Source: a virus (taxonomy: Duplodnaviria; Caudoviricetes). From it: a DNA stretch of 64,000 bases. Positions 1 through 64,000 of this stretch are shown here, one piece after another. A program made the translations under genes and the position numbers. The notes beneath the pieces were generated by a model. The model was not told where the DNA came from. It ran no database searches and saw nothing but the letters and a program-made list of their open reading frames with translations. Positions within the stretch are counted from its first letter, which is position 1; each line of letters starts with the position of its first letter. Location: the IMG/VR virus record IMGVR_UViG_3300023070_000001, positions 13,102 to 77,101 of that record; one strand, 5' to 3'.

Positions 1-97
1 CCCGGTAGATGAATAGTCAGCCTTGACTATTAGATGCCCGCAGTTCTTACAGCTTTTCTTTCGTTTATTTATTTTATCCCAGTACTTAGCGTCAAAC

Positions 98-514
98 TTA
101 TCCATAGATATCAAACTCGTTTTCATATAGGAATGTTTCTGTAGCTATTCCAGCAGCTTTAGCTAGGTCTCTACAACTAGTAGCGCCCTTGGACTTGTTC
201 CTGATGAAAGCGAGACATATATCTGGGTTAGTATTAACCATAAGTTTATTACGTCTAAACCCTGCGCTTTTACCGAAGCTAGCCCAATTAGCATCATGCC
301 TTTCGACATTCACACGCATTACTTGAGTAGCAAAGTTATCTGCTATAGCATCTGCACCACGAGGACAGTTACCATGTACGATAGTTAACCAATCAATCGG
401 ACCTTTCTCAAGCCCTGGATGATCCTTGATCCAATCTATCACAGCTTCAACGATTCTACCAGAAACACTTTCATATAGGTCCCAGTCTCGGGAGCCTGTT
501 ATCAGTAACCTCAT
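98..514 (-). CDS. SLOG-family (DUF2493/YspA-like) protein
   Basis: LLITGSRDW, IVHGNCPRGAD and AGFRRN motifs; start moved to ATG 514 (ATGA overlap with the upstream stop). Confidence 0.8.
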   Translation of the reverse strand: MRLLITGSRDWDLYESVSGRIVEAVIDWIKDHPGLEKGPIDWLTIVHGNCPRGADAIADNFATQVMRVNVERHDANWASFGKSAGFRRNKLMVNTNPDICLAFIRNKSKGATSCRDLAKAAGIATETFLYENEFDIYG

Positions 515-738
515 GTACCACACCTTAGACATGCATACTCTACTAGATCGCCACAATCAACACATAGAGCTTTTTCGCATACAGGGCAGTTACCTTTAGC
601 ATCTAAATATCTAACTCCGCAAGGGCGCTCTTTATAAGCTCCGCATAGAGTTAGCTTAGGGCTACACAGGCAAACAATATGGCAGAATGAAACATTGTCA
701 TCTGTAATTTGTGGCTTATCTAATACTGCACCTTGCAT
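511..738 (-). CDS. Cys-rich hypothetical protein (probable Zn-binding)
   Basis: ORF with AGGTG RBS; multiple CxxC pairs. Confidence 0.6.
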   Translation of the reverse strand: MQGAVLDKPQITDDNVSFCHIVCLCSPKLTLCGAYKERPCGVRYLDAKGNCPVCEKALCVDCGDLVEYACLRCGT

Positions 739-820
739 TATAGATCACCTAATACCCATAAAATAATTAAGGTGCCCAACCCAATTACTATGAGCGAGAC
801 ACCTATACCGACAATCATAC

Positions 821-1009
821 TTAAATATCAAATTCCCCAGCTTTAACGCCTGCAATAAAAGCTTTCCACTCATCTTCAGTGAAAAGTACTTTAACATCAG
901 GAGCGAGGTTGTTTCGAACAGCAATCCAAATAGGATTAGTTTCCAAAACAGTTACCTCAACACAGGCGTTAGTACCGCAGTAGCTTGATTTTACCCAAGT
1001 TGTATTCAA
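821..1009 (-). CDS. DUF397 (BldB/AbaA-like) protein
   Basis: WVKSSYC...NACVEV...AVRN...FTEDEWKAFIAGVKAGEF matches the DUF397 pattern. Confidence 0.9.
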   Translation of the reverse strand: MNTTWVKSSYCGTNACVEVTVLETNPIWIAVRNNLAPDVKVLFTEDEWKAFIAGVKAGEFDI

Positions 1010-1099
1010 CTATGACCTCTCAATAAGCCACTTAGCAGCCAAAGTTATCAGAATAGCTACTCCGATAGCTATTGGAATCGAAATTATAAATTCCCACAT
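1010..1099 (-). CDS. 29-aa single-TM micropeptide (MWEFIISIPIAIGVAILITLAAKWLIERS)
   Basis: Hand-translated; ATG lies 1 nt after the tRNA-Glu discriminator; stop abuts the DUF397 start. Confidence 0.6.
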   Translation of the reverse strand: MWEFIISIPIAIGVAILITLAAKWLIERS

Positions 1100-1100
1100 G

Positions 1101-1174
1101 TAGAGCGAATGGGATTCGAACCCACATTTTCCAGATTGAAAGTCTGGCATCCTAAACCATTAGACGACCGCTCC
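1101..1174 (-). tRNA. tRNA-Glu(UUC)
   Basis: Cloverleaf; CCAGA-CT-TTC-AA-TCTGG anticodon arm; GGTTCGAATCC T-arm; CCA not encoded. Confidence 0.95.
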
Positions 1175-1240
1175 AGGCTGGCAAGAAAAATACTTTTATT
1201 GTTACGTCTGCCATTCGCAACCGCTAGATGTTGCGCAGAG

Positions 1241-1314
1241 TACTCCGTACGGGATTCGAACCCGTATTCTCTTCCTTGAGAGGGAAGCGAGATAAACCAT
1301 TACTCTAACGGAGC
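1241..1314 (-). tRNA. tRNA-Glu(CUC)
   Basis: Cloverleaf; CTTCC-CT-CTC-AA-GGAAG. Confidence 0.95.
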
Positions 1315-1318
1315 ATGT

Positions 1319-1362
1319 TGTAAGCGACTCTGTTTCCAGCTTTCGGGTGTCCGTCGCTTACA
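1319..1362 (-). ncRNA. Promoter-proximal stem-closed leader RNA L1
   Basis: TGTAAGCGAC...GTCGCTTACA closing stem with internal CTG-GAAA-CAG hairpin; ends 4 nt before tRNA-Glu(CUC). Confidence 0.6.
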
Positions 1363-1368
1363 AGTACT

Positions 1369-1397
1369 ACCTTACCTTAAAACTTTACCCCTGTCAA
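1369..1397 (-). promoter_or_regulatory. SigA/HrdB-type promoter P1
   Basis: TTGACA-N17-TAAGGT. Confidence 0.85.
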
Positions 1398-1399
1398 GC

Positions 1400-1888
1400 T
1401 CAGTAATCTGAAGAACTTGAACTAGATCCTGAATCTGAACTGCTTGAGCTAGATGATCCGCTATCTGAACTGTAGCTTGAAGAGTTACCTGAATCAGATG
1501 ATCCACTAGAGTAGTTAGATCCTGAATCAGAGCTGCTTGAAGAAGGTGCCTCATATGAGCTACTACGATCAGGCTCAGAGTAACCTGAATCAGAACCCCA
1601 GTAACCAAAGTCAGCAGGCTCAGATACGGCTACATAATCATCTGAGGGGGAGTCATCATACTTCTTACGAGGCTTCTCTACAACAGGCTTAGTACGGGTT
1701 ACAGGCTTGCGAGGCTCAGTAACGATATTACGGGAGGTATAAGCACTACCGGTATAGGTGTGAGGCTGTGAATACACAGATGCCTGCACCTTGTTAGGCT
1801 TACGACTCTTAGACTTAACTACCTTGTATACTACAAAGGCAATAATAGCAAGAGCTAGGATTACTAGAAGAAACTTCATGATTCTCAC
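1400..1888 (-). CDS. Membrane-anchored protein with Ser-rich low-complexity tail
   Basis: N-terminal hydrophobic helix followed by Lys residues; SSSSDSGS repeats at the C-terminus. Confidence 0.75.
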   Translation of the reverse strand: MRIMKFLLVILALAIIAFVVYKVVKSKSRKPNKVQASVYSQPHTYTGSAYTSRNIVTEPRKPVTRTKPVVEKPRKKYDDSPSDDYVAVSEPADFGYWGSDSGYSEPDRSSSYEAPSSSSSDSGSNYSSGSSDSGNSSSYSSDSGSSSSSSSDSGSSSSSSDY

Positions 1889-1920
1889 ATTCCGTGAAGG
1901 TTGTCTTACTTACTGACATT

Positions 1921-1949
1921 ATCCTAGCAGACTTGCTCTAGCGATGCAA
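1921..1949 (-). promoter_or_regulatory. SigA-type promoter
   Basis: TTGCAT-N17-TAGGAT with extended TG. Confidence 0.6.
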
Positions 1950-2270
1950 GCCTAGAGTTTCACGCTTCATCTCTTCAGTCATAATGCATTTAAGATCCTT
2001 GAATACCCAATTAGGTACCTTAACTCCATAGCAGACATCACCATCATAGTTAAGTGCCTCTACCCTGACCTTAATATGACCTTCAAGTAGGCCATCAGAA
2101 TCCTTGAAGGCGTGAAGAGCATAAAGCTTAGCCATCACAGTAGGAATCTCATCATAGTAGACTCTATACCATGAGCCTCTATTCTGCCAGATAGTACCTA
2201 AGCCATAAAAGTCAGTAAAGAATGCCAGCACTAAAGCAATTAGGGCTGTAATCCAAATCCAATCAGGCAC
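1938..2270 (-). CDS. Hypothetical membrane protein
   Basis: N-terminal TM (WIWITALIALVLAFF); GTG start overlapping the Nudix stop chosen. Confidence 0.65.
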   Translation of the reverse strand: MPDWIWITALIALVLAFFTDFYGLGTIWQNRGSWYRVYYDEIPTVMAKLYALHAFKDSDGLLEGHIKVRVEALNYDGDVCYGVKVPNWVFKDLKCIMTEEMKRETLGLHR

Positions 2271-2694
2271 AGTCGTAGAACCTACTTCCACCTGATGCTG
2301 CATTAAGAATGCGCTCTACAGTTGCAAAAATAGGCTTAGGTAGATTATAGATTGAATGCCACTTCCAGCTCTCTACCTTATCGGGCTCCATAACTTCAGG
2401 AACACCACCATCATAATAAGCTACCATACCAATATCGATATAGTGCTTGGGATAGTACTCGATGAGGTTGATTACTGAAACAACATGAAGACCACTGTAC
2501 TTTACACTAGAGCCAAGTTCCTCTTCAAGCTCACGCTCAGCACAAGCCTGGAAACTTTCATTAAATTCAAGGTGTCCCCCAGGAAGAGCCCACTGGCCTT
2601 CACCATGAGATCCCTTACGCTTACCCAGAAGAATACGATCCTCTCGGTCGATAAGTGCTACACCTACGCCAACCTTAGTAATGTTATCTGTCAT
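2263..2694 (-). CDS. Nudix hydrolase (MutT/NUDT15-like)
   Basis: Nudix box GGHLEFNESFQACAERELEEELG. Confidence 0.92.
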   Translation of the reverse strand: MTDNITKVGVGVALIDREDRILLGKRKGSHGEGQWALPGGHLEFNESFQACAERELEEELGSSVKYSGLHVVSVINLIEYYPKHYIDIGMVAYYDGGVPEVMEPDKVESWKWHSIYNLPKPIFATVERILNAASGGSRFYDCA

Positions 2695-2700
2695 GCTCTC

Positions 2701-2729
2701 ATCCTAGTAGAGTCACACAAGTCTGTCAA
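2701..2729 (-). promoter_or_regulatory. SigA-type promoter, leaderless Nudix mRNA
   Basis: TTGACA-N17-TAGGAT-N6-ATG. Confidence 0.85.
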
Positions 2730-2734
2730 GTAGA

Positions 2735-2760
2735 AAACCCACACCATCTGGTGTGGGTTT
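2735..2760. terminator. Intrinsic terminator hairpin
   Basis: AAACCCACACCA/TGGTGTGGGTTT 12-bp inverted repeat. Confidence 0.75.
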
Positions 2761-2765
2761 ATCAA

Positions 2766-2930
2766 TTATCCTTCGAACTTATATTTCTTGAAGGGTGAAT
2801 TTGAAGGCAACTTATCAAAAGCCTTGCGGGCCTTTTTTCTGTTATCTGTAGATGGCATACGAGCTGATGCCTCTGCTGCCCTTACAAATTCTTTCTCTTC
2901 TTTAGTTGTAGGCTCATGATCTGTTGGCAT
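2766..2930 (-). CDS. 54-aa basic microprotein (MPTDHEPTTKEEKEF...)
   Basis: Hand-translated; AGGAG RBS. Confidence 0.65.
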   Translation of the reverse strand: MPTDHEPTTKEEKEFVRAAEASARMPSTDNRKKARKAFDKLPSNSPFKKYKFEG

Positions 2931-2952
2931 TTAATTCTCCTAGAGTAATGGG

Positions 2953-3027
2953 TACCTGTAGTGGGACTCGAACCCACACTGAACGGATTTTAAGTCCGCA
3001 TCCTCTAACCGATTGGGATACACAGGC
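2953..3027 (-). tRNA. tRNA-Leu(UAA), short variable loop
   Basis: GCGGA-CT-TAA-AA-TCCGT; 5-nt variable region. Confidence 0.92.
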
Positions 3028-3058
3028 TTGATTGGCACTGTGTTAGCGCCAACGTTTA

Positions 3059-3214
3059 TCATAAAGTGAAATCGATGTGCCTTGTTTTACATTTGCAACT
3101 AGTGCAACCATTTTTGTCATGCTGACTACGCCCGTGGCCACAAGGCGGTGGACAGATTTTCTCTTTACGAGGGTAATCTAGTCTACCTTTGTCAGGCTTT
3201 TTAGGCTTAGTCAT
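3059..3214 (-). CDS. 51-aa Cys/His microprotein (CPPPCGHGRSQH...CTSCKC)
   Basis: Hand-translated; TAATG coupling with the upstream ORF. Confidence 0.65.
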   Translation of the reverse strand: MTKPKKPDKGRLDYPRKEKICPPPCGHGRSQHDKNGCTSCKCKTRHIDFTL

Positions 3215-3387
3215 TAGCTCTTGCCGCCTCTTAGATAATTTTCATACGCTGCAATAGCATTTTTTAAATTATCTCTAAGCTTCTTAGGGACAGGAACTCC
3301 ACGTTCCTTCTCTTCTTCTTTTGCTCTCATTAAAGCATCATTTGCTTTAACTACACTACGAGAATAAGCTTTTAACTTATCATCCAT
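3214..3387 (-). CDS. 57-aa helical microprotein, paralog of 3387-3536
   Basis: Hand-translated MDDKLKAYSRSVVKANDALMRAKEE...; TAATG coupling on both sides. Confidence 0.65.
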   Translation of the reverse strand: MDDKLKAYSRSVVKANDALMRAKEEEKERGVPVPKKLRDNLKNAIAAYENYLRGGKS

Positions 3388-3536
3388 TACGATTCATATT
3401 CCTTAATGGCATCTCTAAGTTCTTTAAGTACACTATCAGGTACTTGTTTCCCTTTCAGCCTTTTTTCTTTCCTAGCTTTTGCTACAGCAGCATCAGCGTC
3501 TTGCACTCTTTTCAGAGTATTAGCATTTTTGGGCAA
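3387..3536 (-). CDS. 49-aa helical microprotein
   Basis: TTG start after GAAAGA; MPKNANTLKRVQDADAAVAKARKE...AIKEYES. Confidence 0.6.
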   Translation of the reverse strand: MPKNANTLKRVQDADAAVAKARKEKRLKGKQVPDSVLKELRDAIKEYES

Positions 3537-3565
3537 AATAATTCTTTCTATTTTCAAAAATGATA

Positions 3566-3644
3566 TGGTTGAGGAACCGACGATCAGGCGTCAGACTTCT
3601 GTCCCGTAAGGGCAGTGTTCTGTCTACTCTTAAACTATTCCCCA
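3566..3644 (-). tRNA. Atypical tRNA-Val(UAC)-like gene lacking a canonical T-loop
   Basis: 7-bp acceptor TGGGGAA/TTCCTCA, A73, encoded CCA, anticodon loop CT-TAC-GG; T-arm loop GCCTGATC instead of TTCGA. Confidence 0.6.
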
Positions 3645-3646
3645 AG

Positions 3647-3721
3647 TACCGATGAAAGGATTCGAACCTTCAACATCCTGATTCTAAGTCAGGCACCTCT
3701 AGCCATTTGGGTCACATCGGC
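3647..3721 (-). tRNA. tRNA-Leu(UAG), short variable loop
   Basis: CCTGA-CT-TAG-AA-TCAGG. Confidence 0.92.
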
Positions 3722-3749
3722 ATAGCCCCGAAGGGCTTACTATTAATAA

Positions 3750-3947
3750 TTAAACTTCTTCTCTATCAACTTCGATAGTTACGTTAAGAACCTTGCCCTC
3801 ACGTACCCAAACTGGCTGCTCTCCCTGTCCACCAGCAGTGAACTTAAGGGTAGTATCGCCATCCTTAGCAGTGATTGCGCTCTGCCAATGGCCCTCATCA
3901 GCAGGCTTTGGCTTTACAGTAGCTACTGTAACATCTCGCATGAACAT
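3750..3947 (-). CDS. Hypothetical protein
   Basis: ORF track; plausible small beta protein. Confidence 0.6.
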   Translation of the reverse strand: MFMRDVTVATVKPKPADEGHWQSAITAKDGDTTLKFTAGGQGEQPVWVREGKVLNVTIEVDREEV

Positions 3948-3999
3948 TGTCTAGCTCCCATCGATATACCTGAATACGAACATCTAGTATATCGGCTGA

Positions 4000-4167
4000 C
4001 TAGCCATTCTTGTTGATAGCAGCAAGGACAGCTTTAGCATCTTGAAGTTCTTTCCTCAGAGCCTTTAGCTTCTTTGCATCTTTAGTAGTTAGCTTTTCAA
4101 CAGCGATCTTATTCATAATACGTTCAATAACACGTTCGGCATCAGTTCTAGTTGTAATCTTAGCCAA
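4000..4167 (-). CDS. 55-aa basic coiled-coil microprotein
   Basis: Start moved to TTG 4167 after AGGAG; the longer ORF overlaps a tRNA. Confidence 0.65.
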   Translation of the reverse strand: MAKITTRTDAERVIERIMNKIAVEKLTTKDAKKLKALRKELQDAKAVLAAINKNG

Positions 4168-4227
4168 TTGAATTACTCCTATGTCAGTTAAATACAGGGG
4201 TATGAGATGCGACCTCATACCCCTAAG

Positions 4228-4308
4228 TGCTCGTAACAGGAGTCGAACCTGCATACCTCTCGGCGTCACGTTCTAAGCGTGATGTGTATTCCGTTCCACC
4301 ATACGAGC
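4228..4308 (-). tRNA. tRNA-Leu(UAG), long variable arm
   Basis: TCACG-CT-TAG-AA-CGTGA; GCC-GAGA-GGT variable hairpin. Confidence 0.95.
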
Positions 4309-4315
4309 ATGAAAC

Positions 4316-4909
4316 CTATTTAAAATGATTCCTTACCTCTGCTACCTGAGTATTAAGATTTGCTACGGTAACAGTTAATTCTGATAGCTTAGCTACCGCC
4401 TTGTTCAACTCTACCAGACTAGCGGCCACCTTAGCAACCTCAGTAGATAACTTACTGATAGCTAAAAGATCCTCATCTACATAAGGCCAAGGGTGCTGTA
4501 CACCTAGTCTAGCATCTGGTAGGTACTGCTCGTAAGGGGCAACACCACTTGCGTTTTTGGTGAATACAGACCAAGAAGTGAAGGTACGCCCTGCACCCTT
4601 GAAGATTTCATATGCTGCGGCAGTATTTACTACAGGATCTCTCCATCTACCACCAGCAGCCTGAATCTTAGGATATTGCCAACGCCCTGAGAGCTGAAAG
4701 ATTCCATGATCTCTCTGCCCAATACTAGCAGGATCACTAGTAATAGGTGCAGTAGTACGAGAAATGGATTCTGTGTCTGCACTAGATTCGGCAAAAGCTA
4801 CCGCCACAGCAACAACAGCCTCGGTATCTGTTGTACCGGGTACAATTGTAGTTTTACTGAAGCCAGCCTTAATAACAAGGTCAGCAATTTCATGTGGTGA
4901 TAGCTTCAT
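4316..4909 (-). CDS. Lysozyme-like/lytic transglycosylase protein with C-terminal coiled coil
   Basis: AVAFAESS catalytic Glu, DHGIFQL and NTAAAYEI...WSVF motifs. Confidence 0.8.
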   Translation of the reverse strand: MKLSPHEIADLVIKAGFSKTTIVPGTTDTEAVVAVAVAFAESSADTESISRTTAPITSDPASIGQRDHGIFQLSGRWQYPKIQAAGGRWRDPVVNTAAAYEIFKGAGRTFTSWSVFTKNASGVAPYEQYLPDARLGVQHPWPYVDEDLLAISKLSTEVAKVAASLVELNKAVAKLSELTVTVANLNTQVAEVRNHFK

Positions 4910-4931
4910 AATTAGTCCTTAATTCAGAGAG

Positions 4932-5004
4932 CACCGGTTGCAAGAATCGAACTCGCACAGACGCGGGTTTGGAAGCCGCCGCACTACCATTATACTAAAC
5001 CGGC
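4932..5004 (-). tRNA. tRNA-Trp(CCA)
   Basis: Loop TT-CCA-AA, G73; C31.C39 mismatch. Confidence 0.85.
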
Positions 5005-5258
5005 ATTAATTCGGAGATTCAATAAGGAGGGTTGCGATCCCTCATATCATACTTACTTGCACTCCTAGGTTTGGTCAAGCCGCGCAAAGGACTTACGCTA
5101 GTCTCATCTGAACCCTAACAGATGACTCTGTCAAAATCAACAGACACCAAGTGTTCCAGGGGAAGCTCATGCTTCTCGTATACCCGCTCGCCTCGACGAG
5201 ACCCCTTGGATTACTATGATTCTAGTAGCTTGCATCAGAGGCTATCTAAAATCTTACG

Positions 5259-5330
5259 TGGCGGATACCTGAGTCGAACAGGTGATTTCAAGCTCATGAC
5301 GCTTGCGAGATACCACTTCTCCAATCCGCT
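5259..5330 (-). tRNA. tRNA-Met(CAU) with 1:72 mismatch
   Basis: CAAGC-GT-CAT-GA-GCTTG; A1.C72 unpaired. Confidence 0.85.
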
Positions 5331-5332
5331 AG

Positions 5333-5403
5333 TACCGAGTGATGGTAACGATCCATCTTCTATGCCTTATGAGAGCATCGTTCTACCTTTAAACTAACCC
5401 GGC
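5333..5403 (-). tRNA. tRNA-Met/Ile2(CAU) with atypical T-loop
   Basis: ATGCT-CT-CAT-AA-GGCAT; T-arm GATGG-ATCGTTA-CCATC. Confidence 0.8.
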
Positions 5404-5414
5404 CTGCTCCTACC

Positions 5415-5443
5415 AGCTTAGCAGAGCAGTTAAACCTTGTCAA
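5415..5443 (-). promoter_or_regulatory. SigA-type promoter for the CAU tRNA pair
   Basis: TTGACA-N17-TAAGCT. Confidence 0.85.
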
Positions 5444-5593
5444 CTACTTTGCCTTGTAGAATCCGCTGTTAGGATCTGAAATATGAGATTTATGAATCCA
5501 CTTACCACTTGCAATTCTTACAAGTTTATTAAGTGGTGTGGGTTTATGTCCACATGCTGCACAGTTAGCAGGTGCCTTCTTATCCGTCTTCAT
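5444..5593 (-). CDS. 49-aa Zn-binding microprotein (CAACGH...HKSH)
   Basis: Hand-translated; ATGA overlap with the upstream ORF. Confidence 0.6.
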   Translation of the reverse strand: MKTDKKAPANCAACGHKPTPLNKLVRIASGKWIHKSHISDPNSGFYKAK

Positions 5594-5787
5594 ACCAGCA
5601 AGTCTACAACAGGCTTATTGGTTGAGTCAAGCTTAGGCATTCCACCATACTGATCAGGATCAACGCCTGTCATTAATGCTATAGCAGATTCACTACTCCC
5701 GTCAAGGCGCTCAAGATGAACTTGTACCATGGAGTAGTAAGGTCCACAATAATCAGATAGACTCTCGCTTGAGTCGCTTTCTATCAT
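5590..5787 (-). CDS. Hypothetical protein (start uncertain)
   Basis: ORF track. Confidence 0.45.
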   Translation of the reverse strand: MIESDSSESLSDYCGPYYSMVQVHLERLDGSSESAIALMTGVDPDQYGGMPKLDSTNKPVVDLLV

Positions 5788-5902
5788 ACTTCTTCCTATT
5801 CTTATGCTTAGAAGATGCGTTAGAGCGGCGAAGTTCTAGGAGCTGACGTAGTTCCTCAGCATCCATCTTGCGCTTATAAGTTTGCATGTCAGCTCCCTTC
5901 AT
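5753..5902 (-). CDS. 49-aa basic microprotein (LRRSNASSKHKNRKKYDRK)
   Basis: Hand-translated; leaderless ATG 6 nt after the -10; alternative ATG at 5887 with SD. Confidence 0.7.
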   Translation of the reverse strand: MKGADMQTYKRKMDAEELRQLLELRRSNASSKHKNRKKYDRKRLKRESI

Positions 5903-5908
5903 GACTTC

Positions 5909-5937
5909 AATCTATCAGAGTAGGTCTGAGGTGTCAA
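5909..5937 (-). promoter_or_regulatory. SigA-type promoter (leaderless)
   Basis: TTGACA-N17-TAGATT-N6-ATG. Confidence 0.85.
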
Positions 5938-6122
5938 GCGTCGTAGTAATTATCGTTTCTAATATTTACATCGACTACAGAAATCAACTCTTGAGCACGA
6001 ACCTTAAAGCCCTCTAGCTCTGATCTCTTATACAGGCTGGCATTTTCAGTAATGTCTTTAATAACAAAGATTAGCTCGCTCATTAATTGAGCTACATAAG
6101 GTGTTGTGGATTCACTCATCAT
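5934..6122 (-). CDS. Hypothetical protein
   Basis: ORF track; coupled to neighbours. Confidence 0.6.
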   Translation of the reverse strand: MMSESTTPYVAQLMSELIFVIKDITENASLYKRSELEGFKVRAQELISVVDVNIRNDNYYDA

Positions 6123-6324
6123 CCTGCCATTCTACTACGGTCTTACCGCCATGACCGTGAATAATAATTACATCAGCAATACTTTTATAGAAACAGACAG
6201 AACTGGTAGATGTCATCCACCTCATAGCGCAGGAACCATCAGTAAACTGAACACCTTCAGTTACTATACCTACTCCTGAGATTCCTGTCTCATCATCTAA
6301 TCTACGGAGGTTGAATCTACGCAA
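6112..6324 (-). CDS. Small phage hypothetical protein (R.D.TG.SG.G...EGV.F.DG)
   Basis: RBS GAGGA; pattern recalled from widespread small phage proteins. Confidence 0.7.
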   Translation of the reverse strand: MRRFNLRRLDDETGISGVGIVTEGVQFTDGSCAMRWMTSTSSVCFYKSIADVIIIHGHGGKTVVEWQDDE

Positions 6325-6449
6325 GGTTCCTCTTCTTTCTTAGTATATTTATTAAACAGTTCTTGAAGCTCTTCATAAAGTTTCTGAACTTTATCCTTAT
6401 CTTCATCAGATAAGTTATCCCAATCTAGTACACCATCATCATTAGGCAT
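6297..6449 (-). CDS. 50-aa acidic microprotein (MPNDDGVLDWDNLSDEDK...)
   Basis: Hand-translated; fills the gap between two ORFs. Confidence 0.5.
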   Translation of the reverse strand: MPNDDGVLDWDNLSDEDKDKVQKLYEELQELFNKYTKKEEEPCVDSTSVD

Positions 6450-6717
6450 TTCTTGCCCTCATAACTACAATAAGCCATTCATCAGGATTATCCTGCTGTA
6501 GAAATACTAATTCCTCTACTGACAGATCCCTGGCTTCGAAATCATAATTAGCAGCTTCAGCCATACGCATAACCATCTCAGTACAATCTGATGTAATAAC
6601 TGCTTTAACTACTGCTACATCATCACTGAGGCAAGCCCAGATTTCACCACAAGCAAATCCCCTTGCAAATTCTGGGTCCTCAGAGTCAAATACCAAGAGG
6701 AATTCCTCAGAATCCAT
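6442..6717 (-). CDS. Hypothetical protein
   Basis: Start moved to ATG 6717. Confidence 0.6.
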   Translation of the reverse strand: MDSEEFLLVFDSEDPEFARGFACGEIWACLSDDVAVVKAVITSDCTEMVMRMAEAANYDFEARDLSVEELVFLQQDNPDEWLIVVMRARNA

Positions 6718-6736
6718 ACTCTTTTTGATTCCTCTA

Positions 6737-7063
6737 TTATCCTTGGATCTCATTAGATTCCGCCAATCTAATACCGTAATCTTGATATTTCTTAACAACC
6801 ATCCAGTGCATCTTATGCGTTACGCCTTCAGAAATCTCTGAGACCTTAATAAGTTCTACCAGCTCTGTAAGAAACATCGGATAGCATAAGCCAGTATCCA
6901 CATCTTTAAACCTGACTGCACTAGGCGCTAACCAACCATCCAATTTTAGCTTAGCGAGGAATGGAGTATTAGCTCTCCACTCTTCAGGTACTGCCCAGCG
7001 ATGAACAGACTTCATCAAATCGCCAGCTTCATTGTAAGGAACTTTGAAATTACCCTTTGGCAT
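6737..7063 (-). CDS. Hypothetical protein
   Basis: Start moved to ATG 7063 after AGAGG. Confidence 0.6.
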   Translation of the reverse strand: MPKGNFKVPYNEAGDLMKSVHRWAVPEEWRANTPFLAKLKLDGWLAPSAVRFKDVDTGLCYPMFLTELVELIKVSEISEGVTHKMHWMVVKKYQDYGIRLAESNEIQG

Positions 7064-7064
7064 T

Positions 7065-8003
7065 CTACTTAACCTCTTGGTGACATAGTGGGCATTGCCC
7101 TGCATTAGTTAATAGTTTGTGTAGTTCGGTTTCGATATCTGATATGGCATGATCTAGAGTATTTATTTGATCGACTAACTCTTGAATCTTCTTTGTAGCT
7201 AGGATAGCAGACTTTAGGGCAGCTTTAAAGCCTCTGAGTTGATCCTGCACCTCTACTAGCTCAGACATACTAGGAGGCTCTGGAATTATTCTAACCTTGC
7301 TGAGGGCATCTGAGGCTTGTTGTGCCCTATCTACAGAGCTAGCTAGGTTGAGTTGCCAAGCATTGATATCTGAAAGTTCCTCCCAGATATCCTCTACCTC
7401 AGTCATCGTGCTAGCCTGAGCTTTAATATCTGTATATTCAACAATCTGCTTCATTACTGCTTCCTGGTCCTTCTTACGCAGGTTCAGTAATGTAGATGCT
7501 GCCTTTGCTTTCTTACTAGCTTTACTAACTGCTGCAAAGATAGTAGAGACATTTGTCAATTCCCCTAGAATCCTTGCAGCATTGCTAGATGTCTCAGTCA
7601 ATAGATAAGGTGCATCATGTTGACTAGCGAAACTTATCGACTTTACTTCTTTTGTGCTCGGCGGGATACCAAGAACTTCTGTAACTTGGGAAGGTACTTG
7701 ACGATTAAGCTTAGTAAAGCTGGATTCTTTGCTACCAATCTCAGTAATCTTGTAAACACTAGATCCTCCTACGCTTCTTTCAATAGTTACTGTAGCATTA
7801 TCTGTGGTAACCGCTACAGATGCATGTTTAGTTCCTTGCATTATATTATCGGAGTTCAATGAATTACTAGCGATGGCCTCGATAGCTCTGATTAAAGCTG
7901 ACTTTCCACTACTAGATGCACCGACAATTACAGTAAACTTTCCCAGTTCAATTTCTACATCTTGTAGACTCTGGAAATTCTTACATGATATAGAGTGAAT
8001 CAC
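7065..8003 (-). CDS. SbcC/Rad50-like ATPase N-terminal half (Walker A, coiled coil, terminal zinc hook)
   Basis: NFQSL, IVGASSSGKSALIRA, coiled coil, CPLC at the C-terminus. Confidence 0.85.
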   Translation of the reverse strand: MIHSISCKNFQSLQDVEIELGKFTVIVGASSSGKSALIRAIEAIASNSLNSDNIMQGTKHASVAVTTDNATVTIERSVGGSSVYKITEIGSKESSFTKLNRQVPSQVTEVLGIPPSTKEVKSISFASQHDAPYLLTETSSNAARILGELTNVSTIFAAVSKASKKAKAASTLLNLRKKDQEAVMKQIVEYTDIKAQASTMTEVEDIWEELSDINAWQLNLASSVDRAQQASDALSKVRIIPEPPSMSELVEVQDQLRGFKAALKSAILATKKIQELVDQINTLDHAISDIETELHKLLTNAGQCPLCHQEVK

Positions 8004-8020
8004 TAATCCTCCATACGCTA

Positions 8021-8054
8021 AGAGCCACCGAACCCTGTTCAGGCTGGTGGCTCT
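8021..8054 (-). terminator. Hairpin/terminator
   Basis: AGAGCCACC/GGTGGCTCT inverted repeat. Confidence 0.6.
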
Positions 8055-8063
8055 AGTATAGCA

Positions 8064-8246
8064 TCATTTTGCTATGATGTAACCCTTGCCCTCGCAAGGT
8101 CCACAATCTACAGCAACAAATTTATCAGAAGACTTAATAAACTTAACGTCTTTAAGTTTAGCCCTTGGAACTAAAATCTTTCCATCTTTACATGCTAAGC
8201 ACGTAACTCTGGAACCCTTTAAGGGTTTAGGATACTTACTACTCAT
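8064..8246 (-). CDS. DnaJ-type Zn-finger microprotein
   Basis: CLACKDG...CGPCEGKG. Confidence 0.7.
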   Translation of the reverse strand: MSSKYPKPLKGSRVTCLACKDGKILVPRAKLKDVKFIKSSDKFVAVDCGPCEGKGYIIAK

Positions 8247-8254
8247 TTAATTCC

Positions 8255-8551
8255 TCAGACTACGAAGTATCGTTTACCCTTACAGCCCTTGCAAGTATCT
8301 TTAACTGCAAGTTCACCTGTCTTCTTGTTAGCAGGTCTGACAAGAACAATACCCTTACCTTTACAGCCAGCACAAGTGATTTTATCACCCTTTTTAACTG
8401 TAGGGTATTTATCTTTCTTAACTCGCTGAACTGCATTTGCAGTGTTTACGCCAGGACGCTTGACCCTAGCAATAATATCATAGCAATCCTTACATCGTAG
8501 ATTATCTTGCGCATCTACAAACATGTTAAGGCCGTGCTTTTTACACTCCAT
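8255..8551 (-). CDS. Two-module Zn-finger protein (CxxH...CxxC plus DnaJ-type)
   Basis: CKKHG...CKDC; CAGCKGKG...CKGCKGK. Confidence 0.7.
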   Translation of the reverse strand: MECKKHGLNMFVDAQDNLRCKDCYDIIARVKRPGVNTANAVQRVKKDKYPTVKKGDKITCAGCKGKGIVLVRPANKKTGELAVKDTCKGCKGKRYFVV

Positions 8552-8669
8552 TATTTTTAGGTTTTCCCTTAATATGATTTGGAGTTAGGGCTCTACCACA
8601 GTGATAACATCGAGTAATACCCTTAGTAATAATTATTCTTTCGCCATGTTGTTCACATTTTTTAGGCAC
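8541..8669 (-). CDS. 42-aa Zn-finger microprotein (CEQHG...CYHC)
   Basis: GTG 1 nt after the tRNA-Arg(UCU) discriminator; similar to the N-terminus of the next gene. Confidence 0.6.
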   Translation of the reverse strand: MPKKCEQHGERIIITKGITRCYHCGRALTPNHIKGKPKNNGV

Positions 8670-8670
8670 G

Positions 8671-8743
8671 TGCCCCAGGAGGGATTCGAACCCCCAACCT
8701 GACGGGTAGAAACCGCCTGCTCTATCCATTGAGCTACTGAGGC
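8671..8743 (-). tRNA. tRNA-Arg(UCU)
   Basis: GGCGG-TT-TCT-AC-CCGTC. Confidence 0.93.
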
Positions 8744-8891
8744 ATTAGTTAACAGGGTGCCAGCCCTGCTTTTACCATTACGGTCCCCAAGGTCTCCCGA
8801 CCCTGAATAACGAATGCTGGCACATAAGTTTTTGGCCAACCGTACTTGCTAGTTCCATACATACGGGAAGTATACTAGCACCCCACCTGCG

Positions 8892-8967
8892 TGATCCATG
8901 TAGGATTTGAACCTACGCACTTCGGATTAAAAGTCCGCTGCTCTATACCAGACTGAGCTAATGGATC
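8892..8967 (-). tRNA. tRNA-Lys(UUU)
   Basis: GCGGA-CT-TTT-AA-TCCGA. Confidence 0.95.
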
Positions 8968-9038
8968 ATTAAATGAAATTGTTGGGAAAGGCTATGCCCT
9001 TTATTCCAAGGGGATGTCTATGCCCATACAATTTCAAG

Positions 9039-9113
9039 TGGTTCATCTCGGATTCGAACCGAGGATCTTCGGATTAAGAGGCCGCTGCTTTAGCCAGGCT
9101 AAGCTAATGAACC
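9039..9113 (-). tRNA. tRNA-Lys(CUU), mismatched anticodon stem
   Basis: GCGGC-CT-CTT-AA-TCCGA (C31.U39, G27.A43). Confidence 0.9.
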
Positions 9114-9181
9114 ATACATGATTTATCCATCACCAACTTAGGGTGGCACCCGCTTTATAATGGATTCGTTCACAGACGAGG

Positions 9182-9258
9182 TGGTGGATCGAGTGGGATT
9201 CGAACCCACGACCAATGGATTAAGAGTCCACTGCTCTATACCGCTGAGCTACCGATCC
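9182..9258 (-). tRNA. tRNA-Lys(CUU), CCA encoded
   Basis: GTGGA-CT-CTT-AA-TCCAT. Confidence 0.96.
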
Positions 9259-9274
9259 ATAATTGCCTTTCAAG

Positions 9275-9345
9275 TACCCGGTGACAGAATCGAACTGCCG
9301 TCTGCACGGTGTAAACGTGCGGCCCTCCCATTAGACGAACCGGGC
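9275..9345 (-). tRNA. tRNA-Val(UAC)
   Basis: GCACG-TT-TAC-AC-CGTGC; A73. Confidence 0.9.
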
Positions 9346-9346
9346 T

Positions 9347-9709
9347 TGGTGCCGTGGAAATTTTCAGATCAGCAAGAGCTTAAGTTAACTGACCCTATAT
9401 TCTAGACCGCATTATCGTTACCCACAGCTATAACAATCTAGAAGCTTAGCATAAATCGTAACACGGACTCCCACCGTTAGTCTAGCACACTTTCCCAGAT
9501 CCAAGATTTATGTATGTTAGAGTACATCTAGCACATTAGCATTTAATTAGCGCCCACATGGACAAGTAACTTACTGTGTACTCTAAATCTGTAAGAGTAA
9601 AGTGAAAGGAATTGAACCTTTCCAGCGGGTGCCCCCAATTTGGCTTAGCCTTAGTACCATACCTAAGCAGGAATCGAACCTGTTACTGCCATTTACTTCA
9701 CTCTTTACG
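9347..9709 (-). ncRNA. ~360-nt structured non-coding insert between tRNA-Ala and tRNA-Val (tRNA-like modules)
   Basis: No minus-strand ORF of note; two TTC(G/A)ATT T-arm hairpins, several long stems, 3' CCACGGC-A-CCA. Confidence 0.55.
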
Positions 9710-9782
9710 TGGAACCGGACGGATTCGAACCGTCATCCTCCTGATTGCAAAACAGGCGCTCTACCGTTGGAGCTACGATCCC
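9710..9782 (-). tRNA. tRNA-Ala(UGC)
   Basis: G3.U70; loop TT-TGC-AA; U31.U39. Confidence 0.95.
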
Positions 9783-9786
9783 ATAA

Positions 9787-9844
9787 TGTAAGTGGGCCGT
9801 CACCGCCAGGTGTCTGAGCTATGTACTCAGGAACATCACTTACA
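9787..9844 (-). ncRNA. Promoter-proximal stem-closed leader RNA L2
   Basis: TGTAAGTG...CACTTACA; internal CTGAG/CTCAG and CACC/GGTG hairpins; ends 4 nt before tRNA-Ala. Confidence 0.6.
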
Positions 9845-9850
9845 TCTACT

Positions 9851-9879
9851 ACCTTACACCATGTCTTACAGGCTGTCAA
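9851..9879 (-). promoter_or_regulatory. SigA-type promoter P2
   Basis: TTGACA-N17-TAAGGT. Confidence 0.85.
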
Positions 9880-9887
9880 GTACTTAT

Positions 9888-10097
9888 TTAGTCCTCGTCA
9901 GCCATGTTGTCATCCCAGCACTTACTGTCAACACCCGTAATCAGAAGTTCACGAGTATCAGCGGATAGCCCAGGAAAGGCAACCTGCACAAACTCACCTG
10001 ATTTCCACTTGTTAAAGCCATCCTCAGGTAGGTCGATCTTCTTCGACTTACCACAGAACATACACTTCTTAGTGGTGTAGCTTACTGTCTTGGTCAT
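9888..10097 (-). CDS. Hypothetical Zn-binding protein (leaderless)
   Basis: CMFCG; ATG 6 nt after the -10. Confidence 0.7.
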   Translation of the reverse strand: MTKTVSYTTKKCMFCGKSKKIDLPEDGFNKWKSGEFVQVAFPGLSADTRELLITGVDSKCWDDNMADED

Positions 10098-10103
10098 GTA
10101 AGT

Positions 10104-10132
10104 AGCTTATCCTACTCTGTCAGATTCGTCAA
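10104..10132 (-). promoter_or_regulatory. SigA-type promoter (leaderless)
   Basis: TTGACG-N17-TAAGCT-N6-ATG. Confidence 0.8.
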
Positions 10133-10135
10133 GTA

Positions 10136-10255
10136 CTACAGGAGAGTACAGAAACCATCTTTACTCTTGTGACCAGGGCAACCTTGTGCCTTGCATCGAT
10201 ACTTGCCCTTGCGGTGTGCTCCACCCTTGGGCTCTTCCCTCTTATCTTTTGCCAT
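10136..10255 (-). CDS. 39-aa Cys/His microprotein (CKAQGCPGH...FC)
   Basis: Hand-translated. Confidence 0.5.
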   Translation of the reverse strand: MAKDKREEPKGGAHRKGKYRCKAQGCPGHKSKDGFCTLL

Positions 10256-10264
10256 GAGATGAGC

Positions 10265-10888
10265 TTACTCTACTGTGGAGCCTTCGTCAACGGGGTAGAC
10301 ATCATAAATCTTGAAGTTCTCATGAACCTTGCTAGCGGTAGGGCCGCTCTGGTTTTGGTAGTGCGAGCCAGCAAATCTAGATCCATAAAGAATAGTAGAT
10401 GGCTGAGGTAGCTTGAAAAAGCATAACTGAGCAATCTTCATTCCAGGATACAATAGGATTGGTGTAGTACCGTTATTAGATAATTCTAGTGTAACAGTTC
10501 CCTCAAACCCTGGATCGATAAAGCCAGCAGTCGAGTGAATTTGTAAACCTAATCTACCTAAACTTGACTTACCTTCACACCTTGCAGTTATATTAGCTCC
10601 TAAAGCAATAGCCTCATGAGTTGAAGCGAGAATAAAGCTATCAGGCTTTATCTCAATAGCTGAACCCTTGGGTACGGTAACAGCTTGGAAATGATTAGAG
10701 CTATCTACTTTAGGATCTATTACATCATTGAAGGCTAGGTAATCAGGGTGAGTACGCCTCTGTACTAAAAATTCGCAGCTCAGAGTTACATCATAACTAG
10801 ATGGCTGCATTAATTCAGGATGGAAGGGCTCTATGACAATATTGTCAAATCGCTTCTCTTCTAAGATATCTCTATTAGATAATAGCAC
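10265..10888 (-). CDS. dcd: dCTP deaminase
   Basis: QPSSYDVTL, EGKSSLGRLGLQIHSTAGFIDPGFEG, TLELSN. Confidence 0.95.
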   Translation of the reverse strand: MLLSNRDILEEKRFDNIVIEPFHPELMQPSSYDVTLSCEFLVQRRTHPDYLAFNDVIDPKVDSSNHFQAVTVPKGSAIEIKPDSFILASTHEAIALGANITARCEGKSSLGRLGLQIHSTAGFIDPGFEGTVTLELSNNGTTPILLYPGMKIAQLCFFKLPQPSTILYGSRFAGSHYQNQSGPTASKVHENFKIYDVYPVDEGSTVE

Positions 10889-10979
10889 TCATGTCTCCCC
10901 ATGAAAATAGAGACCTCATCGACAGGCACCATAAAAGGTCTCGGCTAAATACAGCACCCTAGAGCTTGGTCTCTATTTT

Positions 10980-11354
10980 CTATTTAGTATGGCCTGCTTG
11001 AATCATAAGTGTAGCAATATCTTGACCATCTGGCAAGGTTACTGACGCTAATGTTCTTCCCATAGTAAATCCATACGACACAAGAGAAACAATTGTCCCT
11101 TGAGGAATTATTGCTTTCAAGTATGAAGTAGCTAATTTAGAGCGGGCCTTATCCTTAGTCTCAGGAGCGTCATACCACCCGCCATCAGGTAATGTAATTC
11201 TGATAGAGCAGTGACCTGGCTCACCTTCATCTATAGGATAGATCCTAACACCCCAGCCTAAATCTAAATATTCCATAGTGAATGTATCACCATCATGAAC
11301 AGATTTTACTGGACCTACAGCTACACGGACTCGTGTCTTGCGTATTTCTGACAT
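10980..11354 (-). CDS. SNase/thermonuclease-like nuclease
   Basis: VHDGDTF, DAPET, GRTLA motifs; start moved to ATG 11354 after GGGAG. Confidence 0.8.
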   Translation of the reverse strand: MSEIRKTRVRVAVGPVKSVHDGDTFTMEYLDLGWGVRIYPIDEGEPGHCSIRITLPDGGWYDAPETKDKARSKLATSYLKAIIPQGTIVSLVSYGFTMGRTLASVTLPDGQDIATLMIQAGHTK

Positions 11355-11494
11355 AAAAATACTCCCATCTATGTGATAGGAGTATCGGTTAAATATAGTA
11401 GGCAGTCCTGAGAGCATAGCACTCTACCAATCGGGTTTCCTCTACACTTCTGTAAGGGCTTCAGACTTTTCTCTAGTGCTAGACCTACTATAAG

Positions 11495-11574
11495 AGCCCA
11501 TAAGCGGAATCGAACCGCAGACAATTAGACTCGTTTTGCAGACGAGCAGCAGCCACCAGCTACTTTTTATAGGC
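11495..11574 (-). tRNA. tRNA-Cys(GCA), atypical (A8, expanded variable loop)
   Basis: CTCGT-CT-GCA-AA-ACGAG; U73. Confidence 0.85.
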
Positions 11575-11705
11575 ATTAAAATAAGGCTCCCCCGCTAACG
11601 GCTGAGCGACGGAAACTTTCAAGGCATTAGCTTATCCGAATTCAGCATATCCTTGACCGCTAGGTTCCCTTATTTAAGATTTACCCTTATCTTGTAATCA
11701 TAAAG

Positions 11706-11780
11706 AGCCGTCAGTGTGGCTCGAACACACTACTCATCGCATACCAAGCGAGGGCTTTAACCTGATTAAGCTACGACGGC
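11706..11780 (-). tRNA. tRNA-Thr(GGU)
   Basis: Loop TT-GGT-AT; acceptor GCCGTCG/TGACGGC; U73. Confidence 0.9.
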
Positions 11781-11973
11781 AAAACCTAAGGATATCTATT
11801 TGTGTATTTGATATCAATCTGTTAAATAAAACCTACAGAATAACTTAGGTAGTTGTTGCAAAGATTATGGTCTCTGTCCTTAGCAGCTTTGTCAGAGACT
11901 TGCTGGGGATCGCTATAGCATACATAAGCCCTTCCCCTCCAGCGACATTATCCGGTCTGCATAATCTATTGCG

Positions 11974-12044
11974 AGCGGATAGCCGGGTTCGAACCGGCGA
12001 GAAATGATTGGAAATCACTTATGTTACCACTACATCATATCCGC
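11974..12044 (-). tRNA. tRNA-Gly(UCC)
   Basis: AGTGA-TT-TCC-AA-TCATT; U73. Confidence 0.93.
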
Positions 12045-12116
12045 ATAAACGGTTTTTCAGCGGCGTACTAGACGTGGTGGGACTTGCTCCGCTGAGCTGC
12101 AACCGAAAATCTCCCG

Positions 12117-12187
12117 AGCGACATAGGGGAATCGAACCCCTGTATACTGCATGGCAAGCAGTCGCACTACCATTGTGCTAATATCGC
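12117..12187 (-). tRNA. tRNA-Gly(GCC)
   Basis: ACTGC-TT-GCC-AT-GCAGT; U73. Confidence 0.95.
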
Positions 12188-12192
12188 ATCTT

Positions 12193-12378
12193 TCAATCTA
12201 GCAAAGTGCTAGAGCTTAAAAACATCCAAGCTTTAAATTCATTGCTTGTCATATTGTCTTCATCATGACGACGCTTCAATTCTAAAGCTGAGATACCCAT
12301 TCTGTCAAGCATATCTTTTACCAGAGAATCCCACTCGTCTTGAGTTAACTCAACTACATTAATAGGTTCATTACTCAT
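12193..12378 (-). CDS. Hypothetical protein
   Basis: ORF track; ATGA coupling. Confidence 0.65.
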   Translation of the reverse strand: MSNEPINVVELTQDEWDSLVKDMLDRMGISALELKRRHDEDNMTSNEFKAWMFLSSSTLLD

Positions 12379-12509
12379 ACTGTCCCCATATTTACCTTGC
12401 CTTTATTACACTTAGCATGGCACTTAAGTTCTTTCCATTTTCCAGGTTTTATTTCTTTTTGAATCACACCATAACCTTTACAGGTCTGGCACATTATCCA
12501 CTTGGCCAT
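12375..12509 (-). CDS. 44-aa DnaJ-type Zn-finger microprotein (CQTCKGYG...CHAKCNKG)
   Basis: ATG 1 nt after the tRNA-Asp discriminator; the longer ORF-track start overlaps the tRNA. Confidence 0.65.
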   Translation of the reverse strand: MAKWIMCQTCKGYGVIQKEIKPGKWKELKCHAKCNKGKVNMGTV

Positions 12510-12510
12510 G

Positions 12511-12583
12511 CGCTCCCGAGGGGAAGTCGAACCCCCACCTGTTGATTGACAATCAACTATGCTAACCTTTACACCACGAAAGC
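12511..12583 (-). tRNA. tRNA-Asp(GUC)
   Basis: GTTGA-TT-GTC-AA-TCAAC; G73. Confidence 0.95.
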
Positions 12584-12687
12584 TTGACTGGACCGATAGC
12601 TCTTCAGCATGTTTTGATTCTGCTAGATTGGAGCCTAGCATACTCTCCACAAATATAACACCTGCTCGGTCCTACACAGGCTTAATG

Positions 12688-12760
12688 TATCCACAAAGGG
12701 ATTTGAACCCCCGACCTCTTCGTTCGTAGCGAAGCGCTCTATCCACTGAGCTATGCGGAC
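12688..12760 (-). tRNA. tRNA-Arg(ACG)
   Basis: CTTCG-CT-ACG-AA-CGAAG. Confidence 0.95.
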
Positions 12761-12764
12761 TTGA

Positions 12765-12830
12765 TGTAAGCGATCCGGTAGTCTGCTCATTCGCGGCTTT
12801 CCGTCTTAAGGGCTTCTAACCTCGCTTACA
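12765..12830 (-). ncRNA. Promoter-proximal stem-closed leader RNA L3
   Basis: TGTAAGCGA...TCGCTTACA; ends 4 nt before tRNA-Arg(ACG). Confidence 0.6.
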
Positions 12831-12836
12831 AGTACT

Positions 12837-12865
12837 ACCTTACCTCATCGGTAAGTCTTTGTCAA
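12837..12865 (-). promoter_or_regulatory. SigA-type promoter P3
   Basis: TTGACA-N17-TAAGGT. Confidence 0.85.
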
Positions 12866-12871
12866 GTGGCT

Positions 12872-12977
12872 TATTAGCGAGATCGAGTAACCCCTGCCAC
12901 TATATGCAGAATACGGGTCCTCAGCGCACCTCGTTCCTCACAAGGTCGCCACACCTTGCTTCACTACCTCGCTAACA
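12872..12977 (-). ncRNA. Promoter-proximal stem-closed RNA L4
   Basis: TGTTAGCGAG...CTCGCTAATA; internal CAAGGT/ACCTTG and CTGC/GCAG hairpins. Confidence 0.6.
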
Positions 12978-12983
12978 AATACT

Positions 12984-13012
12984 ACCTTACATCAACTCTA
13001 GCAGAGTGTCAA
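12984..13012 (-). promoter_or_regulatory. SigA-type promoter P4
   Basis: TTGACA-N17-TAAGGT. Confidence 0.85.
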
Positions 13013-13014
13013 GC

Positions 13015-15270
13015 CTAGGAAACTGCTGCCCATCTTGCGATGGAATCACCTGTTTGTGTACCAATAGTACCAGGTGCACTAGCTAATGTGGTAACTCCTG
13101 TATCTGCTGTAGCATACCTGAAGTTAGGAGCTGATAGTCCTGCATTCAGGATAGCAGATGATGAGCTTAGCGCACGAGAGAAGGTTGGTCCAGTAGTTCC
13201 ATTGAACCAGAACCTAATTTTATACCAGTTACCGGGAGTAGTTACCTGTGCAGCTACTAGTGGATGAGTCTTAAGTCCACCTGTCAGCCATCCGTTAGTA
13301 CCTGATCCAGATAGATCAGATGTAACAGCACTAGCTGCAAGCAATACTCCTGAATCATCATGAAGCGTAGCAAAGCACTGACCTGATGTCAAGGTAGCAC
13401 CAGGAGTAGTAATATGGAAATGCAGGTTGGTTACTAATGCACTCATGATACGTAAACGAATGACATAAGTAAGACCTGAAGTAACTACTAAACCATTACC
13501 CTGAACCATAGCAGGATCAAATGTCCATCCGCCATAGTTATGATCTGATGCTCTTACGTTAGCAGCATTAGCTACGGCCTGTAAAGCACTAATAGGCTTA
13601 GCTGAATCTGATGTGTTATCAACGTTGGCTAACCCTACCATAGACTTGGTAATACCTGCAACTGTTCCTGTAAATGTAGGGCTCGCAAGGTTAGCCTTTA
13701 AATCCAAAGCTGTTTGCTGCGCAGTAGATACAGGCTTTGCAGTATCAGCGGTATTATCTACGTTAGCTAGGCCAACCATAGATTTAGTAATTCCGCCTAC
13801 AGTACCAGTAAATGTAGGTGATGCAATATTAGCCTTTAGATTTAATGCTGTTTGCTGAGCTGTACTTACTGGCTTAGCTGTATCTGCTGTGTTATCAACA
13901 TTAGATAGGCCAATAGCTGTTTTATCAACAGTCACCCAAGTACCAGGAGTACCAGCTACAGAACACCTCCACAAGCGCCCCAGAGTGTCCAGGACGAGAT
14001 CATTTAATGTCCAGGTACCTGATGCAGGTGAGGTGTTGGTTGCTGTGTAGCCACAAAAACGTAGATTACCTAAACCATTCTTTGCGCCAATTCTAGCCTC
14101 ACCAGATCCAGCATCAATTACCTGCTCTTCACCGTATGCTGATGCACTGAAAGATGTCTTACCTACAAAGGTAGTTCCATCATTTCTCCAACGCTGGATA
14201 TTAGTTTGTGTTCCTGAGAACCCGGGGCCAGCGAAGGACCCAACAATGATGTCACCATTCATTTTATCAAAATCAACAGCACCACCTGATGAGCGCATAC
14301 GAATACCAGAGCTGTTATCGCCCTTGCGGACAGTAATAGTAGAATCTACAATCTCGCCACCAGCTTTATCGAGCTTAAGAGCTAAACCACTAGTTAATGC
14401 ACTTGTAGTTGCTAGGTTAGCAATATCAGCAGCTACTAAATAACTTCCTGCTGGCTGCAATCCATTAAGTGCTACCTGCAAACCTGTAACATCAGAGATT
14501 GCATGGCTGTGAGATACAGGAGCATACACTCCCGCATGGTTATGGTTAATAGGTGCATATAAAGTATCGTGGTTATGACCTAGTGGTGAATAAGTAGCGT
14601 CATGGTTATGATTAACTACTGCATAAACTCCATTATGGTTATGAATTAGTGGAGCATATACAGCATCATAATTATGAGTATGGTCACCAGCAGCTACCTG
14701 ATTAGATCCTACGCCTACAGGAAGTCGAGCTATTGCAATAGTACCAGATACAATAGCTGATGCTGCATGAGTATGACTAATCGGAGCATAGTTAACTAAT
14801 TCTCCAACTAAAGCATCAGCAACAGCATCCTCTACAACTGCACCAACAGATGCCTCTACGATTTCAGTAACATCATCCTCAGTAACAAAACCCATATGGG
14901 TGTGAGAATAAGCTGCATAAAGCCCTGACCCGCCTGAGGTTACTGGTAGTAGATCATTCATAAAGACCTCTCCACCAGGAGCGTTATATGGAATTACAGT
15001 CTGGAATACAGAGTAATCTCCACTAACCTTAGTCGATACAGTATAGCGCCACCCTACAGGAGTCCAGTCAGGGTCATTAGATGCCGGTAACTCTAATTCG
15101 AAGCTACCGTTTTCATCTAGAATAGCTGTCTTTGAACTAGGTACTACGGAAAATTCATCCTCTGAATAAAGAACGTATACCTTAGAAGTAAATGTGATAG
15201 AACCTGTCTCTGGCGTACCATCTAATTTCAGGTAGGTACCCTTGACAGTAATTATAGTTGGCAGCGCCAT
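13015..15270 (-). CDS. Tail-fibre-like protein with HxH and LANVDNTAD repeats
   Basis: Adapter-like N-terminus, H(N/S/T)H...YAP repeats, three VGL(A/S)NVDNT(A/S)D repeats. Confidence 0.75.
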   Translation of the reverse strand: MALPTIITVKGTYLKLDGTPETGSITFTSKVYVLYSEDEFSVVPSSKTAILDENGSFELELPASNDPDWTPVGWRYTVSTKVSGDYSVFQTVIPYNAPGGEVFMNDLLPVTSGGSGLYAAYSHTHMGFVTEDDVTEIVEASVGAVVEDAVADALVGELVNYAPISHTHAASAIVSGTIAIARLPVGVGSNQVAAGDHTHNYDAVYAPLIHNHNGVYAVVNHNHDATYSPLGHNHDTLYAPINHNHAGVYAPVSHSHAISDVTGLQVALNGLQPAGSYLVAADIANLATTSALTSGLALKLDKAGGEIVDSTITVRKGDNSSGIRMRSSGGAVDFDKMNGDIIVGSFAGPGFSGTQTNIQRWRNDGTTFVGKTSFSASAYGEEQVIDAGSGEARIGAKNGLGNLRFCGYTATNTSPASGTWTLNDLVLDTLGRLWRCSVAGTPGTWVTVDKTAIGLSNVDNTADTAKPVSTAQQTALNLKANIASPTFTGTVGGITKSMVGLANVDNTADTAKPVSTAQQTALDLKANLASPTFTGTVAGITKSMVGLANVDNTSDSAKPISALQAVANAANVRASDHNYGGWTFDPAMVQGNGLVVTSGLTYVIRLRIMSALVTNLHFHITTPGATLTSGQCFATLHDDSGVLLAASAVTSDLSGSGTNGWLTGGLKTHPLVAAQVTTPGNWYKIRFWFNGTTGPTFSRALSSSSAILNAGLSAPNFRYATADTGVTTLASAPGTIGTQTGDSIARWAAVS

Positions 15271-15287
15271 GAAAGATACCTCACAAT

Positions 15288-15335
15288 AAAAAGAGCGAAC
15301 CGATACGTCTATTACAATATCGGTTCGCTCTTTTT
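15288..15335. terminator. Bidirectional terminator containing CCGAT
   Basis: 17-bp inverted repeat AAAAAGAGCGAACCGAT. Confidence 0.8.
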
Positions 15336-15337
15336 AT

Positions 15338-15514
15338 TTAGTTCTTAAAGATATGGCTTTCACTATGGTCTCTAGATACTTCATGTATTTCATGATCATG
15401 GGTATGCCACTCTACTAGATATTCTATAGATTTAGAATTAGCTGAACTTGGCTTCATATAATGAGGTTTAGCAATCAAATGCTGTCTAAATTTAGCAAGC
15501 TCTTGTTCTGTCAT
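15338..15514 (-). CDS. 58-aa His-rich microprotein
   Basis: Hand-translated MTEQELAKFRQH...WHTHDHEIH; TAATG coupling to the HNH gene. Confidence 0.55.
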   Translation of the reverse strand: MTEQELAKFRQHLIAKPHYMKPSSANSKSIEYLVEWHTHDHEIHEVSRDHSESHIFKN

Positions 15515-15972
15515 TATGCTTTCCTCTTATAAACATCTGACCAGTCAGGAACCTTTGGTGCGAACATCAAGGGCATTCTAGCCTGATCAGGAGTTCTGTC
15601 AGCCTTCCTGTTATTACATGGAGAACATGCAGCAATAGTGTTCTTCCAACTATTGCCTCCACCTTGAGCCTTAGGCTTTACGTGGTCGATAGTAGTTGCT
15701 TTACCTGCACAGAATGCACAAGTGTAGTTATCCCTTTTCAGAACACCATTCTTACTCCATTTAGGTTGCCTTTGATACCTCCACTGCATCTTTTGGTATC
15801 TGACCAACCTAACTGCAACAGGGCGAAAAAAGTTCCCGATCAGCTCTTCAGTCTCTTCGATTACCTCCGCAACTTCACGAATAACCATTCTGATAGCGTG
15901 AGCTACAGATACGGTGTGAAGAACGGTAACACCATCTGTGTTATATACTGTTACACTTCCAGTTAACATCAC
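15514..15972 (-). CDS. HNH endonuclease
   Basis: RDNYTCAFC...TIDHVKPKAQGG...N...CSPCNNRK. Confidence 0.92.
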   Translation of the reverse strand: MMLTGSVTVYNTDGVTVLHTVSVAHAIRMVIREVAEVIEETEELIGNFFRPVAVRLVRYQKMQWRYQRQPKWSKNGVLKRDNYTCAFCAGKATTIDHVKPKAQGGGNSWKNTIAACSPCNNRKADRTPDQARMPLMFAPKVPDWSDVYKRKA

Positions 15973-16044
15973 CGCTCTCCCTTCGTTTAGTTGCGGTGTA
16001 ATTATAGGGAAAGCCTAGCAGATTCACTAGGCTCCCGTCAAGAC

Positions 16045-16356
16045 TTAAATCCTCGCTAGGTCTGCAAGGTACTCAGTACGGTCAGCACCCTGGGGGCGAA
16101 GTGAATAGATCGAGCTATCATTGATCCACTCACTAAAAGCACGCATAAGTTCCTGCTTGCTACCACGAATAAAGTCACTCTTTGACATTATATCTTCAAG
16201 AGGGCCAGTACATGAACAACCATTTTCAAATACCCAGTAATAGTAGCCAGTGTCAGCTTCCTTGAAGATAGTAAAGATATCCCACTCATAATCATAAGCT
16301 GCGGTCTGAAGAACCATCTCTAGTCCCCAGTCAGCATAATCAAAGTTGTAATCCAT
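16045..16356 (-). CDS. Hypothetical protein
   Basis: ORF track; ENGCSCTGPLE motif. Confidence 0.65.
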   Translation of the reverse strand: MDYNFDYADWGLEMVLQTAAYDYEWDIFTIFKEADTGYYYWVFENGCSCTGPLEDIMSKSDFIRGSKQELMRAFSEWINDSSIYSLRPQGADRTEYLADLARI

Positions 16357-16637
16357 TACAGTTTCCTTTCAATGTATACGCTCAGAGTTTCCTCTGCTGT
16401 TAAAAGTCCTCTATATTCCAATTCATACACAATAGCTGGAACTACCTGTACCCAGTAACCTTCAACGTGCGTACACCATGTTTCAGGTTCGCTACCTTGA
16501 GCTACTGTCCTTTCATATTCGGCTATATCCAGATACACCGATTGGGTGCCTTCCATGGCCAGAAGCCTATCAGAGGACACCCAATCAGTCAAGCTTAAAT
16601 CAGTGCTGGTGATCCATGAACCTGTGGCAAGAGTCAC
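16356..16637 (-). CDS. Hypothetical protein
   Basis: ORF track; TAATG coupling downstream. Confidence 0.55.
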   Translation of the reverse strand: MTLATGSWITSTDLSLTDWVSSDRLLAMEGTQSVYLDIAEYERTVAQGSEPETWCTHVEGYWVQVVPAIVYELEYRGLLTAEETLSVYIERKL

Positions 16638-17709
16638 AACGACCCTCAGCTACAAGAAGAGGAATCTCTCCACCTGCACGCATAAGGCTATCTACAATGT
16701 GAGGCTTTACATCTGCACTGTTAGCGGCCTGAGTTACAGCCTGCATAAGTGAGTACATAGTAAGAGTATCCTCATTAACCATTGTACTAGTGATACGGTT
16801 ACGCTCAGCCTGAGGAATCTTGAATGTATCAAATACGCCGCGAAGAGCCTCAACGGCAGTACCCTCAATACTCACATCAGTTAGAGACTGTACTGCATCA
16901 AATGAACCCTCAAGACCTGATAGCGCCTCATCAACTGCATCCTTAGCCCAATCAAATACTGCATCACCCTTACCAACAGCGCCACGACGAGACCAAACGC
17001 TATTACTAGCATTCATAGTATCGATAGCACCATTAGTACACCAGTAACGGAATAGGTAAGCATTGATTTCAGTCTGCTCATCACCGTTAAGTGAGTTCTT
17101 TAGCTGAAGACCTGCTGACCAGGTATCATTTTCTGTACCTGTATTCTGCATTACACGAATGTGCTCAGGAACGATAAGACGAAGGTGAGTCTGCTTAAGA
17201 TTATGAACAAACTTGTAATCTGCCCATACCTCACCGCTACCGTACTTCTTCTCAATAGCCTCAAGAGCAATCTCAAGGAAGCGAAGGTTTGAATAAGGTT
17301 GTAGAGCACCACGAGTAATAGCTGCTGCCTTACGATTACCTACAGCAAGGATCTTGAAGTCCTTACCAGTTAGCCCAGAATTGTACTGATGGTTAAGGGC
17401 ATCTTCAATGACTTCAGCAGGATAGTTCTGTACGAACCCCTTAGTCATGAATGCCTCACCAGCTAGACCATAAAGAGAGTCAGGAGTTAGCTGAAGCTCA
17501 GTACCACTGACAGTAACAAAACCCTCTAGAGGTGCATCTGCCTGGGTAGCCTTTAGCTCATGATTGAAACCCTCAGTTAGCTTGAAAGCAACCTGGTTTC
17601 CACCTACCTCAAAATCATAGGCACGAACAGGCTCAGTAGCGGCTAGGGTTTCACGAACAGTGTCAAGCGTAAGTAGCTTATCTTTTACGTCATCGATTAG
17701 GATGGTCAA
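16600..17709 (-). CDS. DUF932-like protein
   Basis: GLQLKNSLNG...AYLFRYWCTNG and TMYSLMQAVT motifs; TTG start after AAGGGAG. Confidence 0.7.
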   Translation of the reverse strand: MTILIDDVKDKLLTLDTVRETLAATEPVRAYDFEVGGNQVAFKLTEGFNHELKATQADAPLEGFVTVSGTELQLTPDSLYGLAGEAFMTKGFVQNYPAEVIEDALNHQYNSGLTGKDFKILAVGNRKAAAITRGALQPYSNLRFLEIALEAIEKKYGSGEVWADYKFVHNLKQTHLRLIVPEHIRVMQNTGTENDTWSAGLQLKNSLNGDEQTEINAYLFRYWCTNGAIDTMNASNSVWSRRGAVGKGDAVFDWAKDAVDEALSGLEGSFDAVQSLTDVSIEGTAVEALRGVFDTFKIPQAERNRITSTMVNEDTLTMYSLMQAVTQAANSADVKPHIVDSLMRAGGEIPLLVAEGRCDSCHRFMDHQH

Positions 17710-17780
17710 AATATCTCCCTTAAAGGATGGATGGGTTGGACTTTCGCCCTTGCCCATCCATCCTATCAGAATCAGTGCGG

Positions 17781-18866
17781 TCAGTCAACAGGTTCAGTGC
17801 CAGTAGCCTTCTTGGCACGATCATCAGCGAGGATCTTTACAGCAGCGTCAATAATTTTTTGACGCCATTCAGGATTCTCTGTAGCATGTTCAACTAGTTT
17901 AGCCATACCATTAAAGTTGTCTGCACCTAAAGAGTCATCTATTTTATACCAAGCACCTGACTTCAATACAAGTTTATTGTATTGAAGTACTTTAAGTGCG
18001 GCCCAAAGATTATCAAAGCCAATACCGTAACGAACGAGGGCTTTAGCTTCGCGCTGAGGCATAGATACTTTATTTTTAGTACAAATCATTTTTACTTCAG
18101 TAGCTACTGCAACATCAACCTCTTCACCGAAGACATTGACAACAGTTCCTTTCTCCTTACTGGTTCCAATAAACTCAGCCATCTGTGAGGAGTAATAAGT
18201 TAATTTCTCTCCACCTGGACGAGTTTTCTGAGGTGGGCCAAATCCTGGCATTCCGCCGATAGCGGAATGTACGTGGTTAATGAAAATAGCCGTAGTGTTA
18301 GTAGTTAGCAGAATTGAATTAAGAATCCCTAGGAATGGAGACATTAGTCTAGCTAGTGGAGCTACGGCAGGCTTACCTAGGTCATCCTCTACCTGGCTTG
18401 AGGGCATTGCTGCGGCTACAGAATCCCATACTAGTAGTCTAACCTTACCTGTTTTAATAAGGTCTCGTGTAAGGTTTGCGCCTGTCTCAAAATCCGTAGG
18501 ACGAAATAGACCAAAAGAAGGATCATGCACATCAAGACCTAGACTACGTGCATATGCCTCATCCAAAGCACATTCATAATCCATGTAAAGGATAATGTCA
18601 TCAGAGTCTTCTGCTAAAATATCCTTCTGAACGCCTGCTGCTGTCTGTAGAGCTGCGGTAGTCTTACCTGACTGAGACTTACCATAGAATTGAGCAATGC
18701 GACCTACAGCAACGCCACCACCTAAAATATCATCTAGGCCAATATTACCAGTTGGTAGGAAGTTTACATCAGCTACAAAGCCCTCAGTGTATTTCCCTGC
18801 ATATTTCTTACTAGCTTCTGCTAGAATATCTGCAATACTTGCTTTAGCTTTTTCCTTTGGTGGCAT
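17781..18866 (-). CDS. recA: RecA/UvsX-like recombinase
   Basis: PTGNIGLD..LGGG, GKSQSGKTT, VWDSVAA, IFINH, PGGEKLTYYSS, KNKV. Confidence 0.93.
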   Translation of the reverse strand: MPPKEKAKASIADILAEASKKYAGKYTEGFVADVNFLPTGNIGLDDILGGGVAVGRIAQFYGKSQSGKTTAALQTAAGVQKDILAEDSDDIILYMDYECALDEAYARSLGLDVHDPSFGLFRPTDFETGANLTRDLIKTGKVRLLVWDSVAAAMPSSQVEDDLGKPAVAPLARLMSPFLGILNSILLTTNTTAIFINHVHSAIGGMPGFGPPQKTRPGGEKLTYYSSQMAEFIGTSKEKGTVVNVFGEEVDVAVATEVKMICTKNKVSMPQREAKALVRYGIGFDNLWAALKVLQYNKLVLKSGAWYKIDDSLGADNFNGMAKLVEHATENPEWRQKIIDAAVKILADDRAKKATGTEPVD

Positions 18867-18869
18867 ATG

Positions 18870-18995
18870 CTATTCCGTCTCTTCTTTATTTGGGCACCAT
18901 TCTGGACAAGGTAAAATAATGATTTGTTTATTTGGTGCTGGGCATCTACACTGAGCTATTAAAGTACCATGCTTACATTCTTGCCTTTTATGCAT
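18870..18995 (-). CDS. 41-aa Cys-rich microprotein (CKHG...CRC...CPEWCP)
   Basis: Hand-translated; GAGGAG RBS. Confidence 0.6.
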   Translation of the reverse strand: MHKRQECKHGTLIAQCRCPAPNKQIIILPCPEWCPNKEETE

Positions 18996-19054
18996 ATTAC
19001 TCCTCAAATGTAATATTGACATTAGACCTGGTAAGCCAATAACGATCAGCTTTA

Positions 19055-19507
19055 CTACTCACGAATCTTCTCCAATAGTTTCTGCGCAGGTGGGTTCTTA
19101 GCGTAATCTCGGATCTTATCGATTCTATCAAACAAGTGCCCCGATGAGTCTCCAAGCTCTCCTAATAAACTATTGCAACGAGAGCAAATAAGCCCTCTGA
19201 TACATTTACCACAGATTGGAGTAGTCGGGCAGCAGGAGTGATCATGATCGACAGACAGCTTCTTACTAAGACCTCTATTACCTGTCCACGGACCACAAGT
19301 GTAGCACATTCCGCCCTGTGCTTCATAGAGAGCGTCATACTCCCCTGGTGCCAACTTGTAATCCTTGAGCATTCTGCTAGAGTGACTGTTAGCTCTTAAT
19401 AACTTCTTCCTAGCTCTAAAGCAGGTAACACAGCGAGGGCCAGGATGCGGCAACTTCCTAGTTGTAGAACCACAATCTTTACATGATTTTACTTTAGGTT
19501 GTGCCAT
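19055..19507 (-). CDS. Endonuclease VII-like protein with N-terminal Zn finger
   Basis: YEAQGGMCYTC, LSVDHDHSCC, IRGLICSRCN. Confidence 0.88.
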   Translation of the reverse strand: MAQPKVKSCKDCGSTTRKLPHPGPRCVTCFRARKKLLRANSHSSRMLKDYKLAPGEYDALYEAQGGMCYTCGPWTGNRGLSKKLSVDHDHSCCPTTPICGKCIRGLICSRCNSLLGELGDSSGHLFDRIDKIRDYAKNPPAQKLLEKIRE

Positions 19508-19563
19508 TATCCTGACCCTCAATCGTATTAGTCGCTATGAAGTTATCAGTATATCATATAATC

Positions 19564-20448
19564 CTAGAGACCGTTAAGTAGATCCTCTAGGTCTACAGCA
19601 TCCTGCTTATTACGAGGCTTCTCTTCTACCTTAGTAGCTGATGCCTTAGTGTCGTTATCTAGTAGGCCCTCAAGACCAGCATCTAGATTACGCTCAGCGC
19701 CTACTAGATTATCGCTATTAGTCTCACTTGCCTGGCCGTTAACTACACGCCAGCGAGCACGAATCTTATCTAGGTCATCCTCAAGGTATTCAACCTTCTT
19801 GACAACGCGACCTAGGAATGGCTCAAGGTCTTCAACCTTATTCTCTTCAATAATCTCATCAAAGAGATCCTGGTTCTCATCCTTCTTTACCATACTAGAA
19901 GGAATGATCTTGTACTTCTGGAATAGCTGGTTCTCACAAGGACCGAGAATAACATCGATCTTAGATAGATCCTTGTTAGGTGCCTCATCACGAAGGTCAG
20001 CAATTTCATTGAACTTCTTATCAGTGAATGCCCAAATCTTAACTGAACCCTGGAAGCTCTTAGTAGGCTTTGAAGTTCCGTTAGTTGCGTACTGGAAAAC
20101 GTGCATTGCGAAACGACGCTTAGGACGCTGGAACTGGTCAGGGTTAGTCTCTGCTGCCTTACATGCAGGGCAGTTCTTGGGGTCCATACCACGATCCTGA
20201 AGAATATCAGGCTTACCTAGGCAGATGGGATTTCCTACAAAATCAAATTCCATCTCTTCACCCTTAGGGCCTGACTTGTACTTAGGCATACCATTTACTA
20301 GAGTAGGCATACGTAGGTTGTGAACATAACCTACATCAGGTGCCTCGTAAATGTGAATACGAGCTGTCTCATCCTGGACTAGCTTTAGTCGGGGAAACTG
20401 CTCTGAACTTGCTGACTTGTTCTCTGAACTGAAGGACATCTTAGCCAT
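19564..20448 (-). CDS. Single-stranded DNA-binding protein (gp32-like)
   Basis: FPRLKL..DE.ARI, CPAC Zn site, acidic C-terminal tail DLEDLLNGL. Confidence 0.7.
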   Translation of the reverse strand: MAKMSFSSENKSASSEQFPRLKLVQDETARIHIYEAPDVGYVHNLRMPTLVNGMPKYKSGPKGEEMEFDFVGNPICLGKPDILQDRGMDPKNCPACKAAETNPDQFQRPKRRFAMHVFQYATNGTSKPTKSFQGSVKIWAFTDKKFNEIADLRDEAPNKDLSKIDVILGPCENQLFQKYKIIPSSMVKKDENQDLFDEIIEENKVEDLEPFLGRVVKKVEYLEDDLDKIRARWRVVNGQASETNSDNLVGAERNLDAGLEGLLDNDTKASATKVEEKPRNKQDAVDLEDLLNGL

Positions 20449-20531
20449 AAAATTAATCTCTTTTCTTCTCTTTGATTCGAGCGAACGCTTCTGGATCGCT
20501 ACATCTATTCTACCACAGTCTTGATCTTGGA

Positions 20532-21014
20532 TCAAGCTGAGAGAATATCTAGTCTCTTACGTAGATCCTGTCGTACCTTATCTAGCCCATAATAGTGTAG
20601 ACGAATGACCTCTACTGCTTCAAGAGCAAAGGCTTGAGTGTCCTCTACCTTGCGTAGCTCACGAGCACTGTTTAAGGTAGCTAGATTAGCCTCTGCGGCC
20701 TTTTCCTTACCTGTTGCATACTCACTGAAGGCTACACGCTTAGATGGCGCAGAAATTGCCCTATCCCACTGTTCTTGATGGTTCATCTTGAAAACAAATA
20801 CTTGCCTATCAAGTTTAGCCTTAGCCCTGATTGCCTTACTGAGTAACATTTCAATTCCTGTCAATGCACCTTGACACTTAATAAGTTCAGTATGAATTTC
20901 AGGAAACTCAGCGTCAGCATCTAGGGTACTAACTGACATACGAAGTTTGATAGTTTCATTGATCAGATTACCAAGTTCAGTATGTAATGTATTCTCTTCA
21001 CTCAATAGGATCAA
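20532..21014 (-). CDS. Helical protein, possible UvsY-like recombination mediator
   Basis: All-helical sequence next to SSB; function inferred. Confidence 0.45.
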   Translation of the reverse strand: MILLSEENTLHTELGNLINETIKLRMSVSTLDADAEFPEIHTELIKCQGALTGIEMLLSKAIRAKAKLDRQVFVFKMNHQEQWDRAISAPSKRVAFSEYATGKEKAAEANLATLNSARELRKVEDTQAFALEAVEVIRLHYYGLDKVRQDLRKRLDILSA

Positions 21015-21570
21015 TTCCTCTCATGAACATCATCAACCTGATATCTTCATGTAGCTCTTCTACTGTCTCATCATTATGAAGAATTACTGAAGCTAGATCA
21101 CGAATAGCAGTTGACTCTGATGCATGACCATCTGACTGTAATCCAGGTCGTTCGACCCAAGTAACTATTCCGCCATTGTTGCGAACAAAATCTACTTCGT
21201 TATCAAATCTGCAATCAGTAATAACATAACGAGATTCTTCATCAACAATGTCAGGAAACTTTGCAGCTATTAAGTCTACCCACACATTAGTACCGAAAAG
21301 CATTCTACCAACTTCAGTACCAAATACTTGCAGAAGTCTACGAACCTCAGGAACATTATTCTTAGCCCAATCCCATCCAGCATCGTCAATCAATTCTGAG
21401 AGTGGCAAAGTTCCGTACTGCCCGTAATGAGGAATCCAAGGATCAAGAACTAAAAGTGATTCACGTAGAGCATCAGCAAAAGCAATTCTAGTGAAACCGT
21501 ACTCATTAACAAGGACTTTAGCAGCAGTATCCTTACCTGAGCCCTTAAGGCCACTAAACGCTATCAACAT
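20998..21570 (-). CDS. Deoxynucleoside monophosphate kinase
   Basis: IAFSGLKGSGKDT, RRLLQVFGTE, VITDCRFDNE, HASE. Confidence 0.93.
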   Translation of the reverse strand: MLIAFSGLKGSGKDTAAKVLVNEYGFTRIAFADALRESLLVLDPWIPHYGQYGTLPLSELIDDAGWDWAKNNVPEVRRLLQVFGTEVGRMLFGTNVWVDLIAAKFPDIVDEESRYVITDCRFDNEVDFVRNNGGIVTWVERPGLQSDGHASESTAIRDLASVILHNDETVEELHEDIRLMMFMRGIDPIE

Positions 21571-21838
21571 GAGGCATCCTACTAATGAGGGAACTTAACT
21601 CTGCCATAAGTAAACGAGATGACTTCTCGCCCGTAAGGTTTTGACCTTCCATCTGCAATGTTACCAGGATTTCAGCTTGAGAGACAAGTAGTTGGTACTT
21701 CTGACCAACTGTCAGCTTATCTGCATCAAGGCCATTCTTGATAACAATTGCCTGAAGGTCTGACTCATCTAACTCAATATCAAACTTAAACCATTTATTC
21801 GATGCTACTTCAGCGCTTCCGCCTCTTAGAACTCTCAA
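21554..21838 (-). CDS. Hypothetical protein
   Basis: ORF track. Confidence 0.6.
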   Translation of the reverse strand: MRVLRGGSAEVASNKWFKFDIELDESDLQAIVIKNGLDADKLTVGQKYQLLVSQAEILVTLQMEGQNLTGEKSSRLLMAELSSLISRMPHVDSV

Positions 21839-22095
21839 TCTTCTTCCTCCAAAAGCATTTCATCATCTTCAAATTCGATGAATAGGTTTCCTGTAAAGTC
21901 TAAAATTCTGACTAAGCCTGTACGAACATCAACTTGCCAGTCGGGGAAGTCAATGGAGCATCCACATGATAAGTAAATTGTCTGAGCACCTTGAACTGAT
22001 CGCTCAGCAGTTAACGTATAATGAATGTTTTGATACCATCCACTGACTTCCCCATTACAATTATGACACTTAACTGAAAACTCATCGCTGCTCAT
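21835..22095 (-). CDS. Hypothetical Zn-binding protein (leaderless)
   Basis: CHNC...CGC; ATG 6 nt after the -10. Confidence 0.65.
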   Translation of the reverse strand: MSSDEFSVKCHNCNGEVSGWYQNIHYTLTAERSVQGAQTIYLSCGCSIDFPDWQVDVRTGLVRILDFTGNLFIEFEDDEMLLEEED

Positions 22096-22101
22096 CAGTC
22101 A

Positions 22102-22130
22102 AGTCTAGCAGTGTCTTACTTAGAATGCAA
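22102..22130 (-). promoter_or_regulatory. SigA-type promoter (leaderless)
   Basis: TTGCAT-N17-TAGACT-N6-ATG. Confidence 0.75.
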
Positions 22131-24543
22131 TGTCAGCAGCAAGATCATCAAGCGCCTGCTCAGAAACCTTGTAGTAGGTCTCAGCATCACCGAACAAGTT
22201 ACGAATAACAGATGCATACTTTTCAGGAGTTAATCCTGTAGTAATAGGAATTGCAGCTACACCTACAGGAGTCTTGACTTCGATAGTGTTAGTTCCCTCT
22301 ACCTTAGTCGCGTAATCAATGAAAGCCTTGAACTTATCCTTGGTAGGCATATTCTTCAGCTCTACAATGATGTGCTTAGACTGCTGCTCATCCTCAGATC
22401 CAAGTGTAGGTAAGTATGTATCCCTACTAGGTTCCTCTACTGCTACCTCTTCATTTTCAAGTGTAGGTAAGTATCTAGTCCCTAGGGTAGGACCATCCTT
22501 AACTCTTACTGTTCCATCTGAATCTAGCTCTAGTTCCTTTACTGATCCCCAACGCTTTCCAATATGCCAGTCAGCTACCATCTTAGGCCAACCAGGAACA
22601 TCAAAAATTACTGCTGGCTGTAGAGCATGGATTACCTCTACTGGATCAAGGCTGCGGTGAACATAGAATTCAAGAGCGTCGTGAACGTTCATGAACAGCC
22701 GAACTTTATCCTGCCAACCATTCTGCTGAATTACTTTACGGGCTCTAACCATTCCAATACGAACATAGTCACCTGTAGCACCACCTTGGACAGGATAGTT
22801 GAAGCAGGCACGCTCTCCACCCTCACGAATCCAGCGGCGAGAATCCTGTAATTCCCAAATAGGAATCTTACGGCCAAACTTAGTTACTACATAACCATGC
22901 TCATAGCCGTATTCGATCTGCTTATCTGTCCAACGCTTAAGCTTAGGAAATGCCGCGAAGTACTGGGCAAACAGATCCTCAGCCTCTTCAATAGAGCAGT
23001 TAAGCCTTTTTGCTAGGGCTGATGCAGTCATACCGAACAATAGACCGAAGCCCAGAGTCTTAGCTTTTGACCTAAGTTCCTTAGTGACTTTATCCATAGG
23101 AACTTTGAACATCATAGCAGCTACCTTAGTGTGGACATCCTCATCATTAGCGAATGCCTCAATAAGAGCTGTCTCATCTGCAAGTCCTGCGGCAGCACGA
23201 TACTCAGCCTGTGAAAGGTCGAATCCAAGGATGTAAAAATCCTCTGGTGCAATTACCGCATCCCTAAAGTTCAGCTTAAATTCAATTCCATTATTAAGCG
23301 TGTACCAATAGCTTAGGTACTTACCCTCTGGTGTCTTAATGTTAATTGATGGCTGATTCTGCTGGTTTGGATTAGCTGATGAGAATCGAGCAGTACGTAC
23401 ATAACTCTGGTTAAGTGATGGGTGTACCATTCCATCAGGAGCATATCCATAATCTTTTGCATACTTATCCAGGAATGACCCGGTAAGACGCTTAAGATTC
23501 TTATACTGAGAAATCTTCTTAACGACAGGATGCTTCTCAGCTAGCGCATCAAGAGCCATTTTACCTGTAGACATCTTCTTATCAGCCTTAGCCGCACCCT
23601 TAGTACTTGTGGTGTAGATGTTGACTACCAAACCTAGGCGGTCGTACAGGATCTCAGATAGCTGTTTAGGGCTTGCCAGATTTACGTTGAGCTTAGTTTC
23701 ACCCATACCCAGTAGGTGAGCTAGTTCAGTTTGAATCTCGTCGTTCAACAAAGCTGTGAAGTCTTTAGCCCTTGCTGATGCCTCCTGCATAAAGAACCAG
23801 TCATAGCGGATACCACAATCCTCCATATCACAAATGACATAACAGATTTCCATATCCACTTTATACATAAGCTGATCTTTAACTTTAGGGTAAGCATCTA
23901 GATGAAGACCTAAACACCAGAGTGCATCCTCACAAGCATACTTAATAACCTTATTTGTCAGGTCAAGTACATTGAATCGAAATGCCTTCTTGTTCTTCTC
24001 AGTTAGCTTATCGAATAGCTCTTCGAACTTGATCATCTGGTGCTGGAATTTATTAAGTACCAGATCCTTCAGACCAAACTCTTGGAATTCTCTGAGAATA
24101 TATGCCTCTACCTGGGTACAAGAACGAACAGGAAAATATCCTTTAGCCTCTGTAACTTCTTTACTATATAGAGGGTGATCAGATAGCATCTCTCGAAAGA
24201 ACCTAGCCATACGCCTAAGTTCGAACCCTACATTATGTGCTACTAATAGTTTTGTCTTGAATGCTGACCATAGAATCTCAGCTACTCGTAAATGATCTGT
24301 AATATTTTCTGCAAAATCATGAGCAAGAGGTACATACCTAGCCCAGTTAAGAGAATTAGTAAAGCTAAAACCTACAAGTAAATTTGTCTCTAGCTTAAGC
24401 GAACCTCGATCATCATCAGGGCCATGATACCCAGTTTCAATATCGAAACCAAATGGCTTACCCTCTGCGACAATCTTATCGAAAAATTCCTTTAGCTCTT
24501 CGGTGGAACGTACTACATCATAATTCTTATTAACTGTAGACAT
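22120..24543 (-). CDS. polA: Family A DNA polymerase (3'-5' exonuclease + polymerase) with C-terminal extension
   Basis: GFDIETG, YACEDA, FSSANPNQQN, GFDLSQAEYR (motif A), RSKAKTLGFGLLFG (B), NVHDAL (C). Confidence 0.95.
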   Translation of the reverse strand: MSTVNKNYDVVRSTEELKEFFDKIVAEGKPFGFDIETGYHGPDDDRGSLKLETNLLVGFSFTNSLNWARYVPLAHDFAENITDHLRVAEILWSAFKTKLLVAHNVGFELRRMARFFREMLSDHPLYSKEVTEAKGYFPVRSCTQVEAYILREFQEFGLKDLVLNKFQHQMIKFEELFDKLTEKNKKAFRFNVLDLTNKVIKYACEDALWCLGLHLDAYPKVKDQLMYKVDMEICYVICDMEDCGIRYDWFFMQEASARAKDFTALLNDEIQTELAHLLGMGETKLNVNLASPKQLSEILYDRLGLVVNIYTTSTKGAAKADKKMSTGKMALDALAEKHPVVKKISQYKNLKRLTGSFLDKYAKDYGYAPDGMVHPSLNQSYVRTARFSSANPNQQNQPSINIKTPEGKYLSYWYTLNNGIEFKLNFRDAVIAPEDFYILGFDLSQAEYRAAAGLADETALIEAFANDEDVHTKVAAMMFKVPMDKVTKELRSKAKTLGFGLLFGMTASALAKRLNCSIEEAEDLFAQYFAAFPKLKRWTDKQIEYGYEHGYVVTKFGRKIPIWELQDSRRWIREGGERACFNYPVQGGATGDYVRIGMVRARKVIQQNGWQDKVRLFMNVHDALEFYVHRSLDPVEVIHALQPAVIFDVPGWPKMVADWHIGKRWGSVKELELDSDGTVRVKDGPTLGTRYLPTLENEEVAVEEPSRDTYLPTLGSEDEQQSKHIIVELKNMPTKDKFKAFIDYATKVEGTNTIEVKTPVGVAAIPITTGLTPEKYASVIRNLFGDAETYYKVSEQALDDLAADIAF
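22393..22476. repeat. Two copies of CAAGTGTAGGTAAGTAT inside the polymerase linker
   Basis: 22401-22417 and 22458-22474; third copy at 37620-37636. Confidence 0.85.
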
Positions 24544-24582
24544 CTGCTCTCCTGATCTGTGGTTTGCTTAAAGGATAACCAC

Positions 24583-25005
24583 TTAATTCCCATATAATAA
24601 TTCATCCTCCTTGGACTTAGTATTATGACAAGTAGAGCATAATATCTGTAAGTTATCAGGATGATGTTTGCAACTAAACCTTGACTTATCGCCCCTACGT
24701 GGGATGATGTGATCGCAGGTTATCTCGTCGCCTCGTAACCTTACCACTACTTCACAGCGTCCACAACTAGCGCAGCAGCTATGACGCTGCCCATTCTCAG
24801 GTCTGTGGCACATACACTTACGTCTTGATCGCTTCAGGGCTAATTGTCGCGCCAAAAAATAACGGTGGTGCAATCGCCATGTATTAAGACATGTGCCACT
24901 ACACCACCGCTTTTGTACTGCATCTAATTTAGAACTACACCAGCGGCATTCATCATCTATTCCTGACCACTGAGATAGACTACAATTTAATGGATTCACT
25001 GTCAT
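24583..25005 (-). CDS. HNH endonuclease with N-terminal Zn finger
   Basis: CRWC...WCSGTC; CDHIIP...NLQILCSTCHNTK. Confidence 0.85.
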   Translation of the reverse strand: MTVNPLNCSLSQWSGIDDECRWCSSKLDAVQKRWCSGTCLNTWRLHHRYFLARQLALKRSRRKCMCHRPENGQRHSCCASCGRCEVVVRLRGDEITCDHIIPRRGDKSRFSCKHHPDNLQILCSTCHNTKSKEDELLYGN

Positions 25006-25014
25006 AGGCTAAAC

Positions 25015-25440
25015 CTACAGACAGGCAAATAGCAGTGCTGAAATCCACAAACAAAAGTAGTGCAAACTCTGGTCAGCTAAGTACATACCGCAGATAGGTG
25101 TTTGTATTTCCGCAAAGTTAGATGCCCCTACATGATTCAAGAACCACTTAACAGGCCAACGCCTATCTAGGAATGCATGACTAACCCCTGAGAATAGCAA
25201 TGATGAAAATACTCCAAGTAGTGTTACAGGTACATTAAGAAATACACATGTAACAAGAAGCATAATGAACATTACTATATGATATACAAACACATGCTGT
25301 AAAATATGAGACCAGCCAGTACGACCTGGCTTTGCTTTGTTACTTGCCATCTTATCAGTCTGAAATAAATGATCAGCTACCTGATGGGCAACAATAGCAG
25401 TCCCCAAGAATACAGCAAAAAGAATTGCTGAGGTAAGCAT
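25015..25440 (-). CDS. DUF3307 membrane protein
   Basis: HQVADHLFQT, HAFLDRR, DQSLH; TAATG-coupled start. Confidence 0.88.
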   Translation of the reverse strand: MLTSAILFAVFLGTAIVAHQVADHLFQTDKMASNKAKPGRTGWSHILQHVFVYHIVMFIMLLVTCVFLNVPVTLLGVFSSLLFSGVSHAFLDRRWPVKWFLNHVGASNFAEIQTPICGMYLADQSLHYFCLWISALLFACL

Positions 25441-25607
25441 TAGAACCCTGCCGAAGCTTCCTTGCCTAGTCGCATCCACTTCTGGTGGACTTCCTTGGCC
25501 TCAGCGGGTGTTAGTTCACCCTTAGCGCCAAAATGATAACGACCAGACCAATCCTGGAAAATCTCATCGTAGCTCATTTCCCAAGTTGGCTTCTTGTTCT
25601 CGCTCAA
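25440..25607 (-). CDS. 55-aa hypothetical protein (MSENKKPTWE...)
   Basis: Hand-translated; AAGGAG RBS. Confidence 0.65.
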   Translation of the reverse strand: MSENKKPTWEMSYDEIFQDWSGRYHFGAKGELTPAEAKEVHQKWMRLGKEASAGF

Positions 25608-25636
25608 GTTATTTCTCCTTTTTACATATTACAAAG

Positions 25637-25719
25637 TACCAAGGAAGGGAATCGAACCCTCACGCCCTTTCGGACACTCGATTTTGAGTCGAGCGCGGCT
25701 GCCGTTACGCCACCCTGGC
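25637..25719 (-). tRNA. tRNA-Leu(CAA), long variable arm
   Basis: CTCGA-CT-CAA-AA-TCGAG; GTCC-GAAA-GGGC arm. Confidence 0.96.
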
Positions 25720-25836
25720 ATGTGTTCCTTACCTACATGCTTAGTTACCTTATAACTAAGTCTTACAGTCCACCTATGCTGTAGAGTCTATAGCCTCAGA
25801 ACAGCCCACCCTCAGGAACAACTCCATCTTACCACA

Positions 25837-26229
25837 TCAATCGGTCAGGCGTCCAGGGTTGACTTTCTCAACACTGTAGGAACCCAACTCATTGGTGTAG
25901 ACGATTTCTTTAATGCCTGCTGAGATAATAGCCCACATACACCAAGTACAAGGTCGAGACATTTGAGTATCACCCCTACTATCAACTCTAGCAATATAGA
26001 TCGTGCAACCCCTCAAGTCATCCCTAACCTTCAGAAGTTCTCGAAGAGTTGCACGCTCAGCATGATCACTAACATTATGCTCATCAATTGCAGGAGCATT
26101 ACGAAATTTGTTAGGCGCAGACCCTAGTACTTTATTACCCTTAGCTACTACTGCTCCATGCCTCCATCGATAAGTACTCTGCTCAGCAACCCGAACAGCT
26201 CGTCGGATCAGGTTATCATGTCGCTTCAT
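25837..26229 (-). CDS. Zinc-dependent CMP/dCMP/tRNA deaminase-fold protein (leaderless)
   Basis: HAE and PCxxC motifs. Confidence 0.88.
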   Translation of the reverse strand: MKRHDNLIRRAVRVAEQSTYRWRHGAVVAKGNKVLGSAPNKFRNAPAIDEHNVSDHAERATLRELLKVRDDLRGCTIYIARVDSRGDTQMSRPCTWCMWAIISAGIKEIVYTNELGSYSVEKVNPGRLTD

Positions 26230-26235
26230 ACCCAG

Positions 26236-26264
26236 AGCCTAGCACTCTAGTAAGCTCTTGTCAA
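26236..26264 (-). promoter_or_regulatory. SigA-type promoter (leaderless)
   Basis: TTGACA-N17-TAGGCT-N6-ATG. Confidence 0.85.
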
Positions 26265-26555
26265 CTCAGCATAGTTGCAGTAAGTAAGGAAGTTAGCGCC
26301 TATATTCTCAATGTAACTCATTGCTACAACAGAATCGTACCAGGCATTGTGCACAAATGCAATGTGCTTAGCTTCATATGCTGTCATAAAAGACCCCAGT
26401 TCGAACTTACCGGCATAGGGATTTAGTTCTGATACAGGCTCGGGGACATTACTGATAGCCCATCCACCAATAGTATCATCTATGACAGCATACCACCTAC
26501 AATAAATAATTTCTTCTTGCGTGAGTGGATTTTGTTGAAAATTGCGCTTTACCAT
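26247..26555 (-). CDS. Hypothetical protein
   Basis: Start moved to the ATG overlapping the upstream stop. Confidence 0.6.
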   Translation of the reverse strand: MVKRNFQQNPLTQEEIIYCRWYAVIDDTIGGWAISNVPEPVSELNPYAGKFELGSFMTAYEAKHIAFVHNAWYDSVVAMSYIENIGANFLTYCNYAELTRAY

Positions 26556-27505
26556 AATGTTATTAACGTCTCCCATAATCCTACTTTGACACCATTGTTG
26601 AGGCTTGAGTCTATCATGGCAAGCACCTGCCTGCAATACTTGATTTTTGCATCTGTGTACTCTTTTGTTACAGGTAGAAACCTTTTCACTAGGAAAATCT
26701 TAATTCCTGTTGTCGCAGCAATATCAGTAGCGTACATACGTTTACGTACACAACGTGAGATTTCCATCATAGTATCAAGCCTATAATCTAAATGAGAGAT
26801 AATTTTAGCCTTATCCTCATGAGACATAGTAGACAGCGCAATATAGGCAGTTCTCTTATCACGTAGCATCAAGTAATCAGCGAAGGAGTCAAGTGCTTGC
26901 TCTTCGCATAAAAGGTCTAATGCCTTAACGCTAGGTGAGCCATTCCAGATATGAACCTTGCGGAGAACATCAAGCATCATATTAGTATCACCTGATGTAC
27001 GCTCTACTAAGTACTTAGATGCTTGCTCAGTAAGCCCATAACTACGGCCCCACTTGACAAGATCCTCATCATTAGGTTGAGAGCATTTGACAAACTTACC
27101 TTTAGCTCTAATAATTTCAATATGCTCAGTATACCCTACTCTCTTCCCTTTAGCATAAACACTAGGGGCATCAGTATTGTAGGATACAAATAGAATGTAG
27201 TTGGTTTTGTTATTCCTGGTTTGTGCTAGCCAGGGGTCTAGTTCATACCAGTTATCGATAGCTTCAGCATTGCGAACTACTATAAGCCTATTACTACTAG
27301 GATCTAGAGGGTACTGGCTAGCACGATCCCAAACGGATGAATCTTGCTTAGCATCAATATCAATAAAATCAGTTACAGGTACTTGCAGTAGATTCTTAAC
27401 ATCTTCAACTACTAATTCAACGAGAGCTGATTGATCCCCACAGCAGTAGATAATTTTAGGTAGAGATCCTTTATCTACAAAACCCTTCCACTGATTAAAA
27501 TTCAT
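26549..27505 (-). CDS. DNA polymerase III delta (HolA)-like subunit
   Basis: LPKIIYCCGDQSAL, NRLIVVRNAE, YLVERTSGDT pattern typical of delta. Confidence 0.7.
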   Translation of the reverse strand: MNFNQWKGFVDKGSLPKIIYCCGDQSALVELVVEDVKNLLQVPVTDFIDIDAKQDSSVWDRASQYPLDPSSNRLIVVRNAEAIDNWYELDPWLAQTRNNKTNYILFVSYNTDAPSVYAKGKRVGYTEHIEIIRAKGKFVKCSQPNDEDLVKWGRSYGLTEQASKYLVERTSGDTNMMLDVLRKVHIWNGSPSVKALDLLCEEQALDSFADYLMLRDKRTAYIALSTMSHEDKAKIISHLDYRLDTMMEISRCVRKRMYATDIAATTGIKIFLVKRFLPVTKEYTDAKIKYCRQVLAMIDSSLNNGVKVGLWETLITLW

Positions 27506-27508
27506 GAG

Positions 27509-27838
27509 CTACTTCCCTGGTGTGATCAGTTTACTTCGAGCGGCAGCTACACCTTGAGTAAGCTGCATCTGACGAATCTCTTTTAGTAGATCCTCAATAA
27601 AGTTCTTCTTACGAGTTTCAAGGTTATGCTGGAAAATCAACTTTGCTTCACGGGAGGCTAGTACAGTCTCAACAAGAGCCTCCACCTTAAGAAGAGCTAA
27701 GATTTCAGGCCCCAGCGGAATACCCTGATTAGCTAGATTCTCGATTCTAGCAACATTACTTTGGCTTAGCTGGTCTATTGTTTTTTGAGCTTCATCTAAA
27801 TCTGCTAAGAATTTAGCAGTGTTTTCCTTATCTGACAT
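27509..27838 (-). CDS. Hypothetical coiled-coil protein
   Basis: ORF track. Confidence 0.6.
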   Translation of the reverse strand: MSDKENTAKFLADLDEAQKTIDQLSQSNVARIENLANQGIPLGPEILALLKVEALVETVLASREAKLIFQHNLETRKKNFIEDLLKEIRQMQLTQGVAAARSKLITPGK

Positions 27839-27841
27839 ACA

Positions 27842-28627
27842 TCAGCCTCTCATAATTGATTCTAGTGCTGCTCTGACTGCCAGCTTAGGGCGTGCAGCAG
27901 AGACATTACTCCATGATGATAGCACAGCTAGCGCTACTCTGCGATCAGCAAAAGCTCCTAGATACTCAGGATTGAATAGCTTCCATTTCTGGGATGCTGA
28001 CTCTTCCATGATATTAAGAATTACTCTCGCTGTGTTATCATCTACTGCTTTATATGCTTGTGCAAATAGAATATAATCATTGCTTATTGCTGCCTGTAGA
28101 ACTGTTAAAGCTGTTGTCCTCGATGCGATACCAGAACACGCCTCAATAGCGAGATCCACTCTACCAAGCTTACTAACTTTAGATGCATCTTTTTCATCGA
28201 TTCCCTTACTTACTAGAATCTCTAGTAACTCATCTTGAGATAATAGACCTACAGTAAATTTAGCTGCGCGCGTACGTAATGTTCTAGGTACACGACTAGA
28301 AGAGATCAATGAGAATCTAGCATAGCTAGGAGGATTCTCTAATGCTACCAGTAGATCATTTATCGCTGGAATACTAGCATTATCCAAATCTATCAATGCA
28401 AACTTCAATTGTTGCATAGGGCTGACAGACATGAAACTTTTGATTCTACTAGCTTCGCTAACTGTAAGCTTAGGCACCTCCGTGAAATCTACGCGAGAAA
28501 TATTATTAGTCATCGCAGCATGAGCTGCGATAAGTCTTTTGCCCACAGATGGTGGACCTGTAATGATAGAAACCGGGGGCAACTGAGAACTTAATGCCCC
28601 AATTACCCCCTGGTGACCTACTAACAT
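27842..28627 (-). CDS. Clamp-loader delta' (HolB)-like AAA+ protein
   Basis: LVGHQ, IITGPPSVGK, LLVALENPP..ARFSL, TLRTR. Confidence 0.75.
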   Translation of the reverse strand: MLVGHQGVIGALSSQLPPVSIITGPPSVGKRLIAAHAAMTNNISRVDFTEVPKLTVSEASRIKSFMSVSPMQQLKFALIDLDNASIPAINDLLVALENPPSYARFSLISSSRVPRTLRTRAAKFTVGLLSQDELLEILVSKGIDEKDASKVSKLGRVDLAIEACSGIASRTTALTVLQAAISNDYILFAQAYKAVDDNTARVILNIMEESASQKWKLFNPEYLGAFADRRVALAVLSSWSNVSAARPKLAVRAALESIMRG

Positions 28628-28630
28628 GTA

Positions 28631-29011
28631 TTAAGCCTTCTGATCTGCGTTAGGATTATCGTATGTTGGTCCTGCTTGAGTTATCTGCTGAGCATCATCT
28701 GGAATATCTCTTGATGCCCACTGTTCTGCCTGCTCAAGCGGTTGTGCCTTACGCGGCCTTCCACGCTTCCTGGTCGCAGGCTTCTCAACCGCACCACTAT
28801 CAGCTAGTTTATTAAGGAGTGACTTGCCTACTACAATGTGCATACTACCATCTGTAGAGACTAGACGCCAACCACTCTTAACTTTATATCCTAATGGAGT
28901 CTCCTGAGGCTCTTCATTCTTGAATTCAGATTCAACAGTAAATTGCTTACCATCGAAAAGCTCTTTCATTCGAGCCTCACGAGTTTCATGCCACTTGCTT
29001 GACTGTGCCAT
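28631..29011 (-). CDS. Hypothetical protein with AT-hook-like RKRGRPRK
   Basis: ORF track; motif seen. Confidence 0.6.
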   Translation of the reverse strand: MAQSSKWHETREARMKELFDGKQFTVESEFKNEEPQETPLGYKVKSGWRLVSTDGSMHIVVGKSLLNKLADSGAVEKPATRKRGRPRKAQPLEQAEQWASRDIPDDAQQITQAGPTYDNPNADQKA

Positions 29012-29025
29012 AACCTTACCTCATC

Positions 29026-29232
29026 TCAATCAGGGCTTGTATTTAGCCACTTATTAAGAATCGGTGGAATGTACCTTACTCGATCGATTACACGCAACTC
29101 TTCCAGATGATAAAAAGTAATGTGAGCTAACGTACGCCACTTTACTTCCTCAGAATCGTGAAGTGCTGCCTTGCGACAGAACAGTAAGTAAAGCTCAAAC
29201 TCCCTTGTAATAAGCTCATCCACAGTTAACAC
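29026..29232 (-). CDS. Hypothetical protein
   Basis: ORF track. Confidence 0.5.
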   Translation of the reverse strand: MLTVDELITREFELYLLFCRKAALHDSEEVKWRTLAHITFYHLEELRVIDRVRYIPPILNKWLNTSPD

Positions 29233-29239
29233 AAGTTTC

Positions 29240-30094
29240 TCATTCCCCTATAGTTAGGATCTCCCACACATCATTTGCGCGCCAATCAGTTCCGGATTGA
29301 TTGAAGTTAGGTACATCAGCACCAAGTCCTTCAACTAGTGTATATGCATTATCGTCACCACAGCGAATAGTATCTCTATAGCGTACATGCAAGTGTCCAT
29401 GCACAAACATCTTAGGCTGAAGAGTATTTACAGCCTTCTGCAATCTGCGCTGGTTAGGAATTGTTTCTGGAATAGTTAGAAGTTTAATCATTGGATTACT
29501 AGAGATAGGCTTATCGTGAGCTAGAATAACATCTACTCGCTCGTCCTTAACCTCATCTAGGATTCTATCCAAATCACTATCTGACATTTCTTCCTCTGGG
29601 AACCAAGAAGTTCCAGCAGTTTTCTGACGAGCCTCATCTAGGCAACGAGCCCAAGGATATCCACTCTTAGCGAACAATACCTTAGCATCCTGATGAGCTT
29701 TAATGTCCTCATCCTCTAGACGAATATCCTTATCTACAGAGTAGGCTCCACCGAGAACTAGAAATGATGTACCGTGGAAATCCCAGAAGGTTCCATTAGG
29801 TGCATACCATAGTCCTGGGCGAATAGAATAAAACCCCTGCATTGAGCTGTACTTTTGTGGAATCAAAGATACCTTATCATGATTACCCTGAATGAACACT
29901 AATTCAATTTTGGCATCCATCAGAGCTTGGCTGACAGCATTTAGATAAAGTGCTCCCCAAGGGGAGTGTTCCCAGTACCCGAAATCTCCTACCTGGTAAA
30001 TCCAGGAAGCACCTTGAGACTTAGCTTCTTTTATAGCCTGTAGAATAAACTTGGTGTTGCCGTGAGTATCACCAAGCAACATAATCTTAGACAT
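29240..30094 (-). CDS. Calcineurin-like metallophosphoesterase
   Basis: GDTHG, VGDFG, GNHD, LAHDKP, HGHLH. Confidence 0.92.
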   Translation of the reverse strand: MSKIMLLGDTHGNTKFILQAIKEAKSQGASWIYQVGDFGYWEHSPWGALYLNAVSQALMDAKIELVFIQGNHDKVSLIPQKYSSMQGFYSIRPGLWYAPNGTFWDFHGTSFLVLGGAYSVDKDIRLEDEDIKAHQDAKVLFAKSGYPWARCLDEARQKTAGTSWFPEEEMSDSDLDRILDEVKDERVDVILAHDKPISSNPMIKLLTIPETIPNQRRLQKAVNTLQPKMFVHGHLHVRYRDTIRCGDDNAYTLVEGLGADVPNFNQSGTDWRANDVWEILTIGE

Positions 30095-30096
30095 AG

Positions 30097-30510
30097 TTAT
30101 TCTTTCTTTTCCATTGCAACTACCGTCTTGAGATAATTGCTAATTTCTTTATTGTCCCAGTCATTAGCGACGCACACAAGCATGTAAATGTAATAAGCAA
30201 TCTCTGCCTGTGTCTGCTCTTCTGTGTGTAATGCTAATGCACCGATCGTTCTACTATGCATAATCCAGTGCTTAGCACACATCTGAGCTGAGACGAACTC
30301 TGAGTCTACCACCTCAGCATTAAAGGCGTCAAGGTAACCCTCATCCATCCCAATCTGCTGTAATGCTAGTAGTAGGTGCTCAAGAGCAGGGCCACCAAAT
30401 GCTAAAGTAGTAATAGGCCCACAACAAGCTAACCTATCAGTATCCATAGTCATCTGAGCAAAGAAATCATATTCCTTCTGCCCTCGTGCTACTGTTTCAG
30501 TACATGGCAT
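30097..30510 (-). CDS. Hypothetical protein
   Basis: ORF track. Confidence 0.6.
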   Translation of the reverse strand: MPCTETVARGQKEYDFFAQMTMDTDRLACCGPITTLAFGGPALEHLLLALQQIGMDEGYLDAFNAEVVDSEFVSAQMCAKHWIMHSRTIGALALHTEEQTQAEIAYYIYMLVCVANDWDNKEISNYLKTVVAMEKKE

Positions 30511-31085
30511 TATAGGTCTCCTAAAGTTTTAGTCATTACCTGCTTACAGACGTTAAGCCACTTTGCAGCATCCTCATCTGATTTTACTGCATCAAGTAAG
30601 TCCAGGCATTGATTAAGTTTAGTACCTACCTTATCATCTAACTGAACTATATTCCAATCTGTCCTAACTCCTGAGCAGAACATCTTCAAGGCATCAGCCA
30701 GAGCTAATAAATCCGGCTCTACTTTTTCTGTAGCTACTGCATCAGCCCAGCGCTCTTCTAGGCTCTTAGGCTTAAAACCAGAGTCCTCTAAGAGCCTCAT
30801 AGCGGCTGCTGGCCAAGAGATGTCCCACGCAGCAGATGCCAGCGAGACAGGGCTATATCTTTTACTGCACGAGAAACACCACACTGTGTTATTCGTCAGG
30901 TATACACGCATAGCTTTGGCATACCCACCATCTGAATGATAAAATCCAAATGGGCAGTGGATCTTCTTATTTCCACCATTGAGAATAGTAGAAGGTACGA
31001 ATACTCCTATACTTTCTAGAACATCAGTTATCTTAATACTAGTATTGGCTTGGTCAATCCATGATGTTCTCTGACCTAGTTTCAT
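30510..31085 (-). CDS. Primase-type CHC2 zinc-finger protein without TOPRIM domain
   Basis: IHCPFGFYH...VWCFSC; only 191 aa. Confidence 0.75.
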   Translation of the reverse strand: MKLGQRTSWIDQANTSIKITDVLESIGVFVPSTILNGGNKKIHCPFGFYHSDGGYAKAMRVYLTNNTVWCFSCSKRYSPVSLASAAWDISWPAAAMRLLEDSGFKPKSLEERWADAVATEKVEPDLLALADALKMFCSGVRTDWNIVQLDDKVGTKLNQCLDLLDAVKSDEDAAKWLNVCKQVMTKTLGDL

Positions 31086-31291
31086 TAACTTACCTCTGCA
31101 CCTACTGGCCTACGAGTTAGAAGATCACGAGTATCTACTGATACGGTCCAGCCTGCTGCCTCAAGTGAGGTTGCTAGTTTGGCGTAATGGTGTCCACAGA
31201 AAATAAAATCTGAGTAGCCCTCTCTTACGACAACTACATACCCTTGGGCGTAGCAACTGTCACACCTATCAGAACTAGTTAGTGATTCCAT
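31085..31291 (-). CDS. Small Zn-binding protein (DRCDSC...FCGHH)
   Basis: Pattern common in actinobacterial small proteins. Confidence 0.7.
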   Translation of the reverse strand: MESLTSSDRCDSCYAQGYVVVVREGYSDFIFCGHHYAKLATSLEAAGWTVSVDTRDLLTRRPVGAEVS

Positions 31292-31346
31292 TATTTAAGC
31301 CCCTTTCAGTGGCGTGTACCTCATATTAAAATTATCGGATATGAAG

Positions 31347-31382
31347 CAAGGTCAGTCTAGTGTATCAGACTGACCTTGTCAA
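31347..31382 (-). promoter_or_regulatory. SigA-type promoter overlapped by a 12-bp inverted repeat
   Basis: TTGACA-N17-TAGACT; CAAGGTCAGTCT-N8-AGACTGACCTTG. Confidence 0.75.
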
Positions 31383-31387
31383 CGTAC

Positions 31388-32851
31388 CTACAGACCACCA
31401 AAGACGGTATCAGGTGATAGAAGGAAGTTACCTACACTATTTCCAGTACTTCTTCTATCTGTAGAAAAGAAGCTAGTTGCGTAATCTACACTAACATCAA
31501 TTCTATTAGATTTCTCACCATCACGATTCTTTACTACCTGCATAATCAAATCAGTGTAACGAGAGTCCACACCCTCTGGCTCAAGTAGAGAAATTACAAC
31601 ATCAGATGATGAGGTAGCCTCAGAGGTTTCTGCAAGAGCTGATGAATTATAACTACCAGCCTTCTGAGCTTCCTTCCATGAATCACGATTAACCTGCCAA
31701 GGACTCACTACAGGAATACCACGACCATCATCAAATGTAGTAGCCATCTGCTTAGCTTCCTGCACAATAGCTGAAAGCTCTTCACGCATACTAGAACGCT
31801 TACGATCTGATCTTAGTAGAGCAAGATAATCTACGATAGCCAAATCTACTTGGAACTCTCGCTGATATCTGAGTAGTTTACCCTCTACTGTACCGATTGT
31901 AGCACCTCTAGGAATCTGAACGATAACTAGTTTACCATAATTAGGATTATCAGATGTATAATCATCTAGGATAGCAGGAAGAATAGCTTCCTCTTCAGGC
32001 TTAAGATATCCCTTACCTCGCTTTAGGTCTCGTGAATTGATTCCTTCATCAAGCCCAAATTGAGGTAACTTACTATGCCTACAGATTAGCTTACGCCTTA
32101 CCTGCGGGCGTAGTGTCTCTGAGGTGCAGATAACTACATTCTTTCCTTGCATGATAGCTGCGTGCCAAGCTAATTGAATAGTTGCAAGGCTAGTCTTACC
32201 AGATGATGAATAGCCTACTACTAGATCCAGTTCACCATTCTGTAAACCTCCACCAAGCTTATCATCTAGTTCAGGAATACCAAACTTGATACCACCGAAT
32301 GTCCTAGCTGATAAGTACTCTTGCATAATCTCTTCAGCCTCAGTACGTGAATCACCCTCAGGAGATTCTTGCATACTGAGGTCTCTATCGATTTCAGCAA
32401 ACTTAGTGAGGATATGTTTACGTGCATCATCGTGCCCGAATAAATCCTCACCTCTAGAGTCTTTAGCTCCACGGTTAAGGATTTCCATACCCTCAGTAAT
32501 TGCCTGAGCAGTATCCTGAGCAGCAGCTAATTCCTTAAGCTGCTCGACACTCCACTTAAAATCAGATTCATCTACCTCTGATGCAGCAAGTACATCATAA
32601 GTAGTCTCATATAGAGCAATCTTACCTGCATCTACATTCCTCTTACTAAGCTGCTCAATCAATGCATTCTTAGTAAGTACACCACCAGCAGTTTCTAGGT
32701 AGCGCTCCATAAGCATGTAAAGAGCTTTATACTGAGGATCAGGGAAATGATCTACAGTAAGCTGAATCAAAGCCTTATTGAGAAGGTCTAGACGCTTAGG
32801 AAGAATTGCTCCAAGTACTACCTTACTATGCTCTAACGAGGTACGAGCCAT
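31388..32851 (-). CDS. dnaB: DnaB-like replicative helicase
   Basis: VGYSSSGKT, AIVDYLALL, PWQVNR, VVKNRDG. Confidence 0.92.
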   Translation of the reverse strand: MARTSLEHSKVVLGAILPKRLDLLNKALIQLTVDHFPDPQYKALYMLMERYLETAGGVLTKNALIEQLSKRNVDAGKIALYETTYDVLAASEVDESDFKWSVEQLKELAAAQDTAQAITEGMEILNRGAKDSRGEDLFGHDDARKHILTKFAEIDRDLSMQESPEGDSRTEAEEIMQEYLSARTFGGIKFGIPELDDKLGGGLQNGELDLVVGYSSSGKTSLATIQLAWHAAIMQGKNVVICTSETLRPQVRRKLICRHSKLPQFGLDEGINSRDLKRGKGYLKPEEEAILPAILDDYTSDNPNYGKLVIVQIPRGATIGTVEGKLLRYQREFQVDLAIVDYLALLRSDRKRSSMREELSAIVQEAKQMATTFDDGRGIPVVSPWQVNRDSWKEAQKAGSYNSSALAETSEATSSSDVVISLLEPEGVDSRYTDLIMQVVKNRDGEKSNRIDVSVDYATSFFSTDRRSTGNSVGNFLLSPDTVFGGL

Positions 32852-33147
32852 TAACTTCCTTTCTTAACGAATGCCTTAAGGATATCACTCTCATTAATAA
32901 AATGAGTTTTAGTTATAGGCAATCCAACCTCAAGGACAATCTCACCTCGACATGTTGGTGTGGTAGATACCACAACACCCATACCCGCTACTGTATCACC
33001 TTCGACAAGATCCTGCACCTCTACCTCACGCCACTCCCTTGTCACACCTGTACGATCTAAGTCAACCTTAGGACGAGAGAGGTCAGGCTTTACTGTCTTA
33101 TTCCTAAATCCTGCTGGCATTGAAACCTCCTGTAGATCCATGCCCAC
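32851..33147 (-). CDS. Hypothetical protein
   Basis: ORF track. Confidence 0.55.
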   Translation of the reverse strand: MGMDLQEVSMPAGFRNKTVKPDLSRPKVDLDRTGVTREWREVEVQDLVEGDTVAGMGVVVSTTPTCRGEIVLEVGLPITKTHFINESDILKAFVKKGS

Positions 33148-33556
33148 CTAAACCACGAACAGATTCATTTAATTCGTCTACCTCTTCAAAGTCAGCGATA
33201 CCGACTTCTTGAAAGATAATCTGAGCAATTCTATCGTGAATGCAGAATGAGTATGGTGTTACGTTAGTGTTATGTAAATTGATTTTAATTTCTCCACGGA
33301 ATCCTGCATCGATAGTCCCCGGAGAGTTCAATACAGTCACACCTAGCTTAGCTGCTAGTCCAGACCTAGGATGAATAAGACCAACCCAGCCATAGGGAAT
33401 TTCAATGGCAATTCCTGTAGAAATTAGCCTTTGCTCTCCTGGTTCTAATACTCCATACTCGATAGAGTAAATATCTGCACCGGCATCTCCATACTTAGAG
33501 TATGTAGGAATTTTGGCTAAATCATGTAGCCTTTTAATTTTAATAGGTAGTGACAC
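33104..33556 (-). CDS. dut: Trimeric dUTPase
   Basis: AGADI, PRSGLA, GTIDAGFRGE, RIAQII, RGLGGHGSTG. Confidence 0.96.
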   Translation of the reverse strand: MSLPIKIKRLHDLAKIPTYSKYGDAGADIYSIEYGVLEPGEQRLISTGIAIEIPYGWVGLIHPRSGLAAKLGVTVLNSPGTIDAGFRGEIKINLHNTNVTPYSFCIHDRIAQIIFQEVGIADFEEVDELNESVRGLGGHGSTGGFNASRI

Positions 33557-34285
33557 TTATCCTCTTTCTACTGCTGCGTATAATAATGCTTCTTTAACTG
33601 AAGAGACTGCTGATGCATGGAGTTGAGAAATCTTAGCTTCAGCTAAATCAAGTTCCTCTGAAATCTTCCTAAAATCTAATCTACTGTAGTAATGTAATAC
33701 CAATACAAGCTGCTCAGCCATTGGAAGATTGCGGACAGTGTCAATGAAAATATCTGTCATCTCTCTTGCAAAGACTGAGCCCTCTGTATCGATTTCATCC
33801 TTTACTTGATTCTCATTAGAGTTACCTGGTTCATATCCTGATCCAGATGTATTAAGGTGTGCATCTAAGCTAACTGGCCTGGCAGCTAATCTAGCATTAA
33901 CCTTATTGATTTCAGATACAGTCATCTCAGTACGTTCAGCAAGTACCTCTACAGGTACTCCCTCATCCTGACCTGCCTCTTTTAGTTTCTTAGATTTGCT
34001 TCTCAGAGTTCTAGTAGCCCAATCATCTGAGCGGATACTATCCCTGATAGTACCACGAATCCTCAAGCTAGCAAAGACCTTAAAGTACTGCACAGCACTA
34101 GGCTCATATCCTTTACGTTCACAATATGATTCCCAGCGATTAGCCGCATCAGTAAGCCCTAAATAAGCTAATCCTAGCATGTCATCTTTATCTAATGCAT
34201 GGGTAGCAGTGCGCCACTCTCGCAGCGCAATCTGTTTAGCCAAACTAAGATGCTCTAGGATCAGAGTATCTTTATCGTAATTCAC
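33557..34285 (-). CDS. FliA/WhiG-family (sigma-28) RNA polymerase sigma factor
   Basis: AYLGLTDAA, FASLRIRGTIRDSIRSDDWATRTLR, region-4 LVLVLHYY...ISQLHASA. Confidence 0.92.
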   Translation of the reverse strand: MNYDKDTLILEHLSLAKQIALREWRTATHALDKDDMLGLAYLGLTDAANRWESYCERKGYEPSAVQYFKVFASLRIRGTIRDSIRSDDWATRTLRSKSKKLKEAGQDEGVPVEVLAERTEMTVSEINKVNARLAARPVSLDAHLNTSGSGYEPGNSNENQVKDEIDTEGSVFAREMTDIFIDTVRNLPMAEQLVLVLHYYSRLDFRKISEELDLAEAKISQLHASAVSSVKEALLYAAVERG

Positions 34286-35889
34286 CTACTACTACCCCCG
34301 ATCATTTGAAGCAATTCAAGTGGAGATAGTGCAGCAAACAATTCACTACGAGAATCCCAGATATGATCAATAAGGGCCTGCTCACGCTCAAGAGCAGGAA
34401 GATAACCTTCCTCCTGCGTACCTATAGTAAGAAGGTTATGAACGTAAACTGACTTATGAGCTGAGCCATCTCGCCTTACACGCCCGGCTAGCTGTTCCAT
34501 TCTTGAAGGATTCATAATCATATCCACATTTACTAGATGCCTAGCAATCTGTAGGTTTAGTGACTGCTCAATTGAGGTTGTACCAATCAATACTCTACAA
34601 TCAGGGTTCTGCCAGAATTCTTGCTGTGCCGCATAGCGCTCAGCATTATTCTTATTCTCTCCCCAAATAGTAACGTATTGAACTCCCGCCCTATCTAGCC
34701 TTGCCTGAAGAGCACGAACATTATTTCTAAAATTGATAAAGGTTACTACTTTATCTTCACTAAGGTCACCATCTACTAGTTTATCCTCAAGCCAATCCAG
34801 CTTAACTGATGTTCTTGGCCTATCAGCCTCACCTAATGCTGCAAGTCCTCCACAGATTTGTGCTCCGTAAATGAATTTAGCAATAGCTGTAGCTCTTTTG
34901 ACCTCTGTACCCTCAGCCTTAATAATCCTCAATACACCGGCTTTTAGGTCATTATACTTTTCCATCTGTAATGGATAAGGATCAAGAAATACGTTAGTAG
35001 AAATTACAGCAGGTAGATCAACGTCATCAATGTCTGCTGCTGTACGCCTTAGAGTTAAGTGAGCAATCTTTTCCTTGAACTCATCAAGATGTCTATAACC
35101 TACTACACGCTTACTAGTAATCATCTTACCATTAGATGTTTCAGTTACAGTTTGCTTATCCAGGTATCTTCTCTCAAAGGAGATGGGTGAGCCTAAGATA
35201 TCTCTAATATTGAGAGGTTGCAGTACGTGATAAAGGTCATTCAGCCTTTTCTGAAGAGGCGTTCCTGTAAGAATAGGAATACGTGCACTCTTACGGGTAA
35301 TTCTATTGATCGCATATGATGTTGCAGTATCTCCATTACGGAGAGGATCAACATCATCAATAAATACAGCACGGAAATTAAAGGCAAGTTCTAGTGCCTC
35401 TAAATCATTGATAAGCATCTGATAGCTAATGACGCAGATATTCCAATCTGCCGCTAAGTACTTATCAATACGCTTCTTCTTAGGACCATCACCTACAATT
35501 ACCTTTACGTCCTTGAGAAGCCTATTTAGCTGATCTTCCCACTGAGGTACGGCAGCAGGTCTACAGATTACTAATACTTTATCCTCTTCAAGCTCACCGG
35601 CCTCTTTCATAATAGCGAGCATTCCAGCGGCTTGAATAGTCTTTCCTGTTCCGACAGAATCAGCTAGCAATCCTTTTTCAGCTAAGAATAGCCAGGCTAC
35701 CCCCACTCGCTGATGAGCGCGAAAAATAACCCCGCACTGTTGGCAGGCAGGGTTTGGGACCTCATGGTTAGCACAAGGATCACTATTAAAGTATTTTAAA
35801 TCTGGTAGCTTTACGTCTTTTAGTGTTCTAACTCTATTGGCTGCGGCTGCCTTTTTTGCCGCTGGCAGCTTACTAGCCTCAAACAGCAC
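34282..35889 (-). CDS. SNF2-family helicase
   Basis: ADSVGTGKT, LTGTPLQ, QSLNLQ, QLAGRVRRDG. Confidence 0.9.
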   Translation of the reverse strand: MLFEASKLPAAKKAAAANRVRTLKDVKLPDLKYFNSDPCANHEVPNPACQQCGVIFRAHQRVGVAWLFLAEKGLLADSVGTGKTIQAAGMLAIMKEAGELEEDKVLVICRPAAVPQWEDQLNRLLKDVKVIVGDGPKKKRIDKYLAADWNICVISYQMLINDLEALELAFNFRAVFIDDVDPLRNGDTATSYAINRITRKSARIPILTGTPLQKRLNDLYHVLQPLNIRDILGSPISFERRYLDKQTVTETSNGKMITSKRVVGYRHLDEFKEKIAHLTLRRTAADIDDVDLPAVISTNVFLDPYPLQMEKYNDLKAGVLRIIKAEGTEVKRATAIAKFIYGAQICGGLAALGEADRPRTSVKLDWLEDKLVDGDLSEDKVVTFINFRNNVRALQARLDRAGVQYVTIWGENKNNAERYAAQQEFWQNPDCRVLIGTTSIEQSLNLQIARHLVNVDMIMNPSRMEQLAGRVRRDGSAHKSVYVHNLLTIGTQEEGYLPALEREQALIDHIWDSRSELFAALSPLELLQMIGGSSR

Positions 35890-35897
35890 GCTTACTC

Positions 35898-36068
35898 CTA
35901 AAGTTTAGTTCGCTTGTTTTTCTTAGTGGAAATCGAACGAGCCGACTCCACTACCTGCACGACGTAGATCACGTCTTCTTGGAATGCCAAGTATGCATCT
36001 TCTAAGAGTGTAGCATACCTGTCCCAGTTAGGGGAAGCGGCAGGTGAATGTAGGAGTCGGCTCGTCAA
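35898..36068 (-). CDS. Possible 56-aa protein overlapping a highly structured RNA
   Basis: TTG after AGAGGA; MTSRLLHSPAASPNWDRYATLLEDAYLAF... Confidence 0.4.
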   Translation of the reverse strand: MTSRLLHSPAASPNWDRYATLLEDAYLAFQEDVIYVVQVVESARSISTKKNKRTKL

Positions 36069-36076
36069 ATTATCCT

Positions 36077-36406
36077 CTACTTTTCGTAAGTGTCAGGTAC
36101 CAACTTAGGTGCTGCCTCTGTCTGGTTATTGTCAAGGGCCTTTAGGGCATCCTTACCAACAGATCCAACTGAACCTACTAGAATACCTAGAACAGTCTGT
36201 GTCAATAGTCCCATCTGGTCTAGAGACATGTTTGCAAAGCTGACTGCTGAAGCGAAGTCTACGTGAGCAGTTAGGTATACAGCCACAATTCCAAGTACCC
36301 AAGCTAGTAGCTGAGTAACAATTGCACTTGTATCCTTACCACGTAGCTGACGTACAAAGTCAACAAACTTCTTTACTACAGCAGCAATAAGAGCTAGGGT
36401 TCCCAT
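36077..36406 (-). CDS. Putative holin
   Basis: 109 aa, 2-3 TM segments, charged C-terminus; downstream of tail genes. Confidence 0.65.
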   Translation of the reverse strand: MGTLALIAAVVKKFVDFVRQLRGKDTSAIVTQLLAWVLGIVAVYLTAHVDFASAVSFANMSLDQMGLLTQTVLGILVGSVGSVGKDALKALDNNQTEAAPKLVPDTYEK

Positions 36407-36423
36407 TTCTTTCCTCCTTGTGG

Positions 36424-36479
36424 AGATAAGTAAAACAGTTACTTATCTTAAGTATAATTGATCTTGTTACTTTAGTCAA
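36424..36479 (-). promoter_or_regulatory. SigA-type promoter plus 10-bp leader hairpin upstream of the holin
   Basis: TTGACT-N17-TATACT; AGATAAGTAA/TTACTTATCT. Confidence 0.7.
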
Positions 36480-37557
36480 TTTTTCTGACTAACATAAATG
36501 AATTGGCTCTTAATGTAGTTACCGCAGCATTAGATGTGTTCTGTGCCCACTTCAATTGGAAATTACCTGCTGTTGCACCATTAAGGACAATAATTGTTTC
36601 TTTCGCTCCACTCCATGAAGTATCTGAGAATACTCCGAATGCTGGTTCTGAGGCTGGTACGTGAATACTAGTTCTCATTGTTACGTTAGAGTTAGATGTT
36701 GCAGCTACATCAGGACCAAGAGACCAACGATAAACCGTAGATCCAGCAGGTGCATTCCAAGCAAGTTTAAAGTCTCCTGCTGTTCCTGAGATCATCATAT
36801 AGAATTCGATAAGATAGTTAGTGTTTGCTGCTAATGCTACAACCATATCTGGATCTACTGAAGTTGTAGCAGTAGATGTCCTTGTTGCATCAGTAGTTTT
36901 TCGAATTACCTGGGTGTAGCCTTTACCTGTCCCTGAAATATCTCCTACGACATTTAAATCGGTAACTACGTCTCCACCAAGGTTTAAATCGCCTGCCACA
37001 TCTAAATCATTTACACTCGTAGCACCAGTTACATCAAGAGTACTACCTAGTGATAGACCTGCCCCCGCTAGAGCTAGCTGAGCTGTTGTAGGGCGGTACA
37101 AGTGCACCTCTGGTAGAGCGTTACCAGGTCCGAACTTGATTCCATCATGATCAAGCTGCATACGTGATTGAGTATCTGCTGCCTGCCTAAATCTTAATAG
37201 AGTAGGTTGTGCTGCAATTGTAGCTACAACAACATCGATTACTGAGTTAGGTACTAAAGTTCCGATACCAATCTTCTTAGCGGTATCCATAAGAATATCT
37301 CCTACGAATGCCGCACCAGCAGATAGAATCTGGGTCCATACACCAGCCTTGTTATAGCTTACTTTACCAGTATCAGTATTGTACCTACCCATACCATTGA
37401 ATGTAGTTGATGGTGGAGTAGATTCCAGAGCAGGAACAAACCCCATAGTAGCATCTATCTTCTCTAAGTTGTCGTTTAGATCCGTAGCTACATTGATTGG
37501 TTCACTACCATCATCTGCTGGTAAGTAAAGTCCCACTCTGGGGGTTGTTCCTGACAT
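36472..37557 (-). CDS. Minor tail/fibre protein
   Basis: TTPRVGLYLP...DLNDNLEKID N-terminus; C-terminal domain paralogous to 43122-43937. Confidence 0.75.
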   Translation of the reverse strand: MSGTTPRVGLYLPADDGSEPINVATDLNDNLEKIDATMGFVPALESTPPSTTFNGMGRYNTDTGKVSYNKAGVWTQILSAGAAFVGDILMDTAKKIGIGTLVPNSVIDVVVATIAAQPTLLRFRQAADTQSRMQLDHDGIKFGPGNALPEVHLYRPTTAQLALAGAGLSLGSTLDVTGATSVNDLDVAGDLNLGGDVVTDLNVVGDISGTGKGYTQVIRKTTDATRTSTATTSVDPDMVVALAANTNYLIEFYMMISGTAGDFKLAWNAPAGSTVYRWSLGPDVAATSNSNVTMRTSIHVPASEPAFGVFSDTSWSGAKETIIVLNGATAGNFQLKWAQNTSNAAVTTLRANSFMLVRKID

Positions 37558-37611
37558 CTGTACCTCCTAGGTTACACGTTAAGTCTTACTACTAAATCGG
37601 TACTCTCTCCA

Positions 37612-37638
37612 CTCAGATCCAAGTGTAGGTAAGTATCT
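37612..37638. repeat. Intergenic copy of CTCAGATCCAAGTGTAGGTAAGTAT(CT)
   Basis: 25-bp identity to 22393-22417. Confidence 0.85.
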
Positions 37639-37643
37639 GTCCC

Positions 37644-38558
37644 TTAGAACATCGCTCTCAAGACATCATGCTGATCTGTAATAATTGCATCTACACCAGC
37701 GTTGTTAAGAGCAGTCCATTTTGCAGGAACATCATCAGCAGCATTATTAGTAGTCCAAGTAAATACCTGAAGACCGTATGCGTGATAGTAATTGACAAAG
37801 TTAGTATTAACAGCAGGCCAGTTTACAGTAATTCCTGAAGCTCCCATAGCTTGAATTGATTCTCCTGTGCGCATAGTTCCTGATGCAGGAGTCTCAAACA
37901 AGTAATAAGTTAGGTTATTGTAACCATAGCTCTTCATAGCTGCAATACTTGCGGCAGTTCCCTGCCAGATAACCTTGGACTCATACCCGAAGCTAGTGAT
38001 ATAGTAGTACAGGTTCTCTGCCTGCTCCTGTGTGGGAGTTTCCTTAATGTCCATGAGTAATTTGATATTATCTACTGAAGCAGCATTAAAGAATTCCCAA
38101 CCATAAGGTGGGTGAACCTTAGCTTTTACATCGCCACCATCACCTACATAGGTACCATGGTACTGAGGATATACCCAAGTACCATTAGCATTCTTATCAT
38201 CCCACTGATCATAATCAGCAGCATCTAAATCATTGATAGGTCCAAGCCAATAACTATTCAGTAGACCTGTTCCATTAGTAGTAGGATCTACCTCTGCATT
38301 GTGCATAGCGATAGGCATATTAGACCTGTTCCATCTAATATCAATCTCTACCCAGGTAGCGCCTAATGACGCTGCCTTATCAATTCCCTGAATAGTATTT
38401 TCAGGTGCATCACCCTTACCTGTAGCGTGAGCAATAGATTCTACAGTAGTAGAGCTTACTGTTACAGGTACCTTAGGCTTAGCGGATACTGGTGCAGCAC
38501 TGAAGAGAGTCATCACTGTAATTGTCGATGCTGCTAGAATACTCTTAAACACTTTCAT
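37644..38558 (-). CDS. Glycerophosphodiester phosphodiesterase with Sec-type signal peptide
   Basis: IAHATG...PENT, WVEIDIR, IAMHN, LMDIK, FTWTTN, AIITD; N-terminus MKVFKSILAA...VSA. Confidence 0.88.
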   Translation of the reverse strand: MKVFKSILAASTITVMTLFSAAPVSAKPKVPVTVSSTTVESIAHATGKGDAPENTIQGIDKAASLGATWVEIDIRWNRSNMPIAMHNAEVDPTTNGTGLLNSYWLGPINDLDAADYDQWDDKNANGTWVYPQYHGTYVGDGGDVKAKVHPPYGWEFFNAASVDNIKLLMDIKETPTQEQAENLYYYITSFGYESKVIWQGTAASIAAMKSYGYNNLTYYLFETPASGTMRTGESIQAMGASGITVNWPAVNTNFVNYYHAYGLQVFTWTTNNAADDVPAKWTALNNAGVDAIITDQHDVLRAMF

Positions 38559-38561
38559 CCT

Positions 38562-41500
38562 TTACTTGACGTATACGATAGTTAGGACAGGCTCGTTAGA
38601 CTGTCCATTACCATTGAATTTACCGTACTGAGTTTTAGAGCCTGAGGTAGGACCCAAGGCAATACCCTTAGCTGCACCAGACTTGAAATCATTTCCAATT
38701 CCAGTACCAAGGCTTACTTTACGCTTTCCAGGCTTAGGCCAGTTAGATGATGAAACTCTTTGCTCATCTACTCTTGAGCCCGACCATGATCCCGGCCTAC
38801 CGGTATAGTTATGTGTACCGATACGAGCGGTTCCTCCATCATTCCAGTACCAATGGTTTGCATACAGTGTAACATAACATGCCTTAATTGTCGCGCCCTT
38901 AGTATCCTTCATAATCTGAGCATAGTTGAATCCACACAATGATCGTGCATCGTTTAGCCATGAATCAGCTCCGGAATCACCTTGTACCATTTGTGATCCA
39001 TGAGATGATGAATAGTCACCGTTTGAACGATAAGTTCCAGACCAGGTAGCTGAATATGTTTTAGTGTATTCAACCTTAGGCTTTGGCTTAGGTGGCTTTG
39101 ATACATTGTTAGTAGGATCTGTAGGCGCTGGTGCATTGTAAACATCAATTCCAGCATCGTTGAGAATTACTGTATCTGTCTTAGGTAGACCTACATCCTC
39201 AACCCAAATCAGGGTAGTGTTTTCTGGCTGGCCAGATCCACCAGGAGGGTTAAGGGTAGCAATACCATTAGTGCAGTAGAATGATACAAGTACTCTATGT
39301 AGCCCTGGTGTGAATGTACCTGAGTAAATAATCTGAGCGCCCTGGTTAGCGGCAGGACCATCAACGCCTGGTGCGATAGCCTGCTGAAGATATGGTAATG
39401 CAAGAGATGGGTCATCTTCACCAGCATCTCTTAAACGCAATACCAATCTATCTGTTGCTACAGTAGATTCCCATTCAGTTACGAAACAGATCATATAAGT
39501 TCTAGATTCCTCAGCGATGAAGCTGATCTCCATGAAACCTCGTTCAATGTTTACACCAGCACCTACATAAGATGCACCGGTATAGCTACCGATTGAGATA
39601 ACTCCCTTAGAGCGAGGGTTGATGATTTCTTCTAGAAGTAATTCTCCTTGAATAGTAATATCATCAGAGATAGTAGCGCTCTGGAATGAACCTCTACCTG
39701 TACCATCAATTCCTGCTAATGTTTGAGTAGGATCTTCTAGATCCTTGATCATTAGGAAGTTACCGTTTTCAGCAGGGTTACCTAGAAGGCTAACAGTAGC
39801 ATCCTCATCCTCTGAGAAGATCCTGAATCCTTCAAAGTTCATTTCAGCGCGAGCACCTGTCTCCGCTGTCTTGATAACACCTGCCAAAATAATAGATGAG
39901 CTGATAGTACCGGCAGTAATCTTTGATGCTGTCAGATCACTGATATGTGCATCATCGATTAGGTTAATAGTAGATGTAACAGCAGGAGATGGGCCAGACT
40001 TGTTTCCAGCCTTATCTACAGCAATTACTCTTACCCAAATATTATCTGTACTTTCCAAATTGAATGTCTGGATTACAGGAGTCCCTGACCTAATCATACC
40101 CTGATCAGCAATAATCTTTCCTACTCTGGTAGATTCATCAGGGTAGAATGATGGGCCACCTACGTGAATTTCTAGGTGAGACATATCAGGAGGTAGGTTG
40201 AACTGTCCTCCATCAAATCTACCTAAGAAGTGCTGCACCTGAATACCTAGTAAACTAGATGCAATTACAGGTGGTGCAGGCATAGGTGGAGCGATCGTAT
40301 CTCTATTGGCTGAAAATGTGTAAATATCTGACCACTCAGAGAAATGCTGAGGTGTTGAAGAATCAACTGCACGAATCTGAACTTCATAATCAACACCAGG
40401 GCTTAGCTCCTGGATTACTGTACTAAGATCATCCCAGCCTACATAAAGTACTTGCCACCCTGAATTAGTAATAGGTGGAATTGTAGGCTGACCCCAAGTG
40501 TAAACCTCATTCCAATCATACTGGTGAGCTTCCTCCCATGTTGCAGGGTAATCAGCACTTACATCAGGACGGTACCTTAATTCAAAGTGGTGACCATCAC
40601 TGATAATAGATCCATCAGTATTGGTAGGAAGTGTCCATGATAATTCAGCCTGAGCGCGGACAGATACTCCATCAGCAGGGTAGTAAACATTACTGAATAC
40701 TGAAACAAATTCAGGAGTCATAGGTACAGTTTTATCACCCGGCGCAGCAGGTACCCAGAATCCATTTGCGTAAGTAAGTACATCACCCTCTACAGGGTTT
40801 GGAATTACTACATCTTTCAATCCTGCTAGAGTAGCCTGCTCAAGTAATACGGCAGCACTAATAGCACTTCCTAGTGTTGTTCCACCAGAAGCGCTTGAAG
40901 GTGACATATTGTCAACTTGAGACTTAAGTCTTTGAGCTAGTAGCTCCATTCGTGATTGTAGAGTTAGTTCTACAGTAGTAATTCCATCGCTAACAACCTG
41001 AACAGCAATCCCGACAACTCTCCACTGACCAACAGTGATGTTATTCTTGGAATCGATATTTTCGATTGAGATCCAATCTCCTACATCGTAATCCTCAAAT
41101 ACTCGCCTACCTGGCTGGTCAGCAGCAACTACTACCTTCCAAGATGTTTTTTCACCCTTTAATTCTTCCAGGGATGAATCAAGTACTAGAGCTAGATTAG
41201 CTACATCATCAGCGTTTCCGGCCTGAATAAATGCCTCACGCCTCTGAAACTTATCGATAGAGTCAGCATCCTCAATGTAAGCATATTCTCCAGCAGCATT
41301 CTTACCAACGATAGAGTTAGCAATCTGGTCTCTACTGCGAGAACGTTCCTTACTGATCTGTGATCCCGCCTCATGAAATACTACATCTTCCTTAGCGAAG
41401 AATACAGGAGGAATAACAATATCACCCTTAGTACGCTGGTAAATCTTCAGCTTGAAATCAGGGTCCATAATCCAGTCAGCCTGCTGGATTTGTGCAAGGT

Positions 41501-43103
41501 CATTTAATGCTAGAGATAGCTTAGTACCTTCTTGCACATCAACGATAGGCTTACCAATCCAAGCTAATCCACGAGAATCAACTGCATCAGTAAAGTCAGG
41601 ATCTACGTAAGGAATTGTTCCACGACTTTGGGCAGCACCCAACAACTCTAAGAACAGTGCCATTACAGGCTCTACAGCAGGAATAGCAGTCAGGTTCATC
41701 TTAAAGAAGTATGCTGATAGAGGTAATGCAATTCCTACGTTACCGATAAGGTCAAGTCCTAGTTGAGCTACAACAGGTGAAGCATCCCAGGTGTAAGCTG
41801 ATCTGAACCTCTCAGTCCATACAGTGTCATCAGGTGAAGTGTCAAAGACTACAAATCCGTTATCTTCACGGATTCTCCAATACTTCATTGCGCCCATATT
41901 CATAGCCCAGTCCTCAATGGCTACGCTTGAGTTATTAGATACTTCAGCAATCATTCTTAGCTCATTGTTTACTCTAGCAGTATACATACGAGCATAATTG
42001 TTAGATGACCCTGCATAGCTAAGCTTCAGTACAGTATGGATCTGTCCATCTGCTGCTGGATCTGATGGGGCGACATCTACACCAATGGAGATACCAGAGC
42101 TATCAAAGTCGTACTCGCCTGAGCGCACATAAATAGATCCTGCTGAGGATAGAGTTAGCTTAAGGTGTCCAAAGCTGTCATCTGTAACAATACCATTAGC
42201 AAATGTATCTCGTGCTAATGCCCATACAGTTAGCTTATCATTAACTACCTTGGCTGCCTTAGCCTTATCTAGGGCTACCTTAGCCTCATTAAGCTGCTTA
42301 GTAGCTTCCTTCTTCTCAGCGGCAGTAGATGTTTTATCCTTATACACTGCCGCATAATCAACCTTCTCAGCATTGTATGCAGCAGTAGCTTGAGTAACAT
42401 CTTCAGTTAGGTTTTTATTAGCTTCAACAAATCTATCGTGATCTGCTGATGCCTCCTGCTTAGCGCCAAGGGAGGTTAAAGAGATTCCAGTACGGTAACC
42501 TGTATTTTCCCAGATGTCAGTATTAAGTGTCTCTCCGGTAAATGGATCAACCAATGTCTCTAGCTTGGTGATAATGTTATCCGGGAATCCTGTAGGGTAT
42601 ACGCTAGCCCATTCAAGAACCTTACCTGTTCCTGATCCTGAGACAGTAGCGGAACGGATCTCTGCATCATTAATCTGGGAATCTACTACAGCAGTACCTA
42701 AAACCTGGAAACGAATCTTTCCATCGAAACGGATTTCCCACAGATTCTCATAATCAAAAAGCTCTTCAATAGATGAACCATTAGCTAGAGTATTCTGAAA
42801 CAGTGGATGATCTAAGTTAAGTGAGAATGATGATGCACCGAATGCACTTAGTTCACGAGAGAATGTAAGGCTAGTAAAGTCATTGGTCCTCAAAAGCTCA
42901 GTTTGAAAATCATCATGAGCACGGCAAATAAGCTCCCACCCAATACTTCCATACGGAATTTCTGGTTCCGATACGAGAGCACTTAAAGTAAATGGAAGCC
43001 TTTTTGGCAATACGCCAGTGAAACCATATGCCTTCACGGTCCCTGGGCGAACCAGGCCACCTAAATTGAAGGGGATCTTATGAGGTAGTGATGCTAGACT
43101 CAC
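38562..43103 (-). CDS. Large tail-tip/baseplate hub protein with FN3-like domains
   Basis: Follows Dit; Tal-like N-terminus, FN3 motifs (YEVQIRAVD, WVRVIAVDKAGN). Confidence 0.8.
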   Translation of the reverse strand: MSLASLPHKIPFNLGGLVRPGTVKAYGFTGVLPKRLPFTLSALVSEPEIPYGSIGWELICRAHDDFQTELLRTNDFTSLTFSRELSAFGASSFSLNLDHPLFQNTLANGSSIEELFDYENLWEIRFDGKIRFQVLGTAVVDSQINDAEIRSATVSGSGTGKVLEWASVYPTGFPDNIITKLETLVDPFTGETLNTDIWENTGYRTGISLTSLGAKQEASADHDRFVEANKNLTEDVTQATAAYNAEKVDYAAVYKDKTSTAAEKKEATKQLNEAKVALDKAKAAKVVNDKLTVWALARDTFANGIVTDDSFGHLKLTLSSAGSIYVRSGEYDFDSSGISIGVDVAPSDPAADGQIHTVLKLSYAGSSNNYARMYTARVNNELRMIAEVSNNSSVAIEDWAMNMGAMKYWRIREDNGFVVFDTSPDDTVWTERFRSAYTWDASPVVAQLGLDLIGNVGIALPLSAYFFKMNLTAIPAVEPVMALFLELLGAAQSRGTIPYVDPDFTDAVDSRGLAWIGKPIVDVQEGTKLSLALNDLAQIQQADWIMDPDFKLKIYQRTKGDIVIPPVFFAKEDVVFHEAGSQISKERSRSRDQIANSIVGKNAAGEYAYIEDADSIDKFQRREAFIQAGNADDVANLALVLDSSLEELKGEKTSWKVVVAADQPGRRVFEDYDVGDWISIENIDSKNNITVGQWRVVGIAVQVVSDGITTVELTLQSRMELLAQRLKSQVDNMSPSSASGGTTLGSAISAAVLLEQATLAGLKDVVIPNPVEGDVLTYANGFWVPAAPGDKTVPMTPEFVSVFSNVYYPADGVSVRAQAELSWTLPTNTDGSIISDGHHFELRYRPDVSADYPATWEEAHQYDWNEVYTWGQPTIPPITNSGWQVLYVGWDDLSTVIQELSPGVDYEVQIRAVDSSTPQHFSEWSDIYTFSANRDTIAPPMPAPPVIASSLLGIQVQHFLGRFDGGQFNLPPDMSHLEIHVGGPSFYPDESTRVGKIIADQGMIRSGTPVIQTFNLESTDNIWVRVIAVDKAGNKSGPSPAVTSTINLIDDAHISDLTASKITAGTISSSIILAGVIKTAETGARAEMNFEGFRIFSEDEDATVSLLGNPAENGNFLMIKDLEDPTQTLAGIDGTGRGSFQSATISDDITIQGELLLEEIINPRSKGVISIGSYTGASYVGAGVNIERGFMEISFIAEESRTYMICFVTEWESTVATDRLVLRLRDAGEDDPSLALPYLQQAIAPGVDGPAANQGAQIIYSGTFTPGLHRVLVSFYCTNGIATLNPPGGSGQPENTTLIWVEDVGLPKTDTVILNDAGIDVYNAPAPTDPTNNVSKPPKPKPKVEYTKTYSATWSGTYRSNGDYSSSHGSQMVQGDSGADSWLNDARSLCGFNYAQIMKDTKGATIKACYVTLYANHWYWNDGGTARIGTHNYTGRPGSWSGSRVDEQRVSSSNWPKPGKRKVSLGTGIGNDFKSGAAKGIALGPTSGSKTQYGKFNGNGQSNEPVLTIVYVK

Positions 43104-43121
43104 GGCCTTACACTCCTAAAA

Positions 43122-43937
43122 TTAACCATTGATTAGCTTAGTAACTGTCATATATGAAGATGCTCGCATAACTGTCTGAGCAGCGTTAGATGTATTCTGA
43201 GCGTGCTGAAGAGTTACGTTCCCAGGTGTAGCACCAATAGAGATTACGAACCTCTCCTGAATAGATGTCCAGAAGTTATCATCACTGTTCAAACCATATG
43301 CGATACTGGCGCCATAACCATGAGCACCAGTTCTCATATTAGTATCGTCTCGGTTAGTAGATGCAGCAGTAGGGCCAAGAACTGATCTTAATCCACCGGC
43401 GCCAGATGGTACTGACCAAGCTAATACAATGTCTCCTGCACCACCTGAACAGATAGCATATAATTCTACCTTGTACTTTGTATTGGCTACAGCAGCAAAC
43501 TTCAACACGGTATCGTCATTCAAAGTTACATCACTAGAATAACCCTGATCTACTGACTTATATACGGTGAATGTAGATTCCCATGCTGATTCGGGTAATC
43601 CGTGCACACCAGCAGGTGTAGTGTTAGCCATGTGGTCCTGAGGTTCTTGGAAGTCACGAGCAGATACACCATGAACAATAGCTGAACCTGATGCATGAGT
43701 TTTGGCGGTAGTACCGTCAGATGCACGAGTAATGATTAAAGTACCAGGAGATCCGCCCTTAGGGCCTGTAACTGTTACCAATTCCTCATTTGAGGTATCT
43801 GGTTCTAATCTAAGAGTATATGGGTACTGTGAAGGGAAACCTGTTGTTGAGGCAGGAGTGATTTCGGTAGCACCTGTAGAGATACCACCTACGTTAGATA
43901 GAGTAGTAAGAACTGCAACGTTGCTGTAGTAACGCAT
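43122..43937 (-). CDS. Minor tail protein
   Basis: ITRASDGTTAKTHASG motif; position after Dit. Confidence 0.75.
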   Translation of the reverse strand: MRYYSNVAVLTTLSNVGGISTGATEITPASTTGFPSQYPYTLRLEPDTSNEELVTVTGPKGGSPGTLIITRASDGTTAKTHASGSAIVHGVSARDFQEPQDHMANTTPAGVHGLPESAWESTFTVYKSVDQGYSSDVTLNDDTVLKFAAVANTKYKVELYAICSGGAGDIVLAWSVPSGAGGLRSVLGPTAASTNRDDTNMRTGAHGYGASIAYGLNSDDNFWTSIQERFVISIGATPGNVTLQHAQNTSNAAQTVMRASSYMTVTKLING

Positions 43938-43948
43938 TTATAAACCTT

Positions 43949-44788
43949 TCACAGATATGCTGGTCTGAATGTAATGACCGCGTTCCCGGAACTATTACCG
44001 AGAGATGTTAATTTCAAAGTATTATTACCTGGCGCTAATCTCATCCAAGCTCGGAAACCTGAGTGAGTAACTGAACCTACCAGGTTACTGTTATCGAATG
44101 TATTAGTAACTGTAAAATCACCAACACTCACGTTTACCTCATCGGCTACTACTGCGGTATTTACTCTAAACCAGGTATGAGGATTGGTAGTCTGATTGGT
44201 CAGGGTAGGAGAAACTAATTCACCATATAATTCAATATTTAAAGTCAACCAGGCATCAATGTCTCCAGGGTTGTTCACTACTACCAGATCCCCTACTTCG
44301 AGCGTCTGCGTTAATTCTGGGCCGTAGAAATAGGGGTCTGAGAGTAGTAGGTCAACTGCGAAGTCAGCTCTTGTACGACCTGTCATAGTAGGGTCCATAG
44401 TTCCCGCTAATTCACAGAGTGCAGTAGCCTCTCGCAATACTGGGGCTGAGGCATTCTCCCACCAACGACGAGTCAAAACTAATTGCTCATCAGGTGACCA
44501 GAATGCCTTCTGCAATGCTCGCCAGTTATCATTGAATTGGGTAAGTTGATTCTCACCTGGTTGATCTGTATCAGGATCAATTCCCGCAACCCACATAGCT
44601 AAGGTAATGATTCTAGAGTCAGCTTTTTTGGCTCTGAATGATCTACCATCACGGAAGGGGTAAAGAACGTTATCCCCTCTTAGCTTAGGTACAGCTAAAC
44701 GTGATCCTCCAACTGTTTTAATAGAATGGCAATACTGGTTGAGAGATATTCCACCAATCTCCCAATACTCATCTGAACTGTTAGACAT
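43949..44788 (-). CDS. Distal tail protein (Dit)
   Basis: Directly after the tape measure; DPYFYG, NPGD, LAPGNN motifs. Confidence 0.82.
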   Translation of the reverse strand: MSNSSDEYWEIGGISLNQYCHSIKTVGGSRLAVPKLRGDNVLYPFRDGRSFRAKKADSRIITLAMWVAGIDPDTDQPGENQLTQFNDNWRALQKAFWSPDEQLVLTRRWWENASAPVLREATALCELAGTMDPTMTGRTRADFAVDLLLSDPYFYGPELTQTLEVGDLVVVNNPGDIDAWLTLNIELYGELVSPTLTNQTTNPHTWFRVNTAVVADEVNVSVGDFTVTNTFDNSNLVGSVTHSGFRAWMRLAPGNNTLKLTSLGNSSGNAVITFRPAYL

Positions 44789-44802
44789 TCTTTACCTCCC
44801 TC

Positions 44803-47800
44803 CTAGAATAGTAGATTAGTCCTGTAAAGGGCATCTCTGATTGAATCTCCTGCACGCTCTGGTACAGGGTTGTTAATGATAACGTCACCAAATGTCCTTG
44901 AAGTATCTGTTGAATTATTAACTACTGCGCTTGCAGCAGGTGATAGAGTTCTTGGAGTTGAAGGAAGTGGAGTTTGCTGACTTGGTGCCAGGTTATCCAT
45001 TCCCATCATCTTCATAAGGTCTACCAGACCACCATCCTTGAAAGCCCAGTGATCGTGAGCATTTCCACCAGCGAAGTTGTGCTGATTCCAAATTGCACCA
45101 GTATAACGATGTGGCTTACCATTGTGTAGGTTAAGATCGTTATATGGAGTAATAAGTTCCTTGGTGCGGGCACCATAGTTAGCACGAATCCACTGAGCTA
45201 CATCTCTACGTGGCGGAAGGTCAACGGCTCTACCTACAGAGTGATAAGACCTGTTTCCTGATAGTGTTCTAGCTCCTGGGCGGAAACCAGAGATAAGCTG
45301 CAAGCCAGGGAATGCCTGACGAAGTACTGCCATCTGCCACTTATAACCATTTCCACCTGCCGCACCACCAAGGCCACCTAAATCATTAGCCCATGCCTTC
45401 TTGATCATAGTGTCTGATGTATCTACAGGGAATGGCCATCCAACACCTCCACCCTTAGCGAAGTTATGACCACCTGAAGCACATGCAGGACAATTCTTAC
45501 TATGTGAACCTCCACTAGCGAATCCATGACCATCATCAGGTAAAGCCTCCTGAATAACTGCCTTATCAAGCTTACGAGTTCTTAATGCTTCCATCAAAGG
45601 CATACCGTAATACTCTACGGCATCAGTAGGCTGAACAAACTCACCGTTAGATAGCCATGCCTGAATAGAGTCAGAGGTACGAGTACCCTGACCATAAACG
45701 GGACCACCAGTAGCATAACCATGAGCATTAGCACGAGCCTTAGACTGCTCTACTTCCTTAGCAGCCTCATCTAGACTCTTACCACTCTGTAGGGATGCCT
45801 GCAATGCCTTAAGATCCTGCATTTGCTGGTAAACCTTAACGTATCCCTGAGTTTCAATGTTAGTCTTAACATCATCAGGTACGTCACCATAAGCATCAAT
45901 AAGTTTACGAGTTTCAGTCTTGCTCAAGTTAGCCTTATCAGCCTCTCTCTGCAACTCCTTAATTCTAGCCTGGTGGCGCCTTAATGCCTGATCCATAGGA
46001 GTACCAGATGCGATATCCTGTAAATAAAGCTCACGTGTAGCCTTTGCTGCTTCCTCAAGGGCATCACGGTTACGTAGACCTGCTCTACTATGAACGTCAA
46101 GGCTTCTACCGTTAGCAGAAATAGAATCCTTTAAATCAAGCATTCTACTAGACCATGATTCAGTTGCCTCAGTGGCATTGATCATAGCACCCTTTTCATC
46201 ATTGATGATATCCCTAAGGGCACTACTCTTGTTCTCAGCAGATGAGGTAGCGCTAGATAATGTATCAAGAGCTGAAGATAGCTTTTGGATTCTACCCTGG
46301 ATTTCTCCCGCAGCAGTAGCGCTGTTTACTTGCTCTTGAGTAAGTCCACTCAACCTATCCTGATAAGTTCTACTGATATCAGCAGCATTACTCATGACAG
46401 CATTTTGACGAGTCTGAGCATCAGCTACCTCGTTAATCTGCTTCTTATATGCAATAGCCGCATTCACAGCATCCTGAGGACCCTGCTTACCAGCTAACTT
46501 ATCAGCTTCACCCTGGCCACCAATACTATTGTAGTTCTCAGGAACTTGTGCCTGAAGATACTTGATCTGAGCATCAAGCTGAGCGTTAACTCTACTCAAG
46601 CTCTGAGACTGGTTATTTAGCGCACCAGAAACATCCTTTACGCTAAGGCCATAACTCTTAGAACTTTCAAGAATACTTCTAAGCTTTTCATCAGTCTGAG
46701 CAAGCTGGTCAATTCCAGAGGAATCTCCCTGTGATAGGTCAGAGTATGCATTCTTTAGTGCTAGGAATGCATCCTTAGTATCTTGTGCCTCCTGCTTGTT
46801 ATTAGCTAATTCAGATGTGATAGCTCCTACTAGAACTGTAGCTCCAATTAATGCCACACCCCATGGCCCGCCAACAAATGATGACAGGCTACTTAATGCA
46901 CCTCTTGCTACACCTCCAGCGGCACGTACACCATTAAGAGCACTTGCGAATCTACCAGTTTGAGTAGCAGCTCTAGTAGATGCATTACCTACTCGTTCAG
47001 TTGCCTTAGCCTGCTGATCTAATACCTCAGACCCGATTGCACCAACTGATCCAACAGTGCTTGGAATATTCTTAGGTAATGCTTGCTGTCCACCAACAGT
47101 AGATAGTCCGGCAGCTCCACGTGCAGCATCGGCAAAGGCACCTGATAGATTACCCTTGTTACGAGTCATCCATGTAAAGAAGTCCCATAGCTTGAATAGT
47201 CCTGTAAACCTAGCAACTACAGATACCGCAGCAATAGCAGCAACTCCAGCAGCAACAGATCCTAGAACATTACTAATACCAGGAAGAGCTGCGATGTTGA
47301 ATAATAATTCTGCAAAACTAGCCAGTACAGTTACGAATACACTAAGAGCCTGTGTTGCTCCACTATCCAAGAACTTAGCGATAGCATCTAGAAGATCACC
47401 AATTGCCTCTGTAACTGTTACAGCAATTCCTGACTCATTTAGCTGACGTAGAATTTCAAGAATAGGTGGAAGAACTCTAGTACGTAGAGTATCTAGCAAT
47501 GCAACCATTGTAGAGATACTATCCTGGTCAGATGCTAGTCCAGCAATTCCACGAGCTAGATCACGGATAAGAGCACCAATACTTGTTAGCACTGGCTGAA
47601 TATCCTGCATCCACTTACGTAGAGGTGAGTTAGCTGCTTCCTGCTGCTCAGCTACATCTGCCCATCCACCAGTGATATCCTCAAGAGTTCTTAGGTAATC
47701 CTGTCCCTGATCTACTGTAGACTGGAAGAATGAATTAACTACATTACCTAGGTTCTTAAGGATCTGCCATAGAATCTGAGCGGATTCAGTTGTCTGATCA

Positions 47801-49635
47801 AGGAATGTTAAAATAGTTCCATCAGAGCGAGCTTGAGCTGACCATTCCGCAAATGCTTCAGCGCCATCCTTTAATGCTCCTGTTACCCAGCGAGTAAATG
47901 GTGCAGCAGCCACGGCGATATTACGGAACACGTTAATTAACGCGAAACCGGCCTTACCCATATTCTCAATGTTCTTAGCATTTTCATTAGCGATGATACC
48001 AAAGTCACGCTTCCACGGACCTGAGGTAAGCATTCTAATACCTTCATCAGCAAGTCTACCTACAGCAGAGGCTGACTTACCAAAGAAGTTCTCTGAGATA
48101 GGAAGTAGCTTATTAAGACGTTCAGTCTGATCAGCAATTTCTACAAAGAACTTTTCGCTAACACGTCTCTGTCCTTCAGCATATGCTTCGGTGAACGCTA
48201 CAAACGCCTCAGTAACCTTCTGTGTTGCCGGATCAAGGTTCTTTAGGGCAAGCTCATACTTCTGAGTAGCTGTAAGAGCCTTCTCAGTTCCTAATCTTGC
48301 CTTTTCCTCAGCTTCAGCCTGCTGCTCTCTAGCCTGACGGGCATTCTTTAGAAGCTCAGCCATTCCACCAAGAGCTTGCTTAGTTCCTCCAATAGCTCCA
48401 ATAAATGCAAAGATCAATCCAGGACCAGCAGCTAGTAATCCAGAAAGTGATCCTAGTGCGCTAGCAGTTCCTAATGCTCCACCACCAAGAGCACCAATTC
48501 CTGAAACAAGTGCTGGAATAGCAGATACGATTACACCGATAAGTCCAGGCATTCTATATAGCTCGCCAGATACTCGACTTAGGCGCTGTAGTAGCTTAGA
48601 GCTTGCCTCTGAGAAGTCATCGAATCCAGAAACAAATGACTGGATAAAGTTTCCTCCACCACCGCCTCCACCTGCCGCAGCGGCTCTACGTAGCCTTTCG
48701 AATACAGTAGTTCCCTTCTCGGCCTCACTGAATACACGAGACATATCAGATAGCGCAGTTAATGCCCAGAACTTGAATGCTCTACCTGAAGGGAGCCCAT
48801 CAATAATCTTAAGCTCATCCTGGATTCTCTTAGATTCCTTGATGATGTCTTCAGCAACTTCATCCTTAAATAGCTTTTGAATAGCACGTAGACTATTCAA
48901 TGCTCGGGTTGTATCGATAGTAACCTGAGGATTAGCTGATTCATGTCCTAGCTTACGAAGTTCTAACTCTACAGACTTCATTGCCTGCTTGGCATCTTCA
49001 GTGTCTACATCTAAATCAAGCTTATCGAAACCAAGTACGCTTAGTGTTGCATTCAAATCTCGTAGCTTAGTAGCAAAGCCTTGTACGAATGCATTACCTG
49101 TACTAGTTCCCTCCTTAGAGAACTTATCTTGAATCTTCTTTAGCGTAGTACTGAATGTAGAGTCATTACCTAATTCGGGGGCATCCTTGGTAATCTTCTT
49201 CTTAACATTACCTACGAAACCTGCTCCGGATTCATCTCCAGCTTTAGCAAATGCCTGGCTTAATGCCTTTGTTGCAGCAGATAGGAATTGAGCATTAGAT
49301 CCACTCTTGGAATCCTGCTCTAGCTTACGACCCATTCCCTTAGTAAAGGATGCGCCAGTATCTTCACCAGCCTTTTCGGCTGTAGCCTTATTCTTACCTA
49401 GATCCTCTACAGACCTCTTAGCAGAATCAGCGCTCTGCTTTTCAGCCTTAGCTCTGTCTGCTTTTGATGCTGCAACTTTTTTATCCTCAGCCATAGACTG
49501 AGCATTTAGCTTAGCTTCCTCTTCACGTAATTCACGTAGGGCGCGCTGAGCCTTCTTAGCCTCGCGGATAAGGTTGTCGAACTCTGCGAGGGCACGATAA
49601 CGAGATACATGCTCTGAGCCTGATGGGCTAGTCAC
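44803..49635 (-). CDS. Tape measure protein with C-terminal M15-like peptidase motif
   Basis: 1610 aa, Ala/Gly-rich helical repeats; GYATGG; SYHSVGRAVD...DHWA. Confidence 0.92.
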   Translation of the reverse strand: MTSPSGSEHVSRYRALAEFDNLIREAKKAQRALRELREEEAKLNAQSMAEDKKVAASKADRAKAEKQSADSAKRSVEDLGKNKATAEKAGEDTGASFTKGMGRKLEQDSKSGSNAQFLSAATKALSQAFAKAGDESGAGFVGNVKKKITKDAPELGNDSTFSTTLKKIQDKFSKEGTSTGNAFVQGFATKLRDLNATLSVLGFDKLDLDVDTEDAKQAMKSVELELRKLGHESANPQVTIDTTRALNSLRAIQKLFKDEVAEDIIKESKRIQDELKIIDGLPSGRAFKFWALTALSDMSRVFSEAEKGTTVFERLRRAAAAGGGGGGGNFIQSFVSGFDDFSEASSKLLQRLSRVSGELYRMPGLIGVIVSAIPALVSGIGALGGGALGTASALGSLSGLLAAGPGLIFAFIGAIGGTKQALGGMAELLKNARQAREQQAEAEEKARLGTEKALTATQKYELALKNLDPATQKVTEAFVAFTEAYAEGQRRVSEKFFVEIADQTERLNKLLPISENFFGKSASAVGRLADEGIRMLTSGPWKRDFGIIANENAKNIENMGKAGFALINVFRNIAVAAAPFTRWVTGALKDGAEAFAEWSAQARSDGTILTFLDQTTESAQILWQILKNLGNVVNSFFQSTVDQGQDYLRTLEDITGGWADVAEQQEAANSPLRKWMQDIQPVLTSIGALIRDLARGIAGLASDQDSISTMVALLDTLRTRVLPPILEILRQLNESGIAVTVTEAIGDLLDAIAKFLDSGATQALSVFVTVLASFAELLFNIAALPGISNVLGSVAAGVAAIAAVSVVARFTGLFKLWDFFTWMTRNKGNLSGAFADAARGAAGLSTVGGQQALPKNIPSTVGSVGAIGSEVLDQQAKATERVGNASTRAATQTGRFASALNGVRAAGGVARGALSSLSSFVGGPWGVALIGATVLVGAITSELANNKQEAQDTKDAFLALKNAYSDLSQGDSSGIDQLAQTDEKLRSILESSKSYGLSVKDVSGALNNQSQSLSRVNAQLDAQIKYLQAQVPENYNSIGGQGEADKLAGKQGPQDAVNAAIAYKKQINEVADAQTRQNAVMSNAADISRTYQDRLSGLTQEQVNSATAAGEIQGRIQKLSSALDTLSSATSSAENKSSALRDIINDEKGAMINATEATESWSSRMLDLKDSISANGRSLDVHSRAGLRNRDALEEAAKATRELYLQDIASGTPMDQALRRHQARIKELQREADKANLSKTETRKLIDAYGDVPDDVKTNIETQGYVKVYQQMQDLKALQASLQSGKSLDEAAKEVEQSKARANAHGYATGGPVYGQGTRTSDSIQAWLSNGEFVQPTDAVEYYGMPLMEALRTRKLDKAVIQEALPDDGHGFASGGSHSKNCPACASGGHNFAKGGGVGWPFPVDTSDTMIKKAWANDLGGLGGAAGGNGYKWQMAVLRQAFPGLQLISGFRPGARTLSGNRSYHSVGRAVDLPPRRDVAQWIRANYGARTKELITPYNDLNLHNGKPHRYTGAIWNQHNFAGGNAHDHWAFKDGGLVDLMKMMGMDNLAPSQQTPLPSTPRTLSPAASAVVNNSTDTSRTFGDVIINNPVPERAGDSIRDALYRTNLLF

Positions 49636-49657
49636 CGTGCAACCTCCAAGGTTTCAT

Positions 49658-50664
49658 TTAATCGTGGCCCGGCTTACCCTCTGATAGTTTCATTCCGAAC
49701 ATGGCTAACATATCCATACTGTTCCTATCAGCAGCAGCCTCATAGTTCTTTTGGGCCTGAGCTTCTTGAGTTTGTGCGTTAACGGCTACCTTCTTATCTA
49801 TCTGTACGGGTTTGAAATCACCCTGACCGAATAGCTCGAACTCTTCTTTATCTATCGTCAGATTAGCTGCAAACTTCATTAGTTCCTCAGAGCTGTTTGA
49901 GCCTGCCGCAGCCATTACCATAGCTAGATTTCTAGTCTGCCAGGATAGCTGAAGTCTTTGATCTCTTTGTTCCAAGAATCTAGCCTCAGTAATAGTCGCA
50001 AGTATCTGCCTTATACGACGTAAAGTGAGATCGAGAATAATGTCATCAGTCCACCCATAGGTAGAACTGATGACATTAAACGCTCTTGATATAGGGCCTA
50101 CTAGATCAATTCCAGGAATATGCGGAACTACTCCGCTACTGGTGCTTGCTCTGTCATTGTCTGAGGTACTTGGCCTGTCTTCTTCGCTAGATCGAACATG
50201 CTCATTAGACGTTTTCCCAGTGCCTGCAAGTCTTCAGCTTCGCGCTGTACGATTGCCTCAATGATGGTAATAACATCTTCTAGCTCTGGGTTATAAAGCT
50301 CTTCAAACAAGGACTCAGTAAGTTCTTTATTTGTCTGCTTCTCTTCCTTGCTAAGGTTACGGCCTGCCTTTACTCCCTCAGATTCAACCATTGCTAGAAG
50401 GAAGTCGATAACCTCATCTTCAGCATCAGGGATAGCAAAACCAACTAGAGCAAATAGCTTTGCGCCAAACTCTTCAGGGGTATCGTCACCTGAGAATTTA
50501 ACGTTAAGAAGCATTCCACCAGCACCGTGGGTTACGATACGTAGTAACTTGAAGAACTGTCGTGCCTTTAAAGGCTGAATAACGACTTTAGTTCCTGAAG
50601 ATAATACTACAGAATCTCCTGCATTGATAATTACATCTACATCTTTTGGACTTGCTTTTGCCAT
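49658..50664 (-). CDS. Tail assembly chaperone, -1 frameshift product (~335 aa)
   Basis: G-GGA-AAA at 50218-50212; -1 frame open to 49658 and contains STYGWTDDIILDL. Confidence 0.85.
50128..50664 (-). CDS. Tail assembly chaperone (short form)
   Basis: Between tail tube and tape measure. Confidence 0.88.
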   Translation of the reverse strand: MAKASPKDVDVIINAGDSVVLSSGTKVVIQPLKARQFFKLLRIVTHGAGGMLLNVKFSGDDTPEEFGAKLFALVGFAIPDAEDEVIDFLLAMVESEGVKAGRNLSKEEKQTNKELTESLFEELYNPELEDVITIIEAIVQREAEDLQALGKRLMSMFDLAKKTGQVPQTMTEQAPVAE

Positions 50665-50700
50665 TTTGGACTCCTGGTCTCAGTGGGCTTTAAGTTTTAA

Positions 50701-51258
50701 TTACGCTGCACGGTTAACTACGCGGCCAATAGCACGCTTAGCTAGGGTTACACCCTTTTCGTTCTTGTCTGAAATAACTGCTCGACCTGTGTAGTTAAGT
50801 AGAAGTCCAGACTTGTAAGATGGTCCTGTGAAGTTAATAGGACCAAAGATTACCTTGTATAGAATGAAGTCCATTACTCGAATCTGGCCATCGCTATCCT
50901 TTGATGGAACACGAATAAGCATCGGACGAGCTGGCTGGTTTACGGAATCTTCTTCCCATAGACCCATTTCATATGTAGTTCCCTGGCCTGTACCTGAAGA
51001 GGTTAAAGTTGCACCAGATAGAAGACCAATAGTCCTGAATGGAAGATAACCAGCTTCAACGGTAACTGTGGCGAAGTTCAGCCAGAACCATGATGATAGA
51101 ACGTAGTCATCACCAGTGTTATCATAGTTACCTGTATCTGCGGCAATCGTTCCAGAACGTACACCGAAAATGTCACCGAACTCTTCCTCAGTACCGTCAG
51201 TTCCATCTAGGATGGCTGCGTGGCTAATTGAGAAGCCTTCGAAATTTGATCCTGCCAC
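50701..51258 (-). CDS. Major tail (tube) protein
   Basis: Position and composition; GTG start after GAAAGGGA. Confidence 0.82.
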   Translation of the reverse strand: MAGSNFEGFSISHAAILDGTDGTEEEFGDIFGVRSGTIAADTGNYDNTGDDYVLSSWFWLNFATVTVEAGYLPFRTIGLLSGATLTSSGTGQGTTYEMGLWEEDSVNQPARPMLIRVPSKDSDGQIRVMDFILYKVIFGPINFTGPSYKSGLLLNYTGRAVISDKNEKGVTLAKRAIGRVVNRAA

Positions 51259-51367
51259 TGTCTTTCCCTTTCTGTCCAAATAAAATGGAACGTGAGAGGG
51301 AAATGTAACCCTCTACTAGTATTCTTTTATATCATCGGTCAAACCCTTATTGTTCTGATGTAATTAA

Positions 51368-51712
51368 TTAAGAACTAGTTGCCTTACTAGCGACGCATTT
51401 ACCTGTAGTATCGTAGTAATGTAGTAACCTCTTAGTTCCTGGTGCTCCGTTTGCTCTTGCCCACTTGGCACAATCAGCACAGGCAATCTCCATATAGGTA
51501 CCTGGCTCGGGCATATGGTCCTGAAGCAATACCAGAAACAGCTTCTTGAATTTACCTGGGCATCGTATTTCAATACCATCTTTTACAAATACTGGACCCT
51601 TTTCAGAGAAGGGAGGTAATCTCCAAATCTCTTTATCTTCATTCATTATTAGCTCCTGACATAAGTGATCTCTGATAAACTTCTGTACCTTTGCCAGGGA
51701 TAAGCTGACCAA
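51368..51712 (-). CDS. Hypothetical protein (Cys-containing)
   Basis: ORF track; true start probably later. Confidence 0.5.
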   Translation of the reverse strand: MVSLSLAKVQKFIRDHLCQELIMNEDKEIWRLPPFSEKGPVFVKDGIEIRCPGKFKKLFLVLLQDHMPEPGTYMEIACADCAKWARANGAPGTKRLLHYYDTTGKCVASKATSS

Positions 51713-52757
51713 CCTTCTGGTATAAACGATTTACTACACTATCCCAGCTCATCATTTGAGGAATGATCTCTGCTGCGAGATCAGCCTTCTGCTTTACCTC
51801 TGCACGATTTCTGAAGGTGTGAAGCATGAGCTGCTTCATGTGATCCTTATCAGCCCTGGCATTGTAGGTATCAGGAAAATCAAAATCTACAGGAGCTAAT
51901 CTATAATCAAGAGGATATGCATATTCTGAAGATAACCATCCAGTATGTCCACCCCAATTAGTGGCGATAACTGCTCCACCCATAGATTGGAATTCCAATG
52001 CTGGCATATTTTTACCTTCTCCGCGAGAGGGGGCTAATAGTACGTGCTGCATACTATAGAACTCTTTAAGGACATCTTCAGGCCAAGATGCATAATGTAC
52101 GCGAAGCTTAGGTACCCACTGCTCCATAGCTGAATGTAGACCTGGTGCTACTGTCTTTAAATGCAATTCAGCGGGTTCAAACTCCTCAGGATATTCTTCC
52201 TTAAGTTCCTTGAATGCCATAATTGATACAAACGGATCTTTACGATCGTTAAGAACTCCACACATAGCAAACCCAAAGCGATTACTGAACCAATCACGCT
52301 CTACCTTAGGCCAATTCTCAGGTAGGTATCCACCCTGTAGAACTCCTAAGGTATTGTTCGGACCTGCATAAGGTTCAAAGCAAGCCTTTGTTACTTCGTC
52401 ATAACCAAAAATAACATCATAATTTCTTAGGGCCTTCTTTAGCTTAGAGCGACCCTTCATATTTTTAAGGTTGGTATATTCCCACATTGTCCACCCCACA
52501 GTGACCTTAGAACCTCTACGCTCTTCAGGCATAAGGCCAAGCTGTGCTGGATCTACATGGTGAATCATCAAATCAAATGGAGCTACTAAACGCTTCGTCA
52601 GAAGCATCGCAATATCCTCTGGTAGCGGAGCATCTACATGCGTAGGTTGCAAATATACATCTGCACCACTACGCATTAAGGCTCTAGCAATTCCAATTCC
52701 GTCATTACCATAACCTGTATACACAGACATAGGTGTCTTCAATAATACCTTTAGCAT
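51639..52757 (-). CDS. GT-B (GT4-like) glycosyltransferase
   Basis: TGYGND, RKDPF, PSRGEGKNMPALEFQSMG..VIATNWGG. Confidence 0.9.
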   Translation of the reverse strand: MLKVLLKTPMSVYTGYGNDGIGIARALMRSGADVYLQPTHVDAPLPEDIAMLLTKRLVAPFDLMIHHVDPAQLGLMPEERRGSKVTVGWTMWEYTNLKNMKGRSKLKKALRNYDVIFGYDEVTKACFEPYAGPNNTLGVLQGGYLPENWPKVERDWFSNRFGFAMCGVLNDRKDPFVSIMAFKELKEEYPEEFEPAELHLKTVAPGLHSAMEQWVPKLRVHYASWPEDVLKEFYSMQHVLLAPSRGEGKNMPALEFQSMGGAVIATNWGGHTGWLSSEYAYPLDYRLAPVDFDFPDTYNARADKDHMKQLMLHTFRNRAEVKQKADLAAEIIPQMMSWDSVVNRLYQKVGQLIPGKGTEVYQRSLMSGANNE

Positions 52758-52796
52758 TTATCCTCCTGGGATCTCGTCAGCTAAAGGTATTATCGG

Positions 52797-53273
52797 TTAG
52801 AAAAATACTGCATAGTTTACTGTAGCGATTTGAATTCCGTCACCATCAATAACAGATACAGGTTCAGAGATATCTCCGATTCTGTCAGAACTGATGGTAC
52901 GTAAATCATGCCACATTACAGTAGATGAATCAGTTCTATGCAAGTACTTATCAATAACTAAGAAAGTCTCATTGATTTTATCTTTAACTGATCCTGGGTT
53001 AGTAAGGTTACCTAAAGGATCTCTAATACCATTAGCCCAGATAGTTACACGAAGTCTACGTGCTCTAAATCTTGTTAGAGTATTAACCGCTAAAGGTCCA
53101 CCATCCTCTAACACTAGAGCACTAACCTCTGAATACTGATCATGTTCTAGATTGACTAGAATTTCATCTCTGAAAATGAATGGGATACCATCATCAGTTT
53201 CACCTACTACAGCAACTACATCTGGTTTAGTCAGCAAGAATAGTGATGCTGCCTTTTGTACTGTGTCAGCCAT
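52797..53273 (-). CDS. Tail terminator protein
   Basis: Position; RLRVTIWA pattern. Confidence 0.7.
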   Translation of the reverse strand: MADTVQKAASLFLLTKPDVVAVVGETDDGIPFIFRDEILVNLEHDQYSEVSALVLEDGGPLAVNTLTRFRARRLRVTIWANGIRDPLGNLTNPGSVKDKINETFLVIDKYLHRTDSSTVMWHDLRTISSDRIGDISEPVSVIDGDGIQIATVNYAVFF

Positions 53274-53275
53274 CT

Positions 53276-53638
53276 CTACCCCTTAAAGAAATCTTGCATA
53301 GCTTGAATGTATCCTGAGCTTAAACGCTCTGCTGGTGCTAGGAAATCGTGAGCACCTTCGCGCTCTCTTTCATACTCAGCATAGTCAACTGGATTATTGA
53401 TTCCGGTAGTTGGGCCACCGTATGAAATCTCACCCTGCCAGGAATTATTATCCATTTTAAACTCAGACCTACCTGAACCCTTCAGGGATCTAGTAATAAC
53501 GTGTACGGCCGCCTGAGTGGCCCTAAACTGGTCCTCTAGAACGATCTCGAAGGCAAGTAGGTCAGCACTAGATGGTCCATCAGCTAGGCGATTAACCTCA
53601 GCCTCGATCCCAGCATAAGTACGTTCTATCTTGATCAC
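53276..53638 (-). CDS. HK97 gp10-like tail completion protein
   Basis: VHVITRSLKGS, VDYAEYE, HDFLAPA. Confidence 0.75.
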   Translation of the reverse strand: MIKIERTYAGIEAEVNRLADGPSSADLLAFEIVLEDQFRATQAAVHVITRSLKGSGRSEFKMDNNSWQGEISYGGPTTGINNPVDYAEYEREREGAHDFLAPAERLSSGYIQAMQDFFKG

Positions 53639-54051
53639 TTCAACGCTCCTGATGGATATGCAAATCCCGCCTGGTTTACTTCATTAACCTGGACTTCAAT
53701 ATGATGAGTAGCATTGAATCCTTGAGCTTCATCGGGGCGCATCTTCAATAGAAACATAGAACCTAGATGCGGGCCATCGATTACCTTAATAATTTGCCCA
53801 CCTTGAAGTGCGGGAGTGTAGCTACAAAGCATTACTCCCGTACGATCTGGACTTCTTCCCGCTACTACAGGAGCAGGTGCATCTTTTCCTGGGCGCAAGA
53901 AAATAAGATCAAGTCTGCATTTCATTTCGCCTGGTGCGCATGTTGGATCAAAGTTATCATCTGATTTAGCCCAGGTCTGCACTCTCGCAGCATCTACTAC
54001 TGTAGTAACCGACTCTAGGATCTCTACACGAGAAGCAAATAAATGTCTCAT
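53635..54051 (-). CDS. Head-closure/stopper protein
   Basis: Position; HHIEVQV. Confidence 0.7.
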   Translation of the reverse strand: MRHLFASRVEILESVTTVVDAARVQTWAKSDDNFDPTCAPGEMKCRLDLIFLRPGKDAPAPVVAGRSPDRTGVMLCSYTPALQGGQIIKVIDGPHLGSMFLLKMRPDEAQGFNATHHIEVQVNEVNQAGFAYPSGALK

Positions 54052-54060
54052 TGTAATCTC

Positions 54061-54600
54061 CTAGGGTAATGGGTGATGGTGAATTACTTCAGGCCAAGTA
54101 TCAATTTCCCAGGCACCCCTAAAATCATCATTATATGATCCTGTTGCGCCTACGATCTTGTTTTTTCCGTTCCTGCCTGATCCCTCTTCTAACCCATCCC
54201 ATTCCATACCCTCAATAGATCCAGATGAGCCGATTGCAGATCCTCCTGCACGTAATTTACTTACGGCAAGATCAAACCAGGTTACTCCGGTATCATTGCC
54301 CTTCTTCACAGACTTAGTAAGCCTAGTGTAAGAGTAAGATCCGATTGTCTCAGATTGGAATGGTGAGGATGTAGATTCCTTATATGGCTGACTTAAGTAA
54401 AGACTGTCAGCCATATCCAGGATTCCGTACTTAGCTAAATTGAATAGGTTAGGATCTGTCGGATACTCATCTATTTCAGTAGCTAAGTAAAATAGCAGGG
54501 TAGCTTGAGTTAACGCCTCTGAAGCAAAGTCGCCAAATGTGTTGCTGGCCCTACCTGTAAAAGTAGCTAAGTCCGCTACAGTTGGTGGCGTTAAACTCAT
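54061..54600 (-). CDS. Head-to-tail adaptor
   Basis: SETIGSYSYT motif; position. Confidence 0.78.
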   Translation of the reverse strand: MSLTPPTVADLATFTGRASNTFGDFASEALTQATLLFYLATEIDEYPTDPNLFNLAKYGILDMADSLYLSQPYKESTSSPFQSETIGSYSYTRLTKSVKKGNDTGVTWFDLAVSKLRAGGSAIGSSGSIEGMEWDGLEEGSGRNGKNKIVGATGSYNDDFRGAWEIDTWPEVIHHHPLP

Positions 54601-54605
54601 GCTAG

Positions 54606-55151
54606 TTACCTTCTTTCAAACTTTACAGCGCCGAAACGACGCTTCTGCTCTTCATCGCCCATACTCATCCAAGGCTTTTCCTTAGACTTATGAACCTGAA
54701 CAAATTCACCCTTCTTCCACACAGTCTGTGCATAAGTAAGTCCACTCTCAAGGAAGTTAATAGTGAAATAATCTTCATCATCTGTAGGCTCACTGCGACC
54801 GTCTAGAGCTGCGGTAGTCTGACGAACACGATTCTTCTCTTCCTCTCGATCCTCCTGTACTAGCTGAGGGGATGGCCCCTTGCTTACATCATAAGCAATA
54901 CCAGCAGAATCAGTTACGATCTGTGGCTCTGGGGTACGATCAACTGCAAAAGTTCCAGGGTTCTCCTGGTTTACTACAGTCTCATCTACAGGAAAGGCTG
55001 GTGCCATCTTAGGTGGAACGGCAGCCGCATCTGTATCTGTTTCAGTAGATGGACGTTCCTCTTCAGAAGTTCCAGGATTTTCCTGATTCTCTACTGTAGG
55101 ATCTACAGCCTTTGTAGCTGTCTTCCTTGGCTTTGCTGGCACAACAATCAC
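54606..55151 (-). CDS. Hypothetical acidic protein
   Basis: ORF track; internal QENPGT repeat. Confidence 0.6.
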   Translation of the reverse strand: MIVVPAKPRKTATKAVDPTVENQENPGTSEEERPSTETDTDAAAVPPKMAPAFPVDETVVNQENPGTFAVDRTPEPQIVTDSAGIAYDVSKGPSPQLVQEDREEEKNRVRQTTAALDGRSEPTDDEDYFTINFLESGLTYAQTVWKKGEFVQVHKSKEKPWMSMGDEEQKRRFGAVKFERR

Positions 55152-55513
55152 TACCTCTCTACTTCAGCGTTATCGCTATTTCTTACATCGGAATATCTCT
55201 TCGCTAAACGCTTCCTAATTCCTGCTCCGCGTTTACCAAATTGTACTTCTAGGAATCCAATAACCGCAGTCAGCATGGAAATACCTAGTACCCAGAACAT
55301 GGTAAGCCTTACCCATTCAACTCCTGGTACCTGAATATCCCAAATACGAAGTGATAAATAAGTGCATAGAAATACTACACCTACCATATAAATCGCAATT
55401 AATGTAGCGGTAAATGACTTATACCATCTTGATAGAGTCAAGAAGAGCAAAGTGAAAACCATTGAACATGCAGTAAAGACAAGGAAGCCAATATCGCCCC
55501 ATAGCTCTATCAT
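55151..55513 (-). CDS. Multi-TM membrane protein
   Basis: Three hydrophobic segments. Confidence 0.7.
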   Translation of the reverse strand: MIELWGDIGFLVFTACSMVFTLLFLTLSRWYKSFTATLIAIYMVGVVFLCTYLSLRIWDIQVPGVEWVRLTMFWVLGISMLTAVIGFLEVQFGKRGAGIRKRLAKRYSDVRNSDNAEVER

Positions 55514-55525
55514 TGTTGCCTCCCC

Positions 55526-55711
55526 CTAATCATTGAAAATCTCTTCTAGCATAAGCCTAAAGTGATTCTTTCGCCTAAGTTCCCTAAACCTACTAGTTAA
55601 ATCGTCAACCTTCTCTGAGCGCTCACTAGTAGATTTCTTAGCTTGTTCTATTCTGTGCTGGATCTCATCAAGATCCTCGCCACGCTTTTCGTCCTCATTG
55701 TGGATAGTCAT
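55526..55711 (-). CDS. Small coiled-coil protein
   Basis: RRKNHFRLMLEEIF C-terminus. Confidence 0.65.
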   Translation of the reverse strand: MTIHNEDEKRGEDLDEIQHRIEQAKKSTSERSEKVDDLTSRFRELRRKNHFRLMLEEIFND

Positions 55712-55713
55712 TT

Positions 55714-56091
55714 CTATCCCTCCCTGCCTGGACGCACTACGTGAGTTGTGCGAACCTTCTGCTCTTCAGCTACGCCATTATATCTGCCGTGAACTGCCTC
55801 AAGCAGTTTAACTGAGGTCTCCCCTAATTCGGTTACCACGTCAAGCTGCTTTCCCTGTAACTGCACAATAGCGAGAGTTTCATCTGCCTTAATCTTCCAT
55901 TCTCTCTCACGCTCTTTGGCATCTGCAATTCTTGCATCAGCGTTAGCTTTAGCTTCTTGAATTCTAGCCTCTTGCGACTCGAATGCCTTTTGCATACCGG
56001 CTGGCGTTAATAGCCAACCACGAGCAAGCGCAATGAATAGCAAAGGCAAAGGACCGATTGTACCGATCCATGGACCAATTGCATCTAGCAC
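55714..56091 (-). CDS. Membrane-anchored coiled-coil protein
   Basis: GTG after GGAGG; LLFIALARGWL then coiled coil. Confidence 0.65.
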   Translation of the reverse strand: MLDAIGPWIGTIGPLPLLFIALARGWLLTPAGMQKAFESQEARIQEAKANADARIADAKEREREWKIKADETLAIVQLQGKQLDVVTELGETSVKLLEAVHGRYNGVAEEQKVRTTHVVRPGREG

Positions 56092-56127
56092 ACCCTGAAC
56101 CTCCACCGTGACCTGCCTAATAAAGAA

Positions 56128-56160
56128 AATAGCCGGAACGCTCGTAAGCGCCCGGCTATT
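56128..56160 (-). terminator. Intrinsic terminator
   Basis: AATAGCCGG...CCGGCTATT followed by a T-rich tract. Confidence 0.7.
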
Positions 56161-56263
56161 ATACACTGCTTACTATTAAGTTAATCGGTTCATTTATGGC
56201 TTATATAGTCAACAGTGTACTTGTTCAGTTTTTAGAACTACTTAAGAAAACTGAACAATTCTA

Positions 56264-57577
56264 TCAGATTACAGAAAGCTCAGTCCATCCACGCTCGCCA
56301 GCAGCAGATCCTACAGCCATACCTAGCATACCTGGCCTTGACCATACACCAGATCCATCATAGAACCACCTACTTGACTTCTCAGCTTCAAGGGCTGGGC
56401 AACCGAAGAAGGTACGTCCACGATCCTCTAATGTATTGAAGTGATGATAATGAGCTGTAAAGAATAGTTCAGTATTACCAATCTCTTCGAACCTACCAAG
56501 AATTTGCTTCTCGATAGCATTCTTAGAACTGATTCCACCAGTCTTAGTACCAGAACCATGTGCAATGTGTCCATGAGTAAAGTTAGCCTTAATACCACTA
56601 AGGTCTAGGTTAGTATCCTGACGATCCTCTGCAATGTGCCACGTTAGTAGATCATTGACGTGAGTACCTTCAAATACCTTCTTGGCCAGGCTAGCTACCA
56701 TAGTAGAGCTGTTATCATAGATACTAGTGAGAACCTTATTAGATCCGAAACGAGTATGCTCACCATGGTTAGATGGTACAGAAGAAATCTGCATAGGTAG
56801 ATTAAAACCTAGAAGCTGCCTGATACTCCATACTCGCATATCAAAATCTAGCTCGATCTGCTTTGAGTACCCCATTTCAACTTCATAAGGCTGAGATGAG
56901 TAGTTACCTACAGCACCCTCATGCTCATCACCCATGAAGGCAAGAGCAATACCATCAATAGGCATTCCTGAATCGATAAGATTGCGAATCCTATCTGAAT
57001 GACCCTCGATACCGTTTGACCAGTTAGCTAGAGCCTCTTGAGTACCTGGCTTACCGATCTGAGGATCTGCTACCAGGATGGTATAAGTAAGCCCAGTTCC
57101 ATTATAAATCTTACTGGCAGGATTACTAGACATAGCCTTTAGGGTTTCGCGCCACCCTGCAATGTCAAGAGTATCTTCAATAGGCTTAGCTACTTCCTCC
57201 TTCTTTTGGATTCTAGCAGCGTAGCTATATCTGAACTCTCCTGGCTTCCCCCAAGCCTTCATCGTTACGGGCTGAATTACTTCAAACTGCTCAGGGTCAA
57301 GACCCCACAGCTTGATAGTATCTGTCCAGTCAGTAATAGGCTCAGGTACAGCACCAGTCTTAATTACACCAGTATCGCCAGTAAGAGAAATACTTCCTTG
57401 CTCAGCAATTTTATCAATTTCTTCTAAGTGAGTATCCAGAAGATTTCTAAATTCACGCTGACGGCGCTTTAGTGTTTCAACATTTCGGCCTGGAAAAGCA
57501 AGTTCAAAGTCCTCCACAGTTGAACACTGAAGAAGCTTATTCTTGTTTTCATCAGTCCATTCGGTAGGTTGTGACAA
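56264..57577 (-). CDS. Metallophosphoesterase-fold protein with N-terminal extension
   Basis: ADPQIG, GDEHEG, SNHGE, THGH, AHYHH. Confidence 0.8.
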   Translation of the reverse strand: MSQPTEWTDENKNKLLQCSTVEDFELAFPGRNVETLKRRQREFRNLLDTHLEEIDKIAEQGSISLTGDTGVIKTGAVPEPITDWTDTIKLWGLDPEQFEVIQPVTMKAWGKPGEFRYSYAARIQKKEEVAKPIEDTLDIAGWRETLKAMSSNPASKIYNGTGLTYTILVADPQIGKPGTQEALANWSNGIEGHSDRIRNLIDSGMPIDGIALAFMGDEHEGAVGNYSSQPYEVEMGYSKQIELDFDMRVWSIRQLLGFNLPMQISSVPSNHGEHTRFGSNKVLTSIYDNSSTMVASLAKKVFEGTHVNDLLTWHIAEDRQDTNLDLSGIKANFTHGHIAHGSGTKTGGISSKNAIEKQILGRFEEIGNTELFFTAHYHHFNTLEDRGRTFFGCPALEAEKSSRWFYDGSGVWSRPGMLGMAVGSAAGERGWTELSVI

Positions 57578-57696
57578 AGTTTATTCCTTAATGTGAGCGC
57601 CCGTAATAATCGAGCAGCTTAAGTTAGTGTAGCACAGGGCGAATCATGTATCCAACAACTACTGTGCGTAGATTTCTTATACTCATACTACAGCAA

Positions 57697-57727
57697 GAAG
57701 CCACCCAGTGCAATACTGGGTGGCTTC
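57697..57727 (-). terminator. Terminator after the major capsid gene
   Basis: 13-bp inverted repeat GAAGCCACCCAGT. Confidence 0.8.
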
Positions 57728-57744
57728 AAGATGGATCAGGCAGA

Positions 57745-58767
57745 TTAAGGAGTTACGTCTGCAATTACGAACTGCTCAGGACGAGTAACAATCGGTAGGA
57801 AGTTGTACTCAATTAGGATCTGACGACCTGAAGGGTCTGGCTCAGTCCAGCTCTTTGAGAAACGACCAATGAAGTTAGCAGGTGCGCTGAAGTCGGCAGT
57901 TGGACCTTCAACAAGTTCAACTGGGCGGTTAGTGTCGAAGTTACCAAGGATGATTGTGTCATCTGCTAGGTATCCGATTTCATCACCGTTATCAGCCTCG
58001 TATACATGCTCTACAGCAGTCCAGTCAAGTCCTAGGAATCCTGGTAGAGTACCTGTAGCTACGTATGCATCCTTCAGACGGTCAGATAGTAGCGCTCCAC
58101 CAGCCTGTAGTACAAGAGATCCGTTTACATCTGCGTTAGCTGCGAAGCTGTGCATAATGCGGTCAAGAGTCTTCTGTGTAGCATAAGCCTTGTTTGCGTT
58201 TACACGACCATGGTTCAGGATAAGCTTACGCCATGCCTGAACATCTTCAATAATATCAGATGGTGAAGCAGTTGCCCATGCAGTAGTTGCGTTAACCTTG
58301 TGATCTGCTGGGAACTTGTAATCAATACTTGCCTGAACATCTGGGAAGTCAAGAACTAGGTTACCACCAATTGCCTTCCATAGAGTGTACTCTACGAATG
58401 CATCGATACGGCTGTTTAGGTCCTGAAGCTCACGAACAACTTCACGCTCTGCATTAACCTTACCGTTTACAGTTCCAACCTCACGTAGCCACATTAGAGT
58501 AGTAGGCTCGAAAACCTTCTTCTCACGAACGTATAGCAAGCTAGCACTTGCCTGCTCGCGGCCTAGACGACCTACGATGTGGGCTTCAGAGTTAGGAACG
58601 TTTGGCTTTGCCATCATACGAGAACCACGAATGATGTCCCATGAGAATGTCTGTGTTGGTACCTGGCGCTTTGGTGTACTATTCATCAGAATCATGTTCT
58701 GAGCGGCGGGTAGCTTTTCTACGACGCCCAATAGAACCAAAGGCTCCAATAGACTAATATCTGGCAC
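57745..58767 (-). CDS. Major capsid protein (lambda E-like)
   Basis: SWTEPDPSGRQILIEYNFLP; IDYKFPADH; size and position. Confidence 0.9.
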   Translation of the reverse strand: MPDISLLEPLVLLGVVEKLPAAQNMILMNSTPKRQVPTQTFSWDIIRGSRMMAKPNVPNSEAHIVGRLGREQASASLLYVREKKVFEPTTLMWLREVGTVNGKVNAEREVVRELQDLNSRIDAFVEYTLWKAIGGNLVLDFPDVQASIDYKFPADHKVNATTAWATASPSDIIEDVQAWRKLILNHGRVNANKAYATQKTLDRIMHSFAANADVNGSLVLQAGGALLSDRLKDAYVATGTLPGFLGLDWTAVEHVYEADNGDEIGYLADDTIILGNFDTNRPVELVEGPTADFSAPANFIGRFSKSWTEPDPSGRQILIEYNFLPIVTRPEQFVIADVTP

Positions 58768-58951
58768 TTTGAGTCTCCTTTTTAATTAGGGGCCGCAGTT
58801 TTTGCTTTCCCAAAAAAATAAGTAGCGACCTCAAAGAGGCCCGACCTGCACCGCCATTACTTTGGCTCTTCCAGTTGGTCTGTGTCTAATTTAAGTATCG
58901 GCAAGTTTTCTTTTGAAAGTAAGAAAACATAAACAACTAATTCTAGATAAC

Positions 58952-58975
58952 AAAAAAGGAGCCTCGAAAGGCTCC
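58952..58975 (-). terminator. Terminator after the decoration gene
   Basis: GGAGCC-TTTCGA-GGCTCC followed by T6. Confidence 0.7.
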
Positions 58976-58993
58976 AAATTTGTAAAGCATATA

Positions 58994-59386
58994 CTAGAAT
59001 ACGAATGTTCCCATTGCTGCACTAGTACGTGCGTTAAGGTCAGTGATAGCGGAAGCATCTGCACCTGAAACAAGTGAGAGCTTTAGGGCTCCACTGATTA
59101 CGATATTACCCTGCTGCTCGCCTGTACGAGTATCAGCGGCACGACGCAATACGCCTACAGCAGTATCTAGTCCGTTAGAACCAGCGTTGTTGTATACGTG
59201 ATAGCGCTTAGTTGTTGAATGCTGTGCTAGAACTGTACCTGCTGGAAGAATTCCCTGGTTAGCAGCTAGTGTCACACCCTTCTGACGCAGACCAACTGCT
59301 GAGTAAAGAATCTCAGTTGGAGCATATGAATGGGTAGGGCTACTGTAACCTGGTGAAGGAATCTTCTCAAAAGAATCCGTTGCCAT
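58994..59386 (-). CDS. Head decoration protein
   Basis: LPAGTVL...GLDTAVGVL; position before capsid. Confidence 0.85.
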   Translation of the reverse strand: MATDSFEKIPSPGYSSPTHSYAPTEILYSAVGLRQKGVTLAANQGILPAGTVLAQHSTTKRYHVYNNAGSNGLDTAVGVLRRAADTRTGEQQGNIVISGALKLSLVSGADASAITDLNARTSAAMGTFVF

Positions 59387-59417
59387 GTCTAATCAACCTC
59401 TCTCTATTATAATTTCT

Positions 59418-60560
59418 TTAGACGCCTAGAGCGCTTAGACGGGCTACTTCAGCGTTTACATCTAGCTCTACCTTTGAATCTTCAGCATCAGTTGAAGTAC
59501 CTACAGCCTGGCCACTTAGATTAACCTTTGGCTCGGCTGGTAGAAGCTTGTTATATAGATCAGTATTACTCATGTAAAGCTCGATCATTGCATCTGCGCT
59601 AGCAGGGTCAATGAATCCTTCAGCTACCTTAGCCTTAACTTCAGCCTTGGCATCCTTCTCACGGTTTGATAGCTCAAGAGCATCAATTCGGTTAGTTAGC
59701 TTTACGTTATCGCTAGCTAGCTCTACTACAGCGCCAACAACCTGCTCAACAGGGGCAGAAGTGTCATCAGCGGATAGCTTTACAACACCTGCATCTGTTA
59801 GAGCTGCTACAAGCCTGTTTGAAAGCTCGGCAGTTGAGTCGGTAGCGGCTGGCTTAGCTGCCTCAGCCTGAAGAGCTACAACATCAATGCTGTGCTCATC
59901 CTTCAGAGCTGCAATAAGCTCTTCCTTAGTCATTGTTTTGTGCTCCTCTACCTCTGGTTCGTTCTCTGAACCGGAATCGTCGTTTACAACAGTTTCAACC
60001 GGTTCAGTTAGTAGAACCGCCTCTTCTGAATTATCGGCTGATGCTTTAACTATTTCTTCATAATCCTCTAAATTAGTAATGTACGGTCTATTAGTAACCG
60101 CAACATGACATAATGTAGGACCAGACTTCTTACCTGTTGAAGTATCTGTGTAGTCAAGTGAAAGCATTGCAGAGGCACCAATGTAAGTCTTGTTCTTGAA
60201 ATTATCTACAGACTTACGTGCATCAATAACTGCATATACCTTGTCACCACTGATCTCTACGTCAATTACTTCTCCAACATTACGATCAGGATCTTCTACA
60301 TGCTGGTTAGAGTCGTTAGCAAGAGGTACTTGAACGATAGGGCATACCTTATTATCGAAGTTACTCTTCAACTGCTTTACGAAAGCATCATCAATCTTAA
60401 TCTTCTTACCTGTTGTAGGATGAATCAGGTCACCCTTAGATAGGATATGCTTCCTGAATAGGGTTCCTGTACTCTTGCGAGATAGCTCAATACGAGCTTC
60501 ATCCATCTCATCGTAAGCTACAGAATCCTTACTAGGAATAATTACTAGATCGCTCACCAT
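59418..60560 (-). CDS. Prohead protease/scaffold (Mu gpI-like)
   Basis: PTLCHVAVTNRPYI; helical scaffold C-terminus. Confidence 0.82.
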   Translation of the reverse strand: MVSDLVIIPSKDSVAYDEMDEARIELSRKSTGTLFRKHILSKGDLIHPTTGKKIKIDDAFVKQLKSNFDNKVCPIVQVPLANDSNQHVEDPDRNVGEVIDVEISGDKVYAVIDARKSVDNFKNKTYIGASAMLSLDYTDTSTGKKSGPTLCHVAVTNRPYITNLEDYEEIVKASADNSEEAVLLTEPVETVVNDDSGSENEPEVEEHKTMTKEELIAALKDEHSIDVVALQAEAAKPAATDSTAELSNRLVAALTDAGVVKLSADDTSAPVEQVVGAVVELASDNVKLTNRIDALELSNREKDAKAEVKAKVAEGFIDPASADAMIELYMSNTDLYNKLLPAEPKVNLSGQAVGTSTDAEDSKVELDVNAEVARLSALGV

Positions 60561-60600
60561 ATACCTCCATTGTCATAACAATAGATATCATCGGCAGAAT

Positions 60601-60891
60601 TTAAATTTCTCCCAAATAAGTTGACATTCCAGCATCCCAGTGAGTAAGGAATGCCTTCTCAGTAAGCCTTTTGCTTACGTCTCCATGCTTATTCTGGTAA
60701 TAAGTTAAACCATCAGAATCAACTATAAGGAATGCCTTAGCATATCCTTTAGCTCTGCCATACTTTCCTGGCTTCAACTCTTTACCAGCAAACTTAACAA
60801 ACTCGGGCTCCTTGGCCTCTGGGTTAGGTGTCCAACCTTTTGCACCAAGTTCCACCAGAGCATCACGAAACTCCTGTGTGAACTGATTCAT
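60601..60891 (-). CDS. Hypothetical protein
   Basis: ORF track. Confidence 0.6.
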   Translation of the reverse strand: MNQFTQEFRDALVELGAKGWTPNPEAKEPEFVKFAGKELKPGKYGRAKGYAKAFLIVDSDGLTYYQNKHGDVSKRLTEKAFLTHWDAGMSTYLGEI

Positions 60892-60894
60892 AAC

Positions 60895-62700
60895 TTACTT
60901 AACACCCTTTTCCTTCTTGCTTACGCCCCAGCCTGTACTCTGGAACTTCTTCCAATCAAACTTCTTACGCAATGACTTGGTACCATTAGAGAATTGGAAT
61001 TGAACTGTCCCATCTGCATATACCAGAAGCTTAACTCCTGGAAGCTTAGGGCTAGATAGAATTCTTAATACAGCAGAATTGCTTGTAGCATTCTCACCCT
61101 TAGGTGCTGGATCTCCTGCTGTACCTTGGCTTACTCGTGGATCTGATGACTTAGCATATGACCCATCAGCAGGTGCTCTAGTTGAACTACGTGGCTGCGG
61201 TGCTCCACCCTGGCCTGTACCTAAAGGTGTTCCAATAGGTAATCCGTAACGACGAACACCTTCTTGTGAATTAACCTTTCTAATTCCAGCCAATTCAACC
61301 AGCCCCATATCATTTAGATGGCTTAGAGTAAATCCTTCAGGAAGCATATCTGTTGGAATAGTATCAGCAGGTGATACCTCCCCAGCAGGTGAAATCTGAC
61401 CAGTAGGGTCTACTGCCTCAGCCTGCTCAAGTTCATCCTCTTCCCTCTCGATAGTCTCGTAGTCAATTTCAAGACCTAGCTGATCTGAAATCTTCTTCTC
61501 AATCTCACGAGCAAACTCAGGTGTAAAGTTTCCACCCTGGATACCAGCAATTGCCTTGAAGATTTCCTGAATAGCATCCTTATCATCATCTGTGAATGGA
61601 CCCCAACGAAATTCAGGATACTTACCTGACTTGAAGTTCCAATCGATGAATCGAGGAATGATGTAGTGATTAATGATAGATGCAATTTCTGTCATAATAG
61701 TCTGAAGCATCATTACAAACAATGAGTCAGTCTGCTTACCAAAGTCTACAAGTGATGCATCTCCACCTGTTCCCTGGTTCTCATCAAAGAATGCAGCAAG
61801 GATAGACTTAGACATCTGAGAGTTATGATGGTTGATGTATGAAAGGAAATCAAAGTTACCTGTTTCCTTTAGAAGCTCTACAAGATAAGTCTCAGGCTTT
61901 GTCATCCACTGAGCTACACCAATATCAGAAATACCCTGACGGAATGCTGCAAGCTCTGCTGGATCATGGTCTTCAGGAACAGTACCAACACGAGTACCTA
62001 CTGCTGAACGCTGAGCTGCAAGGTGCATTAAGTAGTAAAGCTTTACCTTCTTATCGTAATGGTAATAAGCTGACTCGAAATAGCTTAAACCATAGAACTT
62101 ATTCTCTTCCTCTTGAGCTGCATAATATACGCAAGCCTCTCTAGGAATCTTTACATCGAGAATCTTTCCACCAGGCTTCTGTGTTACCTGTCTGAATCCA
62201 TCGAAGCTACCATCCTCGGTTACTAAGAACTTAACTGTATCTGCCGGAAGGTAATTAAGCTTCTTCAATGTCCACTTATTTTTCAATGGACCAGTCTTAG
62301 GCTGCCAGAAAACCATTTCAAACGGTGAGTATCCATCGAATACTGCCTGAAGCATCTGAGCAATAACACGAGTAAGAGGGACACTCATTCCACCAGCATT
62401 AGGCGGTAATGTGAATAGTTGCTCAATAAACTCAGCCTCGGATTCTCCACCCTCTTCAATCTGAGCTGGTACGAATGTCGCTGTTTGTAGGGCAGCACGA
62501 ATCGGCAACGTCACCAAACGATAGAGGGCTCTAGCCTGGCCATCTGTGCGTCGCATTCTTACAAGTTGCTGAACTGTAACCTCTGAGTGCTTATGCACCA
62601 GGTGAGAACCATTATAAGGTTCTGTGAATGGCATATTATCATCGAAACCTACTTGAACCATAGAACGTGGTTTCGGAGTTGCCATATCATCTCTTGCCAT
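60895..62700 (-). CDS. Portal protein (DUF935/Mu gp29-like) with C-terminal extension
   Basis: AVFDGYSPFE, FYGLSYFESAY, HNSQMSKSILA. Confidence 0.88.
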   Translation of the reverse strand: MARDDMATPKPRSMVQVGFDDNMPFTEPYNGSHLVHKHSEVTVQQLVRMRRTDGQARALYRLVTLPIRAALQTATFVPAQIEEGGESEAEFIEQLFTLPPNAGGMSVPLTRVIAQMLQAVFDGYSPFEMVFWQPKTGPLKNKWTLKKLNYLPADTVKFLVTEDGSFDGFRQVTQKPGGKILDVKIPREACVYYAAQEEENKFYGLSYFESAYYHYDKKVKLYYLMHLAAQRSAVGTRVGTVPEDHDPAELAAFRQGISDIGVAQWMTKPETYLVELLKETGNFDFLSYINHHNSQMSKSILAAFFDENQGTGGDASLVDFGKQTDSLFVMMLQTIMTEIASIINHYIIPRFIDWNFKSGKYPEFRWGPFTDDDKDAIQEIFKAIAGIQGGNFTPEFAREIEKKISDQLGLEIDYETIEREEDELEQAEAVDPTGQISPAGEVSPADTIPTDMLPEGFTLSHLNDMGLVELAGIRKVNSQEGVRRYGLPIGTPLGTGQGGAPQPRSSTRAPADGSYAKSSDPRVSQGTAGDPAPKGENATSNSAVLRILSSPKLPGVKLLVYADGTVQFQFSNGTKSLRKKFDWKKFQSTGWGVSKKEKGVK

Positions 62701-62709
62701 TGTTAATTC

Positions 62710-62744
62710 CTCCTGCCGTTAGCTTTTTAAACTATCGGCAGGAG
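62710..62744 (-). promoter_or_regulatory. Putative sigma-28-type late promoter (-10 GCCGATAG) within an RBS-occluding hairpin
   Basis: CTCCTGCCG/CGGCAGGAG 9-bp stem covering AGGAG. Confidence 0.65.
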
Positions 62745-62748
62745 AAAC

Positions 62749-64000
62749 TTAAAATTGTTCTGGCATCATCAAAGTATGGGACATACCTATTGGTAATTCT
62801 ACGCGAGGACCCATAAAAATCTCAGCTTTCTTATAAAAAGCTTGTTCTCCATCCTCATTTTCTCTACCGCCCTGCTCTACGGCTCCAAAAACTGCACATG
62901 CTAATGCATCAGCCTCATCTTTAGAACCTAATCTAGGATGATCAACTTTACCGTTCGGTAGAACTGTTAAACCTAGCAATTCATCTACTAGTAATTCTCG
63001 ATGTGCTGCAATTAATCTACCGTCATACATTACGTCCATAAGGTTACGCCATGGCTCATTAGATCGATCTGTAGATACCTTCTTGGATTCTACACCCATC
63101 TTTTCAAGCTGCTGCATAGAATCCCTAGATTCATATCCATCGAATGTGAATCTCTTAATCCTGAAACCTCTACGGCGAAGTTCATATGCTAATTCACGAG
63201 CCCATCGAATCTGAATCTCTCGTGGAGGATTAACACCCTTAGATGCCTCAAATGAGAATACGAAATCTACCTTGATGATAGGTCTCAACTCCCTTGAAGT
63301 ACTTACTGTTCCATCCTCTAATGTTACTTGAGATTCAAATTCTTCCTTTCGTACTGTGTGAGCCATAGCAATTCCTGCTCGGTCACCAGTTACCGCAAGA
63401 TCACCATGCATTGCATATTGAGCACCCTTAATAGGTACTAAATCAGGTGAGATATCATATTCAACCTCCCAACCATCACCATCACGCCTATAAGATACTT
63501 CAATAGGCTGACGAGCTGCTGGCTTGAATGAACTTCTTACTAAGAACTCATTTCTGAAGAATGGGTTAGATGCCTTGCTAGGCTTACATTCATACTTAGC
63601 CTTTGCCATGTTTGCATCTTCTTCATAATCAGATACATAAACTTCCGGTACAAGCTCATCAGTTCCCTCTACAGCAACCAATTCAAACTGCTTGAAGTTA
63701 GGGTTAACTACCCAGGTAGGAAGAGGACCAGATACATAGTGACGTGACTTATCTCCACGCTTTTCAATATCCTCACGACTCTGCGCAGTAAGCCTCTGAA
63801 TAGCAGATCCAAGATAACGAGGATAAGAGATACGAACATTCTTAAAAGTTCTAGGGAATCGAGTAGATGATGAGGTACGCATCATATCAAGAATACCCTC
63901 TACAGTATTCTGTGGGACTCTTCCTGTAACATTTCCTCTAACTTCCTCCTTGGATCTGAAACCGTCAATCTCATCAGCTACACCGAGAAGTAAGTTTAGA
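62749..64000 (-). CDS. terL: Terminase large subunit (5' part outside the window)
   Basis: Frame open to the window edge with LLGVADEIDGF Walker B; nuclease motifs MHGDLA, FTFDGY, KVDHP...KDEADA. Confidence 0.92.
   Translation of the reverse strand, partial: LNLLLGVADEIDGFRSKEEVRGNVTGRVPQNTVEGILDMMRTSSSTRFPRTFKNVRISYPRYLGSAIQRLTAQSREDIEKRGDKSRHYVSGPLPTWVVNPNFKQFELVAVEGTDELVPEVYVSDYEEDANMAKAKYECKPSKASNPFFRNEFLVRSSFKPAARQPIEVSYRRDGDGWEVEYDISPDLVPIKGAQYAMHGDLAVTGDRAGIAMAHTVRKEEFESQVTLEDGTVSTSRELRPIIKVDFVFSFEASKGVNPPREIQIRWARELAYELRRRGFRIKRFTFDGYESRDSMQQLEKMGVESKKVSTDRSNEPWRNLMDVMYDGRLIAAHRELLVDELLGLTVLPNGKVDHPRLGSKDEADALACAVFGAVEQGGRENEDGEQAFYKKAEIFMGPRVELPIGMSHTLMMPEQF

Follow-up and report, generated by a model that had tools for sequence, protein, structure and literature searches.

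Why do three small open reading frames of a phage begin directly behind tRNA genes, and how would such genes be translated? The sequence is a 77-kb contig from an uncultured soil phage, represented here by the window, a 64,000-nt stretch of IMG/VR record IMGVR_UViG_3300023070_000001. tRNAs were called with ARAGORN and with the Rfam tRNA model RF00005 (29-bit gathering threshold), which reports 18 of the 20 tRNAs in window positions 1-13500 as full cloverleaves at 46-72 bits. After tRNA-Glu(UUC), tRNA-Arg(UCU) and tRNA-Asp, all on the minus strand, N73-C74 is followed directly by ATG or GTG:

1100-1174, minus strand: tRNA-Glu(UUC) (ARAGORN; Rfam 63.5 bits, ending at 1101; discriminator A; 7/7 acceptor pairs)
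1010-1099, minus strand: ORF1, 29 codons, hydrophobic single-helix peptide, ATG at tRNA positions 75-77
8670-8743, minus strand: tRNA-Arg(UCU) (ARAGORN; Rfam 66.5 bits, ending at 8671; discriminator A; 7/7 acceptor pairs)
8541-8669, minus strand: ORF2, 42 codons, small zinc-ribbon-like protein, GTG at tRNA positions 75-77
12510-12583, minus strand: tRNA-Asp (ARAGORN; Rfam 55.5 bits, ending at 12511; discriminator G; 7/7 acceptor pairs)
12375-12509, minus strand: ORF3, 44 codons, CxxCxGxG...CxxC zinc-finger mini-protein, ATG at tRNA positions 75-77

Both programs place the discriminators at 1101, 8671 and 12511; C74 follows at 1100, 8670 and 12510, so that the start codons (ATG 1099-1097, GTG 8669-8667, ATG 12509-12507) lie one nucleotide past the discriminator, as an earlier note on this DNA had read them. 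The C that the note saw in between is present at all three junctions, but it is part of the tRNA gene rather than a one-base leader, given that C74 is found in 26 of 26 contig tRNAs, just one of which encodes the full CCA. The note's statement that the ORFs abut or overlap the next gene also holds, and the neighbours are:

821-1009, minus strand: DUF397 gene with TTG start (Pfam PF04149, E 1.4e-14)
8255-8551, minus strand: 98-aa Cys-rich protein, overlapping the end of ORF2 by 11 nt, 95% identical in relative G001
12193-12378, minus strand: 61-aa gene with an ATGA overlap with ORF3, its stop 5 nt before tRNA-Gly(GCC)
12116-12187, minus strand: tRNA-Gly(GCC), 3' end of the ORF3 unit (ARAGORN, Rfam)

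The TAG stop of ORF1 abuts the TTG of the DUF397 gene, whose GAGAGG Shine-Dalgarno (SD) sequence sits within the 3' end of ORF1. For ORF1 and ORF2 the 3' neighbours are further genes, not tRNAs. The 61-aa gene is missing in G001 and in a variant from run X8 (joint 12189 to 12377), and in G001 tRNA-Gly starts 1 nt past the ORF3 stop codon.

The proteins had been called plausible, and for ORF2 and ORF3 comparison with G001 agrees. The differences by codon position are 5/0/13 for ORF2, whose GTG start becomes ATG in place and which has no alternative canonical start ahead of its first Cys (candidate zinc residues C5, H8, C21 and C24), and 5/3/14 for ORF3, which keeps its junction and whose differences include silent changes in codons 2 and 3. 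Judged by this pattern, ORF2 and ORF3 are under purifying, coding selection, and both should hence be translated somehow. The case for a real gene is poorest for ORF1, the membrane peptide, whose coding evidence is weak: in metagenome relative L127 it persists with the same junction and length (three conservative replacements, two silent changes), but it is absent from relative L128. The paralogs reported nearby amount to motif-level resemblance (BLASTP E 0.05 and 0.005). A DnaJ-type CXXCXGXG domain was considered for ORF3 and the 98-aa protein and rejected beyond a resemblance in motif, given that neither reaches a curated Pfam cut-off; the best Pfam match of ORF3 is BSD2_CRD (E 0.03), and the 98-aa protein scores 23.1 bits against PF00684 (E 9e-5; cut-off 32.7).

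The arrangement is not due to chance. Counting as a case any ATG or GTG that opens at least 29 codons exactly at tRNA position 75, we find five among the 26 tRNAs of the whole contig, with 0.29 expected from a per-position background of 0.0112 (binomial P about 1e-5). The start codon is ATG or GTG in each of the five firm cases, and each of the 130 other offsets from -10 to +120 is used by at most two contig tRNAs. Three more distant relatives (L052, L053 and L082) have position-75 starts behind 12 of 44 tRNAs (P 4.5e-14) and at most three starts at any other offset. There are no starts at tRNA positions 73-74 or 76-77, and SD-led starts resume from about +20. The pattern is confirmed to be broader than the three cases first noticed.

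Nor does it follow a particular gene. In L052 it is a homologue of the DUF397 gene that begins at position 75, behind tRNA-Glu(CUC), and in L128 another does so behind tRNA-Glu(UUC); where ORF1 is missing, the gene that would follow it takes over position 75. In L053, position 75 of tRNA-Leu(UAA) is occupied by the start of a homologue of window gene 1938-2303, and position 75 of tRNA-Asp carries one ORF in this phage and G001 and unrelated ones in L052 and L053. Comparison among these relatives shows the junction maintained whichever gene follows the tRNA.

In agreement with the earlier note, which found no properly spaced SD, the SD core is absent at -18 to -5 in all three cases and in 0/6 junction starts overall, versus 43/74 long ORFs (background 14-19%). 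Where a tRNA is followed by a gene without this junction, the gene begins 20 nt or more from it and carries a clear SD, for example:

2766-2930, minus strand: gene starting 20 nt after tRNA-Leu(UAA), normal AGGAG SD
4316-4909, minus strand: gene for 197 aa, starting 21 nt after tRNA-Trp, AAGGA SD

The -10 element of primary leaderless transcripts, TANNNT ending 7-9 nt before the start codon, occurs in 0/19 junctions; any 5' end at these start codons would hence be a monophosphate end left by RNA cleavage. Candidate promoters lie further upstream, ahead of the tRNAs:

1240-1314, minus strand: tRNA-Glu(CUC), first tRNA of the unit leading to ORF1 (ARAGORN, Rfam)
1365-1397, minus strand: promoter-like motif TTGACA-N17-TAAGGTAGTA, upstream of both tRNA-Glu genes
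9847-9879, minus strand: promoter-like motif ahead of the tRNA run Ala, Val, Lys x3, Arg(UCU), whose last member adjoins ORF2
12687-12760, minus strand: tRNA-Arg(ACG), first tRNA of the unit leading to ORF3 (ARAGORN, Rfam)
12833-12865, minus strand: promoter-like motif upstream of tRNA-Arg(ACG) and tRNA-Asp
12980-13012, minus strand: the same promoter-like motif again, close behind the 751-codon ORF 13015-15270

The motif TTGACA-N17-TAAGGT has four copies in the window and none in 100 shuffles, all four upstream of tRNA runs that end at one of ORF1-ORF3, and it also occurs in relatives G001, L052 and L053. A generic promoter scan gave no more matches than in shuffled sequence. The motifs are consensus matches only, and co-transcription of tRNAs and ORFs is plausible.

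A cut that could free such messages is known from actinobacteria, and the DUF397 gene, a portal protein that shares 51% identity with the one in Microbacterium phage Magritte, and tRNA-Glu 86-88% identical to Streptomyces phage tRNAs are evidence for an actinobacterial host. The 5'-end map of Streptomyces coelicolor shows cleavage directly behind C74 (Romero et al. 2014, PMC4681348, Table S4), by our count in about 39 of the 44 listed tRNAs, whether CCA is encoded or not, and in Propionibacterium acnes encoded CCA is cut "always between the Cs" (Lin et al. 2013, PMC3848588). Both studies detected the downstream fragments; their scope was tRNA maturation, with no link to translation or phages. 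S. coelicolor also has 264 leaderless mRNAs (PMC4681348). As in the majority of S. coelicolor tRNA genes, N73-C74 is encoded in the phage tRNAs but the full CCA is not, and the cut mapped in S. coelicolor falls exactly where the phage start codons begin. The earlier note had invoked RNase Z cutting after the discriminator; the S. coelicolor site, however, is after C74, and the enzyme may be another one, P. acnes being without an obvious tRNase Z. With a cut after C74, the released RNA would begin exactly with AUG or GUG, not C-AUG. For the phage, the C74 cut is extrapolated from S. coelicolor, together with the P. acnes between-Cs cut.

Given that position 75 is a known actinobacterial cut site, tRNA trimming probably frees a leaderless message, and we consider tRNA-punctuated leaderless mRNAs the most likely mechanism, with a probability of roughly 0.6. 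The idea of leaderless mRNAs made by tRNA 3' processing, put forward in the earlier note, has strong but indirect support in the position-75 excess, the independence of the following gene, the missing SD and -10 signals and the promoter motifs; its cut site needs correcting, and its enzyme may not be RNase Z. In this model the tRNA arrays of the actinophage would double as mRNA-processing signals. Sigma-70-like promoters (TTGACA-N17-TAAGGT) would probably drive transcripts that carry one or more leading tRNAs and then protein genes; RNase P would cut each tRNA at its 5' end, and a host endonuclease would cut each 3' end after C74, leaving the CCA-adding enzyme to complete the tRNA. With ATG or GTG at positions 75-77, the RNA released downstream would have a 5'-monophosphate end identical to its start codon and could be translated by actinobacterial ribosomes without an SD. 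We infer co-transcription, cleavage of the phage RNAs and translation of the product. It is an even question whether large tRNA-rich actinophages have here a dedicated mode of expression, in which a C74-specific host endonuclease excises tRNAs and by the same cut frees the mRNAs of small proteins. The odds are likewise balanced on whether zinc ribbons, membrane peptides and DUF397 proteins would be made in this mode from 5'-monophosphate leaderless mRNAs, independently of SDs and with their output tied to tRNA maturation.

A rather unlikely alternative is SD-independent internal initiation on unprocessed or partly processed polycistronic RNA, with the flush position reflecting genome compaction only. 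Ribosomes would then load at an A-rich, unstructured start region or use the G-rich 3' strand of the acceptor stem as a short-spaced SD. Many leadered actinobacterial genes have no SD, and the mean A fraction at +4 to +18 of the junction ORFs is 0.48, compared with 0.34 in long ORFs and 0.29 in the coding strand. G-rich runs lie 3 nt before two of the starts, GGGAG at -8 to -4 (Asp) and GGGG at -7 to -4 (Arg), and could serve as SDs with very short spacing should the acceptor stem open. However, most of the 19 junctions have no upstream G-rich run, the 12 bases that precede the start codon are tied up in the acceptor and T helices, and compaction alone should give various short spacings and some overlap with tRNAs, whereas a single-base spike at 75 is observed.

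We regard it as improbable that the junction is a by-product of the gain of tRNA-plus-ORF cassettes, for example by recombination at tRNA 3' ends, or that some of the ORFs are unexpressed, so that the junction has no role in expression. Such gain would fit the variable gene behind a given tRNA, the coming and going of ORF1 and the 61-aa gene among relatives and the doubtful coding status of ORF1, but at least 17 independent junctions share the same base and all have ATG or GTG rather than any codon. The purifying selection on ORF2 and ORF3, the start codon that changed from GTG to ATG in place and the shift of the next gene to position 75 when ORF1 is absent also speak against it. Primary leaderless transcripts that begin with the start codon's A or G, made from promoters inside the tRNA genes, are very improbable here, although leaderless mRNAs of Streptomyces and mycobacteria usually arise by transcription initiation at the start codon (Shell et al. 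2015, PMC4633059; Romero et al. 2014, PMC4681348), given that a properly placed TANNNT is absent from every junction, that the region is constrained tRNA sequence and that the generic promoter scan stays at the level of shuffled sequence.

The preferred reading, excision of tRNAs that leaves leaderless messages, resembles two known systems. One is the tRNA punctuation of animal mitochondrial transcripts, reportedly described by Ojala, Montoya and Attardi in 1981. As there, the phage coding sequences lie directly at the tRNA 3' boundary without a 5' UTR, and tRNA excision would set the mRNA ends; in G001, tRNAs flank ORF3 on both sides, tRNA-Asp at 0 nt and tRNA-Gly 1 nt past the stop codon. 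Unlike mitochondria, this is a bacterial phage in which about four in ten of the tRNAs that have a gene behind them use the flush junction and the other genes retain SDs; the predicted phage cut is after C74, whereas the mitochondrial one is after the discriminator. The other system is the primary leaderless mRNAs of actinobacteria, a group that translates such mRNAs well: the phage genes likewise combine a missing SD with ATG or GTG at the would-be 5' end. Primary leaderless mRNAs, however, are initiated by transcription and carry a triphosphate, whereas the phage end would be made by cleavage and carry a monophosphate. Actinobacteria are not known to translate leaderless mRNAs that carry a 5'-monophosphate as opposed to a triphosphate, and the phage junctions open this question to direct test.

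If the reading is correct, bacterial viruses make leaderless mRNAs by RNA processing instead of transcription initiation, as so far known from mitochondria, and tRNA punctuation would be seen for the first time outside organelles, in a phage and bacterial counterpart of the mitochondrial kind. The C74 cut seen in 5'-end maps of actinobacteria would acquire a role, and its nuclease could be approached genetically, and the interleaving of ORFs and tRNAs in phages would be explained by tRNAs that are expression signals as well as decoders. For annotation, gene callers that require an SD or bar contact with tRNAs will miss or mis-start such small genes.

Among cultured phages, Magritte, the closest relative by portal protein, has no such junctions. 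In Streptomyces phage Faust (NC_070783) the arrangement is present as annotation only, and we found no comment or experiment on it. Its annotated genes gp140 and gp163 lie flush after tRNA-Leu(GAG)-A-C and tRNA-Ser(UGA)-G-C, respectively, a junction identical to that described here, with N73-C74 and then ATG directly.

All 21 tRNA genes that ARAGORN predicts in the window lie on the minus strand, and at three of them the start codon of a short open reading frame occupies tRNA positions 75–77, directly after the discriminator (position 73) and a single C at position 74. We call this a flush junction. The ARAGORN ends agree with those of the Rfam tRNA model, which stops at the discriminator and has a threshold of 29 bits.

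Flush junctions in the window (the three tRNAs score 55–66 bits with Rfam)
3' end at 1101, minus strand: tRNA-Glu(UUC), C at 1100, then ATG of ORF1 (1010–1099; 29 codons)
3' end at 8671, minus strand: tRNA-Arg(UCU), C at 8670, then GTG of ORF2 (8541–8669; 42 codons)
3' end at 12511, minus strand: tRNA-Asp, C at 12510, then ATG of ORF3 (12375–12509; 44 codons)

The earlier note had placed all three starts one base past the discriminator, had described the ORFs as adjoining or overlapping their next gene and had seen no properly spaced Shine-Dalgarno (SD) sequence, and each of these observations holds. No SD core is present at −18 to −5 of the flush ORFs (0/6); among long ORFs the core occurs there in 43 of 74, against a background of 14–19%, and other genes downstream of tRNAs start no closer than 20 nt and are preceded by clear SDs. 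C74 is shared by 26/26 tRNAs of the contig, of which only one encodes the full CCA. The same base is found in 14/14 tRNAs of the near relative G001, in 28/29 of the Streptomyces phage Faust and in 26/26 of the Microbacterium phage Magritte, which among cultured phages has the most closely related portal protein, and hardly any of these genes encodes the full CCA; those S. coelicolor tRNA genes in Table S4 of PMC4681348 that lack CCA likewise have C74. Because this C is a conserved tRNA position, the start codons occupy the first base beyond the conserved tRNA gene end.

The window (G+C 43%, long ORFs almost all on the minus strand) covers bases 13102–77101 of a 77.1-kb IMG/VR virus contig estimated to be ~57% complete. 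Its portal protein shares 51% identity with the one from Magritte (133 kb), with weaker matches mostly to Gordonia, Mycobacterium, Streptomyces and Arthrobacter phages; one tRNA-Glu is 86–88% identical to tRNAs of Streptomyces phages such as Faust, and a DUF397 protein is encoded (Pfam, E 1.4e-14). From these similarities we take the source to be a large tRNA-rich actinobacterial phage. Leaf litter and soil are the sources of the public DNA runs that contain the sequence; no RNA run is listed as containing it. Contigs from four of the DNA runs gave only population variants, one form of which is without the 61-aa gene next to ORF3.

The contig (L046) extends 13 kb beyond the window and there carries two further flush junctions, neither of whose genes has a Pfam match.

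Flush genes of the contig outside the window
L046:1115–1441, minus strand: gene of 109 codons after tRNA-Ser(UGA)
L046:11459–11665, minus strand: gene of 69 codons after a tRNA-Pro

Flush ATG or GTG starts thus follow 5 of 26 contig tRNAs where 0.29 are expected (binomial P 1e-5), given that 1.1% of coding-strand positions carry an ATG or GTG opening 29 codons or more. Across offsets from −10 to +120 there are five such starts at position 75 and at most two at any other offset. A possible sixth flush gene follows tRNA-His, where position 75 holds TTG and begins a frame of 28 codons with CxxC...CxxxC (L046:11070–11156, minus strand, outside the window). Within the window, TTG also stands at position 75 after tRNA-Leu(UAG), tRNA-Lys(CUU) and tRNA-Val; these were set aside as doubtful or coincidental, their frames being short or entering the next tRNA.

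Using the dCTP deaminase gene within the tRNA region as a handle, we retrieved more distant relatives, two with enzymes 64–65% identical to that of the contig (L052 and L053) and a third that is more distant (L082). ATG or GTG is found at position 75 of 6/16, 4/21 and 2/7 of their tRNAs, respectively, or 12/44 when pooled (P 4.5e-14), with no more than three at every other offset. Since the hypothesis was framed on the contig and then tested on these relatives, we regard this as real replication.

In S. coelicolor, in which 53 of 65 tRNA genes are without an encoded CCA, the 5' ends of cleavage products have been mapped (Romero et al. 2014, PMC4681348). By our own count from the sequence contexts in Table S4 of that study, the cut lies directly after C74 in ~39 of 44 listed tRNAs. 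Where a CCA is encoded, the study mostly places the cut between its two Cs. An encoded CCA in P. acnes is cleaved “always between the Cs” (Lin et al. 2013, PMC3848588). Hence, the released RNA would not be C-AUG, as the earlier note assumed from a cut after the discriminator; a cut after C74 of the phage RNA, if the phage host processes its tRNAs as these two species do, would leave a 5'-monophosphate AUG or GUG as the first codon, a perfect leaderless mRNA. The enzyme may be other than the RNase Z proposed for it; P. acnes lacks an obvious tRNase Z (PMC3848588). We put at about 0.6 the probability that tRNA processing releases these mRNAs in leaderless form.

The main rival is internal initiation without an SD, together with compaction of the genome. 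It is favoured by the A-rich start regions and by G runs close to two of the starts, but the single-base spike at position 75 argues against it, and we consider it unlikely. Even less probable, in our judgment, is that the junctions are a by-product of cassette gain without a role in expression. Internal promoters at the junctions are rejected, given that a −10 box (TANNNT) placed for transcription to start at the start codon was found at 0 of 19 junctions.

Release by processing would begin from a longer transcript. A promoter-like motif, TTGACA-N17-TAAGGTAGTA, has four minus-strand copies in the window and none in shuffles, each upstream of a tRNA run ending at ORF1, ORF2 or ORF3, and it is also found in G001, L052 and L053.

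Consensus matches to TTGACA-N17-TAAGGTAGTA
1365–1397, minus strand: promoter-like motif
9847–9879, minus strand: promoter-like motif
12833–12865, minus strand: promoter-like motif
12980–13012, minus strand: promoter-like motif

With such motifs upstream of the tRNA runs and no −10 box at the junctions, co-transcription of tRNAs and ORFs is likely. A fixed-spacer form of this motif gave no match, and a generic sigma-70 scan was uninformative because it returned 29 matches against 25 in shuffles. At 1320–1360 and 12765–12830 the motif is followed by a leader with pairing ends (CTTGTAAGCG...CGCTTACA) that ends a few bases short of the first tRNA.

Between the contig and G001, differences at codon positions 1/2/3 number 5/0/13 in ORF2 and 5/3/14 in ORF3. 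The ORF2 start changes in place from GTG to ATG, and the stretch ahead of the first Cys in its C-x2-H...C-x2-C motif holds no alternative canonical start; silent changes in codons 2 and 3 of ORF3 favour its first ATG over the ATG at codon 6. In the metagenome relative L127, ORF1 keeps frame and length; its changes are three replacements, all conservative, and two silent substitutions, which weakly suggests that it is a gene. In L082 a comparable hydrophobic ORF, also of 29 codons, sits flush behind tRNA-Lys. Pfam matches of the small ORFs were all below cut-off, to zinc-ribbon or DnaJ-like families, and assigned no function. The paralogs suggested nearby reduce to a motif-level similarity of ORF2 and ORF3 to the 98-aa protein whose gene overlaps the end of ORF2, with no paralogy beyond that. 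No homologues of ORF2 or ORF3 were found in cultured phages by tblastn, and no relatives through the 61-aa gene; searching viral contigs for the exact 3' half of tRNA-Glu(UUC) gave no match.

The gene at a given junction varies. The DUF397 gene begins at position 75 of tRNA-Glu(CUC) in L052, and in the metagenome contig L128 a GTG at the same position of tRNA-Glu(UUC) starts it; in the window and L127 that position is taken by the 29-codon ORF1, followed by DUF397 with a TTG start and a GAGAGG Shine-Dalgarno. Window gene 1938–2303 overlaps the end of an upstream ORF (2263–2694), and its homologue in L053 begins at position 75 of tRNA-Leu(UAA). After tRNA-Asp, position 75 opens a zinc-finger ORF in the contig and G001; in L052 and L053 the ORF there is basic and unrelated. 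The 61-aa gene (12193–12378) is missing from G001 and from a variant in run X8 (L040:1920–2056), where ORF3 stands between tRNA-Asp (0 nt away) and tRNA-Gly (1 nt past the stop). Judged from these comparisons, the conserved feature is the junction, not the gene behind it.

We found no published description of flush tRNA-gene arrangements in phages or bacteria in the literature. The Faust record annotates two flush CDSs without comment, gp140 behind tRNA-Leu(GAG) and gp163 behind tRNA-Ser(UGA), plus one starting 2 nt further on; this near-flush variant, gp156 (L049:17719–17926), follows C74 of tRNA-Arg(UCU) as A-C-TT-ATG and encodes an unrelated basic product of 43 aa. Magritte has no real gene at position 75, its sole ATG there running into the next tRNA. 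The part we rate as new would be the move of tRNA punctuation and leaderless translation, both known, to actinobacterial phages.

Other features lie close to the tRNAs. In G001, ARAGORN calls a tRNA-like element with a two-base ‘anticodon’ (L047:16125–16194), located 3 nt before tRNA-Arg(UCU); it makes no call at the corresponding window positions (8744–8890). A strong minus-strand hairpin (GGGGTATGAG...CTCATACCCC; 4190–4226) begins 3 nt past C74 of tRNA-Leu(UAG) (4227–4308) and is followed by an SD-led TTG gene. At 5258–5403, two tRNA-Met genes are separated by one base, and the same arrangement is found in G001.

Follow-up and report, generated by a model that had tools for sequence, protein, structure and literature searches.

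RNAC and RNAD of phage T4 (species 1 and 2) are matured from the same precursors as the T4 tRNAs, and T4 tRNAs encoded without CCA need both 5' and 3' processing by the host. In bacteria, the tRNA-operon by-products 3'ETS-leuZ and the internal spacers of metZWV act in trans as sponges of sRNAs, and in mitochondrial tRNA punctuation, as in the tRNA-miRNA units of murine gammaherpesvirus 68, tRNAs serve as cut marks that release the neighbouring RNAs. The function of RNAC and RNAD is still described as unknown (PMC9697503), and GOLLD and ROOL, ncRNAs of phages and prophages that occur recurrently beside or among tRNA genes, are likewise of unknown function (PMC12286853). In E. coli valV-valW, RNase P is modulated by a stable 5'-leader hairpin near the cleavage site, and the rate is set by leader pairing; cleavage is about 10-fold slower when a stable structure lies 2 nt from the site, pairing of the leader to the tRNA end inhibits strongly, and directional processing of polycistronic tRNAs is enforced by flanking stem-loops (PMC10731613).

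Layout of the tRNA array and its junctions

The array analysed here lies in a 64,000-nt stretch of DNA (the window), whose source is an uncultured soil phage. Its minus strand carries 20 tRNAs between 1100 and 12760 (ARAGORN and Rfam), every one in the same orientation. The non-tRNA modules lie on that strand too, within the tRNA cluster and inside promoter-defined units, and a few tiny ORFs follow head to tail with the tRNAs and folded modules. ORFs in the array start immediately 3' of a tRNA C74, and the ATG of the 44-codon ORF 3' of tRNA-Asp adjoins the base following the discriminator. The features discussed below are, with z for fold stability relative to shuffled sequence:

12870–13013, minus strand: promoter P0 and its leader L0 of about 100 nt (12975–12870), repeat family D4; L0 z −3.58
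12761–12866, minus strand: promoter PA and leader LA (12830–12761); z −2.75
12687–12760, minus strand: tRNA-Arg(ACG), called by ARAGORN and Rfam
12590–12672, minus strand: S1, 83 nt with a 7-bp closing stem, 6 nt before tRNA-Asp; trimmed z −2.77
12510–12583, minus strand: tRNA-Asp, called by ARAGORN
12045–12115, minus strand: S2, tRNA-Gly(GCC) to tRNA-Gly(UCC); z −0.29 whole, −1.57 trimmed; no homologue
11781–11972, minus strand: S3, made up of S3a (11972–11853) and closed S3b (11852–11781); z −2.36
11575–11704, minus strand: S4, tRNA-Thr to tRNA-Cys; z −0.95 whole, −0.62 trimmed; no homologue
9783–9880, minus strand: promoter PB and leader LB; z −2.33
9590–9708, minus strand: S6a, two T-arm hairpins within a closing stem of 10–13 bp; z −3.17
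9518–9589, minus strand: S6b, RNA of about 65 nt, its invariant 19-nt core TTACTTGTCCATGTGGGCG enclosed by a closing helix that covaries
9346–9517, minus strand: S6c, before tRNA-Val; z −0.26; shared only with the near-identical genome L015
9114–9181, minus strand: S8, between two tRNA-Lys(CUU) genes; z −1.59; 11 nt in its place in L015
8974–9036, minus strand: S9, 63-nt three-tier hairpin; z −3.28
8744–8890, minus strand: S10 (structured part about 8750–8830), after tRNA-Lys(UUU), two hairpins with complementary loops
5005–5257, minus strand: S12, between tRNA-Met and tRNA-Trp; z −1.15
3028–3058, minus strand: 9-bp hairpin ending 3–4 nt before tRNA-Leu(UAA); z −4.30
1315–1398, minus strand: promoter PC and leader LC, closing stem ending 4–5 nt before tRNA-Glu(CUC); z −4.83
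1175–1239, minus strand: S13, a weak hairpin between two tRNA-Glu genes; z −0.38 whole, −0.52 trimmed; no homologue

Among 222 tRNAs, 74% have A at −2, 72% have T at −1 and 96% have C immediately 3' of the discriminator. The next base is almost never C; the genes encode C74 only, without CCA. The pre-tRNA linker is short and A/U-rich, lacks G at −3 and ends in AU (−2, −1). As in RNase P substrates, the proximal leader is single-stranded, generally with U at −1, and lies upstream of a tRNA-type acceptor/T-arm; the junctions look built for tRNA-type processing, with cleavage predicted there. The published inhibition of RNase P by nearby structure and leader pairing is consistent with selection for a short unpaired linker with local sequestration of the RNA upstream. 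Hairpins at −5 would overlap the stretch reported to bind the RNase P protein, so that cleavage may be slowed rather than helped.

In Rfam 15 (GOLLD, ROOL, tmRNA, Y RNA/YrlA, phage sRNAs and riboswitches included), the gathering score was passed by tRNAs only, and no credible spacer match appeared at E up to 10. Decayed tRNAs were rejected as an identity for the spacers, none of which gave a tRNA-clan match at that E limit, and ARAGORN at 80–90% thresholds with introns allowed added none in them. A consensus scan for intrinsic terminators (a compact GC-rich hairpin plus U run) flagged none of the five stems considered below; its only matches in inter-tRNA spacers were a T-arm-like hairpin within S6a and a plus-strand site, and T content at −12 to −4 upstream of tRNAs is only 30–38%. 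Neither a transposase nor a homing nuclease gene was found alongside the modules in the window.

Fold stability and spacing across relatives

An earlier note on this DNA had proposed that most gaps between tRNAs fold into self-contained structures ending 4–6 nt before the next tRNA, and that the tRNAs are cut sites releasing a library of ncRNAs. The five stems it quoted are all present in minimum-energy folds at the distances given: 1179–1213 ends 4 nt before tRNA-Glu, 8974–9036 6 nt before tRNA-Lys, 11580–11674 5 nt before tRNA-Cys, 12050–12105 5 nt before tRNA-Gly and 12590–12672 6 nt before tRNA-Asp. When each interval was compared with 200 dinucleotide shuffles, 8974–9036 (z −3.28) and 12590–12672 (−2.77) proved unusually stable, whereas 1179–1213 (−0.52), 11580–11674 (−0.62) and 12050–12105 (−1.57) were no more stable than shuffles and had no homologue in relatives; these three examples are not supported. 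In the window, 15 tRNAs have 25 nt or more of non-coding sequence upstream; about 10 of these have a tail of 3–6 nt and about 6–7 one of 4–6 nt, so that "most gaps" is fair only with the looser range. Nor is self-containment enriched: 49% of spacers have an outer helix covering 70% or more of their length, versus 45% of shuffles.

At the level of the clade, the spacing geometry exceeds chance. We compared about 17 related phage genomes of about 136 kb, drawing spacing statistics from 113 tRNA-to-tRNA spacers of 30–200 nt at 19 loci. An unpaired tail of 4–6 nt was found in 42.5% of these spacers versus 20.9% of shuffles, and one of 0–1 nt in 9.7% versus 28%. The 4–6 nt tail was as frequent when the final 3 nt were kept fixed in the shuffles (43.5% versus 22.7%) and when one spacer was taken per sequence cluster (43.6% over 57 clusters, p about 3e-4); at least 2 nt were unpaired in about 90% of spacers.

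As a population, the spacers have a mean z of −1.5, with 30–35% below −2 versus the few per cent expected. Those holding a small ORF have z of about −0.1, and Gly-to-Gly spacers in all relatives are unstructured as a class (median z −0.3). Singletons, that is, unique and non-conserved spacers (n=35), have a mean z of −1.53 and are on average structured like conserved ones, and the 4–6 nt tail is equally frequent in them. Because singletons are as structured as conserved spacers, a generic role in cis fits no less well than a functional RNA library does. In the window, whole-spacer z is significant for the four promoter leaders, S3, S6a, S9 and the hairpin before tRNA-Leu(UAA), and not for S1, S2, S4, S5, S6c, S8, S10, S12 and S13; about half of the window's spacers equal shuffles in fold energy. 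"Library" thus overstates a mixed population, since shuffle-like folding and lack of conservation hold for only some spacers and clearly not for others.

Conserved modules, promoter leaders and cassette turnover

The expectation that structures would be conserved in relatives was borne out by covariation for real structured RNAs and failed for S2, S4 and S13, which have no homologue. S9, separated by 1 nt from the preceding tRNA-Lys(CUU) and by 6 nt from the following tRNA-Lys(UUU), has double changes in 7 of 18 pairs and belongs to a multi-copy family: its model (R1) identified 8 copies spread over 4 genomes, L011 alone having four, and the copies, up to four per genome, have different stems, the same core and conserved loops. 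S6b has double changes in 8 of 18 pairs, and its model (R2) detected a single copy at each of 13 clade loci and further matches in L029, L025/L030 and L031. The 19-nt core recurs in unrelated phage contigs and MAGs, where the closing stems differ. In a Lachnospiraceae MAG it sits between two tRNAs; in other phages S6b lies away from tRNAs in replication modules, flanked by VapE-like and SNF2 helicase genes or following PD-(D/E)XK/AAA_24 and DUF669 genes. The role of S6b therefore cannot depend on an adjacent tRNA. The distant copies had no match in Rfam.

In S10, 12 of 13 copies keep the upstream loop (about 8822–8817) complementary to the loop of the 3' hairpin (8768–8753), and there is one compensatory double change. 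Its 3' part (8776–8751) is nearly invariant in the clade and ends 7–9 nt before tRNA-Arg(UCU); whole-spacer z is only −1.28. S6a starts 4 nt 3' of tRNA-Ala and occurs in 5 genomes, with its closing stem altered on both strands. It was rejected as a tRNA, having an acceptor-like stem but no anticodon arm and no call by ARAGORN (relaxed) or Rfam; it carries a tRNA-like module on a long stem. It had no Rfam Y-RNA match, and no TROVE (Ro60) match was found in the 77 kb of a record only about 57% complete. S1, whose z is unremarkable when taken as a whole spacer, has a conserved inner hairpin loop and one clear compensatory pair in that hairpin, and its homologues in L019 and L008/L023 likewise lie 6 nt before tRNA-Asp. 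The 3' 148 nt of S12 are conserved in L008/L023, there upstream of a different tRNA, Leu-CAA, and probably contain a promoter, placed by eye.

The leaders follow sigma-70-like promoters (TTGACA, 17-nt spacer, TAAGGT) and, as the earlier note held, share the geometry of the spacers before tRNAs. L0 has a long closing stem, is followed by the next promoter rather than by a tRNA, and is kept in 4 genomes with compensatory changes in its inner hairpins. The closing stem of LA (GTAAGCGA/TCGCTTAC), whose transcription start we infer from the position of the −10 element, ends 4 nt 5' of tRNA-Arg(ACG); that of LB (TGTAAGTG/CACTTACA), a compensated variant of the stem of the leader family, ends 3–4 nt before tRNA-Ala. 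In 26 distinct leaders, stem positions 4–11 show alternative pair types, and the tail is 2–5 nt in 23. The closing stem alone is kept; the interiors are hypervariable, and the distance between arms ranges from about 25 to 90 nt. Judged by compensatory changes and comparison across relatives, S9, S6b, S10, S6a and the leaders are conserved structured RNAs outside Rfam.

Between close relatives, spacers are exchanged or lost as whole cassettes. L015 has an unrelated 55-nt spacer in place of S1 and an unrelated 70-nt spacer in place of S2 (which holds the 12050–12105 stem), and lacks S3b as a unit, a clean 72-nt presence/absence difference. Around these swaps (S1, S2) and presence/absence differences (S3b, S8), the flanking genes are 95–99% identical. 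S5 has chance-level z and no homologues were found in relatives.

A proposed processing model, alternatives and known systems

We lean, with somewhat better than even confidence, towards polycistronic tRNA operons where hairpins formed locally leave RNase P a minimal landing site and compact RNAs are excised, a subset of them functional. The sigma-70-like promoters would launch the operons from the predicted starts, and the short single-stranded A/U-rich linker before each tRNA would be the probable landing site. Holding the RNA upstream in a local hairpin would leave about 4–6 free nt and prevent pairing between spacer and tRNA. Because the tRNA genes have C74 and no CCA, 3' maturation should also be endonucleolytic, and the spacers would be cut out as compact hairpins with tails too short for a 3' exonuclease to grip. 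We infer each of these elements, namely the cuts by RNase P and by an endonuclease at the 3' end, RNA stability and function in trans. A search for RNA runs containing this sequence found none. For S6a, S6b, S9, S10, S1, L0 and the leader frame, an independent role as stable RNAs is probable; S2, S4, S13 and S6c are fast-turnover filler, as are, probably, S5 and S8. Processing of tRNAs cannot by itself free L0, S6a-S6b-S6c or one S9 copy in L011, since each lacks a tRNA on at least one side.

Much of this would also be expected if the hairpins acted purely in cis, insulating tRNA folding, setting the order or rate of RNase P cleavage, shielding a long untranslated transcript from 3' exonucleases and Rho, and protecting 5' triphosphate ends, with the excised pieces as waste. 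Structure and the 4–6 nt tail are just as common in unique spacers, leaders retain only their closing stem, modules are freely swapped or lost among close relatives, and flanking stem-loops are known to direct RNase P on polycistronic tRNAs (PMC10731613). We nonetheless consider this alternative, which deserves serious weight, unlikely: the S6b core, the S9 and S1 loops and the S10 loop-loop pairing exceed the needs of an insulating hairpin, S6b lies between replication genes away from tRNAs in other phages, and S9 keeps one core on different stems in up to four copies per genome. That most spacers are neutral remains, whether decayed tRNAs, scars of recombination or filler, with the geometry a by-product of base composition and the 3-nt junction motif, would suit the chance-level z and lack of homologues of S2, S4, S13, S5 and S6c (the last apart from L015), the unstructured Gly-to-Gly class and closed folds no commoner than in shuffles. 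As a general account it is very improbable, and S6a, S6b, S9, S10 and the leaders already contradict it, because the tail enrichment survives both the fixed last 3 nt and cluster correction, z falls below −2 far more often than expected, compensatory changes occur in multiple families and no spacer scores as a degenerate tRNA (Rfam E up to 10; ARAGORN relaxed).

Presence, absence or replacement of whole modules between near-identical genomes, the multiple copies of S9 and the location of S6b within replication modules of other phages could also reflect stems working as DNA, as mobile palindromes, recombination or nuclease targets or origin-like hairpins inserting beside tRNAs. In S9, S6b and the leaders, however, arm sequences vary with complementarity kept, which points to selection on pairing rather than to a protein recognition site; leader arm spacing is variable, the modules all lie on the tRNA strand inside promoter-defined units and neither transposase nor homing nuclease accompanies them, making a DNA-level role hardly credible. 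A bolder extension of the processing model, to which we give only a small chance, is a cassette system with a fixed frame of promoter, closing stem, short linker and tRNA cut site, and swappable structured inserts that the tRNA-processing enzymes of the host would release in bulk as decoys or inhibitors. If so, the phage population would shuffle RNA inserts like accessory genes, and the inserts would block host RNA-binding or tRNA-targeting defence or processing proteins; candidates would include the two-T-arm tRNA mimic S6a and the S6b core common to unrelated phages.

Among known systems, GOLLD and ROOL differ in being multimeric cages of 500–800+ nt, whereas the modules here are 35–150 nt, and neither family appeared in the Rfam scan. 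3'ETS-leuZ and metZWV embody the mechanism that the earlier note proposed for the phage spacers; they are released by RNase E and pair with known sRNAs, unlike the phage modules, which have no known target or Hfq-type features. In valV-valW the effect is kinetic and concerns a few host operons, whereas here the spacing is statistical and clade-wide, and several hairpins have conserved sequence. The array resembles mitochondrial and gammaherpesvirus punctuation in that its ORFs begin directly after a tRNA end; those systems are organellar or eukaryotic and use other enzymes, so the parallel is in how the array works and not in ancestry. The T4 tRNA cluster likewise holds small non-tRNA RNAs on the same strand within it. 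The modules here, known from sequence alone, have no sequence or Rfam relationship to the T4 RNAs and are far more numerous, several forming clade-wide families, with a spacing rule and cassette-like turnover.

Organization of the tRNA array and its junctions

The window belongs to a 77-kb IMG/VR virus record (~57% complete), and ARAGORN and Rfam identified in it 20 tRNA genes at 1100-12760, with five further tRNAs past the window start. Because all these genes lie on the minus strand, upstream of a tRNA 5' end means higher window coordinates. Interspersed with the tRNAs are small ORFs (dCTP deaminase, thermonuclease-like, NUDIX, SbcC-like ATPase and lysozyme-like), and non-coding spacer in the array totals ~1.9 kb. 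A single promoter module, located by regular expression and consisting of TTGACA, a 17-nt spacer, TAAGGT and then a conserved initial transcribed sequence, is present in four copies heading units at 13013, 12866, 9880 and 1398. Using the thermonuclease-like ORF within the array, we gathered ~17 related genomes of ~136 kb from soil and other metagenomes, across which tRNA order is syntenic. Megablast found no near-identical cultured phage, its matches being single tRNAs only, and, judged by DNA polymerase, Microbacterium phage Magritte (37% identity) is the closest cultured relative. A sequencing-run search returned no RNA run with the sequence, the sole row being a wastewater run with 5% of sampled words.

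The tRNA region of the relatives also carries an Acb5-family (PF26761) gene (related loci L005 16422-16727, L006 16456-16725, L007 16580-16867 and others) together with RNA ligase (PF09414), NUDIX and SLT_3 genes, and this content suggests an accessory or counter-defence island; the RNA ligase that adjoins the array in relatives was not found in the ~57% complete 77-kb record. Among Rfam models, the 81-nt tRNA-Cys of the window (11494-11574, minus strand) is matched best by that for selenocysteine tRNA (40.9 bits, below the cut-off of 47) and not by the general tRNA model. In many relatives (L005 ~8690-8770, L006 ~8040-8120, L018 ~2655-2740 and others), a tRNA-like gene missed by ARAGORN replaces the canonical tRNA-Arg(ACG) after the first leader of the array, with an acceptor stem, an ACG anticodon loop, almost no D arm, a normal T arm and an enlarged variable region with a D-loop-like AGTTGG.

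The junctions of 222 distinct tRNAs carry A at -2 in 74% and T at -1 in 72%, with G hardly ever present at -3. On the 3' side, C follows the discriminator in 96% and the base after that is a C in 1%, so that C74, and not CCA, is gene-encoded. Cuts by RNase P at +1 and by a 3' endonuclease at or next to the discriminator, our presumed enzymes, would match these junctions. Since two window ORFs, following tRNA-Asp and tRNA-Glu-UUC, have their ATG immediately 3' of the post-discriminator C (12507-12509 and 1097-1099, minus strand), tRNA 3' processing could make leaderless mRNAs from them.

Fold stability and tail length of the spacers

The earlier note had described most spacers between tRNAs as self-contained structures with a closing stem ending shortly before the next tRNA. 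The five stems that it quoted all fold as stated, with tails (unpaired nt between the spacer fold and the next tRNA 5' end) of 4-6 nt.

Quoted stems, with z (fold energy relative to 200 dinucleotide shuffles; the intervals were cut down to the stems, so that z is biased in their favour)
8974-9036: tail 6 nt, z -3.28
12590-12672: tail 6 nt, z -2.77
12050-12105: tail 5 nt, z -1.57
11580-11674: tail 5 nt, z -0.62
1179-1213: tail 4 nt, z -0.52

Stability against shuffles backs 8974-9036 and 12590-12672, and part of the evidence in the earlier note amounts to folding at chance level. When every spacer (S1-S13, with letters for sub-parts) was folded whole, clear excess stability was observed for the four promoter-launched leaders (z -2.3 to -4.8), S3 (11972-11781), S6a (9708-9590), S9 and a 9-bp hairpin preceding tRNA-Leu(UAA), with none in S1, S2, S4, S5, S6c, S8, S10, S12 and S13.

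For the analysis of geometry, spacers between two tRNAs were taken from these genomes if 30-200 nt long; the resulting 113 have a mean z of -1.5, with 35% below -2. Tails of 4-6 nt occur in 42.5% of them compared to 20.9% of shuffles, and tails of 0-1 nt in 9.7% compared to 28%. The 4-6 nt tail persisted with the last three bases held fixed (43.5% versus 22.7%) and when each of 57 sequence clusters was counted once (43.6%, p ~3e-4); moreover, 35 spacers without any relative showed the same structure and tail behaviour as the rest. Asp-to-Gly spacers holding a small ORF, an internal control, have z near 0, and Gly-to-Gly spacers, including 12050-12105, have no structure in any relative. An outer helix enclosing most of the spacer shows no enrichment (49% versus 45% of shuffles), so 'stem-closed' does not describe the spacers in general: their general property is a short free tail. 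The earlier observation is confirmed in part, for stems and short tails and not for general stem closure, and its interpretation, release of a library of non-coding RNAs at tRNA cut sites, is supported in part.

Conserved RNA modules among the spacers

About 40% of spacer bases fall in RNA families conserved past the nearest relative and without an Rfam entry, the spacer population being a mixture of widely conserved, patchily conserved and unconserved sequences. Covariation across related phages, which the earlier note had proposed as a check, was found for S6b, S10, S6a, the leaders and S9; S2, S4, S13, S6c, S3a and S12a are, among relatives, not conserved past near-identical L015.

S6b has an invariant 19-nt core and double compensatory changes in 8 of 18 pairs, and our model of it (R2) found one copy in each of 13 clade loci. 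Its core is also present in contigs of unrelated phages and, within prophage-like regions, in MAGs; these distant copies share a downstream hairpin and each has a different closing stem.

Copies of S6b
Window 9518-9589, minus strand
L025 3975-4068, minus strand
L028 1522-1608, plus strand
L029 1219-1294, minus strand
L030 6881-6974, minus strand
L031 3490-3588, minus strand
L032 6348-6440, plus strand

In an exact 19-mer search of bacterial genomes the number of matches was close to chance expectation, and matches were counted only if their flanks shared the motif and had a closing stem (L029, L030, L031 and L032; L033 was excluded); closing stems of distant copies were judged by single folds and R2, not by MAFFT alignment. 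In a Lachnospiraceae MAG the core sits between two array tRNAs, 7 nt off each, and other copies lie in replication modules (VapE-like/SNF2; PD-(D/E)XK-AAA_24, DUF669). None of the distant copies matched Rfam, and S6b could represent an unnamed RNA widespread in phages, or else an ssDNA motif.

In S10, 3' of tRNA-Lys-UUU, the 3' hairpin hardly varies, and its loop is complementary to that of an upstream hairpin in 12/13 copies (counted by script), the single variant being altered on both sides.

Loops of S10
~8822-8817, minus strand: upstream hairpin loop, conserved as GUGCCAGCA
~8768-8753, minus strand: 3' hairpin loop, the complement

The upstream loop has a 9-nt identity to what we take to be positions 515-523 of 16S rRNA (helix 18, 530 loop), possibly a coincidence. 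S6a, which resembles a tRNA and has two T-arm hairpins, occurs in five genomes with a compensated closing stem; an L020 segment was rejected as a homologue, and a TROVE gene, sought for a Ro60/Y-RNA parallel, is absent from the ~57% complete 77-kb record.

In 26 distinct leaders, a 5' arm beginning at the inferred transcription start pairs with a 3' arm, which in 23 of them leaves 2-5 nt to the tRNA, with alternative pair types at positions 4-11 and mutually unrelated interiors of 25-90 nt; leader L0 is present in four genomes. S9 (model R1; eight copies in four genomes) keeps its core, and its outer stem varies in almost every copy and always pairs. S1 recurs at three other loci (L008 and L023 near-identical), always with tRNA-Asp 6 nt downstream, and in another genome the 3' half of S12 stands before a different tRNA. 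The window lacks a further conserved non-coding block, which lies between tRNA-Ala and tRNA-Val in L005 (~13000-13170), L007, L008, L009 and L012; in this block, a segment containing a C-box-like UGAUGA precedes a promoter-like TTGACA...TATAGT and a hairpin. Rfam and relaxed ARAGORN searches led us to reject decayed tRNAs or tmRNA as the origin of the spacers, a 650-nt stretch called as 'permuted tmRNA' under relaxed settings being spurious; the stems were also rejected as terminators.

Comparison with L015, whose flanking genes are 95-99% identical to those of the window, revealed turnover of cassettes. L015 has unrelated sequence at the S1 and S2 positions and lacks S8 (68 nt reduced to 11 nt), the closed module S3b (an exact absence) and one small ORF, with S6 and S9 97-100% identical. 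Recombination, a step that we infer, was probably anchored in the conserved tRNAs and leader frames.

Spacing rule, probable functional RNAs and known systems

We favour a two-tier reading of the spacers, as an architectural rule plus a subset of probably functional RNA families. In the first tier, local folding of spacer RNA would leave a short A/U-rich linker free before each tRNA, which fits published RNase P behaviour, cleavage being slowed about 10-fold by structure 2 nt from the site and strongly inhibited by leader pairing with the tRNA end (PMC10731613); each spacer would consequently be released from the precursor as a compact hairpin whose tails do not exceed 7 nt. In the second tier, a subset of modules would be RNA families under selection for sequence as well as structure and, for that reason, probably functional after release. 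The main rival, a purely cis-acting role of spacer structure, is favoured by unique spacers being as structured as conserved ones, but the invariant cores of the modules and the occurrence of S6b without tRNAs argue against it. These results speak neither for nor against the decoy or sponge role originally proposed.

Annotations of phage tRNA clusters usually list the tRNAs and treat the rest as junk. Because S6b extends well beyond the phage clade and the spacing before tRNAs is a measurable rule, the conserved modules and this rule make testable both the purpose of T4-type 'stable RNAs' in tRNA operons and the way in which dense polycistronic precursors have their leader structure tuned to RNase P. 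In having a conserved frame whose inserts can be swapped, the array also parallels, as a natural system, engineered tRNA-guide-RNA arrays. More than ten thousand candidate viral RNAs have been catalogued, with no such tRNA-spacer RNA arrangement described in the part consulted (PMC10690425). The spacer RNAs of the array find their nearest precedent in RNAC and RNAD of the T4 tRNA cluster, whose function has yet to be established (PMC9697503), and GOLLD and ROOL illustrate how phage tRNA islands attract further non-coding RNAs (PMC12286853).

What the first reader, a model, noticed from the sequence alone, without database searches (positions are those of the whole stretch)
1319..13012. Family of four promoter-launched RNAs sharing a covarying closing stem, three docked exactly 4 nt before a tRNA
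Seen: four promoters read TTGACA-N17-TAAGGT-AGTANN (1369-1397, 9851-9879, 12837-12865, 12984-13012). Each is followed at the predicted +1 by UGUWAGYG and closed by CRCUWAYA (L1 1319-1362, L2 9787-9844, L3 12765-12830, L4 12872-12977). The stem covaries (C-G to U-A in L2, A-U to U-A in L4), while the interiors are unrelated hairpin sets. L1-L3 end exactly 4 nt before tRNA-Glu, -Ala and -Arg. Inference: a conserved scaffold carrying variable cargo. It could be a put-like antitermination leader, a 5'-end protection or processing signal, or an sRNA family released by RNase P with a 4-nt 3' overhang. I recognise no named family.
Basis: partly seen in the sequence, partly recalled or inferred. Interest (0 to 1): 0.85.

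Follow-up and report, generated by a model that had tools for sequence, protein, structure and literature searches.

The report
Stem-closed leader RNAs of phage tRNAs
A large, uncultured soil phage starts three of its tRNA operons with small folded RNAs whose first bases pair with the bases just before the tRNA; related phages keep this helix while swapping what lies inside it, so it looks like a built-in way to make stable small RNAs alongside tRNAs.

Summary
Four exact TTGACA-N17-TAAGGTAGTA promoters are each followed, 6 nt after the -10 box, by UGUWAGYG, which pairs with CRCUWAYA. L1, L2 and L3 end 4 nt before tRNA-Glu(ctc), tRNA-Ala(tgc) and tRNA-Arg(acg).

The family is real. About 22 distinct units occur in related uncultured ~105-135 kb phages, at the same three tRNA slots, in genomes sharing only 36-64% protein identity. 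The outer 6-7 bp never vary, inner pairs covary, and spacing to the tRNA is 3-6 nt in 18 of 19 units (mode 4). Interiors are replaced wholesale between 99%-identical genomes, and one unit is a bare 21-nt hairpin.

Two comparisons bear on function:
- The L2 interior is an independently conserved, covarying three-way-junction RNA found in unrelated GC-rich phages inside different closing stems.
- Streptomyces BE-cluster phages hold a Y-RNA paralogue in the same promoter-to-tRNA slot.

Best reading (about 0.5): a platform for expressing small RNAs. The promoter sets the 5' end, RNase P sets the 3' end, and the helix protects both. Function is otherwise unknown.

L1-L4 are not Y RNAs (no CGAA motif), not put-like, not attenuators, and match nothing in Rfam. 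No expression data could be obtained.

The parts
12980..13012 (-). Promoter P4: TTGACA-N17-TAAGGT plus AGTA
   Evidence: Exact pattern match; conserved in relative G001.
12872..12977 (-). L4, 106-nt stem-closed RNA (UGUUAGCGAGGU.../...AUCUCGCUAAUA). It is followed by P3, not by a tRNA.
   Evidence: 12-bp closing stem in the minimum-energy fold, z -3.7; 100% identical in G001.
12833..12865 (-). Promoter P3
   Evidence: Exact pattern match.
12765..12830 (-). L3, 66-nt stem-closed leader
   Evidence: Fold. In G001 the interior is replaced (42 nt, unrelated) inside near-identical flanks, with a G-C to A-U double change at pair 8.
12761..12764 (-). 4-nt single-stranded spacer UCAA before the predicted RNase P site
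   Evidence: Sequence; tRNA start from ARAGORN.
12687..12760 (-). tRNA-Arg(acg), first tRNA of the operon
   Evidence: ARAGORN; Rfam tRNA 65.2 bits.
9847..9879 (-). Promoter P2
   Evidence: Exact pattern match.
9787..9844 (-). L2, 58-nt stem-closed leader; pair 7 is U-A
   Evidence: Fold. Homologue L150 has C-G at pair 7. Matches model R1 at 67.7 bits.
9795..9836 (-). L2 cargo: a conserved three-way-junction module. P2 is CCUGAG/CUCAG, P3 is CACC-UGGC-GGUG, and the junction reads ACGGCC.
   Evidence: Found with different closing stems in 7 GC-rich phage contigs. 89.9% of cells paired, 9 pairs with double changes, 0 of 500 shuffles as good.
9783..9786 (-). 4-nt spacer UUAU
9709..9782 (-). tRNA-Ala(tgc)
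1365..1397 (-). Promoter P1
   Evidence: Exact pattern match.
1319..1362 (-). L1, 44-nt stem-closed leader
   Evidence: Fold z -4.2. Near-identical copy in L147; interior replaced in L148 inside identical flanks.
1315..1318 (-). 4-nt spacer ACAU
1240..1314 (-). tRNA-Glu(ctc)
5411..5443 (-). Contrast case: the tRNA-Met promoter (TTGACA-N17-TAAGCT). It has a leader of only about 5 nt and no hairpin.
   Evidence: Shows that a stem-closed leader is not needed to express a tRNA.
10098..10132 (-). Reference promoter driving a leaderless ORF, with ATG as the 7th nt after the -10 box. Used to place the transcription start.

Best explanation
L1-L4 are members of an unnamed family of self-closing leader RNAs that act as a small-RNA expression platform fused to phage tRNA operons.

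Proposed sequence of events:
1. A host sigma-A-type promoter (TTGACA-17-TAAGGT) starts transcription at the first or second base of UGUAAGCG.
2. After a variable interior is transcribed, the complementary CGCUUACA closes an 8-12 bp helix that leaves only 3-6 nt before the first tRNA.
3. RNase P cuts at the tRNA 5' end. This would release a 21-145 nt RNA whose triphosphate 5' end is base-paired and whose 3' tail is too short for 3' exonucleases to grip.

The helix is therefore the conserved handle. It protects both ends and, given its invariant outer 6-7 bp, is probably also recognised by a protein. The interior is an exchangeable cargo RNA.

Shown: the anatomy, the conservation, the covariation, the cargo exchange, and the independent conservation of one cargo.

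Inferred: the start site, the RNase P release, the stability and any partner protein.
For: 1. Four exact promoter-plus-stem units against a chance expectation below 1.
2. About 22 distinct units in relatives, at the same Arg(acg), Ala(tgc) and Glu(ctc) slots. The genomes share 64% (G003, G004) and 36% (G002) median protein identity with the window phage.
3. On 15 units, 92% of stem cells pair, against 31-44% in slid registers. Six pairs are invariant and 4 pairs show double changes. Shuffling partners at positions 7-10 gives P<=0.001.
4. The stem always starts 6 nt after the -10 box. In the same genomes ATG sits at exactly that place in leaderless ORFs: 5 of 18 promoter-like sites in this phage, and one TAAGGTAGTG promoter in G003.
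5. Cargo is replaced inside near-identical flanks at the L3 slot (G001, 99% protein identity) and at the L1 slot (L148).
6. The L2 cargo is a covarying three-way-junction RNA present in 7 unrelated GC-rich phage contigs with different closing stems. Three of these sit 3-4 nt before a tRNA-Met.
7. Streptomyces BE phages carry a Y-RNA-like leader with the GNCGAAN0-1G motif in the same slot, 3-4 nt before tRNA-Gly(tcc) (motif from PMC4201824).
8. The tRNA-Met promoter has no hairpin leader, so the leader is not needed for tRNA expression.
9. Other promoters of the same class have unrelated first transcribed bases, so promoter function does not explain the stem sequence.
10. From established knowledge: 5'-terminal stem-loops block 5'-end-dependent RNases, and short 3' tails resist PNPase and RNase II.
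Against: - No RNA data.
- A TATAAT-based scan does not call these promoters.
- A 21-nt unit with no cargo exists (G004, L144). The helix may therefore act by itself in cis.
- Other leaders in relatives close with unrelated stems (G002 Asn, G003 Ile, G004 Ile). Closure as such may be the selected trait.
- L4 has no tRNA after it, so RNase P cannot define its 3' end.
- The invariance of the 5' arm is partly forced by the search pattern (TGTWAG), although units found without it agree.
- The L1, L3 and L4 cargoes have no homologues outside near-identical phages, so their function is not shown.
Confidence: 0.5

Rival explanations
1. Cis-only leader clamp. The helix exists only to serve the tRNA operon. 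It keeps the leader from mispairing with the tRNA or its trailer, presents a short single-stranded -1 to -4 segment to RNase P, and keeps Rho or 5' nucleases off the untranslated transcript. The released leader is waste, and the interiors are neutral filler.
For: - A cargo-free 21-nt hairpin unit exists.
- Leaders with unrelated closing stems occur before other tRNAs in relatives.
- Some inter-tRNA spacers in the window also close on themselves next to the following tRNA (Lys-ttt, Arg-tct, Leu-taa, Cys).
- The L1, L3 and L4 interiors are not conserved outside close kin.
Against: - Structure-only roles do not explain an invariant 6-7 bp sequence across 36-64% protein identity.
- The tRNA-Met operon does without any such leader.
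- The L2 interior is under clear purifying selection and conserved in unrelated phages.
- The same slot holds a Y RNA, a known trans-acting RNA class, in BE phages.
Confidence: 0.3
2. Transcription-control element acting on RNA polymerase near the promoter. This could be put-like or boxA/boxB-like antitermination. It could also be a sigma-dependent pause, caused by the -10-like TAAGCG at +3 to +8.
For: - The position directly after strong promoters.
- The 5' arm contains TAAG, the start of this phage's -10 boxes.
- Tandem P4-L4-P3-L3 resembles rRNA-type tandem promoters.
Against: - put RNAs need a conserved two-hairpin body. Here interiors are unrelated or absent.
- boxA must be single-stranded, whereas CGCUUACA is paired.
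- TAAGCG and TAAGUG lack the final T that sigma region 2 needs (established knowledge).
- There are no terminator-like sites on the minus strand between these promoters and their tRNAs for an antiterminator to act on.
Confidence: 0.08
3. DNA-level element. The inverted repeat TGTAAGCG/CGCTTACA would be a pair of protein-binding or recombination sites (operator, cassette-exchange or homing site) rather than an RNA helix.
For: - Cargo is replaced cleanly between the repeats in near-identical genomes.
- HNH endonuclease genes lie in the tRNA region.
Against: - Changes in the two arms are compensatory, as expected for pairing and not for two copies of one binding site.
- The arm distance varies from 5 to about 130 nt.
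- The arms are not enriched elsewhere in the genomes.
- The swapped interiors are not inversions of each other (sequences).
- Homologous recombination through the conserved promoter and tRNA flanks explains the swaps without special sites.
Confidence: 0.05

Closest known systems
Bacterial and phage Y RNAs (YrlA/Yrl, Rfam RF02553; Ro60/Rsr partners)
   Same: - Several paralogous small RNAs per genome share a helix made from the 5' and 3' ends and have variable interiors.
- They are linked to tRNA biology; M. smegmatis YrlA is cut by RNase P (PMC4201824).
- Relatives of this phage (G002-G004) encode Ro60 and Y RNAs.
- In Streptomyces BE phages a Y-RNA paralogue fills exactly this promoter-to-tRNA slot.
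   Different: - L1-L4 lack the GNCGAAN0-1G/CGAA Ro-contact motif and the bulged helix.
- No TROVE gene is found in the 77-kb record or at the syntenic place between the two tRNA-Glu genes.
- No Rfam Y-RNA or YrlA hit.
5'-terminal stabiliser stem-loops (for example the E. coli ompA 5' UTR hairpin; Bacillus and phage SP82 5' stabilisers). From my own knowledge.
   Same: A helix that begins at or within 1-2 nt of the transcript's 5' end, the geometry known to block RppH, RNase E and RNase J entry.
   Different: Those elements protect a downstream mRNA. Here RNase P should sever the helix from everything downstream, so the protected product is the leader itself. Here the 3' arm also lies next to a processing site.
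Stable small RNAs co-transcribed with tRNAs in the phage T4 tRNA cluster (species 1 and 2, bands C and D). From my own knowledge.
   Same: Phage small RNAs of unknown function made from tRNA-operon precursors by the host tRNA-processing enzymes.
   Different: T4 has two unique RNAs inside the cluster. It does not have a repeated promoter-proximal family with a shared helix and exchangeable interiors.
ncRNA maturation coupled to a tRNA or tRNA-like element (MALAT1-mascRNA cut by RNase P; MHV68 tRNA-miRNA units). From my own knowledge.
   Same: A tRNA-shaped element supplies the end-forming cleavage for a neighbouring non-coding RNA.
   Different: Those systems are eukaryotic or from animal viruses. 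The tRNA-like part there is a decoy, whereas here it is a working tRNA gene.
HK022 put RNAs and rRNA-operon boxB-boxA leaders
   Same: Structured RNA transcribed directly after strong promoters.
   Different: Those elements have conserved bodies or single-stranded boxes and act on downstream terminators. None of these features is seen here.

Membership tests
Y RNA / YrlA (Ro60-binding RNAs) | Helix formed by the 5' and 3' ends of the RNA | tested here: met
   Closing stems of 8-12 bp in all four RNAs; covariation in relatives.
Y RNA / YrlA (Ro60-binding RNAs) | GNCGAAN0-1G (CGAA) Ro-contact motif near the 5' strand (PMC4201824, PMC12135203) | tested here: not met
   None of L1-L4 has it; by eye only one relative unit (L146) does (sequences). 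A motif scan after promoters found it only in G002-G004. All 8 BE-phage leaders have it.
Y RNA / YrlA (Ro60-binding RNAs) | Encoded within about 4 kb of a Ro60 (TROVE) gene, on the same strand | tested here: not met
   No TROVE match in the 77-kb record, which is 57% complete. In G003 and G004 the TROVE gene lies between the two tRNA-Glu genes; these are adjacent in the window. A copy in the unsequenced part cannot be excluded.
Y RNA / YrlA (Ro60-binding RNAs) | Match to the Rfam Y_RNA, YrlA or sbRNA models | tested here: not met
   No hit at E<=1 over 16 kb, nor at E<=10 on the leaders alone. The models do respond to the relatives' Y RNAs.
Y RNA / YrlA (Ro60-binding RNAs) | Binds Ro60/Rsr | not testable with these tools
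   Needs a gel-shift assay or immunoprecipitation.
HK022 put antitermination RNA | Conserved two-stem-loop body that acts on RNA polymerase to read through downstream terminators | tested here: not met
   Interiors are unrelated between copies and absent in the 21-nt unit. No terminator-like site lies between promoter and tRNA on the minus strand.
5'-terminal stabiliser stem-loop | Helix starting within 0-2 nt of the transcript's 5' end | tested here: inconclusive
   The stem starts at the 7th nt after the -10 box, where leaderless ORFs of the same promoter type start. No mapped transcription start.
Leader-peptide or terminator attenuator of tRNA operons | Short ORF plus alternative hairpins ending in an intrinsic terminator | tested here: not met
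   No U-tract after the stems and no terminator call there. By eye, no start codon with a ribosome-binding site in L1-L4.
RNase III processing stalk (rRNA-type) | Duplex of about 20 bp formed by the sequences flanking the product | tested here: not met
   The helices are 8-12 bp, below the usual RNase III substrate length (established knowledge).

The most novel reading that the evidence does not exclude
The UGUAAGC/GCUUACA helix is the binding handle of a so far unknown RNA-protein system of large actinophage-like viruses. It would run parallel to Ro60-Y RNA. The phage loads exchangeable effector RNAs, such as the three-way-junction module of L2, onto one handle. It makes them in bulk with its tRNAs, and RNase P acts as the 3'-end maker. 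Rapid cargo exchange would then reflect an arms race with the host.
Probability: 0.2. Interest if true: 0.85.

Novelty: new variant of a known kind. Interest (0 to 1): 0.66.

Why it matters
Phage tRNA clusters are usually read as codon-supply or anti-defence kits. The DNA between the tRNA genes is ignored.

Here the first element of three tRNA operons is a conserved, covarying RNA with a fixed helix and exchangeable interior. The same slot holds a Y RNA in cultured Streptomyces phages. This points to a general way for phages to make defined, end-protected small RNAs with no terminator and no dedicated nuclease.

It adds two unnamed RNA families to test: the L helix family and the L2 three-way-junction module. 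The cultured BE-cluster phages on Streptomyces offer a route to test the slot principle by experiment.

Tried and rejected
- **Rfam.** Searched over 16 kb and on each leader region. Only tRNAs and noise were found.
- **Cultured phages.** Megablast and blastn found only tRNA similarity to Streptomyces BE phages. L2 and L4 had no homologues.
- **Loose promoter pattern in IMG/VR.** It gave more than 118 mostly unrelated hits. It was useful only after filtering.
- **Bacterial genomes.** A scan of 185,579 species found one hit, in a Ruminococcus MAG, about the few expected by chance. The element is therefore not borrowed from host tRNA operons.
- **Y-RNA membership.** Rejected on motif, on the missing Ro60 neighbour and on the Rfam models (see Membership tests).
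- **TROVE.** Absent from this record and from G001.
- **Promoter-function explanation of the stem sequence.** Rejected, because other promoters of the same class start with unrelated bases.
- **Closure as a universal spacer rule.** Only some spacers show it.
- **Inversion of the cargo between the repeats.** Rejected by comparing the swapped interiors with each other's reverse complement.
- **First pair count on alignment A5.** It used wrong columns and was redone.
- **RNAalifold on the L2 module.** It put P1 out of register for the three L-type rows and chose GGC/GCC instead of P3. The hand-set structure was tested.
- **Model R1.** It found no further copies in G002-G004 or in Wofford.
- **Earlier-scan look-ups.** Look-ups by sequence found nothing.

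Full report
**1. What is in the window**

All parts of the finding lie on the minus strand. TTGACA-N17-TAAGGTAGTA occurs exactly four times: 1365-1397, 9847-9879, 12833-12865 and 12980-13012. One weaker relative (2 mismatches) lies before tRNA-Met at 5411-5443. Shuffled sequence gives 0.88 sites even with three mismatches allowed.

Six bases after each -10 box the sequence reads UGUWAGYG, and a complementary CRCUWAYA follows 44-106 nt later. In the whole 77.1-kb record such arm pairs occur only at these four places.

Each RNA folds with this closing helix in its minimum-energy structure. The z-scores are -4.2, -2.0, -2.5 and -3.7.

L1, L2 and L3 end exactly 4 nt before tRNA-Glu(ctc), tRNA-Ala(tgc) and tRNA-Arg(acg). 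L4 is followed by promoter P3. A P4 transcript would therefore carry L4 and L3 in tandem, and in that transcript the L4 5' arm can also pair with the L3 3' arm.

Rfam finds nothing but tRNAs.

**2. Genome and host**

The record is a 77-kb fragment, about 57% complete, of a tRNA-rich phage (26 tRNAs, 43% G+C).

- Its promoters have the form TTGACR-17-TANNNT.
- Five of 18 such sites in this genome put an ATG exactly at the 7th base after the -10 box, opening ORFs of 39-143 aa. That is the signature of leaderless mRNAs, which are common in actinobacteria.
- The only DNA similarity to cultured phages is between its tRNAs and those of Streptomyces BE-cluster phages.

An E. coli-type scan does not call the four promoters, because TAAGGT matches TATAAT at 3 of 6 positions. 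The promoter assignment therefore rests on the perfect -35 box, the spacing, the TANNNT form and conservation.

The leaderless ORFs place the transcription start at the first base of the L helix, or at the G next to it. This is an inference, not a measurement.

**3. The family in relatives**

Pattern scans of IMG/VR and JGI metagenomes and pattern-free scans of four related genomes give about 22 distinct units.

| Genome | Median protein identity to the window phage |
|---|---|
| G001 | 99% |
| G003, G004 | 64% |
| G002 (complete, 132 kb) | 36% |

- **Slots.** The units sit at the same three slots, before tRNA-Arg(acg), tRNA-Ala(tgc) and tRNA-Glu(ctc).
- **Outer pairs.** The outer six pairs UGUAAG/CUUACA are invariant in 15 aligned units.
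- **Inner pairs.** Pairs 7-10 show C-G/U-A/G-C and G-C/A-U/C-G exchanges.
- **Pairing.** 92% of cells pair, against 31-44% in slid registers. Shuffling partners gives P<=0.001 for positions 7-10.
- **Search bias.** The 5'-arm invariance is partly imposed by the search pattern. The units found without it agree: G003 Arg, G004 Arg, Ala and Glu, and a UGUCAGUAAGC variant in G003.
- **Spacing.** The gap to the tRNA is 3-6 nt in 18 of 19 cases, most often 4.
- **Not from bacteria.** A scan of 185,579 bacterial and archaeal genomes found one hit, in a Ruminococcus MAG, about the few expected by chance. The element therefore belongs to the phages and is not copied from host tRNA operons.

**4. The interior is exchangeable**

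- G001 is 99% identical in its proteins. L4 is identical there, but the L3 interior is replaced by an unrelated 26-nt sequence. The flanks remain about 97% identical, and the stem carries a G-C to A-U double change.
- At the L1 slot, contig L148 has identical flanks and the same tRNA but a different interior. L147 keeps L1 and has a different tRNA-Glu behind it.
- G004, and contig L144, have a unit that is only the helix plus a 5-nt loop, 21 nt in all.

The helix, not the cargo, is therefore the constant part.

**5. At least one cargo is a functional RNA in its own right**

The interior of L2 recurs in seven GC-rich (58-68%) phage contigs with unrelated closing stems: GGCUCCC/GGGAGCC, GGCGGC/GCCGCC, GUGGGC/GCCCAC, GAUGGC/GCCAUC and GGCAGGCC/GGCCUGCC.

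It is a three-way junction:
- P2 is CCUGNNN/NNNCAG.
- P3 is CACC-UGGC-GGUG, changing to CACA-UGGC-UGUG.
- The junction bases ACGGCC are invariant.

Across these copies 89.9% of cells pair, nine pairs show double changes, and 0 of 500 shuffles do as well.

In three contigs it sits 3-4 nt before the only tRNA (Met). In two others it lies in or next to tRNA genes. It is not in Rfam. In L2 the L helix simply takes the place of its P1.

**6. The same slot in cultured phages holds a Y RNA**

In Streptomyces phage Wofford and seven other distinct BE-cluster sequences, a TTGACA-N17-TAAAGTAGTA promoter launches an 88-94 nt RNA that ends 3-4 nt before tRNA-Gly(tcc).

- It reads UGUGGGUCGAA.G...CUUAUCCACA.
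- It carries the GNCGAAN0-1G motif that defines bacterial Y RNAs (motif from PMC4201824).
- Its 5' half is about 85% identical to a second RNA next to the phage's Ro-like gene. That second RNA scores 37.1 bits on a nematode stem-bulge (Y-type) RNA model.

G002-G004 also encode Ro60, and G002 has three tandem Y RNAs.

The window's L RNAs lack the motif. The Ro60 gene that lies between the two tRNA-Glu genes in G003 and G004 is missing here. L1-L4 are therefore not Y RNAs, but they use the same production slot.

**7. Mechanism**

Most likely (about 0.5) this is a tRNA-coupled platform for making small RNAs:
1. The promoter fixes the 5' end.
2. RNase P fixes the 3' end.
3. The closing helix leaves no free 5' end and only about 4 nt of 3' tail. 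By established knowledge of RppH, RNase E, RNase J, PNPase and RNase II, this should make the product long-lived.

The invariant outer 6-7 bp are not explained by pairing alone. They are also not explained by promoter needs, because other promoters of the same class start with unrelated bases. A sequence-specific partner is therefore likely, but it is unknown.

Rivals:
- **Cis-only clamp (0.3).** It is favoured by the cargo-free unit, by leaders that close with other stems and by some self-closing spacers. It does not explain the sequence invariance, the hairpin-free tRNA-Met operon or the conserved L2 cargo.
- **put-like or pause control (0.08) and DNA-level sites (0.05).** These fit poorly; see Rival explanations.

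**8. Limits**

- There are no expression data.
- The units come from a few lineages, so the shuffle statistics overstate independence.
- The phage genome is incomplete.
- The L1, L3 and L4 cargoes have no homologues outside near-identical phages.

**9. Verdict**

The antitermination option is not supported.

Noticed in passing
L127:14503-14626 (Streptomyces phage Wofford NC_048722.1, 72502-72625) and L127:23291-23363: In BE-cluster Streptomyces phages the leader of tRNA-Gly(tcc) is a Y-RNA paralogue with the GNCGAAN0-1G motif. It is launched by a consensus promoter and ends 3-4 nt before the tRNA. A second copy lies beside the Ro-like gene. I found no paper describing this.
   Followed up: partly
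window 9795-9836 (-); L181:85-143, L182:6987-7045, L183:5888-5946, L191:2118-2176, L203:171-229, L208:6378-6436, L209:3334-3392: An unnamed three-way-junction RNA module of about 55 nt with strong covariation and invariant junction bases (ACGGCC). It is shared by phages of 43-68% G+C, often next to tRNA genes. Model R1 was built from it.
   Followed up: partly
G004 reverse strand about 52.9 kb (L176:11900-12050) and L153 about 5030-5115 (-): After the L unit at the Arg slot comes a tRNA-Arg(ACG)-like RNA (GGGCGUAUACCCUC...). It seems to lack a D arm, has a long extra arm, and is not called by ARAGORN.
   Followed up: no
window 10098-10132, 10256-10290 (-) and three more in the record: Five of 18 promoter-like sites drive ORFs whose ATG is the 7th base after the -10 box. 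These are leaderless mRNAs and point to an actinobacterial host.
   Followed up: partly
L162:2030-2700 (G002 22.0-22.7 kb): Three tandem Y-RNA-like units (GAGCCGAAG, GAGCCGAAG, GAGUCGAAUG) lie before the TROVE gene of a complete 132-kb phage. The third has a T-arm and a weak YrlA hit.
   Followed up: partly
window 1100-1314 versus G003/G004: In G003 and G004 about 3-4 kb holding the Ro60 gene lie between tRNA-Glu(ctc) and tRNA-Glu(ttc). In the window the two tRNAs are 65 nt apart, so the Ro60 cassette is absent here.
   Followed up: partly
window 8744-8890, 8968-9037, 3028-3060, 11575-11704 (-): Some inter-tRNA spacers (before Arg-tct, Lys-ttt, Leu-taa, Cys) are also closed by 9-14 bp stems ending 3-7 nt before the next tRNA. 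Their sequences are unrelated to the L helix.
   Followed up: partly
A similar sequence follows the Ala slot in G003 (L132).
   Followed up: no
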